Assembly (NCBI RefSeq): GCF_963676685.1 | Contig: NC_092352.1 | Span: 43,152,001 to 43,216,000 of the forward strand | DNA from: Mytilus edulis | Lineage: Eukaryota | DNA: 64,000 bases | Direction of reading: 5' to 3' | Part shown: positions 1-64,000 of the stretch, piece after piece | Numbering within the stretch: position 1 is the stretch's first letter | How the letters are laid out: every line of letters starts with the position of its first letter | Position numbers and translations under genes: made by a program | The notes under the pieces: model-generated | Told to the model about the DNA's origin: nothing | Database searches by the model: none | The model's input: the letters and a program-made list of their open reading frames with translations, nothing else

Positions 1-629
1 ATTTCAAGTTTTAATTTTTCAGTGTTATCTGCATGCATATCCGAAATCAATACACATTTGGCATGTCCTTTGAAATTCAATATAAAACATGTATTTAGTA
101 TGCATGTAAAACACCCCTTTCATTAGTGCATCTGGCATGAGGCATCCAATGATGTGCTTACTTTAATAAAAACATCGACGGAATCAGCGGTTAGAACAAC
201 TCCCCTTTTTGTTATAGAAAGTTAGTGACATTTATGAATTGATGCTCTCTTCGTGATTTTAGAAGGTAGACATCCTTTTTTGTTGTGCGCTTCACGATTT
301 AGAATTAAAAATTAGTTGTGTGTTCATACATTTAGGGATGGGATTCGTTATTGCTGTAATCATGTTTTCGTGTAATTTGAAGTGGAAATCACGTATTTTC
401 ATACAAGTTCATATTTAGAGGGTATTCATCGCAGTTGTTGAAAACATATCAGTGTGTCATCTGCCCTTTTCTCTTCGTCTTTAAGAAAAATAATTAAAAA
501 AAATAAAATAAAAATAAAGTTTAACGTAACAAACAAAGATTTTAAAAATCAGACAAAAATGTATGTAACGGCATCAAGACTGTCGAGTGTATGCTGATAG
601 TTATCAAAGGTACCATGCTTATAATTTAA

Positions 630-675
630 TACGCCAGACGCACATTTCGTCCACATAAGACTCATCAGTGACGCC
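630..675 (-). ncRNA. Type I hammerhead ribozyme, copy 1 (stem III degenerate)
   Basis: Minus strand gggcgtca CTGATGA gtcttatgtggac GAAA tgtgcg TC tggcgta. The core is intact; the stem III palindrome is partly mutated to G-U pairs. Confidence 0.75.
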
Positions 676-981
676 CAGATCAAAATAGTTATAAAGCCAA
701 ACAAGTACAAAGTTGAAGAGCATTGAGGATCCAAAATTCCAAAAGGTTGAGCAAAATACAGCTAAGGTAATCTATGTATGGGAAAAGAAAATTCTTAGTA
801 TTTTCGAATCATATTTTAATAAACAGAAATTTTTTACAAATTACCATATAATTTATATTCATGTCAACACCGAAGTGCTGACTACTGGGCTGGTGATACC
901 CTCGGGGACGAAACGTCCACCAGCAATGGCATCGACTCAGTGGTGAAAATAGATATCAAAGGTACCATCCTTATAATCTAA

Positions 982-1030
982 TACGCCAGACGCGCGTTTC
1001 GTCTACACGTCATGACTCATTAGTGACGCT
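982..1030 (-). ncRNA. Type I hammerhead ribozyme, copy 2 (core mutated, probably inactive)
   Basis: The core reads CTAATGA instead of CTGATGA; GAAA-cgcgcg-TC and stem I are retained. Confidence 0.7.
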
Positions 1031-1323
1031 CAGATCTAAATAATTATAAAGCCAAACAAGTAGAAAGTTGAATAGTTTACTTTTTATAAATTGTTACTTG
1101 GATAGAGTTGTCTCATTGGCACTCATATGGTCACACCACATCTTCCTATATTTTTTGTTAGAAATCATGTCTGTACCGGAAGGTATCAGCAGCTCAATAT
1201 GTAATCAGTATCTCGGTACTGACTACGTACTGAGCTTATGATACCTGCGGGGCTGAAAGTCCACCAACAGAGGTATCGACCCAGTGCTGTAAAAAATGAA
1301 AACAGCACGTTTAATAAATGCTT

Positions 1324-1370
1324 GCGCCCGAAGCGCTTTTCTGGATTTACCTTAATTCATCAGGGACGTT
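1324..1370 (-). ncRNA. Second-family type I hammerhead-like motif
   Basis: Minus strand aacgtcc CTGATGA attaaggtaaatcca GAAA agcgct TC gggcgc. Stem I is cgtcc/gggcg and stem III is the palindrome agcgct; stem II is imperfect. Confidence 0.6.
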
Positions 1371-1620
1371 CAAAGCCAAATATGTGAAAGCCGAGGATGT
1401 ACAAGTACCGAAACAGTTGAAAAGCTATTATACAAAAAATACCTGAAAAATGCCAAATCGATCTAAGGTCAACTTTGCCTGAGGGAGAGTTGAAACCTTA
1501 CTTTCTTGGTAATTCAAAAATTTCGCAACAGACAGTTATAGAAAGGTTTGTTATAAATCATGTCAGTAAAAGTCACAATAGTGATCAATAGTTATCAAAA
1601 GTACCAGGATTATAATTTTA

Positions 1621-1666
1621 TACGCCAGACGCGCGTTTCGTCTACATAAGACTCATCAGTGACACT
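1621..1666 (-). ncRNA. Type I hammerhead ribozyme, copy 3 (intact core)
   Basis: Minus strand gagtgtca CTGATGA gtct-tatgt-agac GAAA cgcgcg TC tggcgta. Predicted GUC cleavage between 1628 and 1627. Confidence 0.85.
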
Positions 1667-1975
1667 CAGATCAAAATAGTTTAAAAGCCAAATAAATACA
1701 AAGTTGAAGAGCATTGAGGACCCAAAATTCCAAAAAGTTGTGCCAAATACGGCTAAGGTAATCTACTCCTGGGGTAAGAAAATCCTTAGTTTTTCGAAAA
1801 ATTCAAAATTTTGTAAACAGAAAATTTATAAAAATGACCATATAATTGATATTCATGTCAACACCGAAGTGCTGACTACTGGGCTGATGATACCCTCGGG
1901 GACGAAACGTCCACCAGCAATGGCATCGACCCAGTGTTGTAAATAGTTATCAAAAGTACCAGGATTATAATTTTA

Positions 1976-2027
1976 TACGCCAGACGCGCGTTAACGTTTC
2001 GTCTACATAAGACTCATCAGTGACGCT
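1976..2027 (-). ncRNA. Type I hammerhead ribozyme, copy 4 (intact core, 6-nt insertion in stem III)
   Basis: Minus strand agcgtca CTGATGA gtct-tatgt-agac GAAA cgttaacgcgcg TC tggcgta. Predicted cleavage between 1983 and 1982. Confidence 0.8.
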
Positions 2028-2948
2028 CAGATCAAAATAGTTAAATAGTGATCAATAGTGTTGATGGAGTTTATAAAAGATTAATTGACTAAGGTTTTAA
2101 AATTGATCTAATAGAATTGCAATACTATATCATGTATCGTCGGCTGTTCTCTGCACTTTAGTCGGGTTGTTGTCTCTTTGACACCACATTCCCCTTTTCT
2201 ATTTCAATTTTATCTGAGATATGTATTATGTGTATTATACCATTTCGCCTTCTTGCCTCAGAAATGAATATTTTGATGAACTATATGCAGGATATAACTG
2301 GTTTCAAAATTGAAATACATGATTCTGTGTCTTTTCCATGCAAAACAAATTAGCAAGACTAACAGCAGGTGGAAATGAATAACCTGGTCACCTGAAATCC
2401 TCCTGTAACACCCTCCCTTTGTTTGAGTTTATAAGATAGACCTATACGTACAGGTTCCTGAAATACTTCCCTGGGATCAGATCGTATAAACAGGCAGAAA
2501 AGGTTATTTTTTTATATTTTTTTAAGGCCAAACATTCGATGTCACGAGATTAAAAAACCGGTTAAAGACATGGTAATAGCTGTTTTACACAAACCCCCCT
2601 TTCCCTCCATTTTTTTGTTTATTCGTCCTCGTAATCGATTCGCAAAAGCATATACTTATAGGTAATTATTTTTACAGTTACATTGTACATCAGTTCAACA
2701 AGATGGTCTTTCATACATATTTTTTTTCTTCTTGCTAAAATCTAACCCGTGAAAAAGAACGTTAATTCAATGGTTTAAATTTTCGGTCTCTAGATATATC
2801 TTTTAACAATGTTTAAAGTGAAAGTGAAAGTACGTAGCGCATGCTGATAAGAAATAAAATCGATCTGTTGTGAAAAATACAGTCCATAATCATAATGCTT
2901 TGAAGGGCATCTTTAAAAAAAGATTGTACGACACCATGAATTTCTAGA

Positions 2949-3053
2949 GAAATATTGTTGGTGTGTACTGGACGTATTTTTTCGAAATATTGTTGGTGTG
3001 TACTGGACGTATTTTTTCGAAATAGTGTTGGTGTGTACTAGACGTATTTTTTC
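2949..3053. repeat. Three tandem copies of a 35-bp unit
   Basis: gaaatattgttggtgtgtactggacgtattttttc at 2949, 2984 and 3019. Confidence 0.85.
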
Positions 3054-6000
3054 CGTACGATTAGAGACAAACTTTGATCCAGTGGGCGGATAAATAAAAA
3101 CAAACACTGTGATTTCCAACCTTGAACTGATATGGTAAGAATTTTTGTTTGTGTAGTTTATCTGACATTTGACATTATATGTTTGATATATCATGTTGAT
3201 ATGTGTATTTGCTTACTACATTACGTTTGAAGACTTAATTTATTGTTTATGCATTAATAATTCTTTGGCCAGAATATGTTGCTTGCTATTCTAGTCTGCT
3301 TACTGTATATTGATGTTTCTGTTCTTTATTTCTTGAATATCTTACTCGACATGTGTAGCAACATGCTTTGTATTTTTGTAATTTCCTTATGTTGTGTGTC
3401 GTGTGCTGTCTTAAATGTACTGTAATATTTTATGTAGCTAGTATTGTATCTATAATTTACAATCCTGACAACGCTAGGTAGGTGATACATATAAATACGA
3501 CAAGACGACTATTAAACATATTTCACCATCTGACTTTTTTAACATATACATATCCAAAATATGAAGTTTTTTCTTTTTACTCATCCATCAAAGTATCATA
3601 CATAATTGTGCTTTATAGAAGTTTTCTGGTTCTAGCATTTCCAACTTAAAAATTGGTTGTTAATGATTGTTTCCGCCTAAAACGCTAAGGAATATCTAAG
3701 ATAAAAAAAAATGGCATAGAAAAAAAAACACGCGATTACTATCAAATGATGTTTTAACAAAATGTAATATGCATTATAATTGGGTTGAATAATAATCTTA
3801 TTATTTAAATGCCCGGTAGCGCTTTTCATTTCAACTTGGGGTCCTCCGAGTTGTCTCTTCCAAAAAATGACTAATCGTTCTGAAAGAAATTAACTTCATA
3901 TAGGTATATACTTTATCTTAATGATACCATATCCATGTGTAGATGTTTTGATAAGAGAAATTTCGTACTGAATATATAAAACATGAATGATTAAGAACTG
4001 TATTTATTCCCCTTTGTCCACATATCGTATCGTTCGATGTATTCAATTTTTATTGTGACAAAGAGGCAACCCGATCAAATTAGAGAAAACAGCCCAAGGC
4101 CACCTATCATTATGGTTCTTCAACACAGCGAGAATTTCTGAACTCAGAGGTTGGGTCATTTTTCATTGTCGAGAAAAACTGGAATACCCAAAATGAACCA
4201 CCAATCTCAGGCAGGAAAACACGAAATCCAGTTTTCAACATATCTAGTCCATTCGTAACGTAAACGAACGCACGTATCACTAACTAGTGAAGTTCGAAAC
4301 TCCGGTCGGGTGAAAACCAAGGATTCATCTATCCTTCAGCCAATCCTTGGGGTAACCTCAGTGTTGAAAAGGCTATTGGTCACTTTATGTAGATGGACAA
4401 CGTAGACCACGTGGAAACCGTATACTACTTAAATATTATAGAAGAAAAGTATGACGCATCGCAGCCTATGTAGTAGTTTGTTTGGTTTTTTTTTCTTCAG
4501 GGCATTCATTTTCCCTGTAAAATCAGAACGAAATATAAGGAAGACCACCTTTATTTTGAGGGGGAAAGTACATGCTAACTGTCAGTTTTGCTTTTTCTAC
4601 TCACGTGTTAAAAAAATGTGGTGAACTTGTATATTGGATTTGATACATCAACATCAAAATAGCTTCGTGTATTATTTTACATTTTGAATCACTTCAAAAT
4701 AGATTTGTTTTCTTCGTCCTCTATAAAAGAACAATTTGAAATCTTATTTTACTTTTATGTATGAAATAATAAAGAATCGTTCTTCTTCATGTATGTGTTG
4801 CCCCGCTGCTGCGGATGCGGAGAGTGCATTTTGCGTTTCCGTCGTACTTACGTTTTAAAATTAGTTTTCGTTCTTTAAGTAATAACATTGATTTGGCTCA
4901 ACTAACTTGGTGTTATGAAACCTATACACAATGCTATAAACATAGCATGTATGTCCCTTTATAACGGTATATATGCAAGCGAGATAATCATATGTGACCC
5001 ATGGCACATTCTCTTTTTATGTTAATTAAAGATTGATTTCTTTGATTCATAAATCCTAACCTCAGAATGTGTGACTTATTTGTTTGTACACATGCAATAC
5101 ACGATATTTTTTATTTTTATTTATTTTATTTTTTAACGATAACAAATATTTTATTCAATCATTTCCCTAAGTATTTCAGGTCGTATACTTATACACGATA
5201 AACTTTGTTTATAATAAAATATTTGAAATCTACATGCAAACAAAACACTAAGAAGAAATCGAAAACAAGGTGATTACAGGCAAAGGAACACTTGTAAGTG
5301 TTTTGTTTGTTTCCGAGTATACTTGGTGCAAGATTCCCGCTTCACACGTCGTGTATTAACATACATTTGTATGGTGATAACAAAGTATAAGTAATGTTTC
5401 ACTAACCAGATTTACATTTTACCTTGTAGCGGCATACTCTAAAATGTGTATAAACAGTTTTTTGACAAGGTTTATCGCAATTTTAAAAACTTAACGAGTT
5501 CAAATAGATAAGTTGTTGTAAGTTTATTGATCTGTAATAGCATCAAAATCTGAAAGAATTTATTGGATTGAATTCAATAATCTCGTTTCTTGATAGTAAA
5601 ATACTGAAATGAATTCAAATTTAAATATTTTATTTGATAAACCAGTCCACATGATAAATATGACATTGCGTATTCCAAGTGTACAAACTACAGGACATAT
5701 AAAACATGACAAATAATGTAAATAACCTATAATAGTACAACGGTAAATCGATTACAAGTGTGTATAGTGACAATATATAGGACATCAACTACTTGACAAA
5801 GTCTAAGGCTTTTGTGCGGCCTCAACAATGTTGTCACATTGAGGTATAATGTCTATTTTAAGATAAAAATTTATCGATTGTTGTTGGAGAAATAAATGTC
5901 CATTGGCAAATATTTCACGCGTATTTAAGACAAGAACAGTTAGAAAGTAACATAAAAAAGCAGGTAGTCCAGAGGAAGTGAATCGTTGATAAGGTTGAAA

Positions 6001-6316
6001 AGGGTGTGTGTCCCATTTGAGAGGTTTTCCAAGGGATCTTGAACATACACCAATGTGTTCTGCTCTAATAACCAGAAAGAGGATTTAAACAAAAGTGACG
6101 TCGTATTTACAAAACGGACACATTGTGAAGAGTCGTCTCATTGGAAATCATACCACATCTTCTTTTTTATATATACCCTTTCAATATGGGTCTTTTTGTC
6201 GGAGAGCATAGTTAAATGTTCTTGTTCACCTTGAACAGCAAAAAGTACACATCATCTGCTTGCTTACCAGACAGGAGATTTCAAGGTGACAAAATGTGTA
6301 CAATAATCACGGTTAA

Positions 6317-6880
6317 GGGAGCTCGCGGGTCTAAATCAAATTTTTTATTTAATATAGGATTTCGCTATATTTTTTCTATAAATGAACTTTATCTTATATT
6401 TTATAGAAAAATGAAATTGAAAGATGGGGTCGCCGTTCATTTACGCTCACAATCTGCCTTCGAAAGAAGCATACATTTTTGTTAATGTCCTTTTTTCAGT
6501 TGAACTAATAGCAGAAATAGCGGTAATATCGAAATAAAAAAAGAACTAAATTACAGAAATCGCTTAAATTTTACAATTATTAAGTTTATGTACAGCTTGT
6601 TCGAAAACAACAATAAAAAGTATAGGTCACCGATGAGTTAAAAAAAGTTACCTCAATTTTATTTTAAATGGCATTTTTGCACCAAAGGGAGATAATTTGG
6701 AGCTTTTTCAATGATATCTACATTCTAAAAGTCACCACCAGGGGCCAACACGAATTGATTTTTTTGGAATGATTTTTGTACCATATGATAAATTAATAAC
6801 TACTAAAGGTAATTAATAAAATTTGTAATGAAAAATAAATGTTTAATTTTTTTCTGAAAATCTTATACCCGCGAGCCTTC
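6317..6880. mobile_element. Non-autonomous DNA transposon with TTAA target duplication (Kolobok-like MITE)
   Basis: TTAA|gggagctcgcgggt ... acccgcgagccttc|TTAA: imperfect 14-bp TIRs starting with purines, flanked by TTAA. Confidence 0.7.
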
Positions 6881-7276
6881 TTAATAAAAACAGAAAATTC
6901 GACAAATTATTATATGAATAAGTATGATAAATGTGACATTGCGTAATCCAAGTGTACAGTATAAACTAACGCAGATATTAAATAAACATGTTTGACTTGG
7001 ATTAATATTTAAAATCAACTTTCAAACATCAAAATAGGGACAGCCGATCCTATTTTCTCCTCCATAAGGTTAGACTAGGCTTAATAAATATGATAAGAAA
7101 AATCTTCGTAGATTCACTTTTTCAAAAGAAAACTTTCATTTTTTTAGTTTTAAATGGTCTTCTGAATCACATCAGTTATCCAGCTGGACTAAAAATGCAA
7201 CACAAATTAAATTCGATGAAAATAAAATGAAGTACACACTGCAACGTTAATGCTCAGCAATTAAAACAGCAGTGTC

Positions 7277-7426
7277 AAGTGGCGGATCCAGACGGGGTTC
7301 CGGGGTGGGAACCCATCCTTTTTTTTTCTTGACGATCAATGCATTTGAATGGGGACATATAGTTGAACACCCCCTTTTATCCTGGGTTGGGAACCCCCTT
7401 TTAAAAATGACTGCATCCGCCCCTGG
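7277..7426. mobile_element. Short GC-rich MITE
   Basis: Imperfect inverted termini agtggcggatccag ... ctgcatccgcccctg around a GC-rich core in an AT-rich background. Confidence 0.55.
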
Positions 7427-7604
7427 TGTCTCTATACGAATGTATCTATCTTGTAGTAAAAAAGGGTACACGTCGGTTGTACGCTGTGGGATTGATTGGA
7501 AGAGAAAAATCCATTAATTTAACGAATAGTCAATTCACTTGTAGAGCAACCCAATTAGTGTGTCCATTCTATTATCACATCCATATTTTAGCAACGACTA
7601 TTGT

Positions 7605-7985
7605 AAATAAAGACGAGTTCAAATCTGAGGACGCTTTATATATGTATACACATATATTGATTCCGTCAGTTTTTTGTGATTATTAAGAAAGAAGGTAAAT
7701 TCAGGTAAGGTTACATTTTTGCAAATGGATTTTTTTTATAAGCTATCTGTAGGCAGTCTTGATGATTTTATTCGGTAATTTTGTTAAAAGTCTCATGGTG
7801 TAGGAATGCTTCATATAAATAAAGAGTTCAAATCTGAGGACGCTTTATATACATATGATTATTCAGTCAGTTTGTGTAATTATTAAGAAAGAAGGTAAGT
7901 TCAGGTAAGGCTACATTTTTTTCAAATAGAAATATTTCATAATTTATCTATATATACCAGTCTTGATAATTTGGATTGGTAATTG
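7605..7985 (+). promoter_or_regulatory. Tandemly duplicated putative core promoter plus 5'-UTR exon of the carboxylesterase
   Basis: Two ~180-200 bp copies, each with ctttatata (TATA-like), tcagtt (Inr-like) and twin donors aagGTAA.ttcagGTAAGG (7695/7705 and 7895/7905). An acceptor ttcag at 8420-8424 lies just before the ATG at 8428. Confidence 0.5.
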
Positions 7986-8427
7986 CAATAGATTTTAATT
8001 TCAATTTCATTAAAACAAGTCCTCACTAAATGCGAGTGGATAGAGGGAGATGTTTTAATCAAATTGAATGGATCTGACAGATATTCAAATTGCAAGTCGA
8101 TCAAATTAGACCCAAGGTCTTCTGGTTCGTATTTTAATACGTCAAAATTAAGCTTGGTCTAAAACAATAATTTTTGAATGACTAATTCTAGAAATCAAAT
8201 ATTAACCATAGTAAATAATAATTATTATGCAGAACAACTAGCAATACTAATATAACTTGATGTTTTGCTAAATGCCTCTTGGGGTAGGGAAGTTGTTTCA
8301 TTGAAGAGTCCGAGTCTGAGTCCCCAAAATATTATTTTACTCACAGGAAGCTCGCATGCGGTATACAGTGATGATCAAACTTAAACAAATTAAAAAATTA
8401 ACGAATATCAACATTTAATTTCAGGTT

Positions 8428-11400
8428 ATGAAAAGGTGCCAAAAGAACAAAATGAACGCTTTTATATTTACTGTTTTTATGACACTGGTATGTGCGGATA
8501 TTGCACTTGCTGATTTTACACTCGTCAACTCTGAATGTGGTCCAATTAAAGGACTAAAGACACAGAATAAACAAACAGGAAAGGACGTATATGAATTCCG
8601 TGGAATTCCCTTTGGGAAACCCCCCATTGGTCCATTGAGATTCACAAAACCACAACCGGTCGATAAATGGACGGAAACATTGGATGCAACAGAATTTGGA
8701 GCAGCATGTTCACAGTCCGTCCCACCAATGATGCCAGATTTTAAGCCGTCTAAAATGTCAGAGGACTGTTTATTCTTGAACGTGTATGTCCCAAACCATG
8801 TTGACAAAAACAGAAAATTGCCAGTTATGGTGTGGATATATGGTGGTGGTTTAGTCATGGGCTTTTCAAATCAATACGACGGAGGATGGATTGCCACGCA
8901 AGGAGATGTTATAGTAGTGACTATAAATTATAGATTGGATGTATTTGGTTTCTTGACAGTTGACCACCCAGCTTCCAAGGGAAACTACGGTCTATGGGAC
9001 CAAAAGCTTGCACTACAATGGGTACACGACAACATTGCATCTTTTGGAGGGGACCCTGAGTCTGTTACTATATTCGGACAATCAGCAGGGGGTTGGAGTG
9101 TATCATTTCAATCTTTGATACCACAGAATAAAGGGCTTTTCCAGAGAGTAATAGCCCAAAGTGGTGTAGTCAATGAGTTAAATATGTTAACTAAGAAGCA
9201 AATAAATGAAAGGACCATTCACCTTGCAAAGAAAACCTCCTGTCCAATCAACGACATGTATAAATTTACGGACTGCCTTCGTGACATCGATGTAAGTGAG
9301 CTTTTAAAGGCCACCGATATGTTTAGTTTAATGCCCGATGACAGACTTGAAGTTTTTCAACCGCAATATATTCCAGTTGTGGATGGTGAATTATATCCGG
9401 ATCACCCCCTGCGAAGTTTAAAGGATGAAAAGTCGGATGTTGCCCAATTTTACGGGTCTTTGGACCTAATCGCAGGTTTTACCTCAAACGAGGGTCTAAT
9501 GATGGCAATGGGAATACTCCCAAAACTTCAAGAAAACTTTGGTTTCAATGTTTCTGAAAGTATCCCACTCAAATTTATTTGTAAGGGAATGATTGAGCCT
9601 TTCGTAGAAAAATTTTACAATAACGATTCTGAAGTTAAAGACAAGATTTGTAAATTTTACACATCAGAGACGACTTCTACTGATGAACAGAGTCAGAAAG
9701 CAAGCGAATTCATTGCCGATTCCTGTTTTGGATATACTATCAAAAGAATGCTTGATTATCATGTATCCTTTGAAGGCAAGAAATATCAGTACCTCTTTTC
9801 GAAAGAAAAACCCATAATGGGGTTTGCACCGAAATGGGGTAAGGGATCTGGCCATGGAGAAGAAATACAGTTCATGTTTGATATTAAAGTATTATTGCCG
9901 TCTATGAATAGTACTGCATTTACTCCAGAAGAACAGCAAATCGCTAATGAGATAATTGGATATTGGACATCCTTCGCCAGAAAAGGGTAAGATAATAACG
10001 CATCATGGTCGTACATAACACCAAAGGGAAATAAATTTTGTAAATTCAGATGAACGTTTCACATTCTATTGTTGAGGAAAATTTTAAGTTTCTTTATGAT
10101 AAAAAATAGTGTTTGTCAAACTGCAATATGTATCAAATTGAAACTATCTGATAAAGTGTGTAGTTACTTTATCGGAAAATTTTCATGTGATATAAAGTAG
10201 TTTGACAAAAGTTTATATTTGTGTCAAAGGATCAAAGTGAATATTTTGTCAAAATTTTATGAAAATTAAACGAGCCAAATTATTTTAGTCGAGGTGTTTG
10301 GTACCACCTTATGATCTACATAGTGTTTACTCTTCGTCGTTTTATAGTGTTTACAAAACAATAAACGAAACTAAACTATTCATATTTGTATTTGCACGTG
10401 ACGCGCGTTCTAATCAACAAAAGTTAAAAAGACCCAAAAAAGTAAGAAGTTCACGAGCATTAACATGATTAAGGATTTCATAGACCCCTCTTTTTAAAAA
10501 TGACATTTGCCATGATTATGCACGAAGGTATAATAACCAAATATATCTAATCTATAATTTATTGGCAGCAGTCCTTTTGCGCCAATTACTGTTTTTCAGG
10601 GGTATCATTTGCGCCAAATATAGTTTTCCAAATGTATCAATTGCGCCAAATATAGTTTTCCAAATGTATCAATTGCGCCAATTTTCGGAACTCATTTGCG
10701 CCAATTTACCTGTACACATATCTATCTATTTATTCTCATTTTTGCTTAAAAAGTATCATATGTTCAGAGATATTGCACCATGAAGATGAGCAGCTGGAGA
10801 GAAATGACTTGAAATGCACCAGACAGTCCATATACATAGAGAGAAGAAAACTTATTGCTCTGCTTAATATTTAATTCAAGTTATGCAAAAGAGAAGAAAA
10901 TAAAACTTTTTGCTGATTATGTTTAACCACATATGTTGATAACACAGTGATTTGTTTCCACCATCCATATGGACTGAAACTCTATCGACCGCAAGACGTA
11001 CCAGTAATGGAGCTGAAGCATTCCCCAGTAATTATTATGAACGGTTTTATGCATTTAATCCTTCAATGATTGTCTTTTTGGACAATAAAGGGAAGTCACA
11101 AGCTACTACATACATTGTACCCATGCAGCAGCAGTAAGAAGAAAGTATGTTTCAGAAAAGGAAACATTTGCCATGTATAAACTGCCGGTTCAAAGTCCTA
11201 ATAAAGGAGGAGGGACGTCATTTTTCTTCTAATTGGCGCAATCGTATGTTTTATTTTTGGCGCAAATGATACCATGTAATTTTAAAACAGGTGGCGCAAA
11301 CGTAGCATTGGAGAAAAAAAGTTGTGGCGCAAAAGGACTTATTTTTGGCGCAAACTGATCTCTCCCAATTTATTTGTTTACACCAATTAGTCTATTGCTG

Positions 11401-14346
11401 ATTGGTGTAAACAAAATTCACCGATGATTTTTTTAATTAGAAAATTTTACAGAAAAAAAGTCGTTCTATGACTAAAATCATGAAAATGCGATGAAAATTA
11501 ATAAATTCAAAAGAATTTACACAAATTTCAAAGCATACTTATGGCGGAAAGATATTCTATATTATTTTACAAAAATCCGCCAGCGTTTATCTTTTGTAGG
11601 AAAAAAGTTAAGTATGTCTTTCAAAAGGATTGATATGTCCAAGAAACCGAAATTTTAAGTAAATGTCTACCCAATTTTTTCAAAAAGTAGCACGTGAAGG
11701 AAATATATAGTTTTATGACATACATATTTTAATTGACTTCGTGAAAAATAGATTGCATGTAAACTTTCGTCAAAAGTTCACTGTGGAATAAAAGCTGTAT
11801 CATTTACCGACCTGGGGCCGGTAACAAGAAGCATTCTTATGTCTTACGAACGTCTATAGGGCGTCTTAAGATTTAAGAATGTAACAAGACCCAACCTCAG
11901 ACCTATCTTATAATGATTGACAGCCCTTAATGTTTTGAAAAAGTGCATGATTTAAGAACGATTCTTACGTCTACCTTAAAGCGATCTTACTAATTCCAGT
12001 AACACAAAATAATTCTTAAATTTTGGTCAGTTATTAAGTGTTCTTAAAACAAACTTAGCAACTTAGGGGTGTACCAAGAACAATTCGCAATAGCTTCACT
12101 TGATATTTTTTGTAAGAGTGGTCCCGACTACTCTTAGCTGTACATTCACTTGTTAATAATAGAACAAACTGCTTTAAAACGTTAATACATGAACCTTAGA
12201 ACTTTTTATTCTAATTATTAATTCTTCTGAATAGGAAATTATATATCTGTTTTCTTTGCCATGTGTGTGGAGGATGGTAGTTTCTCTTTATTGTAAATCG
12301 TTACAATTTTGGCTTGTTGAGAGAAGTGTAAGGAGCAAGGAGGAATTTGTGACCTTTTTCAATTTTAAACCAAGAGTTCGATGAAGTTTAAATCATCTCT
12401 TCTTAAATTTTACGGAAGCCATCATGAGTTGGTTGACCGTTATGGAATAACCGTTATACAGATGATATCGGATATGTTCATTATCTCGTAACTACAGTCC
12501 CATTCCCTTTTCACGAATGTGACCCAACGAATTGGACTATTTCCCGGCTTCGTAATATAATGAGCAACACGATGGGCGCCACACATGGAGCAGGGTCTGC
12601 TTACCCTTACGGATCATCTGAAATCATCCCCAGTTTTTAGTGGGTTTCGTGTTGCTGTTATACACCTATTTTTGAAATTTTTGTCTATTGTGTCTGTTTT
12701 GGTATCACCAGCCCAGTTGTCAGCACTTCAGTGTTGACATGAATATCAATTATGTGGTCATTTTTATAAATTTCCTGTTTACAAAACTCGTTTGAAGTGT
12801 TTTATCATTTGATTTTGCCATTTGGTTAGGGACTTTCCGTTATGAATTTTCCTCGGAGTTCAGTATTTTTGAGATTTTTTTTTGTTGTAAGAAGGCTTTC
12901 AAAATGATGTGAAGAAAAAAATATTGTTTAAAGTGAAAAGATATAGGAAGATGTGGTATGAGTGCCAATGAGATAACTCTCCATCCAAATAACAATTTAT
13001 AAAAGTAAATCATTATAGTAGTGATTTGACCGAAATAAAAGTAGTACAGAAAAATAAGCCTACGTCATATACAAGATTCAAATCCTACCATTGGCCTGGT
13101 GAATAATAGGGCACTTAAAAGAAAACCCAGATGGATTGTCCTCAGACAAGCATATTTTTATTAAAATAATTATGGTCTATAAGCAGTTAAATTAATTTCA
13201 TGTTTGAAGCGGTGAAATTTTGTTTAATTCAATTTGACTTTTATAAAAAAAAAAAAAAAAAAAAGCATTGTAGCAAAGGGGAAGAATAATGGTGGTCTGA
13301 GGCCAGAATTGTTTTCCTTAGGTTAAATGGGTAGTTGATTGTTATGCGCATTTTATCGTTCATTAAAACGTTTTTATGATTCATGTAAGGTGATTCTAAT
13401 TTCTTTGCGAGGAACCAAAATCGGAGACGCCAGAAAATTATTAAGAACTCGTAACTTGAAAACTATTACGATTCAACTTGAGGGGGAAATAAGACCGATC
13501 TACGAACAACCTGAGGGAGCTTTGATTTACAATCATTCAATGATCTTAGAATTATCTTATCTTCCCCTTAATTCAATACTTACGACCTCTCTTAATAAAA
13601 TTTCTTGTTACCGGCCCCTGGTCACTTGGTGTCCGTCGTCGTAACAATTCCGAAACTACTATACCAAATTCAACCAAAATTCATCGCTGGGGCATTTAAT
13701 TTTTTTTTAAATTTCCGATGACCTAGTAAAAAATTATTAACAAGATAAGATCCACACATCGGGCGGATATCTTATTAATAAGTCACCTCAGTGTTAGGGT
13801 TACTGCTCTTTTATGATAATTTGTCTTTTTTACATTTTCCTCTATTATTTTGTAAGCTATAAAAGATCATGACCAATAAAACAAAAAGTAATATGATCAA
13901 CAGGAGAAGATCTCCAAGACTTTTAACATCACTAAAACTGTTAGTTTACTCTTAATGCTGTTATTCCGCTTTCATAAAGGTTTTTACCAAAATGTGTCAA
14001 TTGTGAAAGACGCAGGAGATCAACTAAGACTCTATAGAGCAATCACCAAGGACGCTCAAAACTTTACATTTGAAAGTCAAGAATGAAAAAGTATGTAGAA
14101 ACTTATAAACAAACAAAAAAGCAACAATTTGCCAAATTAATTGATAAATATTTGTTTTGTAGTGTTCCTGAGGGACCAGTCGAATGGAAACCGTTTGACA
14201 CAACGTCGAAGTATTACTTGGACATTGATACAATCACAACACTGAAGAAGGATCTAAGACCAGAAGTGATGAATTTTTGGTTGAAAGACATACCATCAAT
14301 AGAGTTAGATCCAGTTGATGATAGAAAAGTACACGACGAATTATAA
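8428..14346 (+). CDS. Type-B carboxylesterase (alpha/beta hydrolase, COesterase family), secretory pathway, ER-retained (C-terminal HDEL)
   Basis: Exons 8428(or 8452)-9986 and 14163-14346 are joined by a phase-2 GT-AG intron (gg|gtaaga ... tttgtag|t), giving 580 aa. Motifs: signal peptide, FRGIPFGKPP, SEDCLFLNVY, VMVWIYGGG oxyanion hole, GNYGLWDQ, FGGDP, GQSAG nucleophile, NEG acid, GHGEE His, YWTSFARKG-VP, terminal HDEL. Confidence 0.93.
10564..11366 (+). mobile_element. Non-autonomous Mutator-like (MULE) element in the carboxylesterase intron
   Basis: Subterminal inverted TTGCGCCA/TGGCGCAA repeats (agtccttttgcgcca vs tggcgcaaaaggact) and an 8-bp direct flank aatttatt (10556-10563, 11367-11374). 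The internal remnant FPPSIW..RRTSNGAEAF..Y..FY..NPS..VFLD resembles the MULE transposase RTNNxxE region. Confidence 0.65.
11815..13617. mobile_element. Non-autonomous PIF/Harbinger-like element with nested repeats, in the carboxylesterase intron
   Basis: Perfect 16-bp TIRs gggccggtaacaagaa / ttcttgttaccggccc with a CTG (CWG) target duplication at 11812-11814 and 13618-13620. Confidence 0.8.
12385..12660 (+). mobile_element. 3' remnant of a Penelope-like retroelement
   Basis: Degenerate coding KSSLLKFYGSHHELVDRYGITV followed by a ...cacatggagcagggtctgcttaccctt... tail. The same family recurs on the minus strand at ~20265-20475 and, as a shorter piece, at ~59190-59355. Confidence 0.55.
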
Positions 14347-17300
14347 TTTATTTCCTTTTTTTTCTCCTTTTTTAATATCTATGTAAGATTTACGTCCATG
14401 AGTGTATTTTTCTTAAAATTAATACAAAAACGTAATCTAATGAGAAATGGATGCTTCATCTTACTCAGTTTGGGCGAACAAAATGATATACTGCAAACTT
14501 CATTAGATAAAAATCAAAATCAGTAGATATTCGCGAATACCTGAATACTACCAAGTTTTATGACAATAACTCAAAAGGTCTTTGAGCAGTTTTCATGAAA
14601 CTTTGGTATATCTACGAAAATAACCTCTGTTTAGTTGTTTTTTATATAAACTTCTGAAATGACATAGAGGAGTTATGGAACTTTGTCTTTGAAAAAGACC
14701 TTTTTTAAAGATCTGCATTTTTAAGATTACCTTGTAAATCTGTCGTTTTGAGCTTTTTATTAATTTGTATTAAACATTTGTTTTTTTCAAACACAACTTA
14801 TCTATTGCCATGACTCATAACAAAGAAATTTCACTTGACCCACATATTCTATTTTATATTTTGATACTGTGATTTTTTTTTATGTTACTATATCAAAATG
14901 TAGCCTAAATTTATTGAAATAACAGAATCTGAACCGAGATGATGTATCAAATAGTGTTGCTTTACACGTTTTTAAGACGAAATAGTCCAATTCAAGCACG
15001 CCTGAAAATAGAACAAAATGTACACCACTCTCTCTTTTTGATCAAAATATTGCCTTATTTTATGATTGTTCCCAAATAACTATTGCCAGATGCAAGAATG
15101 CAAATGAATGCTTTAAAAAGGTCAGTTTTTATCTTTCTGTCGTCTTTTTTCGGTGGAATTTATGCTTTTAAAAAATAAAGAAACCACATGTATTTGTTTA
15201 CAAATATATCGAAACCCCATACTATATATTACATTTTGTAAATATAAGCATGTTAATAAGATGCAAAAAGTCATTAATTAAGCACATCAATAAACTTTTA
15301 AAGCCCATAGAAGCATAATAACCAAAAACTAATTTGAGTTTTCCAACTTGGATATTTTTACCTTCTATAATAAAGAGTTCATCCTTTGTTTTGTTTCAAC
15401 TTGATATCAGCCTGCTGTTTCAAAACTACAACTCATGATTGGTAGTACCAGGAGTGTCAGAAACATCGGACAAATGCGTATTGGTTTACAAGTTCAGTTG
15501 GCATTTTATTGGTCTATTAACTAGAGACCGTTTAGCTAAGGATTTTGAGAAATACCTACCATACAAATCTTTTCGTGGTCTCGCATTTTTCTTAAAAGGT
15601 TTTTGCAGATTGGGAAAATCCGTTTCACCAGATGAGATTTTATTTTTTGGGCATAGAGTAAATTATTATCGCCATCCATTGATACAACGGTTCTTAATTG
15701 TTCTTGGTTGTGACAGAGTAAAGGTGTGCCATCCATGGACCGGTAACAAAGGTAGGCTAATTGAGTTAAAACAAGGTTCCGTTGTTGTTCTTGGTTGTAA
15801 ACAACGAAAAGGTGCGCCATCTATGGACCTTAGGTAACCGAAAGATAGGCTAATTGCGGCCCGCTAATTTGGGTTAAAACAATGGCTAGTTGTTGTTCTT
15901 GGTTGAAACAAAGTTAAGGTGCGCGAACTTCAGTCACTTTCTTGACTATAGAATTTTGGCTGTCAAGTCGTCGTCGGTCAGGCAAGGGATTTTATTGTTG
16001 GTTAATCGATGCAACTTGCAATGTGAAGCAAACTTGGCTCATTGCAAGTATTGTCATCATTTTGAACGAGTATAACGGAATTTTTTTGATGCTTTATCGG
16101 TTATTGGATATCAAACGAGGCAAACGAGTTTTCCACTGATAGTCCTTTGTTATAAATATTTATGAAAGAAGGTACATGTTTAGTTTAATCATCTCAAAAG
16201 ACAATCTTCAGTTTTCAACCAAGATCCCTGAAACTAAACAGGAAGATTGCACATTGGTTCAAGTTGTGCATCTACTATGATGGAATTGTTGGAGATTTTT
16301 TTCTATTTTTTTTATAGACTCCGGAACTCACAAGTATTGCAACCTTTCCAGTTGAGACTCAAGACTTATTTGTAGAAAATAAGTTTTTTGTTTAATATAT
16401 ACGGCGTATTTAATTATAATCCTGGCACCTTTGATAACTATATACAAGTAGTTATTTGAAACAATTATAAAAGTCCCCAAAATCTTCTAAAGTAATAATT
16501 TTTTAAGAAAAAAAATATTTATTTCTAGATATATATATAATAATAATATTTTGATAAAGGCACGGCCAATATCTGGTAGTCGTAATGTAATTGCTGACGC
16601 TTTGCCTCGTTGTCATTGGCAGCTCTTCAGGCAGTTAGCACCAAAGGCAGACAAAGAACCAACACCAATGGCAAGCTTACTCTGGAAAATCTAGACATGG
16701 AAGTAGAAAATTATTATTGTTTTCTATACTAAAACAAATCTATGAAAAACTTACAAATAAGCAGAAGAAAAGTTGCTGCTATCCAGTTGCTCATTTTATA
16801 AAAAAAAAATCTTGTATCTTTGCTTTAGCGTTTAGTTATCTTTTGTTTTGCGGTTTTTTTCAGTCTGTCACAAACATGTTTTTATTTGTTTATATGACGA
16901 TAAAGATTATTATTAGAATAAATCAGTTCACGGTCGATACTAAAACATATCGGAGTTCTTTTTTAAATGATTTATCCAAGAAACTTTCACATAGTAAAAA
17001 CGAAATTCATTTGAAAAAACGAATTTATACCCAAAGGTAGACAGATCTTTGTACTGTGAGCATGCTATGTGCTGTTTTAAAAAATAGATACCTTTAATTT
17101 ACATTTTTATTGTCTCATTTGAATCGTGTTCATGTTATTTCTTTACGTTACAAAACTTTCATGGTTTTTTTTTAAAGACCTCGTCATATGAAGCATTGCA
17201 TTAGAGCAGAATTTGGGTTTCGGCGACAGGCATTTAAAATTTGGTGCAATAGGTATCATATGCATACACCTTCATATGCGTTTGGTAGTTTCGAATGGAT

Positions 17301-18575
17301 ATGAATAGCGTGCGTTGTAAGATACGTGATTTTAAATGTACAAGTTTAAACAGAACTGCAGTTTTTACCATTTTTGTCATTGTAGAACCCCCGTCAAGAA
17401 CGGGTAATTGGATAATGTATGATTGTTTATCGGGGAACCAGAATTTATTGTTTATTGGGCGACCAAAAGTTCTAAGAAAAGAGAACTTCAAGGAATCAAA
17501 ACGTTTGATTACAACAAGGGTATGTTTTTCATTGGTATGGCCAGCCAGGGATAAACTGGAAAAACCCTCAGTCGAATAGAATCTAAGATATTATCTATCT
17601 CTTCAAATTTGAACAATTAATTTTGGTTAAAACGATTATAGGGTGTAATAAAAAAAAATGGAGCTTATTGAACAAATAAGGTAATAGCTCATTCGTTTGC
17701 ATTTGTTAATGCAAAACCTCTCATTGGTATGGAGCGGAACTTTGTCACGTGACAAATGGCACTTTACTATCATTTCTACGCGTAAACGAGATATTTCAGG
17801 TGTACGTAATATCTTTAAAATTCATGGCCTTGTAATTGCAATTCTAATATAACAACTTAAGAAAAGAGATTAGTGCATGCAGTCAAGATAGAATTCACTT
17901 GTCGTTTTCTTGAACAATATGAAAAGAGCTGAAATTCGTCTGAAAGTTATTTCCTGGTGATATCCGCTTTGTTCTGTTTCAGAATCCAGAAGTAACTCGT
18001 TTTGTTCGGGAAGAGAGTGTTATAGACATATTCATTTGGCGGGATCTGGCAAGGTGACAAGATGGCAAGTAGCAAGATGACACTTTTGCTAGGTTACCTT
18101 AAGAACACATAAATGTCAATGTGTTTATCGTCTTGCCAGGACTCTTTTATTTGTTTTCCCAGCGGCCGATACCATTCCATACAGAATTTCTTGAGTTGAA
18201 ATCTTAAATTAAATTCAAACCTCATATTGAAGTATCAATCGCATTTGATATATCAATCAATCAATATAAATATAAAACTTAATTTCACATTTTTTTTATT
18301 AAAATGTTTAAAAAAAAACAAGGTTTTTTTCTGTTTAAAATCAAATTATCAATATATACAATACTTTATACAACAAAGTAAACTTAAAGTGAAAGTATAA
18401 AAAGCAAATTATATTATGGGACTTTTGTATCATATTATACAACTATGGGTTTTTTTTTCATTCTCTCTGCTCATATATTCTGTATACACTATGTACCGAT
18501 ACTCCATGGCTCATGGCTAGTCTTTTGATTTAACTCTATGCGATATACTTGGTACTTTCCGTTCTTGTTTTAAAT

Positions 18576-21500
18576 TTATTTTTTCTTTCCAATTGGAACC
18601 TGTGGCCCACCTTGTATACCACCTGGAAGTATACCTCCGACCTGACCAGGTACACCACCAATGGCACCAGGTATACCACCAATAGCACCAGGAATACCTC
18701 CCTGAATAGCCCCTGGGACAACACCTGGAATCGTGCCAATAGTTTGTGGTTGTGTTCCAGGGCTGGCTTGATTACAAGCAATCTGTGTACACGACGCCTG
18801 AAATAAAAAACGAAATATTAATAAACATAAACACTTGTAGGACTAGGTCTATATGTAGCGTATCTCTAAGACACCGATCATTCATTTTGTTTGGGTATGA
18901 GGGTGGTTTTTATTTTAAATCATGGTTAGATTTAAAATTATTTCTTTGGAAAGGCCAATTTGGTTCAGAAGAGAAGTGAACAAAATAGTTTGTTTCCATT
19001 GAAAATTAGGTAAATAAAAAATAAGTTCAATATATAGTTTTAAAAAGTTTATTTTTTTGAAAAAATAGGGGTTTTTTTTATTTCAAAGAAGAAATAAAAG
19101 TGTTTGTCCAGGGAAAACAAACATTCCCCCTTTATAAAAAATGCATGACTTTTACCCATGTCTCCATGTTTTTTGGAGTAATAACTTCAATAGAATTTGA
19201 AAATAAAAATGGCTTTGCTCATTGTTGAAGGCCGTACGTGATCTATAGTTGTTAATTTCTGTGTCATTTTGGTCTCTTGTGGAGAGTTGTCTCATTGGCA
19301 ATCAAACCACATCTTCTTTTTCTATAATAACTCTTTAACACAAGATAGCACTTCCCCTTTAAATTTATATATACTATGTTTTTGGTTGAAAGCTTAAAAG
19401 CTTTGCTGCAATCATGTTAAAAAATTACTAAAAAAAAAAAAAAAATCATTCTTAGACAAAAAAAATATTAAAGAATTTTGAAATGAAATTTTAATACATG
19501 TATATGTATAGCATTTCGTTTGAGATTTCTAAGTTGTTACACTATCATTGCCAAGTCTGTACTTTTGACCTGACAAAATGATTGATTTATTATGAACCTA
19601 CCTGTCCGTTTTGTGTATTACAAGTACATCTATTACCGCAGGTGTCGATCTGTTTTGTTTGTCCAACTTGTATAAACTGATTCTGGGCCCTGCAGCCTGT
19701 TAAAAATATAGGAACATTGGTTCAAATTGATAATTTCATAAATCATTAGAATGAATATATCACTTTTCGTATTTCTTCAGAAAAGTGTTATTATATTCTA
19801 TGTTCAAGAAGTCTTAAATCTTATGTGAGAAGAAAGAAGAAGAACATGTAGAAGTATTTCAATTGCATCGTAATCATTAGATAATACATATAAAAAATGA
19901 AATTTTAAAAATTCTTTTTCAATATAAATGAGAGAATGTCAACCGAGACCGTAAGATTCGTGTCCACATAATATTTATGAAATAAATACACTTGAAGATA
20001 TAGTATTTACGTCAATAGTACCGGCAAAAAATGGCATACAGAAGGCAACATACAGTTCTTCACCATTTTTATTTAATTTGACATAACAGTTGTTCTTAAC
20101 AATTCAAAATATTTATAACAATTGTGATATTCACATAAACTGTGGCATTATATTTTTCTTCAATGGAATAAATTCAGCTTATCCACTTCTACGACGTAAA
20201 ATTGATCAACAATTCATTGTTTTTGGTTTTATAAATATTATAAAAAAGGGGCAAAAAATACCAGAGGGACATTCAAACTCATAAATCGAAAATAAACTGA
20301 CCACGCTATGACTAAAAAAGAAAAAGACAAACAGACAAGCAAAAGTACACAAAACACAGCATAGAAAAATAAATACTAGTAAGCAAAACGAACTCCACCA
20401 AAAACTGGCGGTGATCTCAGGTGCTCCTAAAGGGTACGCAGATCCTGCTCCACATGTGGAACCCGTCGTGTTGATCATAAATCTGACTTACCAGGAATAC
20501 ATTGACATGGGAGGACTGGAATCCATGTAGGACATATATAAGGCAGACCCACGTTACTTCTGTAAACACATTGTTGTCCAATTCCACATCCTCTGTAATA
20601 TAACAATACATTATATAACTATATTTATTTAATTTTCGTTTCTTTCGTAGTCATTTTGTTTAGTTTTCAATGATAGTCTTCATCCGAAAAATGCAGTCCA
20701 TCCCCGTAATAGATCGCTCCTTCAAAGAGTAATGGTAAATCAGCGGAATATAACAACTGAATTATTCGGGTTATGATACATGTAATCTTGTTTGTTTTGG
20801 CATTGATTTGAAGGCCCCCAGTCCTGTCACAATTATTTCCTCTTAAATTATCAGAAAAAAATGGTAAATAATATTAACTTCCTCCTGACAAAAATAATTA
20901 TAAAATTGTAAAAGGTACTACTGTTTGACAATAATTAATAATAAACTATTATGACTAAACTACAATTTACTGGAATAAACAAACCATGTCTTATATCTTT
21001 TTCTACTAGTTCTTTTGAATATTTTTTTTGGAAGGAACAGCAGAAAACTATTTTTTTTAATGAAGATTCTAACATTTTCTATTAATTTAAATTACACTAA
21101 GAATATATTAGCCTTGAAAAAAACATCTTAGATATTGTGGCAATTCTTATTGCTGTTGTAATTCTATTTATGTATCAACGGAGATGTTGAAAACATCTAA
21201 GGGTCAAAATACTATTTTGTATGTGTATTGATGACAGAATTAAACACAAATAGGTGCATACAGAACCTTGGATTTAAAAAAAAAATAAAGTTATATAAAG
21301 TGTTATCGTTTTCATAAAGAAGGGAAAAAATGATCATAAGAAAAGTTTGGAGAGGACGTAGTCCTCAAAACAGTCATAAAATCAATTAAAAGAAAAAATA
21401 ATTTTACTAGGGAAACTTGAATCGTTAATTTCTTTTTCAAACAGTTTCAGTTTCGCGTTATCCTATTGGCTTTTATGTTGCAAAAATAACAAATTTGTAC

Positions 21501-21934
21501 ATCTTATAACCAACAAGTATCATGAAAAAAAGACGGAATTAGTTTACTTTTACAGGACTACAATGATAGGTTACGTACCTTACGTGACAACTGTTTGGAT
21601 TACCAACACTTTGTTGAATAAACTGTTGATTTTGTGCAAAATTATTTACTCCATTAAATCCTTGCTGTCCAAATTGTCCTGGAATTTGATTCTGAAATCC
21701 ATTTTGGCCTATTATTCCTTGCTGGCCAAATTGATTAGGAAACTGTCCTTGTTGACCAAATTGCTGGCCAGGAAATTGTCCTTGCTGTCCAAATTGCTGG
21801 TTTTGAAATTGACCTTGTTGTCCAAATTGTTGACCTGGAAATTGTCCTTGTTGGCCTGGAAACTGTCCTTGTTGTCCAAATTGCTGTGCATTTAAGCCAC
21901 AAACGCAATAGACAAAAACGAAAATGGGTATCAT
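18576..21934 (-). CDS. Gene A: secreted Gln/Gly/Phe-rich protein with 12-Cys (FOLN-like + pacifastin/VWC-like) module and Gly/Ile/Pro-rich tail, ~257 aa
   Basis: Exons 21934-21579, 20592-20492, 19696-19602 and 18797-18576; all GT-AG, phases 2/1/0, open frame. Signal peptide, then (GQQGQFP)n, then SCHVRGCGIGQQCVYRSNVGLPYICPTWIPVLPCQCIPGCRAQNQFIQVGQTKQIDTCGNRCTCNTQNGQASCTQIAC, then a (GGIPGAI)n tail ending IGKKK. TATATAA at 21986-21980. Confidence 0.9.
19215..19325 (+). repeat. Representative copy of a dispersed short interspersed repeat
   Basis: cattgttgaaggccgtacg...gagttgtctcattggcaatc.taccacatcttct. Other copies at ~1105, 6130, 12945(-), 24380, 44790(-), 52505, 56355(-), 56655(-) and 62075. 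Confidence 0.7.
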
Positions 21935-23584
21935 GTTTCTACGAAAATTGAAAATGAATGAAGAAATACCTTGATTAGCTTATATACCGATTTTGGGTTA
22001 AAATGATGTGTAATATGTTTGTATGGGAAGAAACACGTCACAACTGTCAGAAAATGTGACAATTTGATGATTTGAGATATGGACAGTTAACGATATGTAC
22101 AAGATTTTTATCGCCAATAGCATTCAATTAATCATAGATTTTCTCCGGGTATGTTTTTTCGTCATCTTCAATTATATAAATATTAACACCTTCTTATAAA
22201 ATATTAGGTCAGGTCGTTAGTAATTAGTAATGCATTACGAATTATTTACCCCCTAAATATGCAGTCTAATCAGTATTGAAATGCAAACTTAAAGAGTACG
22301 TGTTTTTCTAGTCTAAACATTTTTTTTTAAATAAGGGGATAACAAACACCTTGACTCGGATTAATTTGGCTGTTTGATTTTCATAAAATTTTGACAAAAT
22401 ATTTGCTTTGACCCTTTGGCAAACAAAGAAAAATTTCATAATACTTTAACCACAAACTTGATCGAAAAATGTCATTAGATATATAGCTGTTTGGCAAACA
22501 CTAATTTTGACCATTGAGAAGCTGAGTATTTCTTTAACAAAAGAACAGGATTTAAACATTCATCGAACTTTTATAGAGTTATCTCCCTGTAGTGTTATGT
22601 ATCTAAATTAATAATGCTGATGGCTCTTTCATATGAAAAGGAAGTGCAAACCGTTCTATTAATCGTTAAGAATGTTGTTCTTTAGTCTGCATTCCTAGCC
22701 AGGGCATGTTTTCTTTTCAGTTCAGTTCAGTTTCAATGATATCATAACAAGCATTTAGAAAATCACGTGTTTATGCTATGAAATTGGAAAGAGTCCTTTT
22801 ATTAAGTTACAGTGCTTATATGACAACATTGTGTACCCTTTAAATGTGTGTATTGAATAAAATCACGTATTTAATATGAAGCGTAGTTTAGTTAAAATAA
22901 ATATTTTCAAATGAACTGAACTCAAATGTATTTCCAAAAACAAAAAATCCGGAATGACTGACAAATCAAGAAAGCATTCAGGTATATATATACATTCATT
23001 TTTATGGTAAAATTCTTTACAAAGCACTAACATGTCGGCATTCACCTCAAAAGCTAAAAAAAACTTTAAACAGACTTATTAAGAAGGGATATAGTTACAA
23101 TACTGTTATCAGGTCATTAAAGATGATATATTTTGGCTTTAATATTGATTCACTTATAGGGTCTTTGCATCTGAAATAAGCATATTTATTCTAAAACCAG
23201 TTGTTGGCATAATACGGGTTATATTATTCTCATATATTTCATGATGGCAGGATACTAACGCCCTAACGGAAAGGATTGTGCTTGAAATTCATATGACAGA
23301 ACATAATATTCCAACCAGTTTATTAAGTAATTGAGTTACTAAGTAATGGAGCTGGCATGTCAGTAACTGCTAGTAGTCCTTTGTTAATTTATGTATTAAT
23401 AAATAAATTTGGTGAATTTACTGTCTTCTGATTGGTTAAAATAATTAGCTTTATTTTCAATGTTATCAATTTTTATGGCGACACGCCCACTCTAACGTTG
23501 TGTATTCATACGCAAACATCTGTGTACGTTGTTATTCGTATCAATATATATCTTTGAGCCTTATTTTTGATAGAAATTTATTTA

Positions 23585-23743
23585 TAATGAATGGCAATAA
23601 TTTATTTTGAATTTATTGAACCATAAAATTAATTTTTGACTCTTCACATTTAACATAATCCGCTTCGCGGATTATTCAATGTGAAGAGTCAAAAATTAAT
23701 TTTATGGTTCAATAAATTTAAAATAAATAACAGCCATTCATTA
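23585..23743. repeat. Long near-perfect inverted repeat (hairpin, ~78-bp arms, TTC loop)
   Basis: taatgaatggc...gactcttcacatt..ataatccgc TTC gcggattat..aatgtgaagagtc...gccattcatta; loop at 23664-23666. Confidence 0.85.
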
Positions 23744-26700
23744 ATTGTCATTTTGTTTAGTTCCTTTTGATACCTTTTCTGAAATTGGACTTGGACTTCT
23801 TTTAAACTGAGTTTTACTGTGCGTATTGCTTCTACATTGGCTAGAGGTTTAGGGGAGGGTTGTGAACTTAAAAAAAATGTTTATCCCGCCGCATTTTTGG
23901 CCTGTATTGAAGACCCATTGGTGGTGTTCGGCTGTTTTCTGCTCTTTGGTTGGGTAATTGTGTCTTTGACATATTACCCATTTCCATTCTCAATTTTATT
24001 TATCGAATCAACTAAGGGAACAAAGTGACTTAACAGCTCACATTATTGACTTGGTAGTAATTTAATAGTTGACGAACTACTTTCAAAATTTACAAATACT
24101 ATAAATACAAACTTAAAAATGAATCAAAAAAAAGTACGTTATGTACTCTAGTATCTGACATTCCCTTGTATATAAAATAAAAGATGTGTCAAGTTGTCTT
24201 ATTCTGTATGTATGTGCCTATCCCATGTCAGGAGCCTGTAATTCAGTGTTTGTCGTTGTTTCCGTGTTACATATTTGTTTTTCGTTCATTTAATTTTGTA
24301 CATTAACTAGGCCGGGATTTTTTTCGTTTCTATTTTTATTTCGGGTCTTTTTATAGCTGACTTTGCGATATGGGATTTTCTCATTGTTGAAGGCCGTATG
24401 GTGACCTACAGCTGTTAATTTCTGTGTCATTTGGTCTCCAATTAATGATGAGTTGTCTCATTGGCAAGCATACCACATCTTCTTTTTAAAATTATTAACG
24501 CATATGTTTATAATGAATCTACTGTTGTAGTCCCCCTTTTATCAATTGTGTCTTTATGCTGAAGCGCAGTTAGATAAGCTGTATTCAGCATATAGACCTG
24601 CGTGTCAGATCCACATTCCATAACGGGGTTCACGATTTAACTTTTAGTTTTTGATATTTGTGAGATCGGATTTATGGTTTTCTTTATTGTTTATCCTTTA
24701 GTTCGACTATCGTGTTTTGTTTGAAATTCGCTATTTTACCCTTTTCCTTTAAATAAAATTTACACAATTTTTAAAATATATTATTATTTTCAATATGAAC
24801 AATAGAAAAAGTCCAATATGACAAGGTTGTTCTTTATTCTCTTACGTGTATGCACTTTTAGCTAGCTATAAAACCAGATTTATATTTTAACCAACAATGT
24901 GCTGCAGAAAAGAAGATGATGGTTCATTGTAGTTCAATGACACAGCAAGCCAACGACACTCGAAACACAAAAGTCAACAAAAGGACATTCTAAGTTGATT
25001 TTCATCAAAAAGGCAAGCATATATAAGTACAATTTGTCCTCTCTTAATAATCTCTCCGAAAGTAGAAATGTAAATAAATTAAACAAAAAAGGTTTGTCAT
25101 CAAAATCAGATTTCTTTTATGACAATATTGTTTGCCATACGAACACAAAACATTTAAAAATCTGTTTTCGTTTATTATTTTAGCATAATTCCGGCTACTG
25201 AACCGTTTTCATTTTTCATTCTGGGGCCTTTGAATATAAGCTGGCTTTTCAGTACCGGCTTGCTCATTGTTGAAAGCAGCTAGGTAGCAAGGATACACAT
25301 GACAAAAAGAAAACAATAGCAACAAAAGAGGCGAAAGAGCAATGAATTTTAATATGAAAAAAAAAACTTACAACAATATATATTTATACTTGTCATAAAA
25401 CACTAAAAGTTTTTTCGTTTGAACTGTTCCACATTTTATCCGGTCGAGACATTTTGGTATACTAGTTGAAAATGTTGTATTGGCCTTGCTCATTGTTGAC
25501 GGTCGCTTGCTGACCTATCGTGTCTTACTTTTTTGTCATTTGGGCTCTGGAGCATTGTTGTCTACTTGGCATGCAATCATACTAGTATTGCCATACGATT
25601 TTATGTTTATGAAAATAGTTTTTAAACACAGAAATGTACCCTGAAATATCCATGTTAAGTATCACCTGAATATGACAAAATCCTTGCGGGTAATACAAAT
25701 ATAACAAATTGAGATGTCAATATGAAAGAAACACTAATAACTTGTAAATGTGTGAAGATTAAGTAAATTCGATGCTAACTTACAAGATACTAGAACAAAT
25801 TCGAGGCACCTTACATAATAAGCCGTTGAAAAATCTAAAATGATTTTAAGAAAAATTGATCCATTGAAATAAAATATGAGGAGCTACATGAAGGCAGCAA
25901 GGTATTACCAACAATTGTAGTGAAAGTAATACAAGGACTTTTAAATGTGTAGATATATCATAAATTCGATAAAAAAAAACCTACAAGATACTAACTTGAA
26001 GTCGATGCGCACCATAGAATATTAAACGATTAAACTAAAACAATGAATTTGAATTTGAGGAACTAAAGCAGTAATGCAACAATAAATTTTGTGATATACA
26101 TATATACTGAAAACTCGTGAGTGTGTGAGTATTACATAAATTCAAAGGAAAATTACAAGATACTAAAATCAATTTGATGCAACTTGCAATATAAGCAATA
26201 GAAAAAAATAATTTAGGAATAAATTGCATTGTCCATTGAAATAAAATTTGATGAGCTAAGCGGAAAGTCAACCTTAAATTGCGTGATATTAAAACTAAAA
26301 CATCTTTATGTAAATTCCAACTGTAAATTATACACGAGACTAAATTCAATTCGATACACCTAAAAATATGTTTACCAGTTGAAAATCTAAAATGATTTAA
26401 ATTACACCTTCTGTGAAAGTAATACTGAAAATTTGCAAATATGTGGATGTTACATATTCGATTCAAAACTACACTTGAGATACTAAATTTAATTTGCGGC
26501 ACCTTAAGGTATAAACCATAGACAAAAATGTAAAATGATTTAAGAATAGATTGTTCCATTAAAATTATAAAATTAAATTTGATTCGAGGAGCTGGACAGT
26601 AAGCAACGATAAATATATCTAAAACAGGAATATATTGATATGTGATGTCTGCTATATATCCAGTAGCAAATAATTCATGCATTTTCAGGATGATAACACA

Positions 26701-29700
26701 TGAACAATTCATACAATAAATAGGTTATGTAATGGTGTCGACCTGGATGAAGGTCTGGAAGTTTGGACTGCCACTGGAAAATAATGGTTTATGGAGAGGA
26801 AAAGAATTTCAGTCTTTCCACTACGCCAAAAACAGACCCCTAAATGGTTGTTACAAGGGTTCTTAAGTCGTACAGAGAGCGTGACACTCTATACACTAGT
26901 TATACCATTTAACGAGCCCCATTCTGATCGAGAATGATAATTGTGTATTTATACATCCTACAAAACCATTGGACACCCGCCTTTGACAAAGGTTTTACTC
27001 AACCGGTCGGAAGAAGACCTAAAGGTACCACATTTCTATTCACCAGTCACCTTTTATGTGTCAAAACATCTGTAGAATCACGAATGGTCTGTAAAAATCA
27101 TAGACAATAGCATAACATTTGGATTTAAAGTTTTGATAACATAAAAATGATCAATGTTTTGATTGAATGACAAACTATTAGATACTTAAAACTTCGTCAA
27201 CTATTTTTTTTAAATATATATATAATTCAACCGTTTGGTATATAAAGTTTAGTTTTGGAAATCACGTGATTTATGACACCAACAAAAACAGATTAGTCAA
27301 ATTCATGAATCATTTTCTCAAATTCTTCATCGATTTATAATTTTTCGATCGTTATTTATTTATTTCTAGCATCACCGTGTAATTAGATTATTCTCAGCCT
27401 TTCGATGATCAAAATATATTTGAAAAGACAGGTTTTGATAATACGACAGCATAAAATACGAAGAAAATACTTGATAACATCACCTACAAAGTGCAAATTA
27501 TTTTTCAGATAACTAGAAGCGGGAAATAAAAATTTGGCTACAAAAAAAATCACAAGTGAGGCTAATAATCAAGGAATTGTATATACGGCGGCGGGTTTCG
27601 AGAAATCGCCACTTATAGTAAAACAAATACTTTAGCGCCGCTTTTTACGTGCAATCAGATACATTTATCATGTTTATTGTTCCAAGACTCAAATTGATTG
27701 CATCGATGGAAATAAAATTGAGAATGGTATAAATGCTACAAATGTCACTTAGTCGATATTCAGATTTTGTTGAACGAGTTCTAAATGTCTTCAACATGTT
27801 CAAAGCCGACATTATGCCAAACTTCAGCATAATATATGCCATGCAGTAATTCCTTTTTTCAATGTATACTGTTGATAATTTTATGTCTCTCCTTTTGTTA
27901 TGTTTCAAATTTGTCATACATATAGATAAAATATAGAGACTATAAAGGCTAAGAGAGGCAACTCTTACTACTTTTATACCTGTTTTGTAATTGTATAATA
28001 TTATTAAACAGAATGTTACAGTTATATATGCCGATACAAATTGTCTTTCAGTAATAATTTTAACGTGACAATCGGGAATGAATTGTAAACATAGTTTCCA
28101 ACCTTCCTGTAAGAAATATTTGCCACTGGCATATAGACCAAACATATTAACAAAAAATAAAGACAAGAAATACACAAATGTGCCATTGTACAATAACACA
28201 ATGTCGGGATGTATATGTACAGAGCCACGTCATATATGTATCAAAGAACCATAAAAAGGCATATATAGTAAACGAAGATTAGCAAAAATGAAAGACACGA
28301 ATACAAAATTGTTTCACAATAGCAAAATAACGGGATGTACAAGTACAGAGCCAAGTCAATTTTTTCAAGAAAACACCAAAAAGCATAAAGACACCAAACA
28401 TGCCAAAAAGGCAGTATATTATTTTCATTTTTTTTTTGTATTGGTTATAACGAGGTTATAACAACAACCATAGTAATAAAGCATATATATTACAGCTTTT
28501 ACCAAGACTTCTTGAGTTCTGCAGCTTTGTTCGACAAATATCAATTTAAACAACTAAAATGGACTATCGCAGTTGTCTTTTTATTACTATTTTCGTTAAC
28601 TCAACCGCCTTAACTTATCTTTACATAACTGGTAATGCTATCAGATCATGATACAACATTCATTATGAACGATGTTTCTTTTTTTGAGCTGCAATGGAAA
28701 TCTCTGGAAATTTAAACCAAACACACGCACATCGGTAAAAAAGATAAGATACAAATTCTTATTGAAATGCCGTAACTTATATAATAGAAAACACAAGATT
28801 GAAAAACGAAATTTATTAACAAGACAAACAAGAGCATGAAGAGCTTTTTAAAACAAATTGCCTGGCGGAGTTGCATCAATAGTACACAAGTTATAACCAT
28901 TTCAAAAAGTAGTGAGTTCTGTCAAGCCTGGTTTTCGATAGGTTTATATATCGATGTGTTGGACAGTTGGCGAGTGCGACCTATTTCATGTTGTTAAGTA
29001 GAGTTATCGCGCTTGGTCCTATTTTTGGTTAACGATTATGTCGTTAAATTATCTTCACTTAGAAAACCCAAATAAAATGAGTGATTGATCGATTGATTAT
29101 TGATTACTGACCGTCCATTGGCAAAAGTTTCTTGGATGCTCAGGACGAGAAAAAGATCATCAATACATACAATAGATAGGTCATGTAATAAGGACCGCCC
29201 GAGATGAAGGCAAGATGTTTAGTTTGCCACGGGCAAATGAGGATATATTTTATAACCAAGTGGTTGCGTATCTATACATCCCGTACAGCGAACGAAGACG
29301 CTCTTTATCATGCCCTTGTTAGTATAATTTCGAATTAAGAGCTTGAATATCCCTTCGGTATGTTTCGCCTCTACTTGACAAAATTGTTTCTGCCGGTTAA
29401 TAGATCGATGCCGGATCGATGCGAATCACACAACAAAAACAATGCACAATTTTCGACATTTGTCACTTTGACAAGATAGTTTGAATTGCGCAATCCAAAA
29501 TATTTAAATGAAGAATTGATTCTCCATGCCAGTTAACTAGTTTATTTTTTAACTTTTATTTATACAAAACTTGTGGTCCAAAGCATACCAGTCGATGGTT
29601 TACTTAACCCATAAACACGTGATGTGCACAAGGATGTTGCTTCATACGTTTTTTTAAATCACAAGAAGTTATACGACAAATGTGGTTTGAGAATACCTAT

Positions 29701-31905
29701 GTTCTAAATTGTTACAATAAGATTGATTGATTGGTGTTTGTCTTACGCCGCCTTAGCATAAAAAGGCTATATTGCGGCGAGAGCTAATTCATTTAAAATA
29801 AGAGACAATTATGTGATGATATAATCATTTATAACAGAATAAAAAAAGCGGTTTACCGAATCAAAGGTATAGTTTTCTTCTCTATACTTCCACGGTCTTT
29901 ACTTTTGTAAATTATGTATTTGTCATCTGATAGCTAAATGGATTAAGTGGTGATTCTTAAATTTTTAGAATTGCTTTGTTACATGACTTAACAAAGTGTT
30001 CCGACTGTAAACGAGCCGCTCCTTCGAAGCGTTGCATCTTTATTTATTTCTAGTGCAAATTTAAATTAGAATATAAATCAGCAAGTTTTTTCGGTATAAC
30101 AGGAAAAACTTCTAACCTTTGAAAAGTCAGTATTGTTAAGAACGCACATTTCGAAAAATTTAGAGCCCGGATATCTCGGTTCACAGTAAAACATATTTGA
30201 GCCACATATACAAATATTCTTTACCAGATGGCTATTTTTCATTTCCGTATTTAATCTGTTGAATCATTTGTGCAACTTTTATCAAACTTGGTGTTATAAT
30301 GCCTTTGTGATAAAGAAGACCTCTTATGACTAGAAGTCACTGTAAAAGGTAAAGGTCACATCAGCACATGATTTGAGTTACTGCAATTTGTATGATATAC
30401 TTTGAACCATATATTCAACTATAACCAAATGTACACAGAGAATGAGTCTTGATAAAACAAGACCATTTACAATATTGGTTAGTAGGTCAAAGGTCAAAAT
30501 CACAGTACCTATGAAGTGACTTAAAATTTTCAATCTTATTTCTCTCCAGACAATGGCATTTTAGCCGTTAATTAGATCTTAACTACTATATTTGGTGGAT
30601 CGATAAGATGTGTCCCCTAAAATTTGGGAAGTTGCTTGATAAAAGGTCTAGGTCAAGGTTAAAGAACCAATCGAAACTTAACTTTTGTAATAATATTAAA
30701 CATCGACTTTAGACTTTAAAAAAAAAATATCTGTTGTACTTCGGTTAATGCACCAATGTCTACCAATGGTGCTTCTGTAATAATGCATTTAGAATGATAA
30801 GCAGAAAATGGAGTAATAAAAGTGTAAGCTTGTTTTGCTTGCCTTCTTTTCAATAAATTCATAACGTTTATATATATGTACATTCAAACATTTACACAAA
30901 GTTACTTTGCTATAACAGAAATACAGTATATAATATAGCTCTGCGTTTGCTATAATTGTGCAATGTTCAGGTTGTATATTATACTTAAGAAACTTCAAAT
31001 CGCTTAATAGTCCTGAACATGCATGAAATATTCGCAACTGGACATTAAGCAACCAACTATTAATCAAATCGCCTAGCTTCAGGTTCTACGCATAAATAAA
31101 GGCTTTAAAATGAATGCTTTGTAAGAAGGTCTCGTGATTTTGTGATGTGTAAGTACAGTTTTCTTAAGTTTAACGATTTATTAATTTAGCAATAAAGGTG
31201 TAGGTCACTGAGAAAAAGATATAAAAAAAAATGTACTTATATTTTTGTTTATACACTTGTTCTTGATGTATGTCTTATACCTAAAGCCTTTTTCAGCCTT
31301 ATCATTAAAAAGTATTGACTATAAATTATAAGATGTACCAGGTAATAGAATTAGGAATGCCATATATGGTAATATCGGTAGGAAGTTAAAAAAAAGTGAC
31401 AAAGAAAGGCATGAGGTCATACCACAAGTGACAATTGTCGTAATGAATGACAAGATACTTGTCATTTCATTGTAAAACAGGTATGTTAATGAGGACAAAC
31501 AATGCCTAGGTGTTCAAACAAGAGGTTTAATATGGGAACATTTCTTTTGAAAATTGTCAAACGGACGATAAAGTTTTTAAAACATATATTTCTATTATCA
31601 ATGTAACCTCATATAAACATTTAAAGTATTGGGTTTTTATCAAATATCTTGAATGATGGGCAAAAAAACGAACGAGTTGAAGATATCCCAATTGGTGTCT
31701 GACATCCATTATCAAGCTTGAACAATCCTAATTCTTGTGTATTACCTATCATATATGAACAACTGGGTTGCGTATGCGTTAACTCAGGATGTGACGTCTA
31801 TTCTCAGAAACATGATTCTAATTTTACGTATACAGTATTGAGGCTTTATAAATAAAAAGTATGCAAGATTAATATCATTATCAAAAGTAAACACACACAA
31901 CTAAC

Positions 31906-34221
31906 ATGGCAAAACTTTTTCTTTTACCAATAATTGCCAGTGTTTTAGGACTTTGTTCGGGAACATTTTTCTTTCATCGTCATCAGTACCAGTATCGGAA
32001 GCAATATCATATGGGAACCAGTGTCTACACGCCTCCAGCAAGATTTTATCCGGGTCGTCTGCCACCAACTTTTATACACACTCGTATTTTGATACCGTAT
32101 GATTCTCCTAGTTTTGAAGAAAGAAATCCTGTCCCTACAGCTATATTTCCAGTCGGTACCGTGTATCCATCTTCCTATCGCCAGTTTCCAAATCCACTTG
32201 CAAATCTGAATACGTATGATCTACCACCATGGAAACCAACAGCTCCAGTTTTCAATAATGGCATTGCAGGTCTAGATGTAGATAATGTTATTCCGCAATT
32301 TAAACCAACTCTTAATCAAGATCCACAGATACCAACAAGAGAATGGATAGCAGAAGTTCCAATTATTCAACAAGTTCCAACTATTCAACAAATTCCAACT
32401 ATTCAACAAGTTCCAACTGTTCCAGACACTAACAATGACAATAACTTTCTTCCTGATGTTCCATCATTTGTAGTACCTGTTGTAGTACCAGACCCCCCAC
32501 AAGTTCCTATCTTTCCCGGAGCTGACATCAATAATAACCAGAAGGGAGACGTCTACATCGAACAGCAAACAACAACTCAGCTTCCACCAATTATTGTAGA
32601 AAGACCAAAGTCATGTCAGGAAACGTAAGATTCTTCCTTTTTTTCTTTATATTTTTTTTATTGCTGAAACATTTATATTACATGTCTACACATTTTTTTC
32701 ATCAGTTATAAATAAATTCTACACTAAGGAAAATATCACTTACACTAGTTTCAGAAGGCTTCGCTATTTATTTGTATCAACCGCTGGTTTAGTGTGGCTG
32801 CGTTTGTACTTTGGGTTTCCGAATGCACCATCTGCTTAGTATCTTGAATTAACATACATATTAATTTATCATTAAATCTTATTAAAAATAATGTATGAGT
32901 ACTTTAACAAAAAGTTGCAGCTTCTACGCCTAGATTCACACCAGATTTACCGTTTAGGATTATATTGTCCTTGGATTTGATGCTTACAAGTGTTTCTATG
33001 TGCTTAGTTTTAAGATGATATTACGAAAATTATTTTATAATTTCATTGCAGTACTATCAAACGTACGCAGTTTTATTCAATAGTTGTTTGACTTTTTATT
33101 TTTATAATTTCAGAGGGTGCGGCCTTGGAAGTGAATGTGTATATAATAACAGTTATATCTGCCCTAAGGATGTCAAAGATATTCCATGTCGCTGCCAAAG
33201 AGGTAAACGCATTATACAGTAAAATTCTTCCTTATTTTAAAAAACTGAAACGTTTGGTTATATGCAAGAATCTTTACTAAAAATTACAATTGAGCGGCAG
33301 CATTGCGTTGAAAAGTCATTAACTGACAATATATCTTCCAATAGGAACAAATATATGTAACACTAGGAGTATTTAAACGGAACTTAATATTTGAAATAAG
33401 TTTAAAATTACATTTTTAAAATCTACGAAATTGCACATATCGACAAAAAGAAGATTTTATATTGTAGTAGTTTATTTTGTGTATATGATATAATAAATTT
33501 GGAATTTTGTAAAATCATTCCTTTTGTGGTTATTTTGCTGCAGCTTTAAATGTTGGTTTTTCTTATATTTTGTTTTTTACTTTCAGGTTGTCGCTTACAG
33601 CATACATTCATACCACTCGGAGTTACTACGATTATTGACCCATGTGGAAATATGTGTTCATGCAACAGTTTATTTGGAGGGGTAAGTTTCCATTTTGAAT
33701 GGTTTTCATTTACCGAAATTTGCACTCGTGAGAGGTCGCTGTTGTCTTAACGGTGGTTACTGCTATTGGTATTTACGCAAAACGCGCGGTTCGTCCAAAA
33801 AAGACTCATCAGTCACGCTCGAATTAAAAAAAGTTAAAAAGGCCAAATAGAGTACTGCATGGATTATAATAAGCCGACCTTTCATAAGTCAAAAAATAAA
33901 TAAAATAACAAAACAAAACTGTCTTGACTTATTGGTATCTATCGTTCATAAGTCTTAATATTTTTTCTGTTTGTTTTTTTTACTATATCTATTACAATTT
34001 ATAAATATTTCAATAATTGTTTTCAGGCTAATTGCACAGATATTCCATGTAATCCAAAACAACCATCTATTAACAACCCTACAACTGGCTTAATAATAGA
34101 ACCTGTACCGACTGGACCATCAGATGCTGGTCCCCTGCGCGGAGATTTCCCTGGATATTTACAACGTATGGAATATCCTCTACCAATACCAGGTCAACAA
34201 GGAGGAAATTTCCCTGTTTAA
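31906..34221 (+). CDS. Gene B: secreted Pro-rich protein with 12-Cys module and RGD motif, ~365 aa
   Basis: Exons 31906-32624, 33114-33202, 33587-33681 and 34027-34221; GT-AG, phases 2/1/0. Signal peptide, Tyr/His-rich start, Pro-rich region with (QQ[VI]PTI) repeats, then SCQETGCGLGSECVYNNSYICPKDVKDIPCRCQRGCRLQHTFIPLGVTTIIDPCGNMCSCNSLFGGANCTDIPC, then DAGPLRGDFP. TATAAATA at 31848-31855. Confidence 0.9.
33770..33850 (-). repeat. Degenerate retrozyme/hammerhead remnant in intron 3 of gene B
   Basis: tacgcaaaacgcgcggttcgtccaaaaaagactcatcagtcacgctc matches the 630-675 motif. CTGATGA is kept on the minus strand, but GAAA and the cleavage triplet are mutated. Confidence 0.6.
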
Positions 34222-35409
34222 GAACCCGGATTAGAGCCGAATTTTCCAGAAGAAACCTTTGTTCCGCCAATTCCATTTTAAACTGAAAACAAATTACCAG
34301 GATTTAAAGGAAATCAAGATTTACCAATAGATTCTAAAATCAGACTTTCAGAAATGAATCTTGTATCAGATAAGTCAAAAACAGATTCCATGTTATTTCC
34401 AGTGGCTAGTTAAGAAAACACTGATGAAAATCCAAACTATGATCTATGTAATCCATTATTTATAGTATTCGTGATCTTATTTATTTATTTCTCGTTCAAC
34501 TTACCATTGATCGAAATGTGCTTTCGTAACTGTCTCTTATTTTATATTATGTTTTACATTAAATCTGTTTTTTCTTTTTACTTAATGGTTTTGATATTTT
34601 CTTTTATTTACTTATTGTAACTAGCCCGATAAAATATTTATTTCGCAGTTCATTTCTTTTAGACAATCTAATTCCCCAAAAACTGACCTGCGCTTTCTCA
34701 ACAACGTTTAACAGTGTGGTGTAGAACGATTGGGACAACTAAAAACATAATTGCGGAGAACTTAATTAGCTTAAACTAAAAATATGGTAAATTCTGTGTT
34801 AAGAAGGGTCTTGAATTCAGTTGACAGCTTCAGCCATACTTATTCATGTTGACCCTTTTCTACTGGACCAAATCACAACTTCACCTTAAAGTTCCAGTGA
34901 CAATATTTTTGTACAATGTTATTTGACCCTTGCTTGCTAGTTGATGTATGAACATGAAGAGATCAATTCGGAAAGGTTTGAAAAACATTGAAAGTAATAG
35001 TGCACTGTCCACACTAAGGCCTATTTTTGCTGATAAAAAAAATTACACCACGTTCCTAGAATACAGTAACACAATTTCGAACTACCTGCTACATGTTTAT
35101 TAGAGTTCATATTGCGTTTGTATAGCAGTCTGTGTTGTCATCTACATGTATATAGGTGTGCAGGTCTTTGTTGTAATGTGTGTGTTGCTTTTTTTTTGCA
35201 CACAAGTTGTTTCCCCTTTATCGCGAAACGGACACACTGAGCTACTTTAGTACACACAAACTTTTATATATACATTGAGTAATATGCATATTAACTGCAG
35301 ATCGGTTAGAATGCAAATAAACTGTTCATCAATTACGCTGTAAATTAAGTATACATTTGCTAAGATGCATTTCAACTCTACACCTACGAAAAGGAATACA
35401 GGTAAAGAT

Positions 35410-36430
35410 ATATATACTCAGTTAATATATATCTTCACAAATGTACAAATTGTATGCATCTTTAAAAATGTACAAATTGTATGCATCTTTAAAAATGTAC
35501 AGCTAATAGGTATCTCAACAGATGTACAGTTAATATGCATCTCAACAGATGTACAGTTAATATGCATCTCAACAGATGTACAGTTATTACGCACCACAAC
35601 AGATGTACAGTTAATATGCATCTCAGCAGATGTACAGTTAATATGCATCTCAACAGATGTACAGTTAATATGCATCTCAACAGATGTACAGTTAATATGC
35701 ATCTCAACATCTCAACAGATTTACAGTTAATATGCATCTCAACAGATATACAGTTAATATTCATGTCAACAGATGTACAGCTAATAAGCATCTCAACAGA
35801 TGTACAGTAAATATGCATCTCAACATATGTACAGTTAATATGCATCTCAGCAGATGTACAGTTAATATGCATTTCATCAGATGTACAGTTAATATGCATT
35901 TCAGCAGATGTACAGTTAATATGCATCTCAACAGATATACAGTTATTATTCATCTCAACAGATATACAGCTAATAAGCATCTCAACAGATGTACAGTAAA
36001 TATGCATCTCAACAGATATACAGTTAAAATTCATCTCAACAGATGTACAGTTAATATGCATCTCAGCAGATGTACAGTTAATACGCACCCCAACAGATGT
36101 ATAGTTTGTAAGCACCTCACCAAATGTACAGATTATAAGCATCTCACAAAATGCACAGTTTGTAAGCATCTAACCAAATGTACAGTTTGTAAGCATCTCA
36201 CAAAATGTACAGTTTGTAAGCATCTAACCAAATGTACAGTTTGTAAGCACCTCACCAAATGTACAGTTTATAAGCATCCCATAAAATGTTCAGCTTATAA
36301 GCATCTCATAAAATGTACAGTTTATAAGCAACAGTTTATAAGCATCTCATAAAATGTACAGTTTATAAGCAACAATTTATAAGCATCTCATAAAATGTAC
36401 AGTTTATATGGATCTCAACAGATGTACAGC
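35410..36430. repeat. 27-bp minisatellite
   Basis: Consensus cagatgtacagttaatatgcatctcaa, drifting to aaatgtacagtttgtaagcatctcac at the right end. Confidence 0.95.
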
Positions 36431-36825
36431 AAAATTGCCTATATTAAAGTATATGGTTTACCTGTTAATCAGATTATGATGATTGTTATAAAATTAATAT
36501 CAATAATGTCTAGTCTCTGGACGAGAATTGCTATACATGTAGTCTTGGTTTGTGTTTTGTTTGCTGTATTTGTTGTTGCTACTGATTTTAGCAAGTAAAT
36601 GCTTTTTTGCCGGGCAAGTAAACATCAGTACGTTGATGGTTTTCTGTAAAGAAAAAAGTAAGGAACTGGTACTTTGTCCAGATTGCGGGGTTGTTCAATC
36701 ATGACTATTAGTGATTTAAAAAGAAATATACTTATATTCATATTCTAAAAATGAAATTACCCCTCTTTGAATCAGTTCCGAACATAGTGCAGCTTTTTCT
36801 ATTTGATGTTGCCTATCTTGTTTAT

Positions 36826-37590
36826 GTTTAGATGAGCGAGAGCGAGAGTAGATGAGTGAGAGTGAGAGTAGATAAGCGAGAGTGAGAGTAGATAAGTGAG
36901 AGAGTAGATGAGCGAGAGCGAGACTATACGATGTGTGAGGGCGAGAGTAGATAAGTGAGAGTGAGAGTAGATAAGTGAGAGAGTAGATGAGCGAGAGCGA
37001 GACTATACGATGTGTGAGGGCGAGAGTAGATGAGTGAGAGTGAGAGTAGATAAGTGAGAGAGTAGATGAGCGAGAGCGAGAGTAGATGAGTGAGAGTGAG
37101 AGTAGATAAGTGAGAGTGAGAGTAGATAAGTGAGAGAGTAGATGAGCGAGAGCGAGACTATACGATGTGTGAGGGCGAGAGTAGATAAGTGAGAGAGTAG
37201 ATGAGCGAGAGCGAGACTATACGATGTGTGAGGGCGAGAGTAGATGAGTGAGAGTGAGAGTAGATAAGTGAGAGAGTAGATGAGCGAGAGCGAGAGTAGA
37301 TGAGTGAGAGTGAGAGTAGATAAGTGAGAGTGAGAGTAGATAAGTGAGAGAGTAGATGAGCGAGAGCGAGACTATACGATGTGTGAGGGCGAGAGTAGAT
37401 AAGTGAGAGAGTAGATGAGCGAGAGCGAGACTAAACGATGTGTGAGGGCGAGAGTAGATGAGTGAGAGTGAGAGTAGATAAGTGAGAAAGTAGATGAACG
37501 AGAGCAAGACTATACGATGTGTGAGGGCGAGAGTAGATGAGTGAGAGTGAGAGTAGATAAGTGAGAGCGAGAGGCGAGAGTAGACGACGA
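36826..37590. repeat. Purine-rich compound micro/minisatellite
   Basis: Iterated gagagtagat(g/a)agtga / gagcgagagcgagactatacgatgtgtgagggc blocks. Confidence 0.95.
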
Positions 37591-40500
37591 AAAGAGGGAA
37601 TATATGTGCAAGTGAGAGGGAGAGTGTGTGCGATAACGTGCATTGGTAAGAGAGGAGACGTCTAAACATCAACACAACAATGTTAGATATGTAAATTTGC
37701 TTTCGGAAATTTTAGGTTCTTCCCTCATCGGGATATATATATGAACATTTGTCGAAAAAGATGAACATTAATTTACAGGTTTATCTGTTATATACTTAAT
37801 TTAGTCCTGGTATCTATGATGAGTTTATTTACAGTCTACATACATTTTACTACATTTTACTAAATGTACACATGTGTATGTTTTACATTTTTTTTCGAAA
37901 AAAATATCCACCGTCAGAGTAAATAAAAAGCAAACACAATGCAAATCGAAAATTAATACACACTGAAATTGAAAGCAAAACACAATAAGATTTAAAATAA
38001 AACATTGAGATTTCGAGTTTGAACATATCAAATTAACATACTATTAGGTTTCGTTTGGACATGCAAAGTAAATTAAAGTTACCTATAACGACCAATACGG
38101 CAAGTACGGTTGAAATTTGTGAAATATACATCTGGTTATAGGTAACCTTCTGTATCAAGACCTCACAAAAACATTTCATGAAAAAAACACGTTTAAAGTC
38201 ATATGGAACTAGTTTCTGGCTATTATATTTTTTAAGGAAACTATTACCGGACTGAAAAGAATAACATGAACATGGGTGAAATATATTTGCTAGCAAAATT
38301 ATTATTTCAATTTTTTTTCTTCAAATTAAACATATATTTCATTCATTTTTTTTATTTCGGATGTTGTCATTAATTAAGACATACACTCTGGTGAAAAAAT
38401 CCACATTTTACGTTTTGTGTCCAAACATAAGTTTACTATGAAATATTGAAAGCAGTCATTTTATTGTATTTAACTCATTATCTGTCTGGTAAATTTCATA
38501 AATCAAATCTGTTTAAAACCAGACTACTGTTCATTACCGTCCTCAGTGTATAGGACGTTACATGTTTAGGTCTTGTTGTCTTCTTACCAAATAAAAAACA
38601 TAATAACACTCTAAAGTGTAAGGGGAATTGGTTACGTATAGCGAGTATCAAATGAACTTGAAGTGTGTGTGATTTTTTGGTAAAAAAAAAAGGTCACGTA
38701 TCTCACACAATGTCCATATGGTTTTATGTAACCGTATGTGCAAAGACAAACGCATCTAAAGCATATTTTGATATTATTGTATTTATTCATTACCTTTATT
38801 TCTATGGTACTTTAACTTTACATTATTTTAAATTTATGAGATATTTTTTTCCCCTTTTTTTTCAAAATGTTGCTTGAATGGTTTCATGATACCAATGAAT
38901 CAAAATTAAAAAAAGGAAATATAGAAATTTTATTTCTTACCATACTTTTTTCATGAACAAATTATATTTGACATTTAAAGATCTTTTTTAATGATTTAAC
39001 AGGAAACCTGCATGATGTACTGAATTAGAGCATAACCATCTGTGTAAATTGTGTCATTTTCAGTTTGTTTCTTTCATTTTTACGTCGGTTTGTATTTTCC
39101 AACTCTCAGTGTGTGCTTTTTTTTAACTTGATTTTTTCTTCTTTTCAAAATCTTAAAGTGTAAAATGCTTAAGTTTCACTAACTGTTAAAGCATTTAAAC
39201 CAAGCATAGTTTAGACATGAACAGATCACAATTATAGTTTTCTCGCCCGTTCTGTGAGTGCCTGTCGATTTCACGGGTCTGTATAAACTGAAGATGAATA
39301 AAACTGTACAAAAATTGCGTCAAATCTTAAGATGACAAAAAAAATCAAATATGTGTATACATAATCAATCACGATATGTAATTAATAGGTAATTAATGTT
39401 TTGACAGAAATGAGCGATATTAGTACATGTACGTTTACATTGGCGCCACATTTGCAACACGTTCTGGGGGGAAATGTCCGAAATAAAAATGTCCAACGTA
39501 ACAAAAAAAGATAGCGGCATTTTTTTATTATTGTTTTTGGCATTACATGACATCTTTGTGAATTGTTGACGCGTGCAGGACCTTAAATGACTTATGTCCA
39601 AAAACACAAACTTCATTGATATATAATTGATACTAAAATAATCATTAATGAAATATGATTATTAATGACCGGAAGGAAAAAGATGGTCATGCAGTGTAAG
39701 GCTTGCTTACGTCAATGGACAGTCTTTGTTATCTAAGTACCCTGTGTGATCTTTTATCCGTTTAGTCCCGGAACTTCTGTTTTAGAAAGCAACACTATAT
39801 GTGACTAAGAATTCCTAAAAAAAATTACACTAAAATAGATTCCTTTGAAATATTACGACCTGAACCTATTTTAAGTTTTATTTATGAATGCGTTCATTGC
39901 TACAAAAATAAGAGAAGAAAAAAACAATCGTTATATATTTAATTGAAAGAGCCAATTCATAATATCTACAAAGAACTTGCACAATAGTATAAGTCTAATG
40001 TCATAAGCATATTAGATATACTAATTCGTTATTTTAATGATGCAAAGCTTATAGTTTCAAATCCTTCGCTTAAACTTTCAGTACTACAACCGATAACAAT
40101 GTGTTTCTTTCAGGAAGAAAGTTAGATTATATGGGACAAATTTGACCATCATATTTTAAAATTGTTCGTAATTTGAAAATTCCATTTTGAGTGTTACATA
40201 AAGATTATCACAGAAAGAACATCAGAACACTCGATCTTTTTTCCTCACAAATGCGAAGAACTAGACATAAAGCTTGTCAAAAATTGTTTTTTAAACATTC
40301 ATGAACAAATCACTTTTTGGCAGCCACTTATGTAGATCCCAGCGAATTCTATAAAACACTGATATTTCATCTACGTCCCTTGGTCTTTGATGGGTAGTTG
40401 TTTCCATGGCAGTTCAACTGCATCTCTCTTTTTTAATTTTGAACTCCGTGCGTCAAATTGTGTTTCTTTACACATGCTCTAGTCTTGATCAAAGGTTAGA

Positions 40501-41940
40501 AAAGCCAAATGTGTGTTACTGTACAGGACAAAAGGCCTAAGCGGATCAAACTAAAGTACTAAATAGAACAATTAAATTCGTCTTAATCAAAATGCTAAAA
40601 TCATGTAAAGAAGCTAAATAGCTGAACTCATCGAAATAAAACTACATAATCATCTAAATCGGTAAAGCCGACCAAATCTTCTGAATGTCAAAATCGTTAA
40701 AAAAAAAAAAAAAAAAGCCGACCAAACTACTATAAATAGAACTGCCATATTTGTCTTAACAGAGCTGCTAAAATGTTCAAATAGAAAGCAGACAAATATA
40801 TATAAAGTCTCCTGATTATATTTCTATTTTCTTACAGATAATGACATCATACGTTTTAACGATAAGCCACCAGTGGTGATATTGTACATTTAAAAAATAT
40901 ATTTTCAATAAGATCATAAAATCAATTGACCTTGAGCTGCCTTTTTATGACAAAGAGTGACTGCGCAAAGATTTGTTTTCACTAAATAATTATGACATCG
41001 ATGTGATTATTTTTAATTTGTTTTGAAATTTATTTACATCTGTCTATCCTAAATGTACTTTGTATCAATCATATGCGCGAATTATTTTGTAGTTTTTATT
41101 TATTGCCCGTTTTGAGTACCTATATAACTTCTGCTTTAAGATATCGATTCCGAAAATCATTAAATAAAAACCACAATAAAACATCCAAGGACTCGTCAGT
41201 TATGTTTTGAACGATTAGCTAGATGACCAATCACTGGACCTTATGACTTTTGTTATACCTACAAGTATATGACCGGTAACAACAGAGCTTGTTTCTGATT
41301 GTCGGTTTTATTGCTAACTTTGACAGTTTAGTTGTCCCCTAGAGGAAACCATCAAAGGGAACTAGATACACACAGGTGCTAAAACAGGGAAAATGTCATA
41401 AAATTACTCATCAAATGTAGAAGATATTCATGCCATTTGGTTTGCGCGACGTCATTCTTGTTCGTTCTCATAATAGTTATATTTTTTCTAAAACAAAGCT
41501 GTTGATAAAAGTGAGCCATCAATTTTATAATTGTTCTTTGGGATTTTTTAATTGGAACTACTTACTTTTGTCATACGTGTTATATTTCAATTATTTTTGA
41601 GTTATTACAACAGTAATATTTAAAAGTCGAATTGCCGCTTTTTCTTGAAGGGAATAAGTTCACACATTTATCAATCAAAATCGGTCATTCATTGCCGAGA
41701 CATTGTGCGATTATTCCTGCACCAATCCTCACATAAACAATACGCATTGACACTTCGGTTACCAAATATCAACAGTGATGGGGGACGCTCACTATCATAA
41801 CAAACAAAAATGAACAGGTATTCGACCAGACGATGTGTAAAGCTATTGTTTTTAAATTTGAAATGCTGTGTGGATATTATGACTAAATAATACAAGTCAG
41901 AAAAGAATATTCAGTTGTATGAGAAGGAGTTAACTTCACT

Positions 41941-44900
41941 ATGAAATTTTATTTTGTTTCGTGTTTTGTTTTTGTGTTTTTATCAGTGTTGTGTGATGGT
42001 AAAGGACGGAATGAAATCCAGAGGAAAAAACGAGTCAAACATATTAGTACAAAAGTATATAGACCTTCAAAGGATATGTATGCGAAATATCTTAACATGA
42101 ATCCACCTAGGTTTCCACCTACGATTATCCATACACGATTACGTGTACCGTTTGACGGGCCACCACCAAAGTACAAATGGAAACCAAAATCCTTACACGT
42201 GAATAGGGATAAAATGCGGGGTAAAATGTTGAACCCTGTGGGTAGAAATACAAAAAAGGTCAAATGGTATCCGTCTACAAATCCAGTTTTAACCGGTAAA
42301 AAAATTGGCATAGGAAATCCAACGAAACATGTAAAGAGGAAAACATACCGAACAACAAAACAATTCAATCCGTCAACTAAATCAGTATATAGATACACTG
42401 CTGCTCCAAGAAAACCTCATCCAATCAGAGCAAGGATTACTTATCCAGCAAAGGTAATGCCAATTCGTACAACAACAACAAAACCACCAAGATCAAAGTC
42501 AATAAATCTGTTTAATCCTATAAGTGACTATGTTCTTTCTACAGAACCTACAACAACAAAAGTATCTGCTTTTATTCCTGTGCCTATTTTGAATGAGGTT
42601 ATCATTAATTTTGCAAAACCAGTGTCGCAAACTACTACTATGAAACCTATTCCAATTGCCAAGAACAAACCAGTACATTCAGTATTTGAAAGTACAACAC
42701 CNNNNNNNNNNNNNNNNNNNNNNNNNNNNNNNNNNNNNNNNNNNNNNNNNNNNNNNNNNNNNNNNNNNNNNNNNNNNNNNNNNNNNNNNNNNNNNNNNNN
42801 NTACCACAACGCCAATAACTAACACTACCTCGACGCAGACCTTAACAACAGAAAAAGTCTTGAATAACTCTACATCTCCCTCAAATAGTTCTACAGAATT
42901 GTTCAACATTAATCCGGAAGCGACTACGAATGAAACAACACAAGAACTATTTTCTACAACTCGTATCGCTTCCAGTACTCCGACAACGACTTGTTTCGAA
43001 ATGATTACGCCTCCAACGACAAATATTTCGACAACGAATGATTCTGAAATAATTACGACTTCTACGATCGCGGCATCTACAAAAAAAACCAACTGATTCC
43101 GAAATAAGTAAAACTTCAACAATAGCCACGACGACAACTAGTTCAACAACGACTGATTCCGAAATAATTACCACTCCAACGATAGCTCCAATGAAAAATA
43201 CTTCGACAACGAATGATTCCGAAATGATTACGACTCCAACAAAAGCCACAACGACAACTATGCCAGCAAAGACTGATTCCGAAATTATTACCACTCCAAT
43301 GATAGCTTCAACTACAAATACTTCAATAAGGAACGATTCCGAAACTAGTACGACTCCAACCACAGTGGCTACGACAACAACCCTTAGGGAGCCAACTACA
43401 GAGGTGAAAATTACTTTTCCAGAACACATGATTGGAAGGTTTCCATCTTCTACAATGAAACCTGCGGTCAGGGTACCACACAATTGCATCACTATGTAAG
43501 TAACTTTTGCTTCGAGAAAAAAATCATGGCCTATCTTAAATAGGCAATAAATAAAAAACAATCATGACTGTTTACAAATCTTTAGATGTTTCGGAATACT
43601 AGGGATTACCTTTTTGGAGTTTTTCAATACTCTCTAATTTCGTACTTTATTTGGTATCTATGTTGAATTTATTGTTCATATAGATGTATCTATATGTCTG
43701 AAGCAGGATGAAAGGTATCGTATGTCAAAAGTGTTGCAACTATTACGAATTCACTTTTTATTTCATATAGTAATACATTAGTTTTCATTATGTTTGTTCT
43801 GTCTGTGTATTTGCTATAACCAAACTTTTTGTTTTTGTTTCGCAAATTAAGAATTCTTATTTATAAAACATTTTCGAAACTACTTTTGGGTCCGATTATG
43901 ATGATAATTTTATGTTTAATGCTATACTCACAAATGTGTACAGTTTTTATGGTTATAATGACATATGTTTATAATCAGCCATTACTGAGAAAATCATAAT
44001 TATGTCAGTACAATATCGAAATTAAGTGTCATTTATTCCTATATAGATTTGTCATATATATAATTTTTTTCAGGGCAGAAATTCATATTTGTCTTTACGC
44101 GATGATAATTATAAATTATAGATAAATTAAATGACAATGCAAGTAACTGTAAGCAGTTCTGTGTTTAATGGTAAACAATCATTCAATTTGGACAGTATAA
44201 TTCTTTAAACAAATGTGTTTTTATATCAAATAATAGGAGAATTTCCAATAGGTTAAACACTTTTTACCTAAGACTGTATATTTATGATAATTTTTTAACC
44301 ACAAATATCGTCCAAATTACAGCTACATTCGATTTCTTTCTACTCAAAAAGTATAACGATATTATTGTAAAAAATTAATCATCAATACTATATATATTCA
44401 GTAAATTTTTATTTCAAAGAAAACATATACTTTATACAGCCAGAACGATATCCTAAAAGAAAATATAAAGTTGAAGATGGTTATGTATTTTTTATAGTCT
44501 ATATATAGGTCTTAAAATTAACATGTATTTATCATTTTCCAATTTTCTATTTAAGGGGGTGTCCGCAAGGCAGAGTGTGTTTATCAGATCAAAACGATAT
44601 TTGTTTTAAAGGCGAAAAAGCAGGTTCATGTTTTTTGCAAACCTGGTAAGTATAATTGGTTGGCTTTTTTGTTGTTTGATCTTCTGTAAACAAATCTTTA
44701 TCAAAGTATAAATAATGTGGTTGATTGGTTGTTGGTTGCTTAGCGTCCAGTGGCAAATATTTCATGTATAATCATGGAGATACATAAATAAGACGATGTG
44801 ATATGTTTGCCAATGAGACAACTCTCCTTCCAAGTCACAATGTATAAAAAAAAAATATAACAATTATAAGATGAAGTATGGTCTTCAACACGGAACCTTG

Positions 44901-47143
44901 ACTCACCCCAAACAGCAAGCTATAAAGGGCCAACATGTCACGTTTTCATTCTTTCACCGTAAACATTTGTCTCGAAAATTCAACGAGAGCTGGCACAAAC
45001 CCAAATGTAGAACGTATGTGTTGGAATGTTCCTTTAATATCTTTCGTCTCTCTTATATTTTTATGAACATTCAAATAATGGAGATCGTAAAATTTTAATA
45101 ACACATCTTTTTAATGAAATTACATGTATCACCTTATGACATGAAAACGAATAAAATTTAGGGTTTTAATCTACTAAATTTATTTTTATAGGATGTAAGC
45201 ATGAGAATATGTTAATTGAATTAGGACAGCCTGTTGTTATGGACCGATGTGGCAATTTGTGTTACTGTGGCTCAGGCGGATTGGTAAGTACATAAACACA
45301 TTATTTTAACATGATATAACTTCTTACTAAGCAAGAAATGTCAAAAACCTACTTTTGGGAAATAAATTAAAACACACTGATTTTTTAACCACATCATTGT
45401 TTTAAAAATAAGACAAATCCATTTATTTATAAAATTGCAATGCATAAGTTAATACATTTGTAAATGTTTTAATATGGTATAGAGCGATTTCAACAATAAA
45501 AATCAAACATTCTGGGTTTTTTAAAATAAATTTGATATGATAATTATTCCAAACAAATGAATTGATATATGATTTGTAAATGCCAGTTACGAATGTCTTA
45601 TCAATGAATACCTGGTCCATTCTACCAAACCTCGGTAATTTCGTGTACTTGCGATGAAAAGGAAAATTTACATTATCAAGATCAATGCTTACACTTCAAC
45701 TACAATATGCGATTAATAGGACTTCGTTTTTTTTTTTAACGTTTTAATTAAACCGATGATTGAGCGGGTAAGAATACCAATCCAAATTACATCCATTTAG
45801 TGGAAGCTAGATTTATATTTTAAATAAGGAAACTAAACTTGAATTATAAGCCATAGGTCTGTACTTCCTTTTACTAAGTACTCAGAGTACAAAACTTGTG
45901 TTCGAAACCCCAAATCCAGTATTTTGATTTTTTGATTTCTGAGTTTAAGTGCGATAGCCATAATCTTAATTGTTATGACCTCGAGAGCTAGTATGCGTAT
46001 ACTATCTCCATATTTTCGTGTTTAATATGAAAAGTATGAAACATATAAAATCACAAAAACACTGAACTCGATGAAAATTCAAAACTGAAAATCCCTTATC
46101 AAATGGCAATTTCAAAAGATAAAACACGTCAAACAAATTGACAACAACTGGCATATTCCTGACTTGGTACAGGCATTTTCTTATGCGCTAAACCTCTCAC
46201 TTGTATGACAGTCACATCAAATTTCATCGCCCTATAAATAGAAACCTGAATATTCTAGCATCGCAAAGTGTTTGCATTTAAGTTAAAACTTTAATGTCTC
46301 CTTTATAAGTTAATACTTGAATGTCTACAGTTTTCAGTTATTTGGATTAAACCTCTTTGTACATACATAACTTGTATAACACTACATCATCAAAGTTCTG
46401 AATAATATTGGAGGGTAATAAAGTTTTGTAACACTTTTATGAACGTATAAATAGAAAGTACTTCTATTTAAGTAATGATAAACAACATATGAAACGTATG
46501 ACACACGTCAAAATTGAATGACATTTGACAAAAACCTTTGATCTAAAAAAAATATTAATGGTCTAGCCCATATGGGGTGAAAAGTAGAATAACAAAAATA
46601 TCGAACTGCAAGGAAAATTCAAATCGCGAAAATTAATGGCAAATTCTAAAGCTGAAACACACAAAACGAATGGAAAACAACTGTCGTATTCATGGCTTGG
46701 TACAGGCATTTCCTTATTTATAAAATTAATTATGGTCATGGTTTACTTTTCTTCTTTTTCCTGACCAGTTTGTTTGAGTGTTGATATTTGTTTCACTTTA
46801 TGTGTTGCGTAAGTTTATTAAGAATAAGTCAGTACCTTTTATTATTCTTTTTCAGACTGCATGTACGAAAATACCATGTGAAAAGAGCAGATATGTAATA
46901 ACAACACCAAACCCTTTTAAACCGGTCGAGTTTAAACCGGATGTTAAGGATAGAGGACCGACAAGGGGAGACTCGCCTTATTTCTATGTTGACAATACGA
47001 AGTCAAAGTCAATAAAAGTTCATGGATTACATTTCCCGGATCAATTGTTGGCGTGGTTGTCGCCGTTTTCGTCAGAATTCAGGGAAAGTCTTCCTTCTTC
47101 TGGAATAAAGGCAATTTCGATTGAAAATCTATTCAAAACTTGA
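41941..47143 (+). CDS. Gene C: secreted Lys/Arg-rich plus Thr-rich mucin-like protein with 12-Cys module and RGDS motif (two frameshifts and a gap in this assembly; possible pseudogene)
   Basis: Exons 41941-43495 (100-N gap; +1 shift at A-run 43081-43088), 44556-44645 (+1 shift at T-run 44631-44636), 45192-45283 and 46856-47143. Signal peptide, RKKR, basic domain, 20-aa DSEIITTPT repeats, then NCITMGCPQGRVCLSDQNDICFKGEKAGSC[FC]KPGCKHENMLIELGQPVVMDRCGNLCYCGSGGLTACTKIPC, then DRGPTRGDSP. Confidence 0.8.
42702..42801. other. Assembly gap (100 N) inside the Thr-rich repeat of gene C exon 1
   Basis: Run of exactly 100 N, a typical placeholder of unknown true size. Confidence 0.99.
43040..43390 (+). 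repeat. 60-bp (20-aa) coding tandem repeat, mucin-like
   Basis: gattc[ct]gaa (DSE) at 43040, 43095, 43155, 43215, 43275 and 43335. Confidence 0.85.
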
Positions 47144-48576
47144 AACCTCAGTGTGAAAAAAAAAGTTGGAAAACAGATTAAGTTTCAGATTCAAGTTTAT
47201 ATGGTTTATCTACCGCTTTAAAACCATCGTTCGCTTGCGAAGCAGTGTTTTGTAAAGATAGACCTGATGTAAGCGGATGGGCTGCTGATCTCTATCTTTG
47301 TAACGTTTTAATGTTCGTGGCTCTATGAAGGAGAACCATGTGTTGCTTTCTGTCTTGTTAAACGTTTACTTGTGTAATTCTCGTTTCATAAAATGAAGTT
47401 ATTTATTGTTTGAACAAATTAGCAGGATAATTTAATTTCATTGTTGACAAGCAGATGACAATAGTCCCATTTTATTATCGTTGTATAAAATATCAATAAA
47501 ATTCTTATTATTTAGTGTATATGATTATGTTGTTTATCATGAACATTGAAAATTAAATGACACTCAGCTTTACCGCATCATACAATTCAAAATATACCCC
47601 TCCTATTGAAATATAACCAATAATACAGTGGATTCAGCGAAAGGCTTGAAAGCCTATATAATATCTTATCATAAAGTCCATACTCATTATCGTCATCATA
47701 GCTATTGTACTGCGATCTTTTTTATAGCCTTTGTCATGTGCTCAAAATAGTTACTCTAAAATTATTGTATTGTTTGTAATATTACTGCATGTTCATACAA
47801 ACATTATATTGTTGTTTAATTCGATAAAGAGTAAATATAGATATGATTTACTAGTGTCCAATCCTTTTATACTTTTAGTCAATAAAATGCTAAACCCTAA
47901 TAAGAATTTGGTTTGCTTTTTTTGGTCGTGTAGACAACTACTAGTATATGTGCCCTACTAGATATTCTAATCGACGAGACTCGTGTTGTCATTTTATTAA
48001 AAATAATTCAAGGAACCAAATAGATTTTAATAAGATGGCACGATATTAAAAGTCTGTTTCAAAAGAAATAAAAAGGAGCAATAACAGAACCAAAAACTGG
48101 ATAGAAAACAGGACTATGTCACATTGGGGTCACAATGACAAAAATTGTAACTGTAACAACAGATTAAAAATCTCAAAAATTCTTCATTAAATGAAAAGAA
48201 CTTGTTCATAAATTCCAAAGCACTACAATACATGTACCGGTAATAACCAGTTATGCATGTTCTTATAATAATAAAAAAAAGAACAAGAAGTAAACAAAGC
48301 AATAAAATATTTGTATTTTCATAATACATTAACACCATATCAGACGTGTTCCCGAAAGTGATTAATGTACAACTATAAAACATGCATAATTTTACAAACG
48401 TACAATCAAGAAATATTAGCATTGAATAAAAAGCAAACCAATAGACATTACACACCATACTAATAAAAATACCAATACATAAACAAAGAAACAAAACAAA
48501 ACAAAACAAATCAATTGATAAATATAACGAATAAAAAAAATGTAGTTGTAGTTTAAAAGTGTGATTTCTTATTTGT

Positions 48577-48927
48577 GTAACTGGCATTTACAGATCATAT
48601 GTCAATTCATTTGTTTGGAATAATTATCATATCAAATGTATTTTTTTTAAAACCAAGAATGTTTGATTTTTATTGTTGAAATCGCTCTATACCATATTAA
48701 AACATTTACAAATGAATCGACTTATGCATTGCAATTTTATAAATAAATGGATTTGTCTTATTTTTAAAACAATGATGTGGTTAAAAATGTGTTTTTAATT
48801 TATTTCCCTGAAGTAGGATTTTGACATTTCTTGCTTAGTAAGAAGTTATATCATATTAAAATAATTTGTTTATGTACTTACCAATCCGCCTGAGCCACAG
48901 TAACACAAATTGCCACATCGGTCCATA
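48577..48927 (-). pseudogene. Inverted partial duplicate of gene C exon 3 and the start of intron 3
   Basis: Reverse complement of ~45238-45590: MDRCGNLCYCGSGGL|gtaagt plus ~300 bp of intron, with few differences. Confidence 0.9.
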
Positions 48928-49074
48928 TCCCTATACTATCCAAGAAAGATGAGTTTTGAGAAATTCACCCTCCTCTCATTTGGTATTAACATAAAAAAAA
49001 AGAGGGGGACGATGAAAACATACCATCTTTATGCTGGATATTTTATTTTCACAAAAACGTTATCAAGAACTGTA

Positions 49075-49235
49075 CATTTTATTGTCAACATAGTTGTAAA
49101 GTTTGGTGGATTGGTATTTTACGAGAAAGTCGGGATTTTAATGGATATTAATTGTGCACCGCTACTGGCCGACTTTTACTCATTTGAAGCTTAATTCATA
49201 CGACGATTTTTCAAAGACACAAAATAAGAAGCATC
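49075..49235 (+). mobile_element. Degenerate Penelope-like reverse transcriptase fragment
   Basis: IVKFGGLVFYEKVGILMDINCAPLLADFYSFEA resembles the G-x-PMG-x-NCAPLLADL RT motif of Penelope-like elements. Confidence 0.6.
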
Positions 49236-49399
49236 TTTTGCGAAGTTTCGTATATAAGCTCGTTTGAGGTGAATCTCATGTGGAATTTTTTTCACGAGAA
49301 TTTCGAGTGAGATTCATGTGAAAATAATGTGAGCAAAATTTGCCTGTGTATTGTGTTTATCAACATGTTCAGATTGTAATAACTTTATATGGTGATGGA

Positions 49400-49638
49400 A
49401 AGGAGCTACTCATTTTTAAGGTCGGACTGAATTCACATTGTATCACACAGTGCTGAAAAACGGCTACTCATTATCAAGTTCAGATTGACCTCAAATTTCA
49501 AATAGTGATCAAAGATCTGTCGCTACTCATTATCAAGATAAAATTTAATTCACATGGTGATAGAATATCTCTGCTCTATTTGAGGGCCTCAATGAAATTT
49601 ATACTAGTTCTAATTGAGTTACCCTCTTTAAATAAAGA

Positions 49639-49671
<33 letters not shown>

Positions 49672-51800
49672 GATTATTATTGTTATTATTACTCATTATC
49701 AAGGTCATCTTGACTTCACATGGTGAAAGAACGTCGCTACTCATTATCAAGGTCAGACTGACTTCACATGGTGATAGAATGTCTCTACTCATTATCAAGG
49801 TCAGAGTGACTTCACATGGTGATAGAACGTCGCTACTCATTATAAAGCTCAGATTGTCTTTCATGGTGATAGAATGTCACTACTTATTAACAAGGTCAGA
49901 TTGACTATACATGGTGATAGAACGTCGCTACTCATTATAAAGCTCAGATTGTCTTTCATGGTGATAGAATGCCACTACTTATTAACAAGGTCAGATTGAC
50001 TATACATGGTGATAGAACGTCGCTACTCATTATAAAGCTCAGCTTGTCTTTCATGGTGATAGAATGTCACTACTTATTATCAAGGTCAGATTGACTATAC
50101 ATGGTGATAGAACGTCGCTACTCATTATAAAGCTCAGATTGTCTTTCATGGTGATAGAATGTCACTACTTATTATCAAGGTCAGATTGACTATACATGGT
50201 GATAGAACGTCGCTACTCATTATAAAGCTCAGATTGTCTTTCATGGTGATAGAATGTCACTACTTATTATCAAGGTCAGATTGACTTCACATGGTGATAG
50301 AATGTCACTACTTATTATCAAGGTCAGATTGGCTATACATGGTGATAGAACGTCGCTACTCATTATGAAGCTCAGATTGTATTTCATGGTGATAGATTGT
50401 CACTACTTATTATCAAGGTCAGATTGACTATACATGGTGATAGAATGTCGCTACTCATTGCAAGGTCAGATTGACTTCAAATGGTGATAGAATGTCTCTA
50501 CTCATTATCATGGTCAGATTGACTTCAAATGGTGATAGAATGTCGCTACTCATTATCAAGGTCAGATTGGCTTCACATGGTGATAGAATGATGCTACTAA
50601 TTATCAAGGTCAGATTGGCTTTCATGGTGATAGAACGTTGCTACTCATTATGAAGCTCAGATTATATTTCATGGTGATAGATTGTCACTACTAACTATCA
50701 AGGTCACATTGACTTCACATGGTGATAGAATGTCGATACTCATTGCAAGGTCAGATAGACTTCAAATGGTGATAGAATGTCGCTACTCATTATCAAGGTC
50801 AGATTGGCTTCACATGGTGATAGAATGTCCCTACTAATTATCAAGGTCAGATTGGCTTTCATGGTGATAGACTGATGCTACTTATTATCAAGGTCAGATT
50901 GACTATACATGTTGATAGAACGTTGCTTCTCCTTATCAATATCAGATTGACGTCACATGGTGATAGAATGTCGCTACTTATTGCAAGGTCAGATTGATTT
51001 CAAATGGTGATAGAATGCCGCTACTCATTATCAAGGTCAGATTGGCTTCCCATGGTAATAGAATGTCGCTACTAATTATCAAGGTCAGATTGGATTTCAT
51101 GGTGATAGACTGATGCTACTTATTATCAAGGTCAGATTGACTATACATGGTGATAGAACATTGCTTCTCCTTATCAAGGTCAGAGTGACTTCACATGGTG
51201 ATAGAATGTCGCTATTTATTATCAAGGTCAGACTGGCTTTACATGGTGATAGAATATCGCTACTCATTGCAAGTACAGATTGACTTCAAATAGTGATAGA
51301 ATGTCGCTACTCATTATCAAGGTCAGATTGGCTTGACATGGTGATAGAATATCGCTACTTATTATCAAGGTTAGATTGACTTCAAATGGTGATAGTATGT
51401 CGCCTTCTTATTATCAAGGTCAGATTGGCTTTCATGGTGATACACTTATGCTACTAATTATCAAGGTCAGATTGGCTTCCATGGTGATAGACTGTTGCTA
51501 CTTATTATGAAGCTCAGATTGGCTTTCATGGTGATAGATTGTTGCTACTTATTATCAAGGTCAGATTGGCTTTCATGGTGATAGAATGTCGCTACTAGTT
51601 ATCAAGGTCAGATTGGCTTTCATGGTAATAGACTGATGCTACTTATTATCAAGGTCAGTTTGACTATACATGGTGACAGAATGTTGCTTCTCATTATCAA
51701 GGTCAGAGTGACTTCACATGGTGAACGAACGTCATTTCTCATTATTTAAATCAGATTTACCTCAAATCGTGATAGAATGTCGCTACTCATTATTTAGTAT
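49400..51800. repeat. 47/48-bp tandem repeat array (~45 units)
   Basis: Consensus ctcattatcaaggtcagattgacttcacatggtgatagaatgtcgcta, with alternating 47+48-bp variants at ~49840-50280. Confidence 0.95.
49575..49690 (+). mobile_element. Probable 5'-truncated LINE 3' end with (ATT)n tail inserted into the 48-bp array
   Basis: gagggcctcaa...ttgagttaccctct-ttaaataaag-(att)n: self-complementary gaggg/ccctc, AATAAA and a microsatellite tail. It interrupts a satellite unit. Confidence 0.55.
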
Positions 51801-53563
51801 AGATTAACTTCATGGCAATGCTAAGTAGCTACACGTTTTAGAGGTCAGATTGAATCCACATTGTGATGGAACGTTGCTGCTCGTTATAAAGATCAACTTA
51901 CGAAAAGAGAGACTTCAGCCTATCTTTGAGAGCAAGTTCCATAGAGTTGTAAATATGGTTATCACGATCTTTTATCAAATAATGATGGTGTGTTGGATAT
52001 ATAAATACGCAGATATGTCCCTTCATAATTTTGGCGTTTTATTCTGTGTATCGTGAAGGGTGGGTGTTCCGCGCAAACTGCACGCTAAACATTCTTTGTA
52101 ACTACTTTTGGAGGGTATGTAGGGGACCTAGCTGTTTCAAGACAAAAATGTTTGATCCTTATTTTACACATTCTCATTTTACATGAGACAGTCAGAATTT
52201 TCCAAGTCTCCTCCGACATATTTTGCATAGCCTTTATGGTTAATTTGTTCTCATGTTAAAAATGCCTGAAGTATTAGCCAAAGAACACTGGAGAAACAAC
52301 AAATATAACATCAATTAGTGGATATAAATTTTGGAAGTCAGGAGTCTGTAATTTAGTGGTTGTCGTTTGCTGCTGTATATCATATTTGTTTCAGTTTTTG
52401 TTCATCATTTTCTACCGAAATCAGACCGTTAGTTTTCTCGTTTGAATTGTTTTATATTTATCATTTCGAAGCCTGTTATAGCTGACTATGCGGTATGTGT
52501 TTTATTCATTGTTGAAGGCCGTACGGTGACCTTTAATTGTTAATTTTTATGTCATTTGGTCTCTTGTGGAGTGACGTCTCAAAGGCAATCATACCACGTC
52601 TTCTTATTTTTATATTTCAATCGATATCAAAGGACAGAATGTCATACTTTGGGGTTTGAACACAAGATGCTGTCTCGCAAGGTTTTGGTTCATGAATCTT
52701 CAATTACTAGCATTCCTTGTGCAAGTCGTGTTATTTTAGATATGTATTGTATAACATCAGAAAAAGGAATTAATTACTACTCAAGAACAAATCACAAGGA
52801 CCTTTTAGGTCTTAACATTCTTAAAATTCAATCGATCTGTGAATCAAGATGAGAAATTGTATATTATGCATATTTTTACAGCTTGTATTTAGTATTTGGT
52901 TAATTTTATAAAGTGTTTTTCTTTAATAGAAATAAGTTAAAAAAAAATTAGAATGATAACATTTTTGCATGTGTTAACGACATTTTGCTCTAAGACTTCG
53001 ACGATATATATTTATTTACTAGTAGCAGGTGTGTATTCTTTTCGAAGAATATTATAAAAAAAACAATGGTAACGTTCTCAGCTAATTATCTTTTTAACGC
53101 ACTGTTAGTAAGATATAGTAACATATACTTTAAGAGTACTAATATCAACATGTTTAATGTTTATATTTTTAAGGAATGCATATTTACAGAGACATATAAT
53201 ATTGTATTATATGTCTCTGATATTTATATATTAAAATTTTTGGAATACTTCATATTTGTTTATCCAGTTGCCGATGTCACTTTATACAATAATAAACACT
53301 TTTGACCTGACAAGATACATCTTTTAGGTTCCTATTATAAAACGCAACCAATATAACGTCACTTGTTTTTTTGGGGTAGATGTACACCTGCATGCTTTTT
53401 ATTGTATAGTTATATGTTTACATGTATTATGTAACCATGGTCTGCAATACATGCAAGGTTATTTGTTTTTAATGTTTATTACTATAAATAGAAGTCCCGT
53501 GAAAACATAAACAAACATCCATACTATAAAATAAGAACGAGTAGGCACTATTCTATGTTGGAA

Positions 53564-53571
53564 TGACGTCA
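53564..53571. promoter_or_regulatory. Perfect CRE palindrome TGACGTCA upstream of the gene D TATA-like box
   Basis: aaTGACGTCAtt at 53562-53573; atatata at ~53603-53609; ATG at 53700. Confidence 0.5.
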
Positions 53572-53699
53572 TTGCATGCAGCGTGGGAGAACGAAAATTG
53601 ACATATATACAAAGTTCCTGCAATACACAAACTTAGAAAATAAAAGGACTAGAACACTTAGTTAGTTAGGAAAAGAACTTCTACGTGAAACTTACTATA

Positions 53700-56090
53700 A
53701 TGTTGGGATATATTTTTGTTCTCGTGATTGAATTACTTACAGTATGCAACGGAAGAATTTGGTCCGGAAGACCTTTGTATGTTATTGAACGCTTTGCTCT
53801 ACCAGATATCACTAAAAGTGCCCAGTTTCCTCTGAAAGGAGCTGGAGCAGGTGTTCCATTTAAAATCACACCACTTGTGTCATTATTAAACACAAAACCA
53901 TCGGAAAGTGCAGCACTTTTGGTTAAATCTGAGGATCCAAAATTAGGGGTTACGGAACCATTACCAAGACTAGTGAAGGCAATACCAACAGAACATAAAG
54001 TGAAGATCAAGTCACTTCACAAGCCTTGTCATAAAACGTAAGTTGTCTATAAGTTAAAATACAAAAAAGTCTTTGGAAACAAATATTTATCCTGTAAATA
54101 TAAGCCCTGCTTCAGATGGAATTCATGCATAAAAATATCTGAACTTCGTTTTATAATAAGAGGAAAACATACAATACGAAGATACAATTAGAAATCAGAA
54201 ATCGACGAAGGGCATAAACTTAGGTATAGAAGCAATTTACATGCGAGCTTATATGTACTAAACAGTTGCGTTTCATTCTCTATATTAAGCATTTTGTTTA
54301 ACATGTTTTGTATTGTATGGTTTTTTTTATTCAACATGAACATCATCGATAATTTATGTATATCAACTTGCTTTAGTAAGTATAGCACAACATAAACTTA
54401 CAAGTATAGTAACAGTTTTGTAATTTGTTCGTTTTCTCGACATATTAATATGAGCTTTGTAGCAACGAAGGGATATGCTTATTCCCATACTAGTTAACAA
54501 GAATCTGATTTTTGATAACCATTGTATGTTTTCTTCACCAGGGGTTGTTCGAAAGGTTCACAGTGTGTTTACGAAAGAGTGTGGATGTGCCCTACTTATA
54601 TCCCAGATCTTAACTGTTATTGTCGACCAGGTAATAATTTATATTACAATAGGTATTGAAAAAATCAGTCTTTTTTACTTTTTTCTGCGTCTGTTTATCG
54701 TACTGTTTTTTTTTATGTGTTATTCGATTTTATAAATTTTTATTTTTTTATTTTTCATTTTTTCAATTTATTGTCATGACCATGGTCTTTTACGATAGAT
54801 GACAGGCATTTTTCGGCTTAATATCAAATTAAGACGAAAACAGAAGACAACATATCTACCAGACTCGCACAAAACATCATAATATAAAATACTAATCTAA
54901 TTCATCTCTGATGTTTTTAATTCATTGACGTTTTTTTTACTCTTTATAGGTTGTGCCGTTGGTAACACCTTTATACCAATGGGAAAGGCACTGACCATAG
55001 ACGATTGTGGAAACAGGTGTGCTTGTCAAGATCAAAGTGGCGAGGTACTATCTTAGAATGTGCTTTGTCTTGTCTGCATGTTGTGTGTTTTAGTGTTGTG
55101 TTTATGTTATTTTATATTCGATAAAAAGCTCTTAAGAGCTTATGTTTGTATTGTTATTTGTGAACCGAATCAAAATAAAACTTTCGTATTCGTATATTCG
55201 TTGTAAGGAATTATCAAAGATCCATCAATTTCAATTAACTAATATGCATTAAAATGTATATGTATAGACATTAAACAATACTATATGTAAATGATGATAA
55301 TTAACAGGAGCTGTTTAGTTTCTTGTCTTGCAGATCTTCTTATTTTGTAAAACAAATCTGATTTACCGTAGTTGCAAAGGAAAATATATAATTTCGGAGT
55401 TCTGTCTTCTAAATGAAGAAATTATGTAAAAAAGTTAAGAAGACTAGCAAAATTGTTATATGCAACGAAATGATGATAAATGCACTCAAACAGTGTTGGA
55501 ATCATAACAATCCGTTTCCATATTATATTCAATAGCTAGCTGCAAAACCAACCAGGTTTTAGACATACGTTTCTTTGGGAAAAGTGTTTTACTAAGTTAG
55601 GAATATGACCGTCGTTTTCAGCCGTTCCGTTATTAGAGCGTTTTATTTTGTCAGTTTTTATGGAGTTTGGTGTTTTGTTATTACATTCCTACCAATCATT
55701 ATTATAAGTATGTGTTTGTAATAAAAAAACATTGTTGTCAAATTGCTTTATTTTTTTAATTTATTTAAAAAATTATATACACTGAATTAATAAGAATATT
55801 TCTTTCTTTTTTAGGCTGTATGTACTAAACTTGAATGCGTGAAAATGTCTGACAAAAAAGAGGCAAAAATGGATTCCCTTCTCAAATATTTGAAAAAGTT
55901 AGTGAAAATAAATCTGAAGAACGAAGAAAAATCTACAACTCCGAAACCACTAAAGACAAGTGCCAGTGGAAATGCTCTACAACGTAAATCAACATCCAAT
56001 ATAATAAACATGTCAAGACGAATCGATCTCAATACAGAAACAAGATTTCCGTACAGCCCTCATAGACCATTTTATGTACGAACATTATGA
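53700..56090 (+). CDS. Gene D: secreted basic protein with 12-Cys module, ~265 aa
   Basis: Exons 53700-54037, 54542-54630, 54950-55044 and 55815-56090; GT-AG, phases 2/1/0. Signal peptide MLGYIFVLVIELLTVCNG, then PCHKTGCSKGSQCVYERVWMCPTYIPDLNCYCRPGCAVGNTFIPMGKALTIDDCGNRCACQDQSGEAVCTKLEC and a Lys-rich tail. Confidence 0.9.
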
Positions 56091-58559
56091 AATGACATTT
56101 TTATGTAATTCTGCACATTCTTGAAATATTATATTGATAGGCATATATGTTGTTATAGTCCCAAATAAGTTTGCATTAATAATTATAGTGCTGCATGTAT
56201 AATTTATCACAGATCAAGATCGTGTATCTGTTCCTGTGTCGTGGAAAGAAATTAATTTATTCAGATAATTGTTTTGCATTTATTTTTAATTTTGTCAATA
56301 AATTTTAAAATAAGTAAAATTAGTTTACTCCATATTTCAATTGCTTATATAATAAAGAAGATGCGGTAGCAGTGCCAATGAGACATCTCTCCAACTAAGT
56401 CACAATATATAAAAGGTTAACAGCCTTCAACCGAACAACAAGCTTAAGCTATACATGGGCCCCAAAATGACAAGTGTAAAACAATTCAAACATGAAAATG
56501 ATCAATTTAAAATAAAACATCTTTCATGAAAAATAAACCAGGTGTAAACAGCATACGCATTGTAAAAATTTAACGGAGAGTTACAAAAACCATAATGCAC
56601 AAACAAATCCTATTAATCTTTTGTTTCCAAACTCTAATGAATTATCATATGTCAATAAGAAGATGTGGTTTAATTGCAAATGAGACAGCTCTCCAACAAA
56701 GTCACTATGTATAAAATTTAACAATATTATACTAGTAGGTCAAAGAACGGTCACTAACACAGAGCCTTGGCTCACAACGAACAGCAAGCTATAAAGGGCA
56801 TCAAAATGACTATTGTAAAAAAAAATGGAACAGGAAAACAAACGGACTATTCTATATAAAAAACGATAAGCACTTATGAACTACAACTAAAACGAAAATC
56901 ACTGAACAACAGCCTCCTGACTTAGGACAGGTGCATAAAAATACACCGGGGTTTAAAAGTTTAAACGTTATAGTACCAAATTATAACTTATCACTTAAAA
57001 ATATTTGACATGCATACCATCCTTCCAAAATTATAGATGCGCCTGCGTCAAATTGTACCAGATGTCAGATGTAGTATCAAAAGTATAGAGTATATTCAGA
57101 AAAATCTTCAAGGTGTTTTGCAAATATCGAAAAAAAAATAACCCTACCGAAGATACCCTTTGTCTCTTTTTCAGTTGGCAGTATCTCTTTTTCAGTTGGC
57201 AGTAAAATGAAAAAAAGATTACTTAATGAGGCATGATTTATTTGTATGCCTAATTTGTAAAAATATTGTTACGGACATTTTTCCCCAAACTTTTGGCCTC
57301 GATCGTTCCTAAGGAAGATAAATCCAGAGAAGAGCTTTGAACGCATACAATTTATATGGTGTTATATAAAGTGCATACTTTCGTTATGCTTGATTAGTTT
57401 TATTCAGTTTGTCACCCACTTTTATAATCAATCTATGATTATCAAATTTTTACACTAAAACGCTTCGGTTTTCTAACATTTTTTGACATCTCTTACACCT
57501 ATTAATTTTTTTTCTAGAATGTTTATCATTATAAAATAAGGAGATATCCGAGAGCAGAGACAAATCGACGTAGCTGTCAGCAACTATAGCCCACCACACG
57601 ACATTCATAAATGAGCAAACCCATACCACATGCCAAGCTATAAATGCTAGCCCTTACATAATAAAATGTAAAACAATTCAAACGAAAAAACAAATTTGTT
57701 CATTTCTAGACGACATGACATGAAGAATGCAAGAAATGTTACATGCTATGCAACCTATAACTTTGAGTAATCATGTCAATCATACCTCTTTAATTTATCA
57801 TTTACAAGTTCTTTGCTTGAGGGAACATGTATGTAACAAAAATATTTATCTTGATACTGTGATCAATATAATTTGTTTATATTTAGTATGACAAAGTCTG
57901 TTTTTTCCTAACGATGATGTCAATGAAAAAGCATCGAAATATTGCATAGTAATTGTAATTTAAAATTTAAAAGTTCGTTGTTTTAAATTCGTTTAATAAA
58001 TTAGATTAAGTGAAAGAATACAGTTCATTGGTTGTACCAGAAAAATGAATTATCTATCGGGAAATAATAACGTAATAAATTATATCATTTATTGGATTGA
58101 ACGCGAAAATCCGGGTCCTGAATCATCACCTCGTTTGTCTTGCTGACAGAAGTACCTACATGACATTTTTATAACTATGACTATGTGATTTTGATTATTT
58201 ATCCTAACGTATTTTCGATAACATCTTCTAGTATCTATGATTTTAGTCACAACTGTACTCAGATAAACAGTTCAGGCACAGTCACACTTATTAATTAATT
58301 AGAGTGTTACGACAGGGTTGTCCTCTTTGAACCCAACTATAGATGTTGACTTTTTTACACTTCAGCGACCGCAAAGAAGGTGATATGACAGAAGCAGAAA
58401 CCCCTTAAACATTCAAATTTTTAGTGATGTGATGTTCTTAACTCACCAGTTTTCATGCAGATTTGTTTTATAGCCGGTGAGGACCTTTTTGTTAGTAAAA
58501 AAATTACTTTCGAAGATATACCTCATAAATAAACTCGACAAAGTGATGTCCCCGCAGTC

Positions 58560-59460
58560 CACTCTGAATAAACTTTATTAGTTATAACAAAGTTAATGTA
58601 GGACTTTCTTTGAGATATGTATGTGTCAGGGAGAATCAAAGTGTTATTTCAAAATACCGTGACAAAGTTGAGCATGGGAGCACATAAGTATATGGCTCTC
58701 TGTAAGAGAAGTCAACCGAAAACGCTATATTTGCACCTCATTGGCAAATACATACACCAAAAATGACAAAGTTCAAATATCTCCCCAAAAAGCAGATATC
58801 AATAAAAATCAAAACCCTGACCAATTGAACACCTTCAATATATACATGAACAAACAGCATGCAAAGGAAAAACTTCCTAGCATTAATTCAAACAGTAGGA
58901 GTAGTTATTCGGTAACACTATGCACCTCTTCTGCAAGTTTATACGCCACAAATGACAAAGTTTAACTATCTCAAAAATAAAAAGATAAAAAACCTGACCG
59001 CATGCACGACTTCAATATATGTACCAACAGCCAGCAAAGTGGAAACTTCCAAGCATTCAAACAGCAGGAGGAGTTATCCGGATACCTCTTTTCAAGTATA
59101 TAATCCGTAAAATTACAAAGTTAACTATATCCCAAAAGAGCTAATATCAATAAAAATTAAGATTTCAAAAAATGGGCGACAGATATCAGTGGGACACTGA
59201 GTCAAGTTCATAAATCGAAAATAAACTAGCAACGCCATGGCTAAAAAAAGATAAAAGACAAACAGACAAAAGTACACAAAACACAACATAGAAAACTAAA
59301 GACTATATAAGCAACACGAATCCCACCAAAAAACCTGGGGGTGATCTCAGGTGCTATCAATTCAAACTGTATGAGAAGTCATCTGAAAAAAATAAATACC
59401 CATAATGGGAAGGATGAACGAAAGGACGGACAGACGGACGGACAGGGGTTAACAATATGA
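58560..59460 (+). mobile_element. Composite dispersed element with internal ~190-bp duplication and (GACG/GACA)n tail (Helentron/pearl-like)
   Basis: Repeated aaatgacaaagtt...aaaacctgacc...caaacag.agga.tagttat blocks; ggacggacagacggacggac at ~59424-59443; nested Penelope-type 3' fragment. Confidence 0.4.
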
Positions 59461-62400
59461 TTAAGTTTTAATGATTATTCTATTGAAACTTGAATACACA
59501 TTGTTTAACTAAGAGTTCATAATCCATCAAACAGGTTTAGATCTATACAATGTACTTTTATTCTTGCGTGTATAAAACAACATTATTGTTTCATAGAATT
59601 ACAAATTGTCATACATGCCTATTTACCACAACAATATTATCAAACCACACAATGTTTGAGGAAAACTGGGTAACAAATTGATGTACTATGCGGTGGTCAA
59701 AGTTGTGACAGGACAATAAATGCATAACTTATAATCGGAGTTCATTATAATCAATCTGACCACACGATATGAACTCTTCCGTATTAAAGATCACATAAAC
59801 TAGAAAACATATGTACTTCCTAGAATAATCCATATAGAGTATATTGATCCATAAAACCAGGGTAATAAATGAGGTGCACGGTGTGATTTATGAGATTTGG
59901 TTTTATAGTGGTAGGACCATGTTATAATTTTTTTATCAATGAAGTAACAATATGCAATCGCCATTGCAAGCGCTCATACGAAGTTCAGTTATCCTGGCTT
60001 TTCAAATGTTGTGCCATTTTATTTTTTATTTCTTCGTTCAATATCGTTGTTATCATACTGTGCAGATATTTTTTATCGCGTTAAACTTTTATGACATACG
60101 ATCTAGACTAGAAAATGGGATAGCATTTGGTGGTTTAAAAACCGTTTAAACCCACCACATGATACATGTGCTTGAACCACGACCAAACTAGCTTTCCCAT
60201 GCACACGTGGTCCGTTGTTATTCGTTTAAAATTGTCTATACGTCAGGTTTTTTTTCAAGAGAAGTAGGGTTTTGGTACTATTCCAATTTTTTTGTAGTAA
60301 TTCCTGTTTTTTTTTAAATACGATGTTTATACATGTGTGTACAAAACATACAACAACATCTTTACAAGCACCTGCAGTAGATTAATTTTTTCAAGGTACT
60401 GGCTATATGACTATCGATGTTGATTCAGTTTTGTATACTTTTGAAGACATATTTTTTTAACATTTTAACAAAGCCACAAATAGTTATAATATTATTAAAA
60501 CACTTTGAGTGTCTTTGATCTTCAGAACTAAGGTCGTCCTCTGGTTTTTTAACATTCAAGCAAACTTTTTCTTTCAATGCGCACATTAAATTCATCTTCA
60601 GTGCTGTTTTAATGAAAACATGATCAAGTTATATTGCTTTATATCTCATCTATTATCTGTAAGGTATATTGTTACGTATTCACTAAATGTCATAAACATT
60701 GCATAAAATATATCTGACACTGGAGGGAGCACCAATCTTACATTGAAAAGTTGAAACAAAAGAGGTATGGCTAGTTTTCCATGTAGTTGATCGGAGACTT
60801 TCTGCAATTTGAATAATATAAAGGAATGAAATGTAAACATTAGCCATTTCACATTGAATTTCAATATACACAGCATTTTCGTTACCAAAGTATATCTTTT
60901 GTTTTCCTACACATTAAACTAGAGGCTACTTTAGTGTATGTGTCGCTAACCTAGGTCAATGTGCATCTTCAACATTGTGTAATATGATAGAATAGAATGC
61001 ATGGCAATAGCTCTTTTTTCTTCATCTTGTATTGCTGCTATTTTTATTTCATTTACTGTTTCTCTCCTTTCTTCTTTATTTGTTTGCCCACTGTGGCACA
61101 ACACAAAAAAAGGATAAAAACGTCATTTAAGGGCAATTACTCTGATAAAGTGACTACTTACTAATAATTTCGGCAAAACATAACTTAATTGTATATCTTG
61201 TCCGTTGCTGACGATCTTCGCTGTTCAAAGTGTTTATTATTCAGTTTTCAAGATTGGCAAAAATGCCCAAACACAATGGTATATGTCGTCATTTAGGAGC
61301 AAGAACTCCAAAGAGGACAATTTCAGCCTTGTTTGGTTTATTTGAAGGTCTGATCTTGTTGATTATTTTGCTATTCAAAGTTTCTCTCTATTTTTTTTCA
61401 AGATAATAAACAAAATCACTAAACAATGGGTTACAAGAAAGCACACGCAGAAATGTCTCGCCTGTTTTACTTTATTGAAATTTAAGTTGACGGTCTGTAA
61501 TATGATGGTTTTACTTCCAGCATTACATAAAATTAACATAAACAATGTCCTATGAAAATGAAGTCACATTCTGATGAACTATGCCAGACAGCCATGTACA
61601 CCTTAGAATCATTCCATACTCCAAGTATAGCGGTCCTATTACTAATAGTACCTAAGAAACAGTTCAAACAACTAAATCTACAAAACGGACTAATTAAACA
61701 TGAAACTGAGGTAAAGTTTATTTGAAACCTGCCAGACAGACATGTTCACCTCATAATCATTCCAGACACCAAATATACTAGTAGTTGACCTATTGCTTAT
61801 GGTATATGATAAATTGACAAAAATACGAAAACGAAACCATGAAAAGAGGTCAATTTCGTAGACAGGCTAGACAAACACATTACAAGCATTTGAACTCTTG
61901 GAAAGGAAAAGATCTCTTTTGAACTTTGGGTCAGTCAAAGTGACTATGGTAAACTGAAACATTGTGAAAATTCTTATTTCCATATTTTAATTCATAAACC
62001 AGACATTATCAAATTTTGGTAGATAACTACCTTTTGCCACAAATGCCCATTTAAATTTGAACTCTGTTGGATAGTTTGTCTCATTGGAAATCATACCACA
62101 TCCCTTTATTTTATAAACATGGATATACCCATTGTTTTAGGTCAACAGTCACAGCAGAGATTGGCAATTTTTGTGATTTTTGGTTACTAATAATCAAAGC
62201 TACTTTGACATCATTTTCACAAGCCAAGGTTTACAAACCAGTCCCTCCTCCAGGAGATGATGGGACTCGATCGTCACACTTGGCTAGCAAAGATGATTTG
62301 ACATTGCCCTGTGACTAAAAAGTTGTTTTTTTCTGCATATCAAGGAAAGACCATCATTTGATATAAACTTTCAGCAGTTTTCAGTTCAGAGTCTTAACTT

Positions 62401-64000
62401 TTGTTGATGATGGAATGTCTATGATAGCGTAAGTCAAGACTTATCAAGTCTGGGCAATTAAGTATTTTGAATAAATGCCATTATCATAAAATAAAACTCC
62501 ACAATATAAATGAAAATACTTCTTTTATTTCTTGGCATGATTTCACTAGTTGTTTGACAACAAACCATTAACACATTCATACAATATCTAACTGTGCTCA
62601 TATAGCGCCACTAATTTCTTTACAAAAGTCCATGTCATCTCATTTTTCAAGTGTTCTGCACATGCAAATGTTTGATTTGAGACTATAGAAAATTCCTAGT
62701 CCTGGTTCTTTATCCTAAAAATAAGTTTAAAAAAAATGAAAGTTTACGAACCCATTAGGATTTGACAGCAATCTTCTAAAAAAGTGTTCAAAATGCTGAA
62801 GAAAAAAAATTCTTGACTTTGTGGAGTGGTGAAATGTTTTTAATATGAATAAAATGTTGACACAGAGATATGTCTTTAAAGTGTCAACTAGTCAAAGCAA
62901 TTGGTAATGCCGCCAGTGAAAACTGTATGCAAAATCATGCTTTTGTAACTATGCTTGCAGGATAATAAAATATAAATATTGCAATTACATGGACTTTTGT
63001 GTAAGAAAAATAATACAAATTTGTAAATACTAATTTATTATAAAATATATCACAGATGATGCTTATATATAAATATGGAATGTGATAAAAAATGTAAAAG
63101 TTTAAATAAATTACTTTCCCTCTACCTGGACGGAACCATCACAATACTGAAAAACTTGTTAGTTATCTCGGACTAATTCAAAGAATTTCTTTTTTTTCTA
63201 CTTTGATAGCAGGAGAAAAAAATACATATAAAATATTTTGTACATAGAAGGCAACATAAGAAATTTAATTGTGAAGGCTTTTGAAACAAGACAAAATAAA
63301 GCAATGCTCTCAAAGCTTTTCTCTTGTTTCAAACAAAATATATATGTTGTTTTTATCCTGCAATTTACCCTTGACGTATTTAATTATTTATTTTTTTAAT
63401 CCCCAAGTTTTTGCCCTAGAATTTTATAGAAATCAACATGACTTAAATGAAGCCCTCTTAGAAGACAAAAAATTTAGAGACTGTCTTCCTTCAAAATAAA
63501 AAAAAAATTTATTTGTATTATTAATAAAAAATAAAGAAAAAAGTATATGTGCAATAGGTAGCTGATTGCAGAATAAATTTAATAATTTAGTCAATAAATA
63601 TATTTTCATGTACTTGCAATTGGATTTTTTAAATGCATATACTCATGAATCCTGAGAAGATTTGAAAAATTATGATTTTTATACAAATGGGATTAAACTT
63701 GAAAGATTGGATAAATGCTATAAAGAATTCTTTGTTTAAAAACATCAACTTGATGTCAAATAAAAAATGGTATTATCATTTTGTCTTTTGAAAGTGTAAA
63801 ATAATTTTTTTTTTAAAATTAGAGAAATTTTTTATATTAATTTTTAGTAAGTTGTACTATTCATTAAAAGATTGAAAATTTTTTTTTTATAAAAAGAGGT
63901 ACAAATGTAACATGAAATAAAACAATAGAAACAAAAAACTACAATCATAAATTTTGAAAAATGTGTATATTACACACTTCTAAAATCTTTAAAAAAGCAG

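What the first reader, a model, noticed from the sequence alone, without database searches (positions are those of the whole stretch)
18576..56090. Hidden four-gene family: one conserved 12-Cys cassette attached to four chemically different low-complexity arms
Seen: hand-splicing gives four secreted proteins with the same exon architecture (introns phase 2/1/0; exon 2 = 89-101 nt; exon 3 = 92-95 nt). They share the pattern C-x3-G-C-x2-G-x2-C-x(7,11)-C-x8-C-x-C-x2-G-C-x9-G-x5-D-x-CGN-x-C-x-C-x(3,4)-G-x3-CT-x3-C. The flanks differ strongly: A is Q/G/F repeats plus a GIPGA tail; B is Pro-rich; C is K/R-rich plus Thr-rich mucin; D is short and basic. The cassette does not appear whole in the ORF track because it is split across all four exons. 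Inference: a modular extracellular-matrix toolkit (shell matrix, periostracum, byssus or mucus) in which a common disulfide module mediates assembly or protease resistance while the arms tune material properties. I do not recognise a named family for the full cassette.
Basis: partly seen in the sequence, partly recalled or inferred. Interest (0 to 1): 0.85.

Follow-up and report, generated by a model that had tools for sequence, protein, structure and literature searches.

The report
Bivalve 12-cysteine matrix protein gene cluster
Four neighbouring blue-mussel genes (plus a fifth elsewhere on the chromosome) encode secreted, mostly disordered proteins that share one compact 12-cysteine domain; this family is so far seen only in bivalves, is uncharacterised and has no known function.

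Summary
The window is Mytilus edulis chromosome DNA. It holds four 4-exon genes (A on the minus strand; B, C and D on the plus strand) with intron phases 2/1/0 and one shared 12-Cys cassette.

- **Gene models:** My B and D models equal RefSeq proteins XP_071130071.1 and XP_071130074.1.
- **Gene C:** it is not intact as assembled. It has the N gap, with about 700 residues of mucin arm missing relative to the M. coruscus orthologue. It also has two single-base frame breaks in homopolymer runs (A8 and T6).
- **Family size and range:** a fifth paralogue with the same phases lies 21.8 Mb away. HMMER against 1.84 billion proteins finds 24 relatives, and every named one is a bivalve (mussels, scallops, oysters, a unionid, a clam).
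- **Fold:** AlphaFold2 folds the cassette confidently (pLDDT 91-97) and leaves the arms disordered. No Pfam family reaches its threshold. The C-terminal six-Cys half weakly resembles FnI, VWF E/TILa, VWC and extended-hairpin pacifastin-like domains. The N-terminal half matches nothing.
- **Function:** inferred only, as an extracellular matrix or mucin toolkit with a folded docking domain. A matrix-anchored protease inhibitor is the main rival.
- **Missing evidence:** no RNA evidence could be obtained.

The parts
18576..21934 (-). Gene A. Exons 21934-21579, 20592-20492, 19696-19602 and 18797-18576; 257 aa. It has a Q/G/F-rich N-arm, the 12-Cys cassette and a G/P/I-rich tail.
Evidence: The cassette appears identical throughout to M. 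coruscus CAC5385300.1 (P0014) in a global alignment, and the arms differ only by repeat indels and a few substitutions. AF2 on P0014 gives cassette pLDDT 91-95.
31906..34221 (+). Gene B. Exons 31906-32624, 33114-33202, 33587-33681 and 34027-34221; 365 aa. It has a Pro-rich arm, the cassette and a tail carrying GPLRGD.
   Evidence: The model is identical to XP_071130071.1 (P0001). Orthologues exist in four other Mytilus species.
41941..47143 (+). Gene C, mucin-like. Exon 1 is 41941-43495 and is interrupted by the N gap 42702-42801 and by a frame change at the A8 run 43081-43088. Exon 2 is 44556-44645 with a frame change at the T6 run 44631-44636. Exon 3 is 45192-45283 and exon 4 is 46856-47143.
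   Evidence: Supported. tblastn of the M. coruscus orthologue P0024 (1353 aa) maps collinearly, with the frame changing at the two runs. Exon 4 is 95/95 identical to P0024.
42702..42801 (.). Assembly gap inside exon 1 of gene C. It was not filled.
   Evidence: The N run is shown. Its flanks correspond to orthologue residues up to 239 and from 942. Both sides therefore belong to one gene, but they are not contiguous and their relative frame cannot be known.
53700..56090 (+). Gene D. Exons 53700-54037, 54542-54630, 54950-55044 and 55815-56090; 265 aa. It has a short basic arm, the cassette and a basic tail that begins with a predicted long helix.
   Evidence: The model is identical to XP_071130074.1 (P0048). 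AF2 gives cassette pLDDT 92-97 and a helix at 185-212.
48577..48927 (-). Inverted partial copy of gene C. It holds the 3' half of exon 3 plus the start of intron 3, is 96% identical, and carries a stop in the copied reading frame.
   Evidence: Supported (E = 4.8e-5, one TAG; arms 45238-45590 and 48577-48927).

Best explanation
**What it is**
- This is a tandem cluster of four paralogous genes of a small family, seen so far only in bivalves, in Mytilus edulis. A fifth member lies 21.8 Mb away on the same chromosome.
- Each gene encodes an N-terminal hydrophobic leader, a long intrinsically disordered low-complexity arm, one compact domain with 12 cysteines (probably six disulfides), and a short tail.
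- The domain has two halves. The N-terminal six-Cys part has no detectable relatives. The C-terminal six-Cys part has the small three-stranded fold shared by fibronectin type I modules, the E/TILa module of von Willebrand factor and mucins, the first subdomain of VWC repeats, and pacifastin-like domains with an extended hairpin.

**How the family arose**
- It grew by whole-gene duplication.
- Exon 1 (arm plus Cys1) and exon 4 (Cys11-12 plus tail) then diverged in place by repeat expansion and replacement. Exons 2 and 3 stayed under constraint.

**Inferred function (not shown)**
- These are extracellular matrix or mucus proteins. The folded domain would be the stable docking or assembly unit, and the arms would set material properties.
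- B and C additionally offer a conserved GPxRGD cell-attachment motif.

**Gene C**
- As assembled it is broken. This more likely reflects errors near a contig end than decay.
For: **Shown**
- Gene models and phases. Models B and D are identical to RefSeq proteins.
- Consecutive M. coruscus accessions CAC5385300-303 correspond to A, B, C and D, so the cluster is conserved.
- An exon-3 profile finds only these four genes plus one fragment with good scores in the 1.37-Gb genome.
- The fifth paralogue is at C9:64968008-64991005 with phases 2/1/0.
- phmmer against 1.84e9 representatives gives 24 hits. All named ones are bivalves: Mytilus, Ylistrum, Argopecten, Mizuhopecten, Saccostrea, Crassostrea, Sinanodonta and Mactra.
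- The alignment has 11 invariant columns including most Cys.
- Two independent AF2 models give cassette pLDDT 91-97 and disordered arms.
- Both models return the same weak set of fold neighbours:
  - FnI: Z 3.8, rmsd 2.6 over 42 residues.
  - VWF E3 (6n29): Z 3.5, rmsd 2.4 over 39 residues.
  - Pacifastins: TM-score normalised to the target of 0.53-0.68.
  - NELL2 VWC: Z 4.2, but rmsd 7.2.
- Sub-threshold Pfam hits fall on TILa, Pacifastin_I, VWC2L_C and VWC.
- B and C share an N-terminal motif at 38-39% identity over about 55 aa.
- GPxRGD is present in five Mytilus B orthologues, in C, and in two Saccostrea members.
- Orthologue conservation is highest in the cassette: no differences in A in the alignment, 92% in B, and 70/73 in D.
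- C exon 4 is 95/95 identical to M. coruscus, which argues against long-standing decay of C.

**Inferred**
- Secretion, from the hydrophobic N-termini.
- The matrix role and the docking function.
Against: - There is no transcript, tissue or proteomic evidence.
- All fold matches have Z below 5 and Foldseek E of at least 0.15. Matches that weak can arise from a common arrangement alone.
- No Pfam model reaches its threshold.
- Disulfide connectivity could not be read from the models.
- The taxonomic range rests on a single-sequence phmmer search. A profile search might reach other molluscs.
- Gene C may really be a pseudogene in this individual, with two frame breaks.
- B carries two in-frame stops in a tail that is longer in other species.
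Confidence: 0.55

Rival explanations
1. The cassette is a protease-inhibitor module anchored in the matrix. Its C-terminal half would be a pacifastin-like domain of the extended-hairpin ('ancestral') type, presenting a canonical reactive loop between Cys11 and Cys12. The loop would read Cys-Thr-P1-P1'-x-Cys, with P1 = Lys in C, D and the fifth paralogue. The disordered arms would tether it in a secreted matrix.
For: - The second half reads C-x17-C-G-N-x-C-x-C-x(3,4)-G-x3-C-T-x3-C.
- PMC13388995 describes an 'ancestral' pacifastin-like class with these features: a 13-20-residue Cys1-Cys2 hairpin rich in G and F/Y, an Asn in the Cys2-Cys3 motif, a structural Gly between Cys4 and Cys5, and a Cys5-x-P1-P1'-x-Cys6 loop.
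- In that paper Mollusca is the second largest group, Lys dominates P1 in molluscs, and the domains are often embedded in matrix proteins.
- Foldseek TM-score normalised to solved pacifastins is 0.53-0.68, rmsd 1.7-3.3, and up to 42% identity over 31 columns.
- Pfam Pacifastin_I is hit below threshold by 6 of 29 members, best E = 9e-4.
- P1-equivalent residues across the family include K, M, Y and F.
Against: - The Pfam threshold is not met.
- VIA-align gives only Z 2.1.
- There is an extra residue between Cys and Asn compared with C-N-x-C.
- A and B would have P1 = Gln and Asp, which to my knowledge are not usual inhibitor residues.
- The Cys11-Cys12 loop is no more variable than other loops.
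- The family's accessions and genus names are absent from that paper's held supplements.
- The same fold signal fits FnI, TILa and VWC equally well.
- The N-terminal six-Cys half is unexplained by this reading.
Confidence: 0.2
2. The cassette is a divergent VWC (chordin-like) repeat. The proteins would then act as extracellular binders or modulators of BMP/TGF-beta-type ligands rather than as structural matrix.
For: - UniProt names the M. coruscus A and D orthologues 'VWFC domain-containing'.
- Feature-based atlas neighbours are VWC / VWC2L / NELL2 clusters, but with scores of only 0.75-0.77.
- NELL2 VWC is the top VIA-align row (Z 4.2).
- CCN3 and collagen IIA VWC structures appear among the Foldseek rows.
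Against: - Pfam VWC is hit by only 1 of 29 members, at E = 0.01.
- The cassette has C-x3-C-x-C instead of C-x2-C-x-C and no CC-x2-C motif of the second VWC subdomain. This is visible directly; the canonical motifs are quoted from my own knowledge of the family.
- The NELL2 superposition has rmsd 7.2 Å.
- Atlas scores below 0.8 are common for shuffled proteins, according to the tool's own note.
Confidence: 0.08
3. Gene C is a genuine pseudogene in this M. edulis individual. On this reading the two frame breaks are real, and the locus holds three working genes plus a decaying mucin gene.
For: - There are two independent single-base frame changes.
- A rearranged inverted fragment of its exon 3 lies 3 kb downstream.
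- Neighbour B also carries nonsense changes in its tail.
- No second copy of exon 2 exists in the assembly to contradict the reading.
Against: - Both breaks sit in homopolymer runs (A8, T6) next to an assembly gap in a repetitive mucin exon. Consensus errors are to be expected in such places.
- Exon 4 is 95/95 identical in protein to M. coruscus and exon 3 is 85% identical. That is unlikely after relaxed constraint.
- All splice sites are intact.
Confidence: 0.3

Closest known systems
E / TILa module of von Willebrand factor and gel-forming mucin D assemblies (Pfam PF12714)
   Same: It is a six-Cys small beta module. It gives the best sub-threshold Pfam hit on exon 3 and on whole proteins (8 of 29 members). 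The VWF E3 module (6n29_B 1197-1239) superposes on cassette residues 142-182 with Z 3.5 and rmsd 2.4 Å. MUC2 and VWF TIL'E' regions recur in both Foldseek lists. Gene C is itself a mucin-like protein.
   Different: Scores are 14-18 bits against a 27-bit threshold. The family has no VWD, C8 or full TIL domain, and the N-terminal half has 6 rather than 10 Cys. It is a single-copy domain next to disordered arms.
Pacifastin-like domain, extended-hairpin 'ancestral' class (PF05375; PMC13388995)
   Same: Both have a six-Cys scaffold, an Asn after the second Cys, a Gly before the fifth Cys, and a Cys-Thr-x3-Cys end. The 17-residue first loop is rich in F and G. TM-score normalised to solved pacifastins is 0.53-0.68. 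Both have a molluscan distribution and a matrix context.
   Different: The cassette has C-G-N-x-C rather than C-N-x-C. The Pfam threshold is not met. Inhibitory activity and disulfide pairing are untested. A and B have unusual P1-equivalent residues. An extra N-terminal six-Cys half is fused to it.
VWC / chordin-like cysteine-rich repeat (PF00093) and single-VWC proteins of invertebrates
   Same: They are extracellular, and the first-subdomain topology is similar. UniProt's automatic naming of two orthologues points here, and NELL2, CCN3 and collagen IIA VWC structures are among the neighbours.
   Different: The cassette has 12 Cys rather than 10, no CC-x2-C motif and C-x3-C-x-C spacing. Only 1 of 29 members touches the Pfam model, at E = 0.01.
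Fibronectin type I module
   Same: It gives the best compact superposition: Z 3.3-3.8, rmsd 2.4-2.7 Å over 39-43 residues of the C-terminal half.
   Different: FnI has four Cys and a different motif. There is no sequence-level signal.
Vertebrate SIBLING/SCPP gene cluster (an analogy of how it works, not homology; from my own knowledge)
   Same: Both are tandemly clustered secreted matrix genes with conserved exon-intron phases, rapidly diverging disordered low-complexity sequence, and RGD in some members.
   Different: SIBLINGs have no disulfide-rich domain. There is no sequence relation, and a role of the mussel genes in mineralised tissue is unproven.

Membership tests
VWC (PF00093) | Pfam gathering score reached | tested here: not met
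   Only 1 of 29 family members hits, at E = 0.01. None of the window's proteins reaches the threshold.
VWC (PF00093) | Ten Cys with C-x2-C-x-C and a C-terminal CC-x2-C motif (from my own knowledge of the family) | tested here: not met
   The cassette has 12 Cys, C-x3-C-x-C spacing and no adjacent Cys pair.
TILa / VWF E module (PF12714) | Pfam gathering score (27 bits) | tested here: not met
   The best scores are 13.7-18 bits, and 8 of 29 members hit at E <= 1.
TILa / VWF E module (PF12714) | Fold superposes on a solved E module | tested here: inconclusive
   6n29_B gives Z 3.5 and rmsd 2.4 Å over 39 residues. By the tool's own caution, Z below 5 may reflect only a common arrangement.
Pacifastin (PF05375) | Pfam gathering score (27.9 bits) | tested here: not met
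   D scores 14.3 bits. 6 of 29 members hit, with best E = 9e-4.
Pacifastin, 'ancestral' class of PMC13388995 | Six-Cys scaffold with a 13-20-residue first loop, Asn after Cys2, Gly between Cys4 and Cys5, and four residues between Cys5 and Cys6 | tested here: met
   Cys7-12 read C-x17-C-G-N-x-C-x-C-x(3,4)-G-x3-C-T-x3-C. The criteria are quoted. One extra residue (Gly) stands between Cys and Asn.
Pacifastin, 'ancestral' class of PMC13388995 | TM-score >= 0.5 to a pacifastin structure | tested here: inconclusive
   TM-score normalised to the target is 0.53-0.68 for 7sgq_E, 7snc, 7sao, 7snd_B, 7sap_A and 4djz. The Foldseek E-values are 0.6-3 and VIA-align gives Z 2.1.
Pacifastin | Disulfides 1-4, 2-6 and 3-5, and serine-protease inhibition | not testable with these tools
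   Model coordinates are not exposed, and no assay is possible.
EGF-like domain | Six Cys with C-x-C followed by an 8-12-residue loop; Pfam or profile match | tested here: not met
   There is no EGF family hit at E <= 1 in any of the 29 members. UniProt's 'EGF-like domain-containing' name for the M. galloprovincialis B orthologue is consistent with a short pattern hit only.

The most novel reading that the evidence does not exclude
The 12-Cys cassette is a bivalve-specific composite domain: a new six-Cys N-terminal half fused to an extended-hairpin pacifastin/VWC-type half. It would define a fast-evolving matrix gene cluster comparable to the vertebrate SIBLING cluster. In that cluster the Lys-P1 members (C, D and the fifth paralogue) would act as protease inhibitors tethered in a secreted material, and the RGD members (B, C) would link that material to cells.
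Probability: 0.12. Interest if true: 0.65.

Novelty: new variant of a known kind. Interest (0 to 1): 0.45.

Why it matters
Bivalve shells, periostracum, ligament, byssus and mucus are built from secreted proteins. Most of these are lineage-specific and lack recognisable domains.

This work defines a conserved family with these properties:
- It has a confidently folding six-disulfide domain.
- Its range covers Pteriomorphia, Palaeoheterodonta and Imparidentia.
- Its clustered genes show how disordered arms diverge in place around a constrained core.

That gives proteomics and in-situ studies a concrete target. It also gives structural biology a small, expressible domain whose binding or inhibitory activity can be tested. 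Without expression data it remains an uncharacterised family of moderate interest.

Tried and rejected
- **RNA evidence:** Junctions, tissue and the two homopolymer lengths in gene C stay untested.
- **Genomic context in other bivalves:** Intron positions and clustering in scallops and oysters could not be read from DNA. The only hints are runs of consecutive accessions and contiguous ORFs (P0015, P0019, P0020) that read exon 2 and exon 3 without an intron.
- **Word-index protein searches:** the cassette region of B and a 13-member alignment found nothing new. The paralogues share too few exact 5-mers.
- **PDB profile search:** a profile of 29 members against PDB sequences gave 0 hits at E <= 10.
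- **Literature:** four full-text searches for 24 accession, UniProt and LOC identifiers of family members gave 0 papers. Shell-proteome papers mentioning VWC concern other proteins.
- **Tree:** a maximum-likelihood tree of 72 cassette columns was unresolved, with 15 of 20 inner branches open. No orthology beyond Mytilus is claimed.
- **Reactive-loop test:** column entropy of the Cys11-Cys12 loop (2.4-2.9 bits) is no higher than in other loops. This gives no support for a hypervariable reactive site.
- **Promoters:** 1.5-kb upstream regions of A-D share no BLAST-level similarity.
- **Second copy of C exon 2:** a search of the genome found only the window's own copy.
- **Atlas feature searches:** scores of 0.75-0.77 are leads only.
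- **Chance or artefact as an explanation of the cassette:** rejected on the E-values.
- **Byssus-specific role:** judged unlikely because the family is present in oysters, a unionid and Mactra, whose adults to my knowledge make no byssus.
- **Joined sequences:** Exons were searched by reference. Whole proteins were represented by database entries that proved identical (B, D) or orthologous (A, C).
- **The N gap:** it was not filled.

Full report
**Source and layout**

The window is G000:C9:43152001-43216000 of a 1.37-Gb genome. The best protein match names it Mytilus edulis. GC content is 32%, and there is one N run at 42702-42801.

A six-frame motif scan found the cassette pieces exactly four times, plus one fragment. 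Reading the DNA at each boundary gave four 4-exon models. All have GT..AG introns with phases 2, 1 and 0.
- Exon 2 is 101, 89, 90 and 89 nt in A-D.
- Exon 3 is 95, 95, 92 and 95 nt.
- The coordinates are listed under the report's parts.

**Check of the observation**

- My model of B is identical to XP_071130071.1. My model of D, starting at the ATG at 53700, is identical to XP_071130074.1. Independent annotation therefore uses the same junctions.
- The A cassette shows no difference from M. coruscus CAC5385300.1 in a global alignment.
- The paralogues are clearly homologous. phmmer with B gives E = 6.7e-17, 2.1e-14 and 3.4e-9 for the A, D and C lineages in a library of 1.84 billion proteins.

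**The gap and gene C**

This was tested first, as asked.
- The frame before the gap does not continue after it. The gap length is arbitrary, so the frame cannot be judged from the window.
- tblastn of the 1353-aa M. coruscus C orthologue (P0024) places the left flank at residues 3-239 and the right flank at 942-1022. Both sides belong to the same gene, in order. About 700 residues of the Thr-rich arm are unrepresented.
- After the gap the alignment changes frame between 43081 and 43092, at an A8 run.
- In exon 2 a T6 run (44631-44636) separates '...C-F' from '(C)-K-P-G-C...' by one base, so the exon is 90 nt where its paralogues have 89.
- Gene C is therefore not an open gene as assembled.
- Three things make error or a very recent change more likely than old decay (my estimate is 0.3 for a true pseudogene). 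Both breaks are in homopolymers beside a gap. All splice sites are intact. Exon 4 is 95/95 identical to M. coruscus.
- No second copy of exon 2 exists in the assembly. Reads could not be consulted.

**Family size and range**

- A profile of the four exon-3 peptides (A1) searched over the whole genome returned the four genes (E = 1.8e-16 to 9.1e-15) and an inverted fragment at window 48885-48953. Nothing else scored better than E = 0.66.
- phmmer revealed a fifth Mytilus member, P0027/P0037, whose accession XP_071133301.1 lies in the M. edulis RefSeq number range. It maps to C9:64968008-64991005 on the minus strand. Its junctions have the same phases 2/1/0.
- In M. coruscus the four orthologues carry consecutive accessions CAC5385300-303 in the order A, B, C, D, so the cluster predates the split between the Mytilus species.
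- Across 1.84 billion representatives only 24 proteins score E <= 0.001. Those with names come from five Mytilus species, three scallops, Saccostrea and Crassostrea oysters, the unionid Sinanodonta and the clam Mactra. All are called uncharacterised or hypothetical.
- All share the same plan: a leader, a variable low-complexity arm, and the cassette near the C-terminus.
- Several contiguous ORFs from oyster-like contigs read exon 2 and exon 3 without interruption (P0015, P0019, P0020). This confirms that junction at the protein level. It also suggests that intron 2 is absent in those species.
- A tree of the cassette is unresolved.

**What the cassette is**

- Pfam gives only sub-threshold hits, all on the second half: TILa, VWC2L_C, Pacifastin_I and VWC. 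A PDB sequence-profile search is blank.
- AlphaFold2 on D (alignment A2) and on the A orthologue (A4) both fold the cassette with pLDDT 91-97. They give the same strand layout and leave the arms below 50. D also has a confident helix directly after the cassette.
- Foldseek and VIA-align return the same neighbours for both models, none of them significant:
  - FnI modules: Z 3.3-3.8, rmsd 2.4-2.7 Å over about 40 residues.
  - The E3 module of VWF: Z 3.5.
  - MUC2 and VWF TIL'E' regions.
  - VWC of NELL2, CCN3 and collagen IIA.
  - Pacifastins: target-normalised TM-score 0.53-0.68, with up to 42% identity over 31 columns.
- All these matches cover model residues about 140-183, which is Cys6/7 to Cys12. 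The first half (Cys1-6) has no match.
- C. gigas K1QNY2 lacks Cys1 and Cys3 together. This hints that the two are paired.
- A 2026 paper (PMC13388995) describes an 'ancestral' pacifastin-like class. Its features are a 13-20-residue first loop rich in Gly and Phe/Tyr, an Asn after Cys2, a Gly before Cys5 and a Cys5-x-P1-P1'-x-Cys6 loop. The class is abundant in Mollusca and often sits in matrix proteins.
- The second half of the cassette fits that description except for one extra Gly. However, the family's identifiers are not in that paper's held supplements.
- The putative reactive loop is no more variable than other loops.

**How the family evolved**

- Cys1 is encoded with the N-arm on exon 1, and Cys11-12 with the tail on exon 4. 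The phases are asymmetric. The cassette therefore cannot move as an exon module.
- B and C still share an N-terminal motif (38-39% identity over about 55 residues). They also share a GPxRGD motif in the tail. That motif recurs in all five Mytilus B orthologues and, upstream of the cassette, in two Saccostrea members. The motif had been noted by the scan as s1-836586.
- The picture is whole-gene duplication followed by turnover of low-complexity sequence in place.

**Mechanism**

- **Shown:** homology, architecture, a confident fold for the cassette, disorder of the arms, and stronger conservation of the cassette than of the arms between species.
- **Inferred:** secretion, a matrix or mucin role, and the cassette as the stable docking or assembly unit. 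Gene C's orthologue is a 1353-aa Thr-rich protein, which fits a mucin.
- The presence of the family in oysters, a unionid and a clam, whose adults to my knowledge make no byssus, argues against a byssus-specific role.
- The main rival is a tethered protease inhibitor (0.2). A BMP-binding VWC-like role is less likely (0.08).

**Limits**

- No transcript or tissue evidence was obtained.
- There is no genomic context for other bivalves.
- Disulfide pairing could not be read from the models.
- Literature searches by 24 identifiers were blank.
Exons were searched by reference, and database proteins stood in for whole models. Joined translations were made only inside local scripts.

**Verdict**

This is a real, conserved and uncharacterised family, seen so far only in bivalves. 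Its domain is a new variant within the FnI/TILa/VWC/pacifastin class of small disulfide modules. It is of moderate interest until expression or biochemistry is available.

Noticed in passing
window 34219-34413: Exon 4 of gene B ends at a stop codon (34219-34221) where M. trossulus, M. galloprovincialis, M. californianus and M. coruscus continue for about 67 more residues. The downstream frame is still about 90% like their tails but holds a second in-frame stop (34279-34281). This looks like a recent truncation of the B tail in this M. edulis assembly.
   Followed up: partly
window 45238-45590 and 48577-48927: A 96% inverted duplicate covers the 3' half of gene C exon 3 plus the start of intron 3. 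It lies 1.4 kb beyond the end of gene C, and the copied exon piece carries a TAG.
   Followed up: partly
G000:C9:64968008-64991005 (loci L013, L014, L015, L017): A fifth family member (XP_071133301.1, 586 aa, Q/N/G-rich arm) lies on the same chromosome 21.8 Mb away. It has identical intron phases and a 12.7-kb third intron.
   Followed up: yes
window 46856-47140: The C-terminal tail of gene C, including GPTRGD, is 95/95 identical in protein to M. coruscus. The arms of the same gene are only 57-83% identical. The constraint on a tail of unknown function is unusually strong.
   Followed up: no
window 35365-36352 and 49505-50653: Long tandem arrays between the genes give periodic ORFs on both strands (repeated 'CISTDVQLI'-type and 'SHGDRMSLLIIKVRL'-type peptides). 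They are probably satellites or minisatellites rather than genes.
   Followed up: no
window 21935-22054 (minus strand) and 31786-31905 (plus strand): The divergently oriented genes A and B both have a TGTGACGT (CRE-like) 8-mer about 105-115 nt upstream of the ATG, and a TATA-like box about 50-60 nt upstream. This could be chance in AT-rich DNA. There is no wider upstream similarity among A-D.
   Followed up: no
protein P0023 (Logan contig, not in the window): One database ORF of the oyster-like subgroup has Pro and Thr systematically replaced by Leu, Phe and Ile. This is as expected from an assembly of bisulfite-converted reads, so it is an artefact and not a variant.
   Followed up: no

What the first reader, a model, noticed from the sequence alone, without database searches (positions are those of the whole stretch)
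34123..46978. Positionally conserved RGD motif in paralogues B and C
Seen: DAGPLRGDFP in B (RGD at 34138-34146) and DRGPTRGDSP in C (RGD at 46964-46972), 29 and 28 residues after the last Cys, in tails that otherwise barely align. Established: RGD is the integrin-recognition tripeptide and RGDSP is the fibronectin context. Inference: selection has kept a cell-adhesion site, so B and C may link cells (e.g. epithelium or haemocytes) to a secreted matrix; A and D lack it.
Basis: partly seen in the sequence, partly recalled or inferred. Interest (0 to 1): 0.7.

Follow-up and report, generated by a model that had tools for sequence, protein, structure and literature searches.

The report
Mussel secreted proteins share extended RGD
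Two neighbouring mussel genes for uncharacterised, predicted secreted proteins keep an extended RGD cell-adhesion sequence that also recurs in unrelated predicted extracellular proteins of the same genome, and it likely lets cells grip these secretions through integrin receptors.

Summary
Confirmed. The window is Mytilus (B equals a named M. edulis protein). A-D are four tandem paralogues of an unnamed bivalve family: predicted signal peptide, low-complexity or mucin-like arm, 12-cysteine module, variable tail. RGD lies at the stated bases. D-x-G-P-x-R-G-D-x-P is kept in B of 5 of 5 Mytilus species, in two unnamed tails 43-51% identical to B, and in C of 4 of 4 species; 4 of the 7 shared codons differ between B and C, which points to selection on the protein. 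The genome holds 7 matches to G-P-x-R-G-D-x-P: 5 lie in exons of predicted extracellular proteins (B, C, an unrelated secreted-type protein, an EGF-repeat protein twice), against 0-1 of 9 for RGE/RAD/RGN controls. An oyster family member carries the motif on the other side of the module. Against: the scallop and oyster proteins nearest B lack it in the tail; tissue and binding are untested. Unexplained: C's 95-residue last exon is identical in four species while the rest is 77-92% identical (exon 3: 90-100%). Best reading: likely integrin ligands working like Drosophila tenectin, with a previously unnoted extended RGD context.

The parts
34123..34152 (+). B extended RGD motif (D-A-G-P-L-R-G-D-F-P); RGD at 34138-34146
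   Evidence: invariant in 5 of 5 Mytilus orthologues
46949..46978 (+). C extended RGD motif (D-R-G-P-T-R-G-D-S-P); RGD at 46964-46972
   Evidence: invariant in 4 of 4 species
31906..34221 (+). Gene B, exons 31906-32624, 33114-33202, 33587-33681, 34027-34221; 365 aa: predicted signal peptide, His/Tyr/Arg-rich start, Pro-rich arm, 12-Cys module, RGD tail
   Evidence: GT-AG introns; letter-for-letter match to P0001, named M. edulis XP_071130071.1
34222..34413 (+). Tail extension translated in B orthologues (holds two further conserved islands) but cut off here by in-frame stops at 34219 and 34279
32050..32109 (+). B N-terminal motif shared with C (P-x-R-x-P-P-T-x-I-H-T-R ... P-x-D-x-P)
   Evidence: p 0.0005 against shuffles; not found in A or D
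41941..47143 (+). Gene C, exons 41941-43495, 44556-44645, 45192-45283, 46856-47143; about 1,340-1,400 aa in database orthologues: predicted signal peptide, basic Pro-rich start, Thr/Ser/Pro mucin-like arm with a second RGD, 12-Cys module, RGD tail
   Evidence: exon 2-3 and 3-4 junctions present in RNA contigs of run X16
42103..42162 (+). C N-terminal motif shared with B
42702..42801 (.). Assembly gap standing for about 760-790 codons of C exon 1, including the second RGD
46856..47143 (+). C last exon: 95 of 95 residues identical in M. edulis, M. galloprovincialis, M. trossulus and M. coruscus records
   Evidence: three synonymous third-position changes in RNA contig of X16
18576..21934 (-). 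Gene A (no RGD), exons 21579-21934, 20492-20592, 19602-19696, 18576-18797; Gln/Gly-rich arm, 12-Cys module, Gly/Pro/Ile-rich tail
   Evidence: counterpart P0019
53700..56090 (+). Gene D (no RGD), exons 53700-54037, 54542-54630, 54950-55044, 55815-56090; 12-Cys module, Lys-rich tail
   Evidence: counterpart P0018

Best explanation
B and C are predicted secreted matrix proteins whose conserved G-P-x-R-G-D-x-P motif, in a predicted disordered tail about 29 residues past a disulfide-rich module, likely binds an RGD-class integrin and so would anchor the animal's own cells to the secreted matrix. Shown: gene structure, the motif, its conservation in mussels and its recurrence in other extracellular-type proteins. 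Predicted: secretion, a folded module and an unstructured, exposed tail. Inferred: the 12-Cys module and low-complexity or O-glycosylated arms let A-D assemble into a matrix or mucous coat, with A and D as structural members and B and C (two RGDs) adding cell-attachment points; the flanking G-P and x-P residues would shape the loop for one mussel integrin alpha/beta pair.
For: Motif invariant in B of 5 of 5 Mytilus species and C of 4 of 4. Kept in two unnamed B-type tails only 45 of 105 and 45 of 89 identical to B, one at the same 29-residue offset; 7 of the 28 invariant columns among 87 gap-free ones (6 tails) plus F are the motif. B and C use different codons at 4 of 7 shared residues, including both Arg codon boxes. 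G-P-x-R-G-D-x-P: 7 genome matches, 5 in exons of predicted extracellular proteins: B, C, a chromosome-C7 protein with its own signal-peptide exon, and twice in a Ca-binding-EGF plus laminin-EGF repeat gene on C13; RGE, RAD and RGN variants gave 9 matches, none in a recognisable exon, one possibly in a short exon (one-sided Fisher p 0.005, or 0.027 without B and C). Oyster family members P0036 and P0062 carry D-S-G-P-L-R-G-D-L before the module (expected 0.0003 in the 13 other members). In the model of the B orthologue P0005 the module has pLDDT about 86-96 and RGD (residue 328) lies in a segment under 50. The genome has 2 integrin-alpha matches over the Pfam cut-off. Oyster integrins bind RGD peptide by SPR and RGD blocks haemocyte phagocytosis and encapsulation (PMC7390872, passages).
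Against: The scallop (P0021) and oyster (P0022) proteins that group with B (support only 86/86) lack the tail motif; the scallop reads Q-G-A at the aligned site. Only 3 of 17 module-bearing family members examined have D-x-G-P-x-R-G-D (several of those models end at or before the last exon). Raw genome counts of the RGD patterns are close to their reversed controls (7 v 6, 7 v 4): the signal is where hits lie, judged by eye, on small numbers, and falls to p 0.095 if B and C are left out and control L054 is counted as coding. C's whole last exon is invariant, so its RGD is not singled out there. B tails have other equally conserved islands. Tissue, cell type and the RGD class of the mussel integrins were not determined.
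Confidence: 0.58

Rival explanations
1. The motif binds integrins but as a soluble modulator (decoy or signal) of haemocytes, larval cells or of other organisms' cells in mucus, not as an anchor in a solid matrix.
For: RGD peptides block oyster haemocyte phagocytosis and encapsulation (PMC7390872); C is mucin-like (54% Pro/Thr/Ser over residues 441-1225); the module weakly resembles pacifastin and vWF-type modules.
Against: The same motif sits in a large EGF-repeat protein of matrix type; low-complexity arms suggest structural assembly (inference); unlike disintegrins (recalled), RGD is outside the disulfide scaffold.
Confidence: 0.14
2. G-P-x-R-G-D-x-P is a short linear motif for a non-integrin partner, for example a monobasic processing site or a docking site for a secretory-pathway or matrix protein.
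For: The conserved unit is longer than RGD and recurs before or after Cys modules in unrelated proteins; it is absent from the scallop and oyster B-like tails although an oyster has RGD-binding integrins.
Against: Asp and Gly after Arg are invariant in all coding instances and RGE/RAD/RGN variants were not found in recognisable exons, which fits integrin recognition (established: RGE and RAD are inactive controls; recalled).
Confidence: 0.16
3. The RGD is incidental: B and C inherited a tail from a common ancestor, and it is kept because the whole tail (above all in C) is constrained for another reason.
For: C last exon 95 of 95 identical in four species; B and C share an N-terminal motif and weak tail similarity, so common descent is likely.
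Against: Between B and C and between B and its distant tails the motif is an island in sequence 43-51% identical or less; it recurs in three unrelated settings.
Confidence: 0.12

Closest known systems
Drosophila tenectin (PMC3410870, passages read)
   Same: Secreted protein with mucin-like Pro/Thr/Ser domains and vWC-like Cys modules, proposed there to be a PS2-integrin ligand through RGD; C has the same kinds of parts.
   Different: Tenectin is 2,788 aa with several vWC-like domains and RGD inside them; here one 12-Cys module with RGD in the tail outside it. No sequence homology was tested or found. In the hindgut lumen tenectin appears to act without signalling, a caution for function by analogy.
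von Willebrand factor / gel-forming mucin E (TILa) and C modules, fibronectin type I module
   Same: The second half of the module aligns weakly with them: FnI 2cg6 Z 3.8, rmsd 2.3, 45 residues; VWF C4 6fwn Z 2.3; Pfam TILa in 4 of 21 members, best E 0.0075.
   Different: All matches are under Z 5 and under Pfam cut-offs where shown; single module with an extra six-Cys first half; in VWF C4 the RGD is inside the domain (recalled).
Vertebrate RGD integrin ligands with RGD in flexible segments (vitronectin, osteopontin, fibrinogen; recalled)
   Same: RGD in an exposed, disordered stretch next to a folded or low-complexity body.
   Different: No shared domains; the flanking G-P-x...x-P context shared by unrelated mussel proteins is not one I recall from these.
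Pacifastin protease inhibitors
   Same: C-x-x-C-x-C...C-T-x-x-x-C spacing; Pfam Pacifastin_I in 3 of 21 members, best E 0.0009; Foldseek E 0.24.
   Different: Below the cut-off for C; embedded in a 12-Cys module; no inhibitory activity tested.

Membership tests
RGD integrin ligand | R-G-D tripeptide in an extracellular protein | tested here: met
   hydrophobic N-terminus read as signal peptide by eye, no predictor run
RGD integrin ligand | RGD exposed in a loop or disordered segment | tested here: met
   predicted only: pLDDT under 50 for 309-352 of P0005, RGD at 328
RGD integrin ligand | RGD conserved in orthologues | tested here: inconclusive
   met in Mytilus (5 of 5, 4 of 4) and two unnamed distant tails; not met in the scallop and oyster proteins nearest B, whose orthology has support 86/86 only
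RGD integrin ligand | An RGD-class integrin exists in the organism | tested here: inconclusive
   2 integrin-alpha matches over cut-off, class not determined; oyster RGD binding and a cited Mytilus trossulus report in PMC7390872
RGD integrin ligand | Cation-dependent binding lost on RGE | not testable with these tools
   needs bench assay
VWC / TILa domain proteins | Pfam match at the curated cut-off | tested here: not met
   TILa at most 18 bits and VWC2L_C 20.2 bits against cut-off 27
VWC / TILa domain proteins | FnI-like beta-sheet fold | tested here: inconclusive
   best Z 3.8-4.4, no Foldseek match at E 0.001
Pacifastin inhibitors | Pfam match at cut-off, six-Cys stand-alone module | tested here: not met
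   13 bits against 27.9 for C; module has 12 Cys
Secreted mucin-like protein (gene C) | Long Pro/Thr/Ser-rich domain | tested here: met
   54% P/T/S, 34% Thr over residues 441-1225 of P0012
Secreted mucin-like protein (gene C) | O-glycosylation and polymer formation | not testable with these tools
   needs biochemistry
Described Mytilus shell-matrix or byssal proteins | Peptides present in published shell or byssus proteomes | tested here: inconclusive
   no hits in supplements of 6 papers, two of which held under 8,000 characters; the foot-gland paper was not held

The most novel reading that the evidence does not exclude
G-P-x-R-G-D-(F/I/L/S)-P is the recognition consensus of a bivalve RGD integrin, reached or reused independently by unrelated secreted proteins (this 12-Cys family in mussels and oysters, a Cys-cluster Asn/Gln/Trp-rich protein, an EGF-repeat matrix protein). 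It would give a sequence rule for finding the largely unknown native integrin ligands of molluscs, and C's invariant 95-residue tail would be a larger receptor-binding surface around it.
Probability: 0.4. Interest if true: 0.72.

Novelty: new variant of a known kind. Interest (0 to 1): 0.52.

Why it matters
Bivalve cells respond to RGD peptides and oyster integrins bind them (PMC7390872), but the animals' own RGD ligands are poorly known (my knowledge; fibronectin and vitronectin are vertebrate or chordate proteins, recalled). This gives four concrete candidate genes in one mussel genome and a shared extended motif that can be tested with one peptide pair. It also defines an unnamed bivalve-wide family (mussel, oyster, pearl oyster, scallop, freshwater mussel) with a 12-Cys module outside Pfam cut-offs, and could supply native coating sequences for mollusc cell culture.

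Tried and rejected
Recent duplication or gene conversion between B and C as the source of the shared motif: rejected, codons differ and no B-C DNA match appeared in the self-comparison of the C region. A conserved RNA under C's last exon: no Rfam match at E 1 in 46700-47600. Metagenome scan for distant C last exons: one locus, L005, a chance match in GC-rich unrelated DNA; so C is untested outside Mytilus. Further paralogues: none in 100 kb fetched around the window or by two own-genome protein searches. Laying four DNA runs on 46740-47440 showed only 2 substitutions and 1 insertion, but runs were chosen as best holders, so this says nothing on diversity. RNA runs with C pieces are environmental metatranscriptomes (marine, plankton, fish gut): a hint of larval expression at most, not used as evidence. 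ESM Atlas: best 0.78, VWC-type clusters, a lead only; the C7 protein could not be searched. The module tree does not join B with C (C is on a long branch), and B-C module identity (18 of 59 non-Cys) is lower than A-B (25 of 61) or B-D (21 of 61), so B-C sisterhood rests on the N-terminal motif and tail only. P0013 and P0016 in C's cluster are unrelated products of a chimeric model (P0014) and were dropped; P0014 and P0017 lack the last exon. No complex was predicted: no full mussel integrin sequence was at hand. Four look-ups of earlier scan notes returned nothing.
Full report
1. Observation. Six-frame translation puts RGD at 34138 and 46964 on the + strand, in the last exons of genes B and C. 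With canonical GT-AG introns, 29 and 28 residues lie between the last Cys and the Arg. A and D have no RGD. A shuffled B or C tail holds RGD about 1% of the time.

2. What the genes are. B is letter for letter P0001, which its source names an uncharacterised Mytilus edulis protein. A (minus strand), B, C and D share a four-exon plan: a long first exon with a hydrophobic start (signal peptide by eye) and a low-complexity arm, two short exons and the start of the fourth making a 72-77-residue module with 12 Cys, then a tail. C is about 1,340-1,400 aa in database orthologues, with a mucin-like arm of 54% Pro/Thr/Ser; the 100-N gap hides about 760-790 codons, including a second RGD kept in 6 of 6 C records that span it. 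The window's C has single-base frameshifts in two homopolymer runs (about 43081-43088 and 44631-44636); an RNA contig lacks the extra base in exon 2 and joins exons 2-3 and 3-4, so C is spliced and transcribed. The module passes no Pfam cut-off where bits are shown; among 21 family members TILa matches 4 and pacifastin 3, weakly. AlphaFold folds it confidently; its second half aligns weakly with fibronectin type I and vWF/mucin modules (best Z 3.8-4.4, no Foldseek match at E 0.001). A profile search gave 32 proteins at E 0.001; named ones come from Saccostrea, Pinctada, Ylistrum, Argopecten and Sinanodonta (10 of the 32 were looked up). So this is an unnamed, bivalve-wide family of predicted secreted low-complexity proteins.

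3. Is the motif under selection? In B, D-A-G-P-L-R-G-D-F-P is invariant in 5 of 5 Mytilus species at 82-95% overall identity. More telling, two B-type last exons from unnamed records (P0030, P0042; organism not given) are only 45 of 105 and 45 of 89 identical to B's tail yet keep D-x-G-P-x-R-G-D-F-P, P0030 at the same 29-residue offset; all 15 listed members of the P0042 cluster (26 in all) keep it. The motif is one of about three conserved islands in the tail. In C it is kept in 4 of 4 species. Between B and C, 4 of the 7 shared residues use different codons, so the amino acids, not the DNA, are what is kept. B and C also share an N-terminal motif (p 0.0005) and weak tail similarity (p 0.002-0.009, matched by A versus B), which suggests common descent of these parts, although the module tree leaves C on a long separate branch.

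4. Results against. The scallop P0021 and oyster P0022, which group with B at support 86/86, lack the tail motif; P0021 has D-L-G-G-F-Q-G-A-F at the aligned site and P0022 has a plain RGD near its N-terminus. Only 3 of 17 module-bearing members examined hold D-x-G-P-x-R-G-D; some of the others are models cut before the tail. C could not be followed outside Mytilus.

5. The motif recurs elsewhere. Two Saccostrea family members (P0036, P0062) carry D-S-G-P-L-R-G-D-L 19 residues before the module, not after it; 0.0003 such motifs are expected in the 13 members other than A-D (the profile held the motif, a small bias). In the mussel genome, G-P-x-R-G-D-(F/I/L/M)-P has 4 matches (control 0) and G-P-x-R-G-D-x-P has 7 (control 4). 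Five lie in exons of predicted extracellular proteins: B; C; an unrelated gene at C7:42.97 Mb with a signal-peptide exon, a His/Tyr/Arg-rich start, a small Cys cluster, the motif and Asn/Gln/Trp-rich repeats (no Pfam match); and twice in a gene at C13:18.16-18.19 Mb made of Ca-binding EGF then laminin-type EGF exons (MEGF6-like by recalled architecture), once in the linker exon and once in the apparent last exon (splicing inferred from phase, not shown). Two lie in short or repeat-derived frames. The control variants RGE (1 match, in fact Ser), RAD (4) and RGN (4) gave none in a recognisable exon, L054 possibly a short one. One-sided Fisher p is 0.005 (5 of 7 v 0 of 9), 0.027 without B and C, and 0.095 in the least favourable count. 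These searches miss motifs split by introns and the coding calls are by eye.

6. An unexplained extra. C's last exon is 95 of 95 identical among M. edulis, M. galloprovincialis, M. trossulus and M. coruscus records, while edulis versus coruscus is 251 of 299 in the N-terminal part, 23 of 30 in exon 2 and 27 of 30 in exon 3 (Fisher p 9e-7 and 5e-5), and B's tail 91 of 120. Three differences in an RNA contig are all synonymous. No Rfam family matches. A three-residue site does not explain this; the whole tail may be a binding surface, or a DNA-level cause remains open.

7. Mechanism. Shown: structure, motif, conservation, recurrence, transcription of C. Predicted: secretion; folded module; RGD at residue 328 of the B orthologue in a segment with pLDDT under 50. 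Inferred: the proteins assemble in an extracellular matrix or mucous coat, and B and C present the motif on a flexible tether to an RGD-class integrin (0.58 as adhesive ligand, 0.14 as soluble modulator, 0.16 non-integrin motif, 0.12 incidental). The genome encodes integrin alpha chains (2 matches over cut-off). In oyster, an alpha chain of the RGD clade binds RGD peptide by SPR, 8.98% of haemocytes bind it, and it lowers phagocytosis and encapsulation (PMC7390872; 12 of 35 passages seen). Tissue is unknown.

8. Comparison and novelty. It works most like Drosophila tenectin, a secreted mucin-like protein with vWC-like modules proposed to bind PS2 integrin by RGD (PMC3410870, 9 passages seen; the primary tenectin paper was not held), but it is not shown to be a homologue, and it fails Pfam cut-offs for VWC, TILa and pacifastin. 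Ten full-text searches (listings and abstract starts only, plus one passage of PMC13608469) found no paper naming these proteins, their accessions or the motif; peptide searches in supplements of six shell or larval papers found nothing relevant. Subscription papers and many supplements (two held under 8,000 characters, one paper not held) were not visible and could list these proteins under other ids. RGD ligands are a known kind; the family and the shared extended context appear undescribed.

9. Verdict. Real, conserved and probably functional; new variant of a known kind; interest 0.52.

Noticed in passing
window 46856-47143: C last exon is 95 of 95 identical at protein level in four Mytilus species while the rest of the protein is far more variable; unexplained by RGD alone.
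   Followed up: partly
window 34219 and 34279: Two in-frame stops cut about 64 codons from B's tail relative to four other species and to four unnamed contigs; RGD is kept but two other conserved islands are lost. Allele or assembly error not resolved.
   Followed up: partly
L021 / G000:C7:42972835-42974614 (-): Unrelated two-exon predicted secreted protein: signal peptide, His/Tyr/Arg-rich start, six-Cys cluster (antistasin-like spacing, recalled; no Pfam match), D-N-G-P-S-R-G-D-I-P, Asn/Gln/Trp-rich repeats.
   Followed up: partly
L031-L034 / G000:C13:18168000-18194200 (+): EGF-repeat gene (Ca-binding EGF then laminin EGF; MEGF6-like by recall) with two G-P-x-R-G-D-(L/I)-P motifs, in the linker exon and the apparent last exon.
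   Followed up: partly
window 48577-48927 (-): Inverted 355-bp copy (94% identical) of the 3' half of C exon 3 and the following intron (45238-45590).
   Followed up: no
window 43081-43088 and 44631-44636: Single extra bases in homopolymer runs shift C's frame; an RNA contig lacks the exon-2 one, so likely assembly errors.
   Followed up: partly
window 8419-14346 (+): Carboxylesterase family gene (PF00135, E 5e-132) upstream of the cluster.
   Followed up: no
window 49690-51793, 35419-36430, 36829-37573: Tandem arrays: 47/48-bp unit x44, 27-bp unit x33, and a purine-rich 20/79/214-bp array between the paralogues.
   Followed up: no
P0014 (database model of C in M. galloprovincialis): Model fuses C exons 1-2 to an unrelated P-loop/death-domain-type protein, pulling unrelated sequences into C's cluster; probably a chimeric annotation.
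   Followed up: no
window 31963-32010 and family members P0020, P0021, P0036, L021: A short His/Tyr/Arg-rich stretch directly after the signal peptide recurs in B, several family members and the unrelated C7 protein; may mark a common secretory route or matrix.
   Followed up: no
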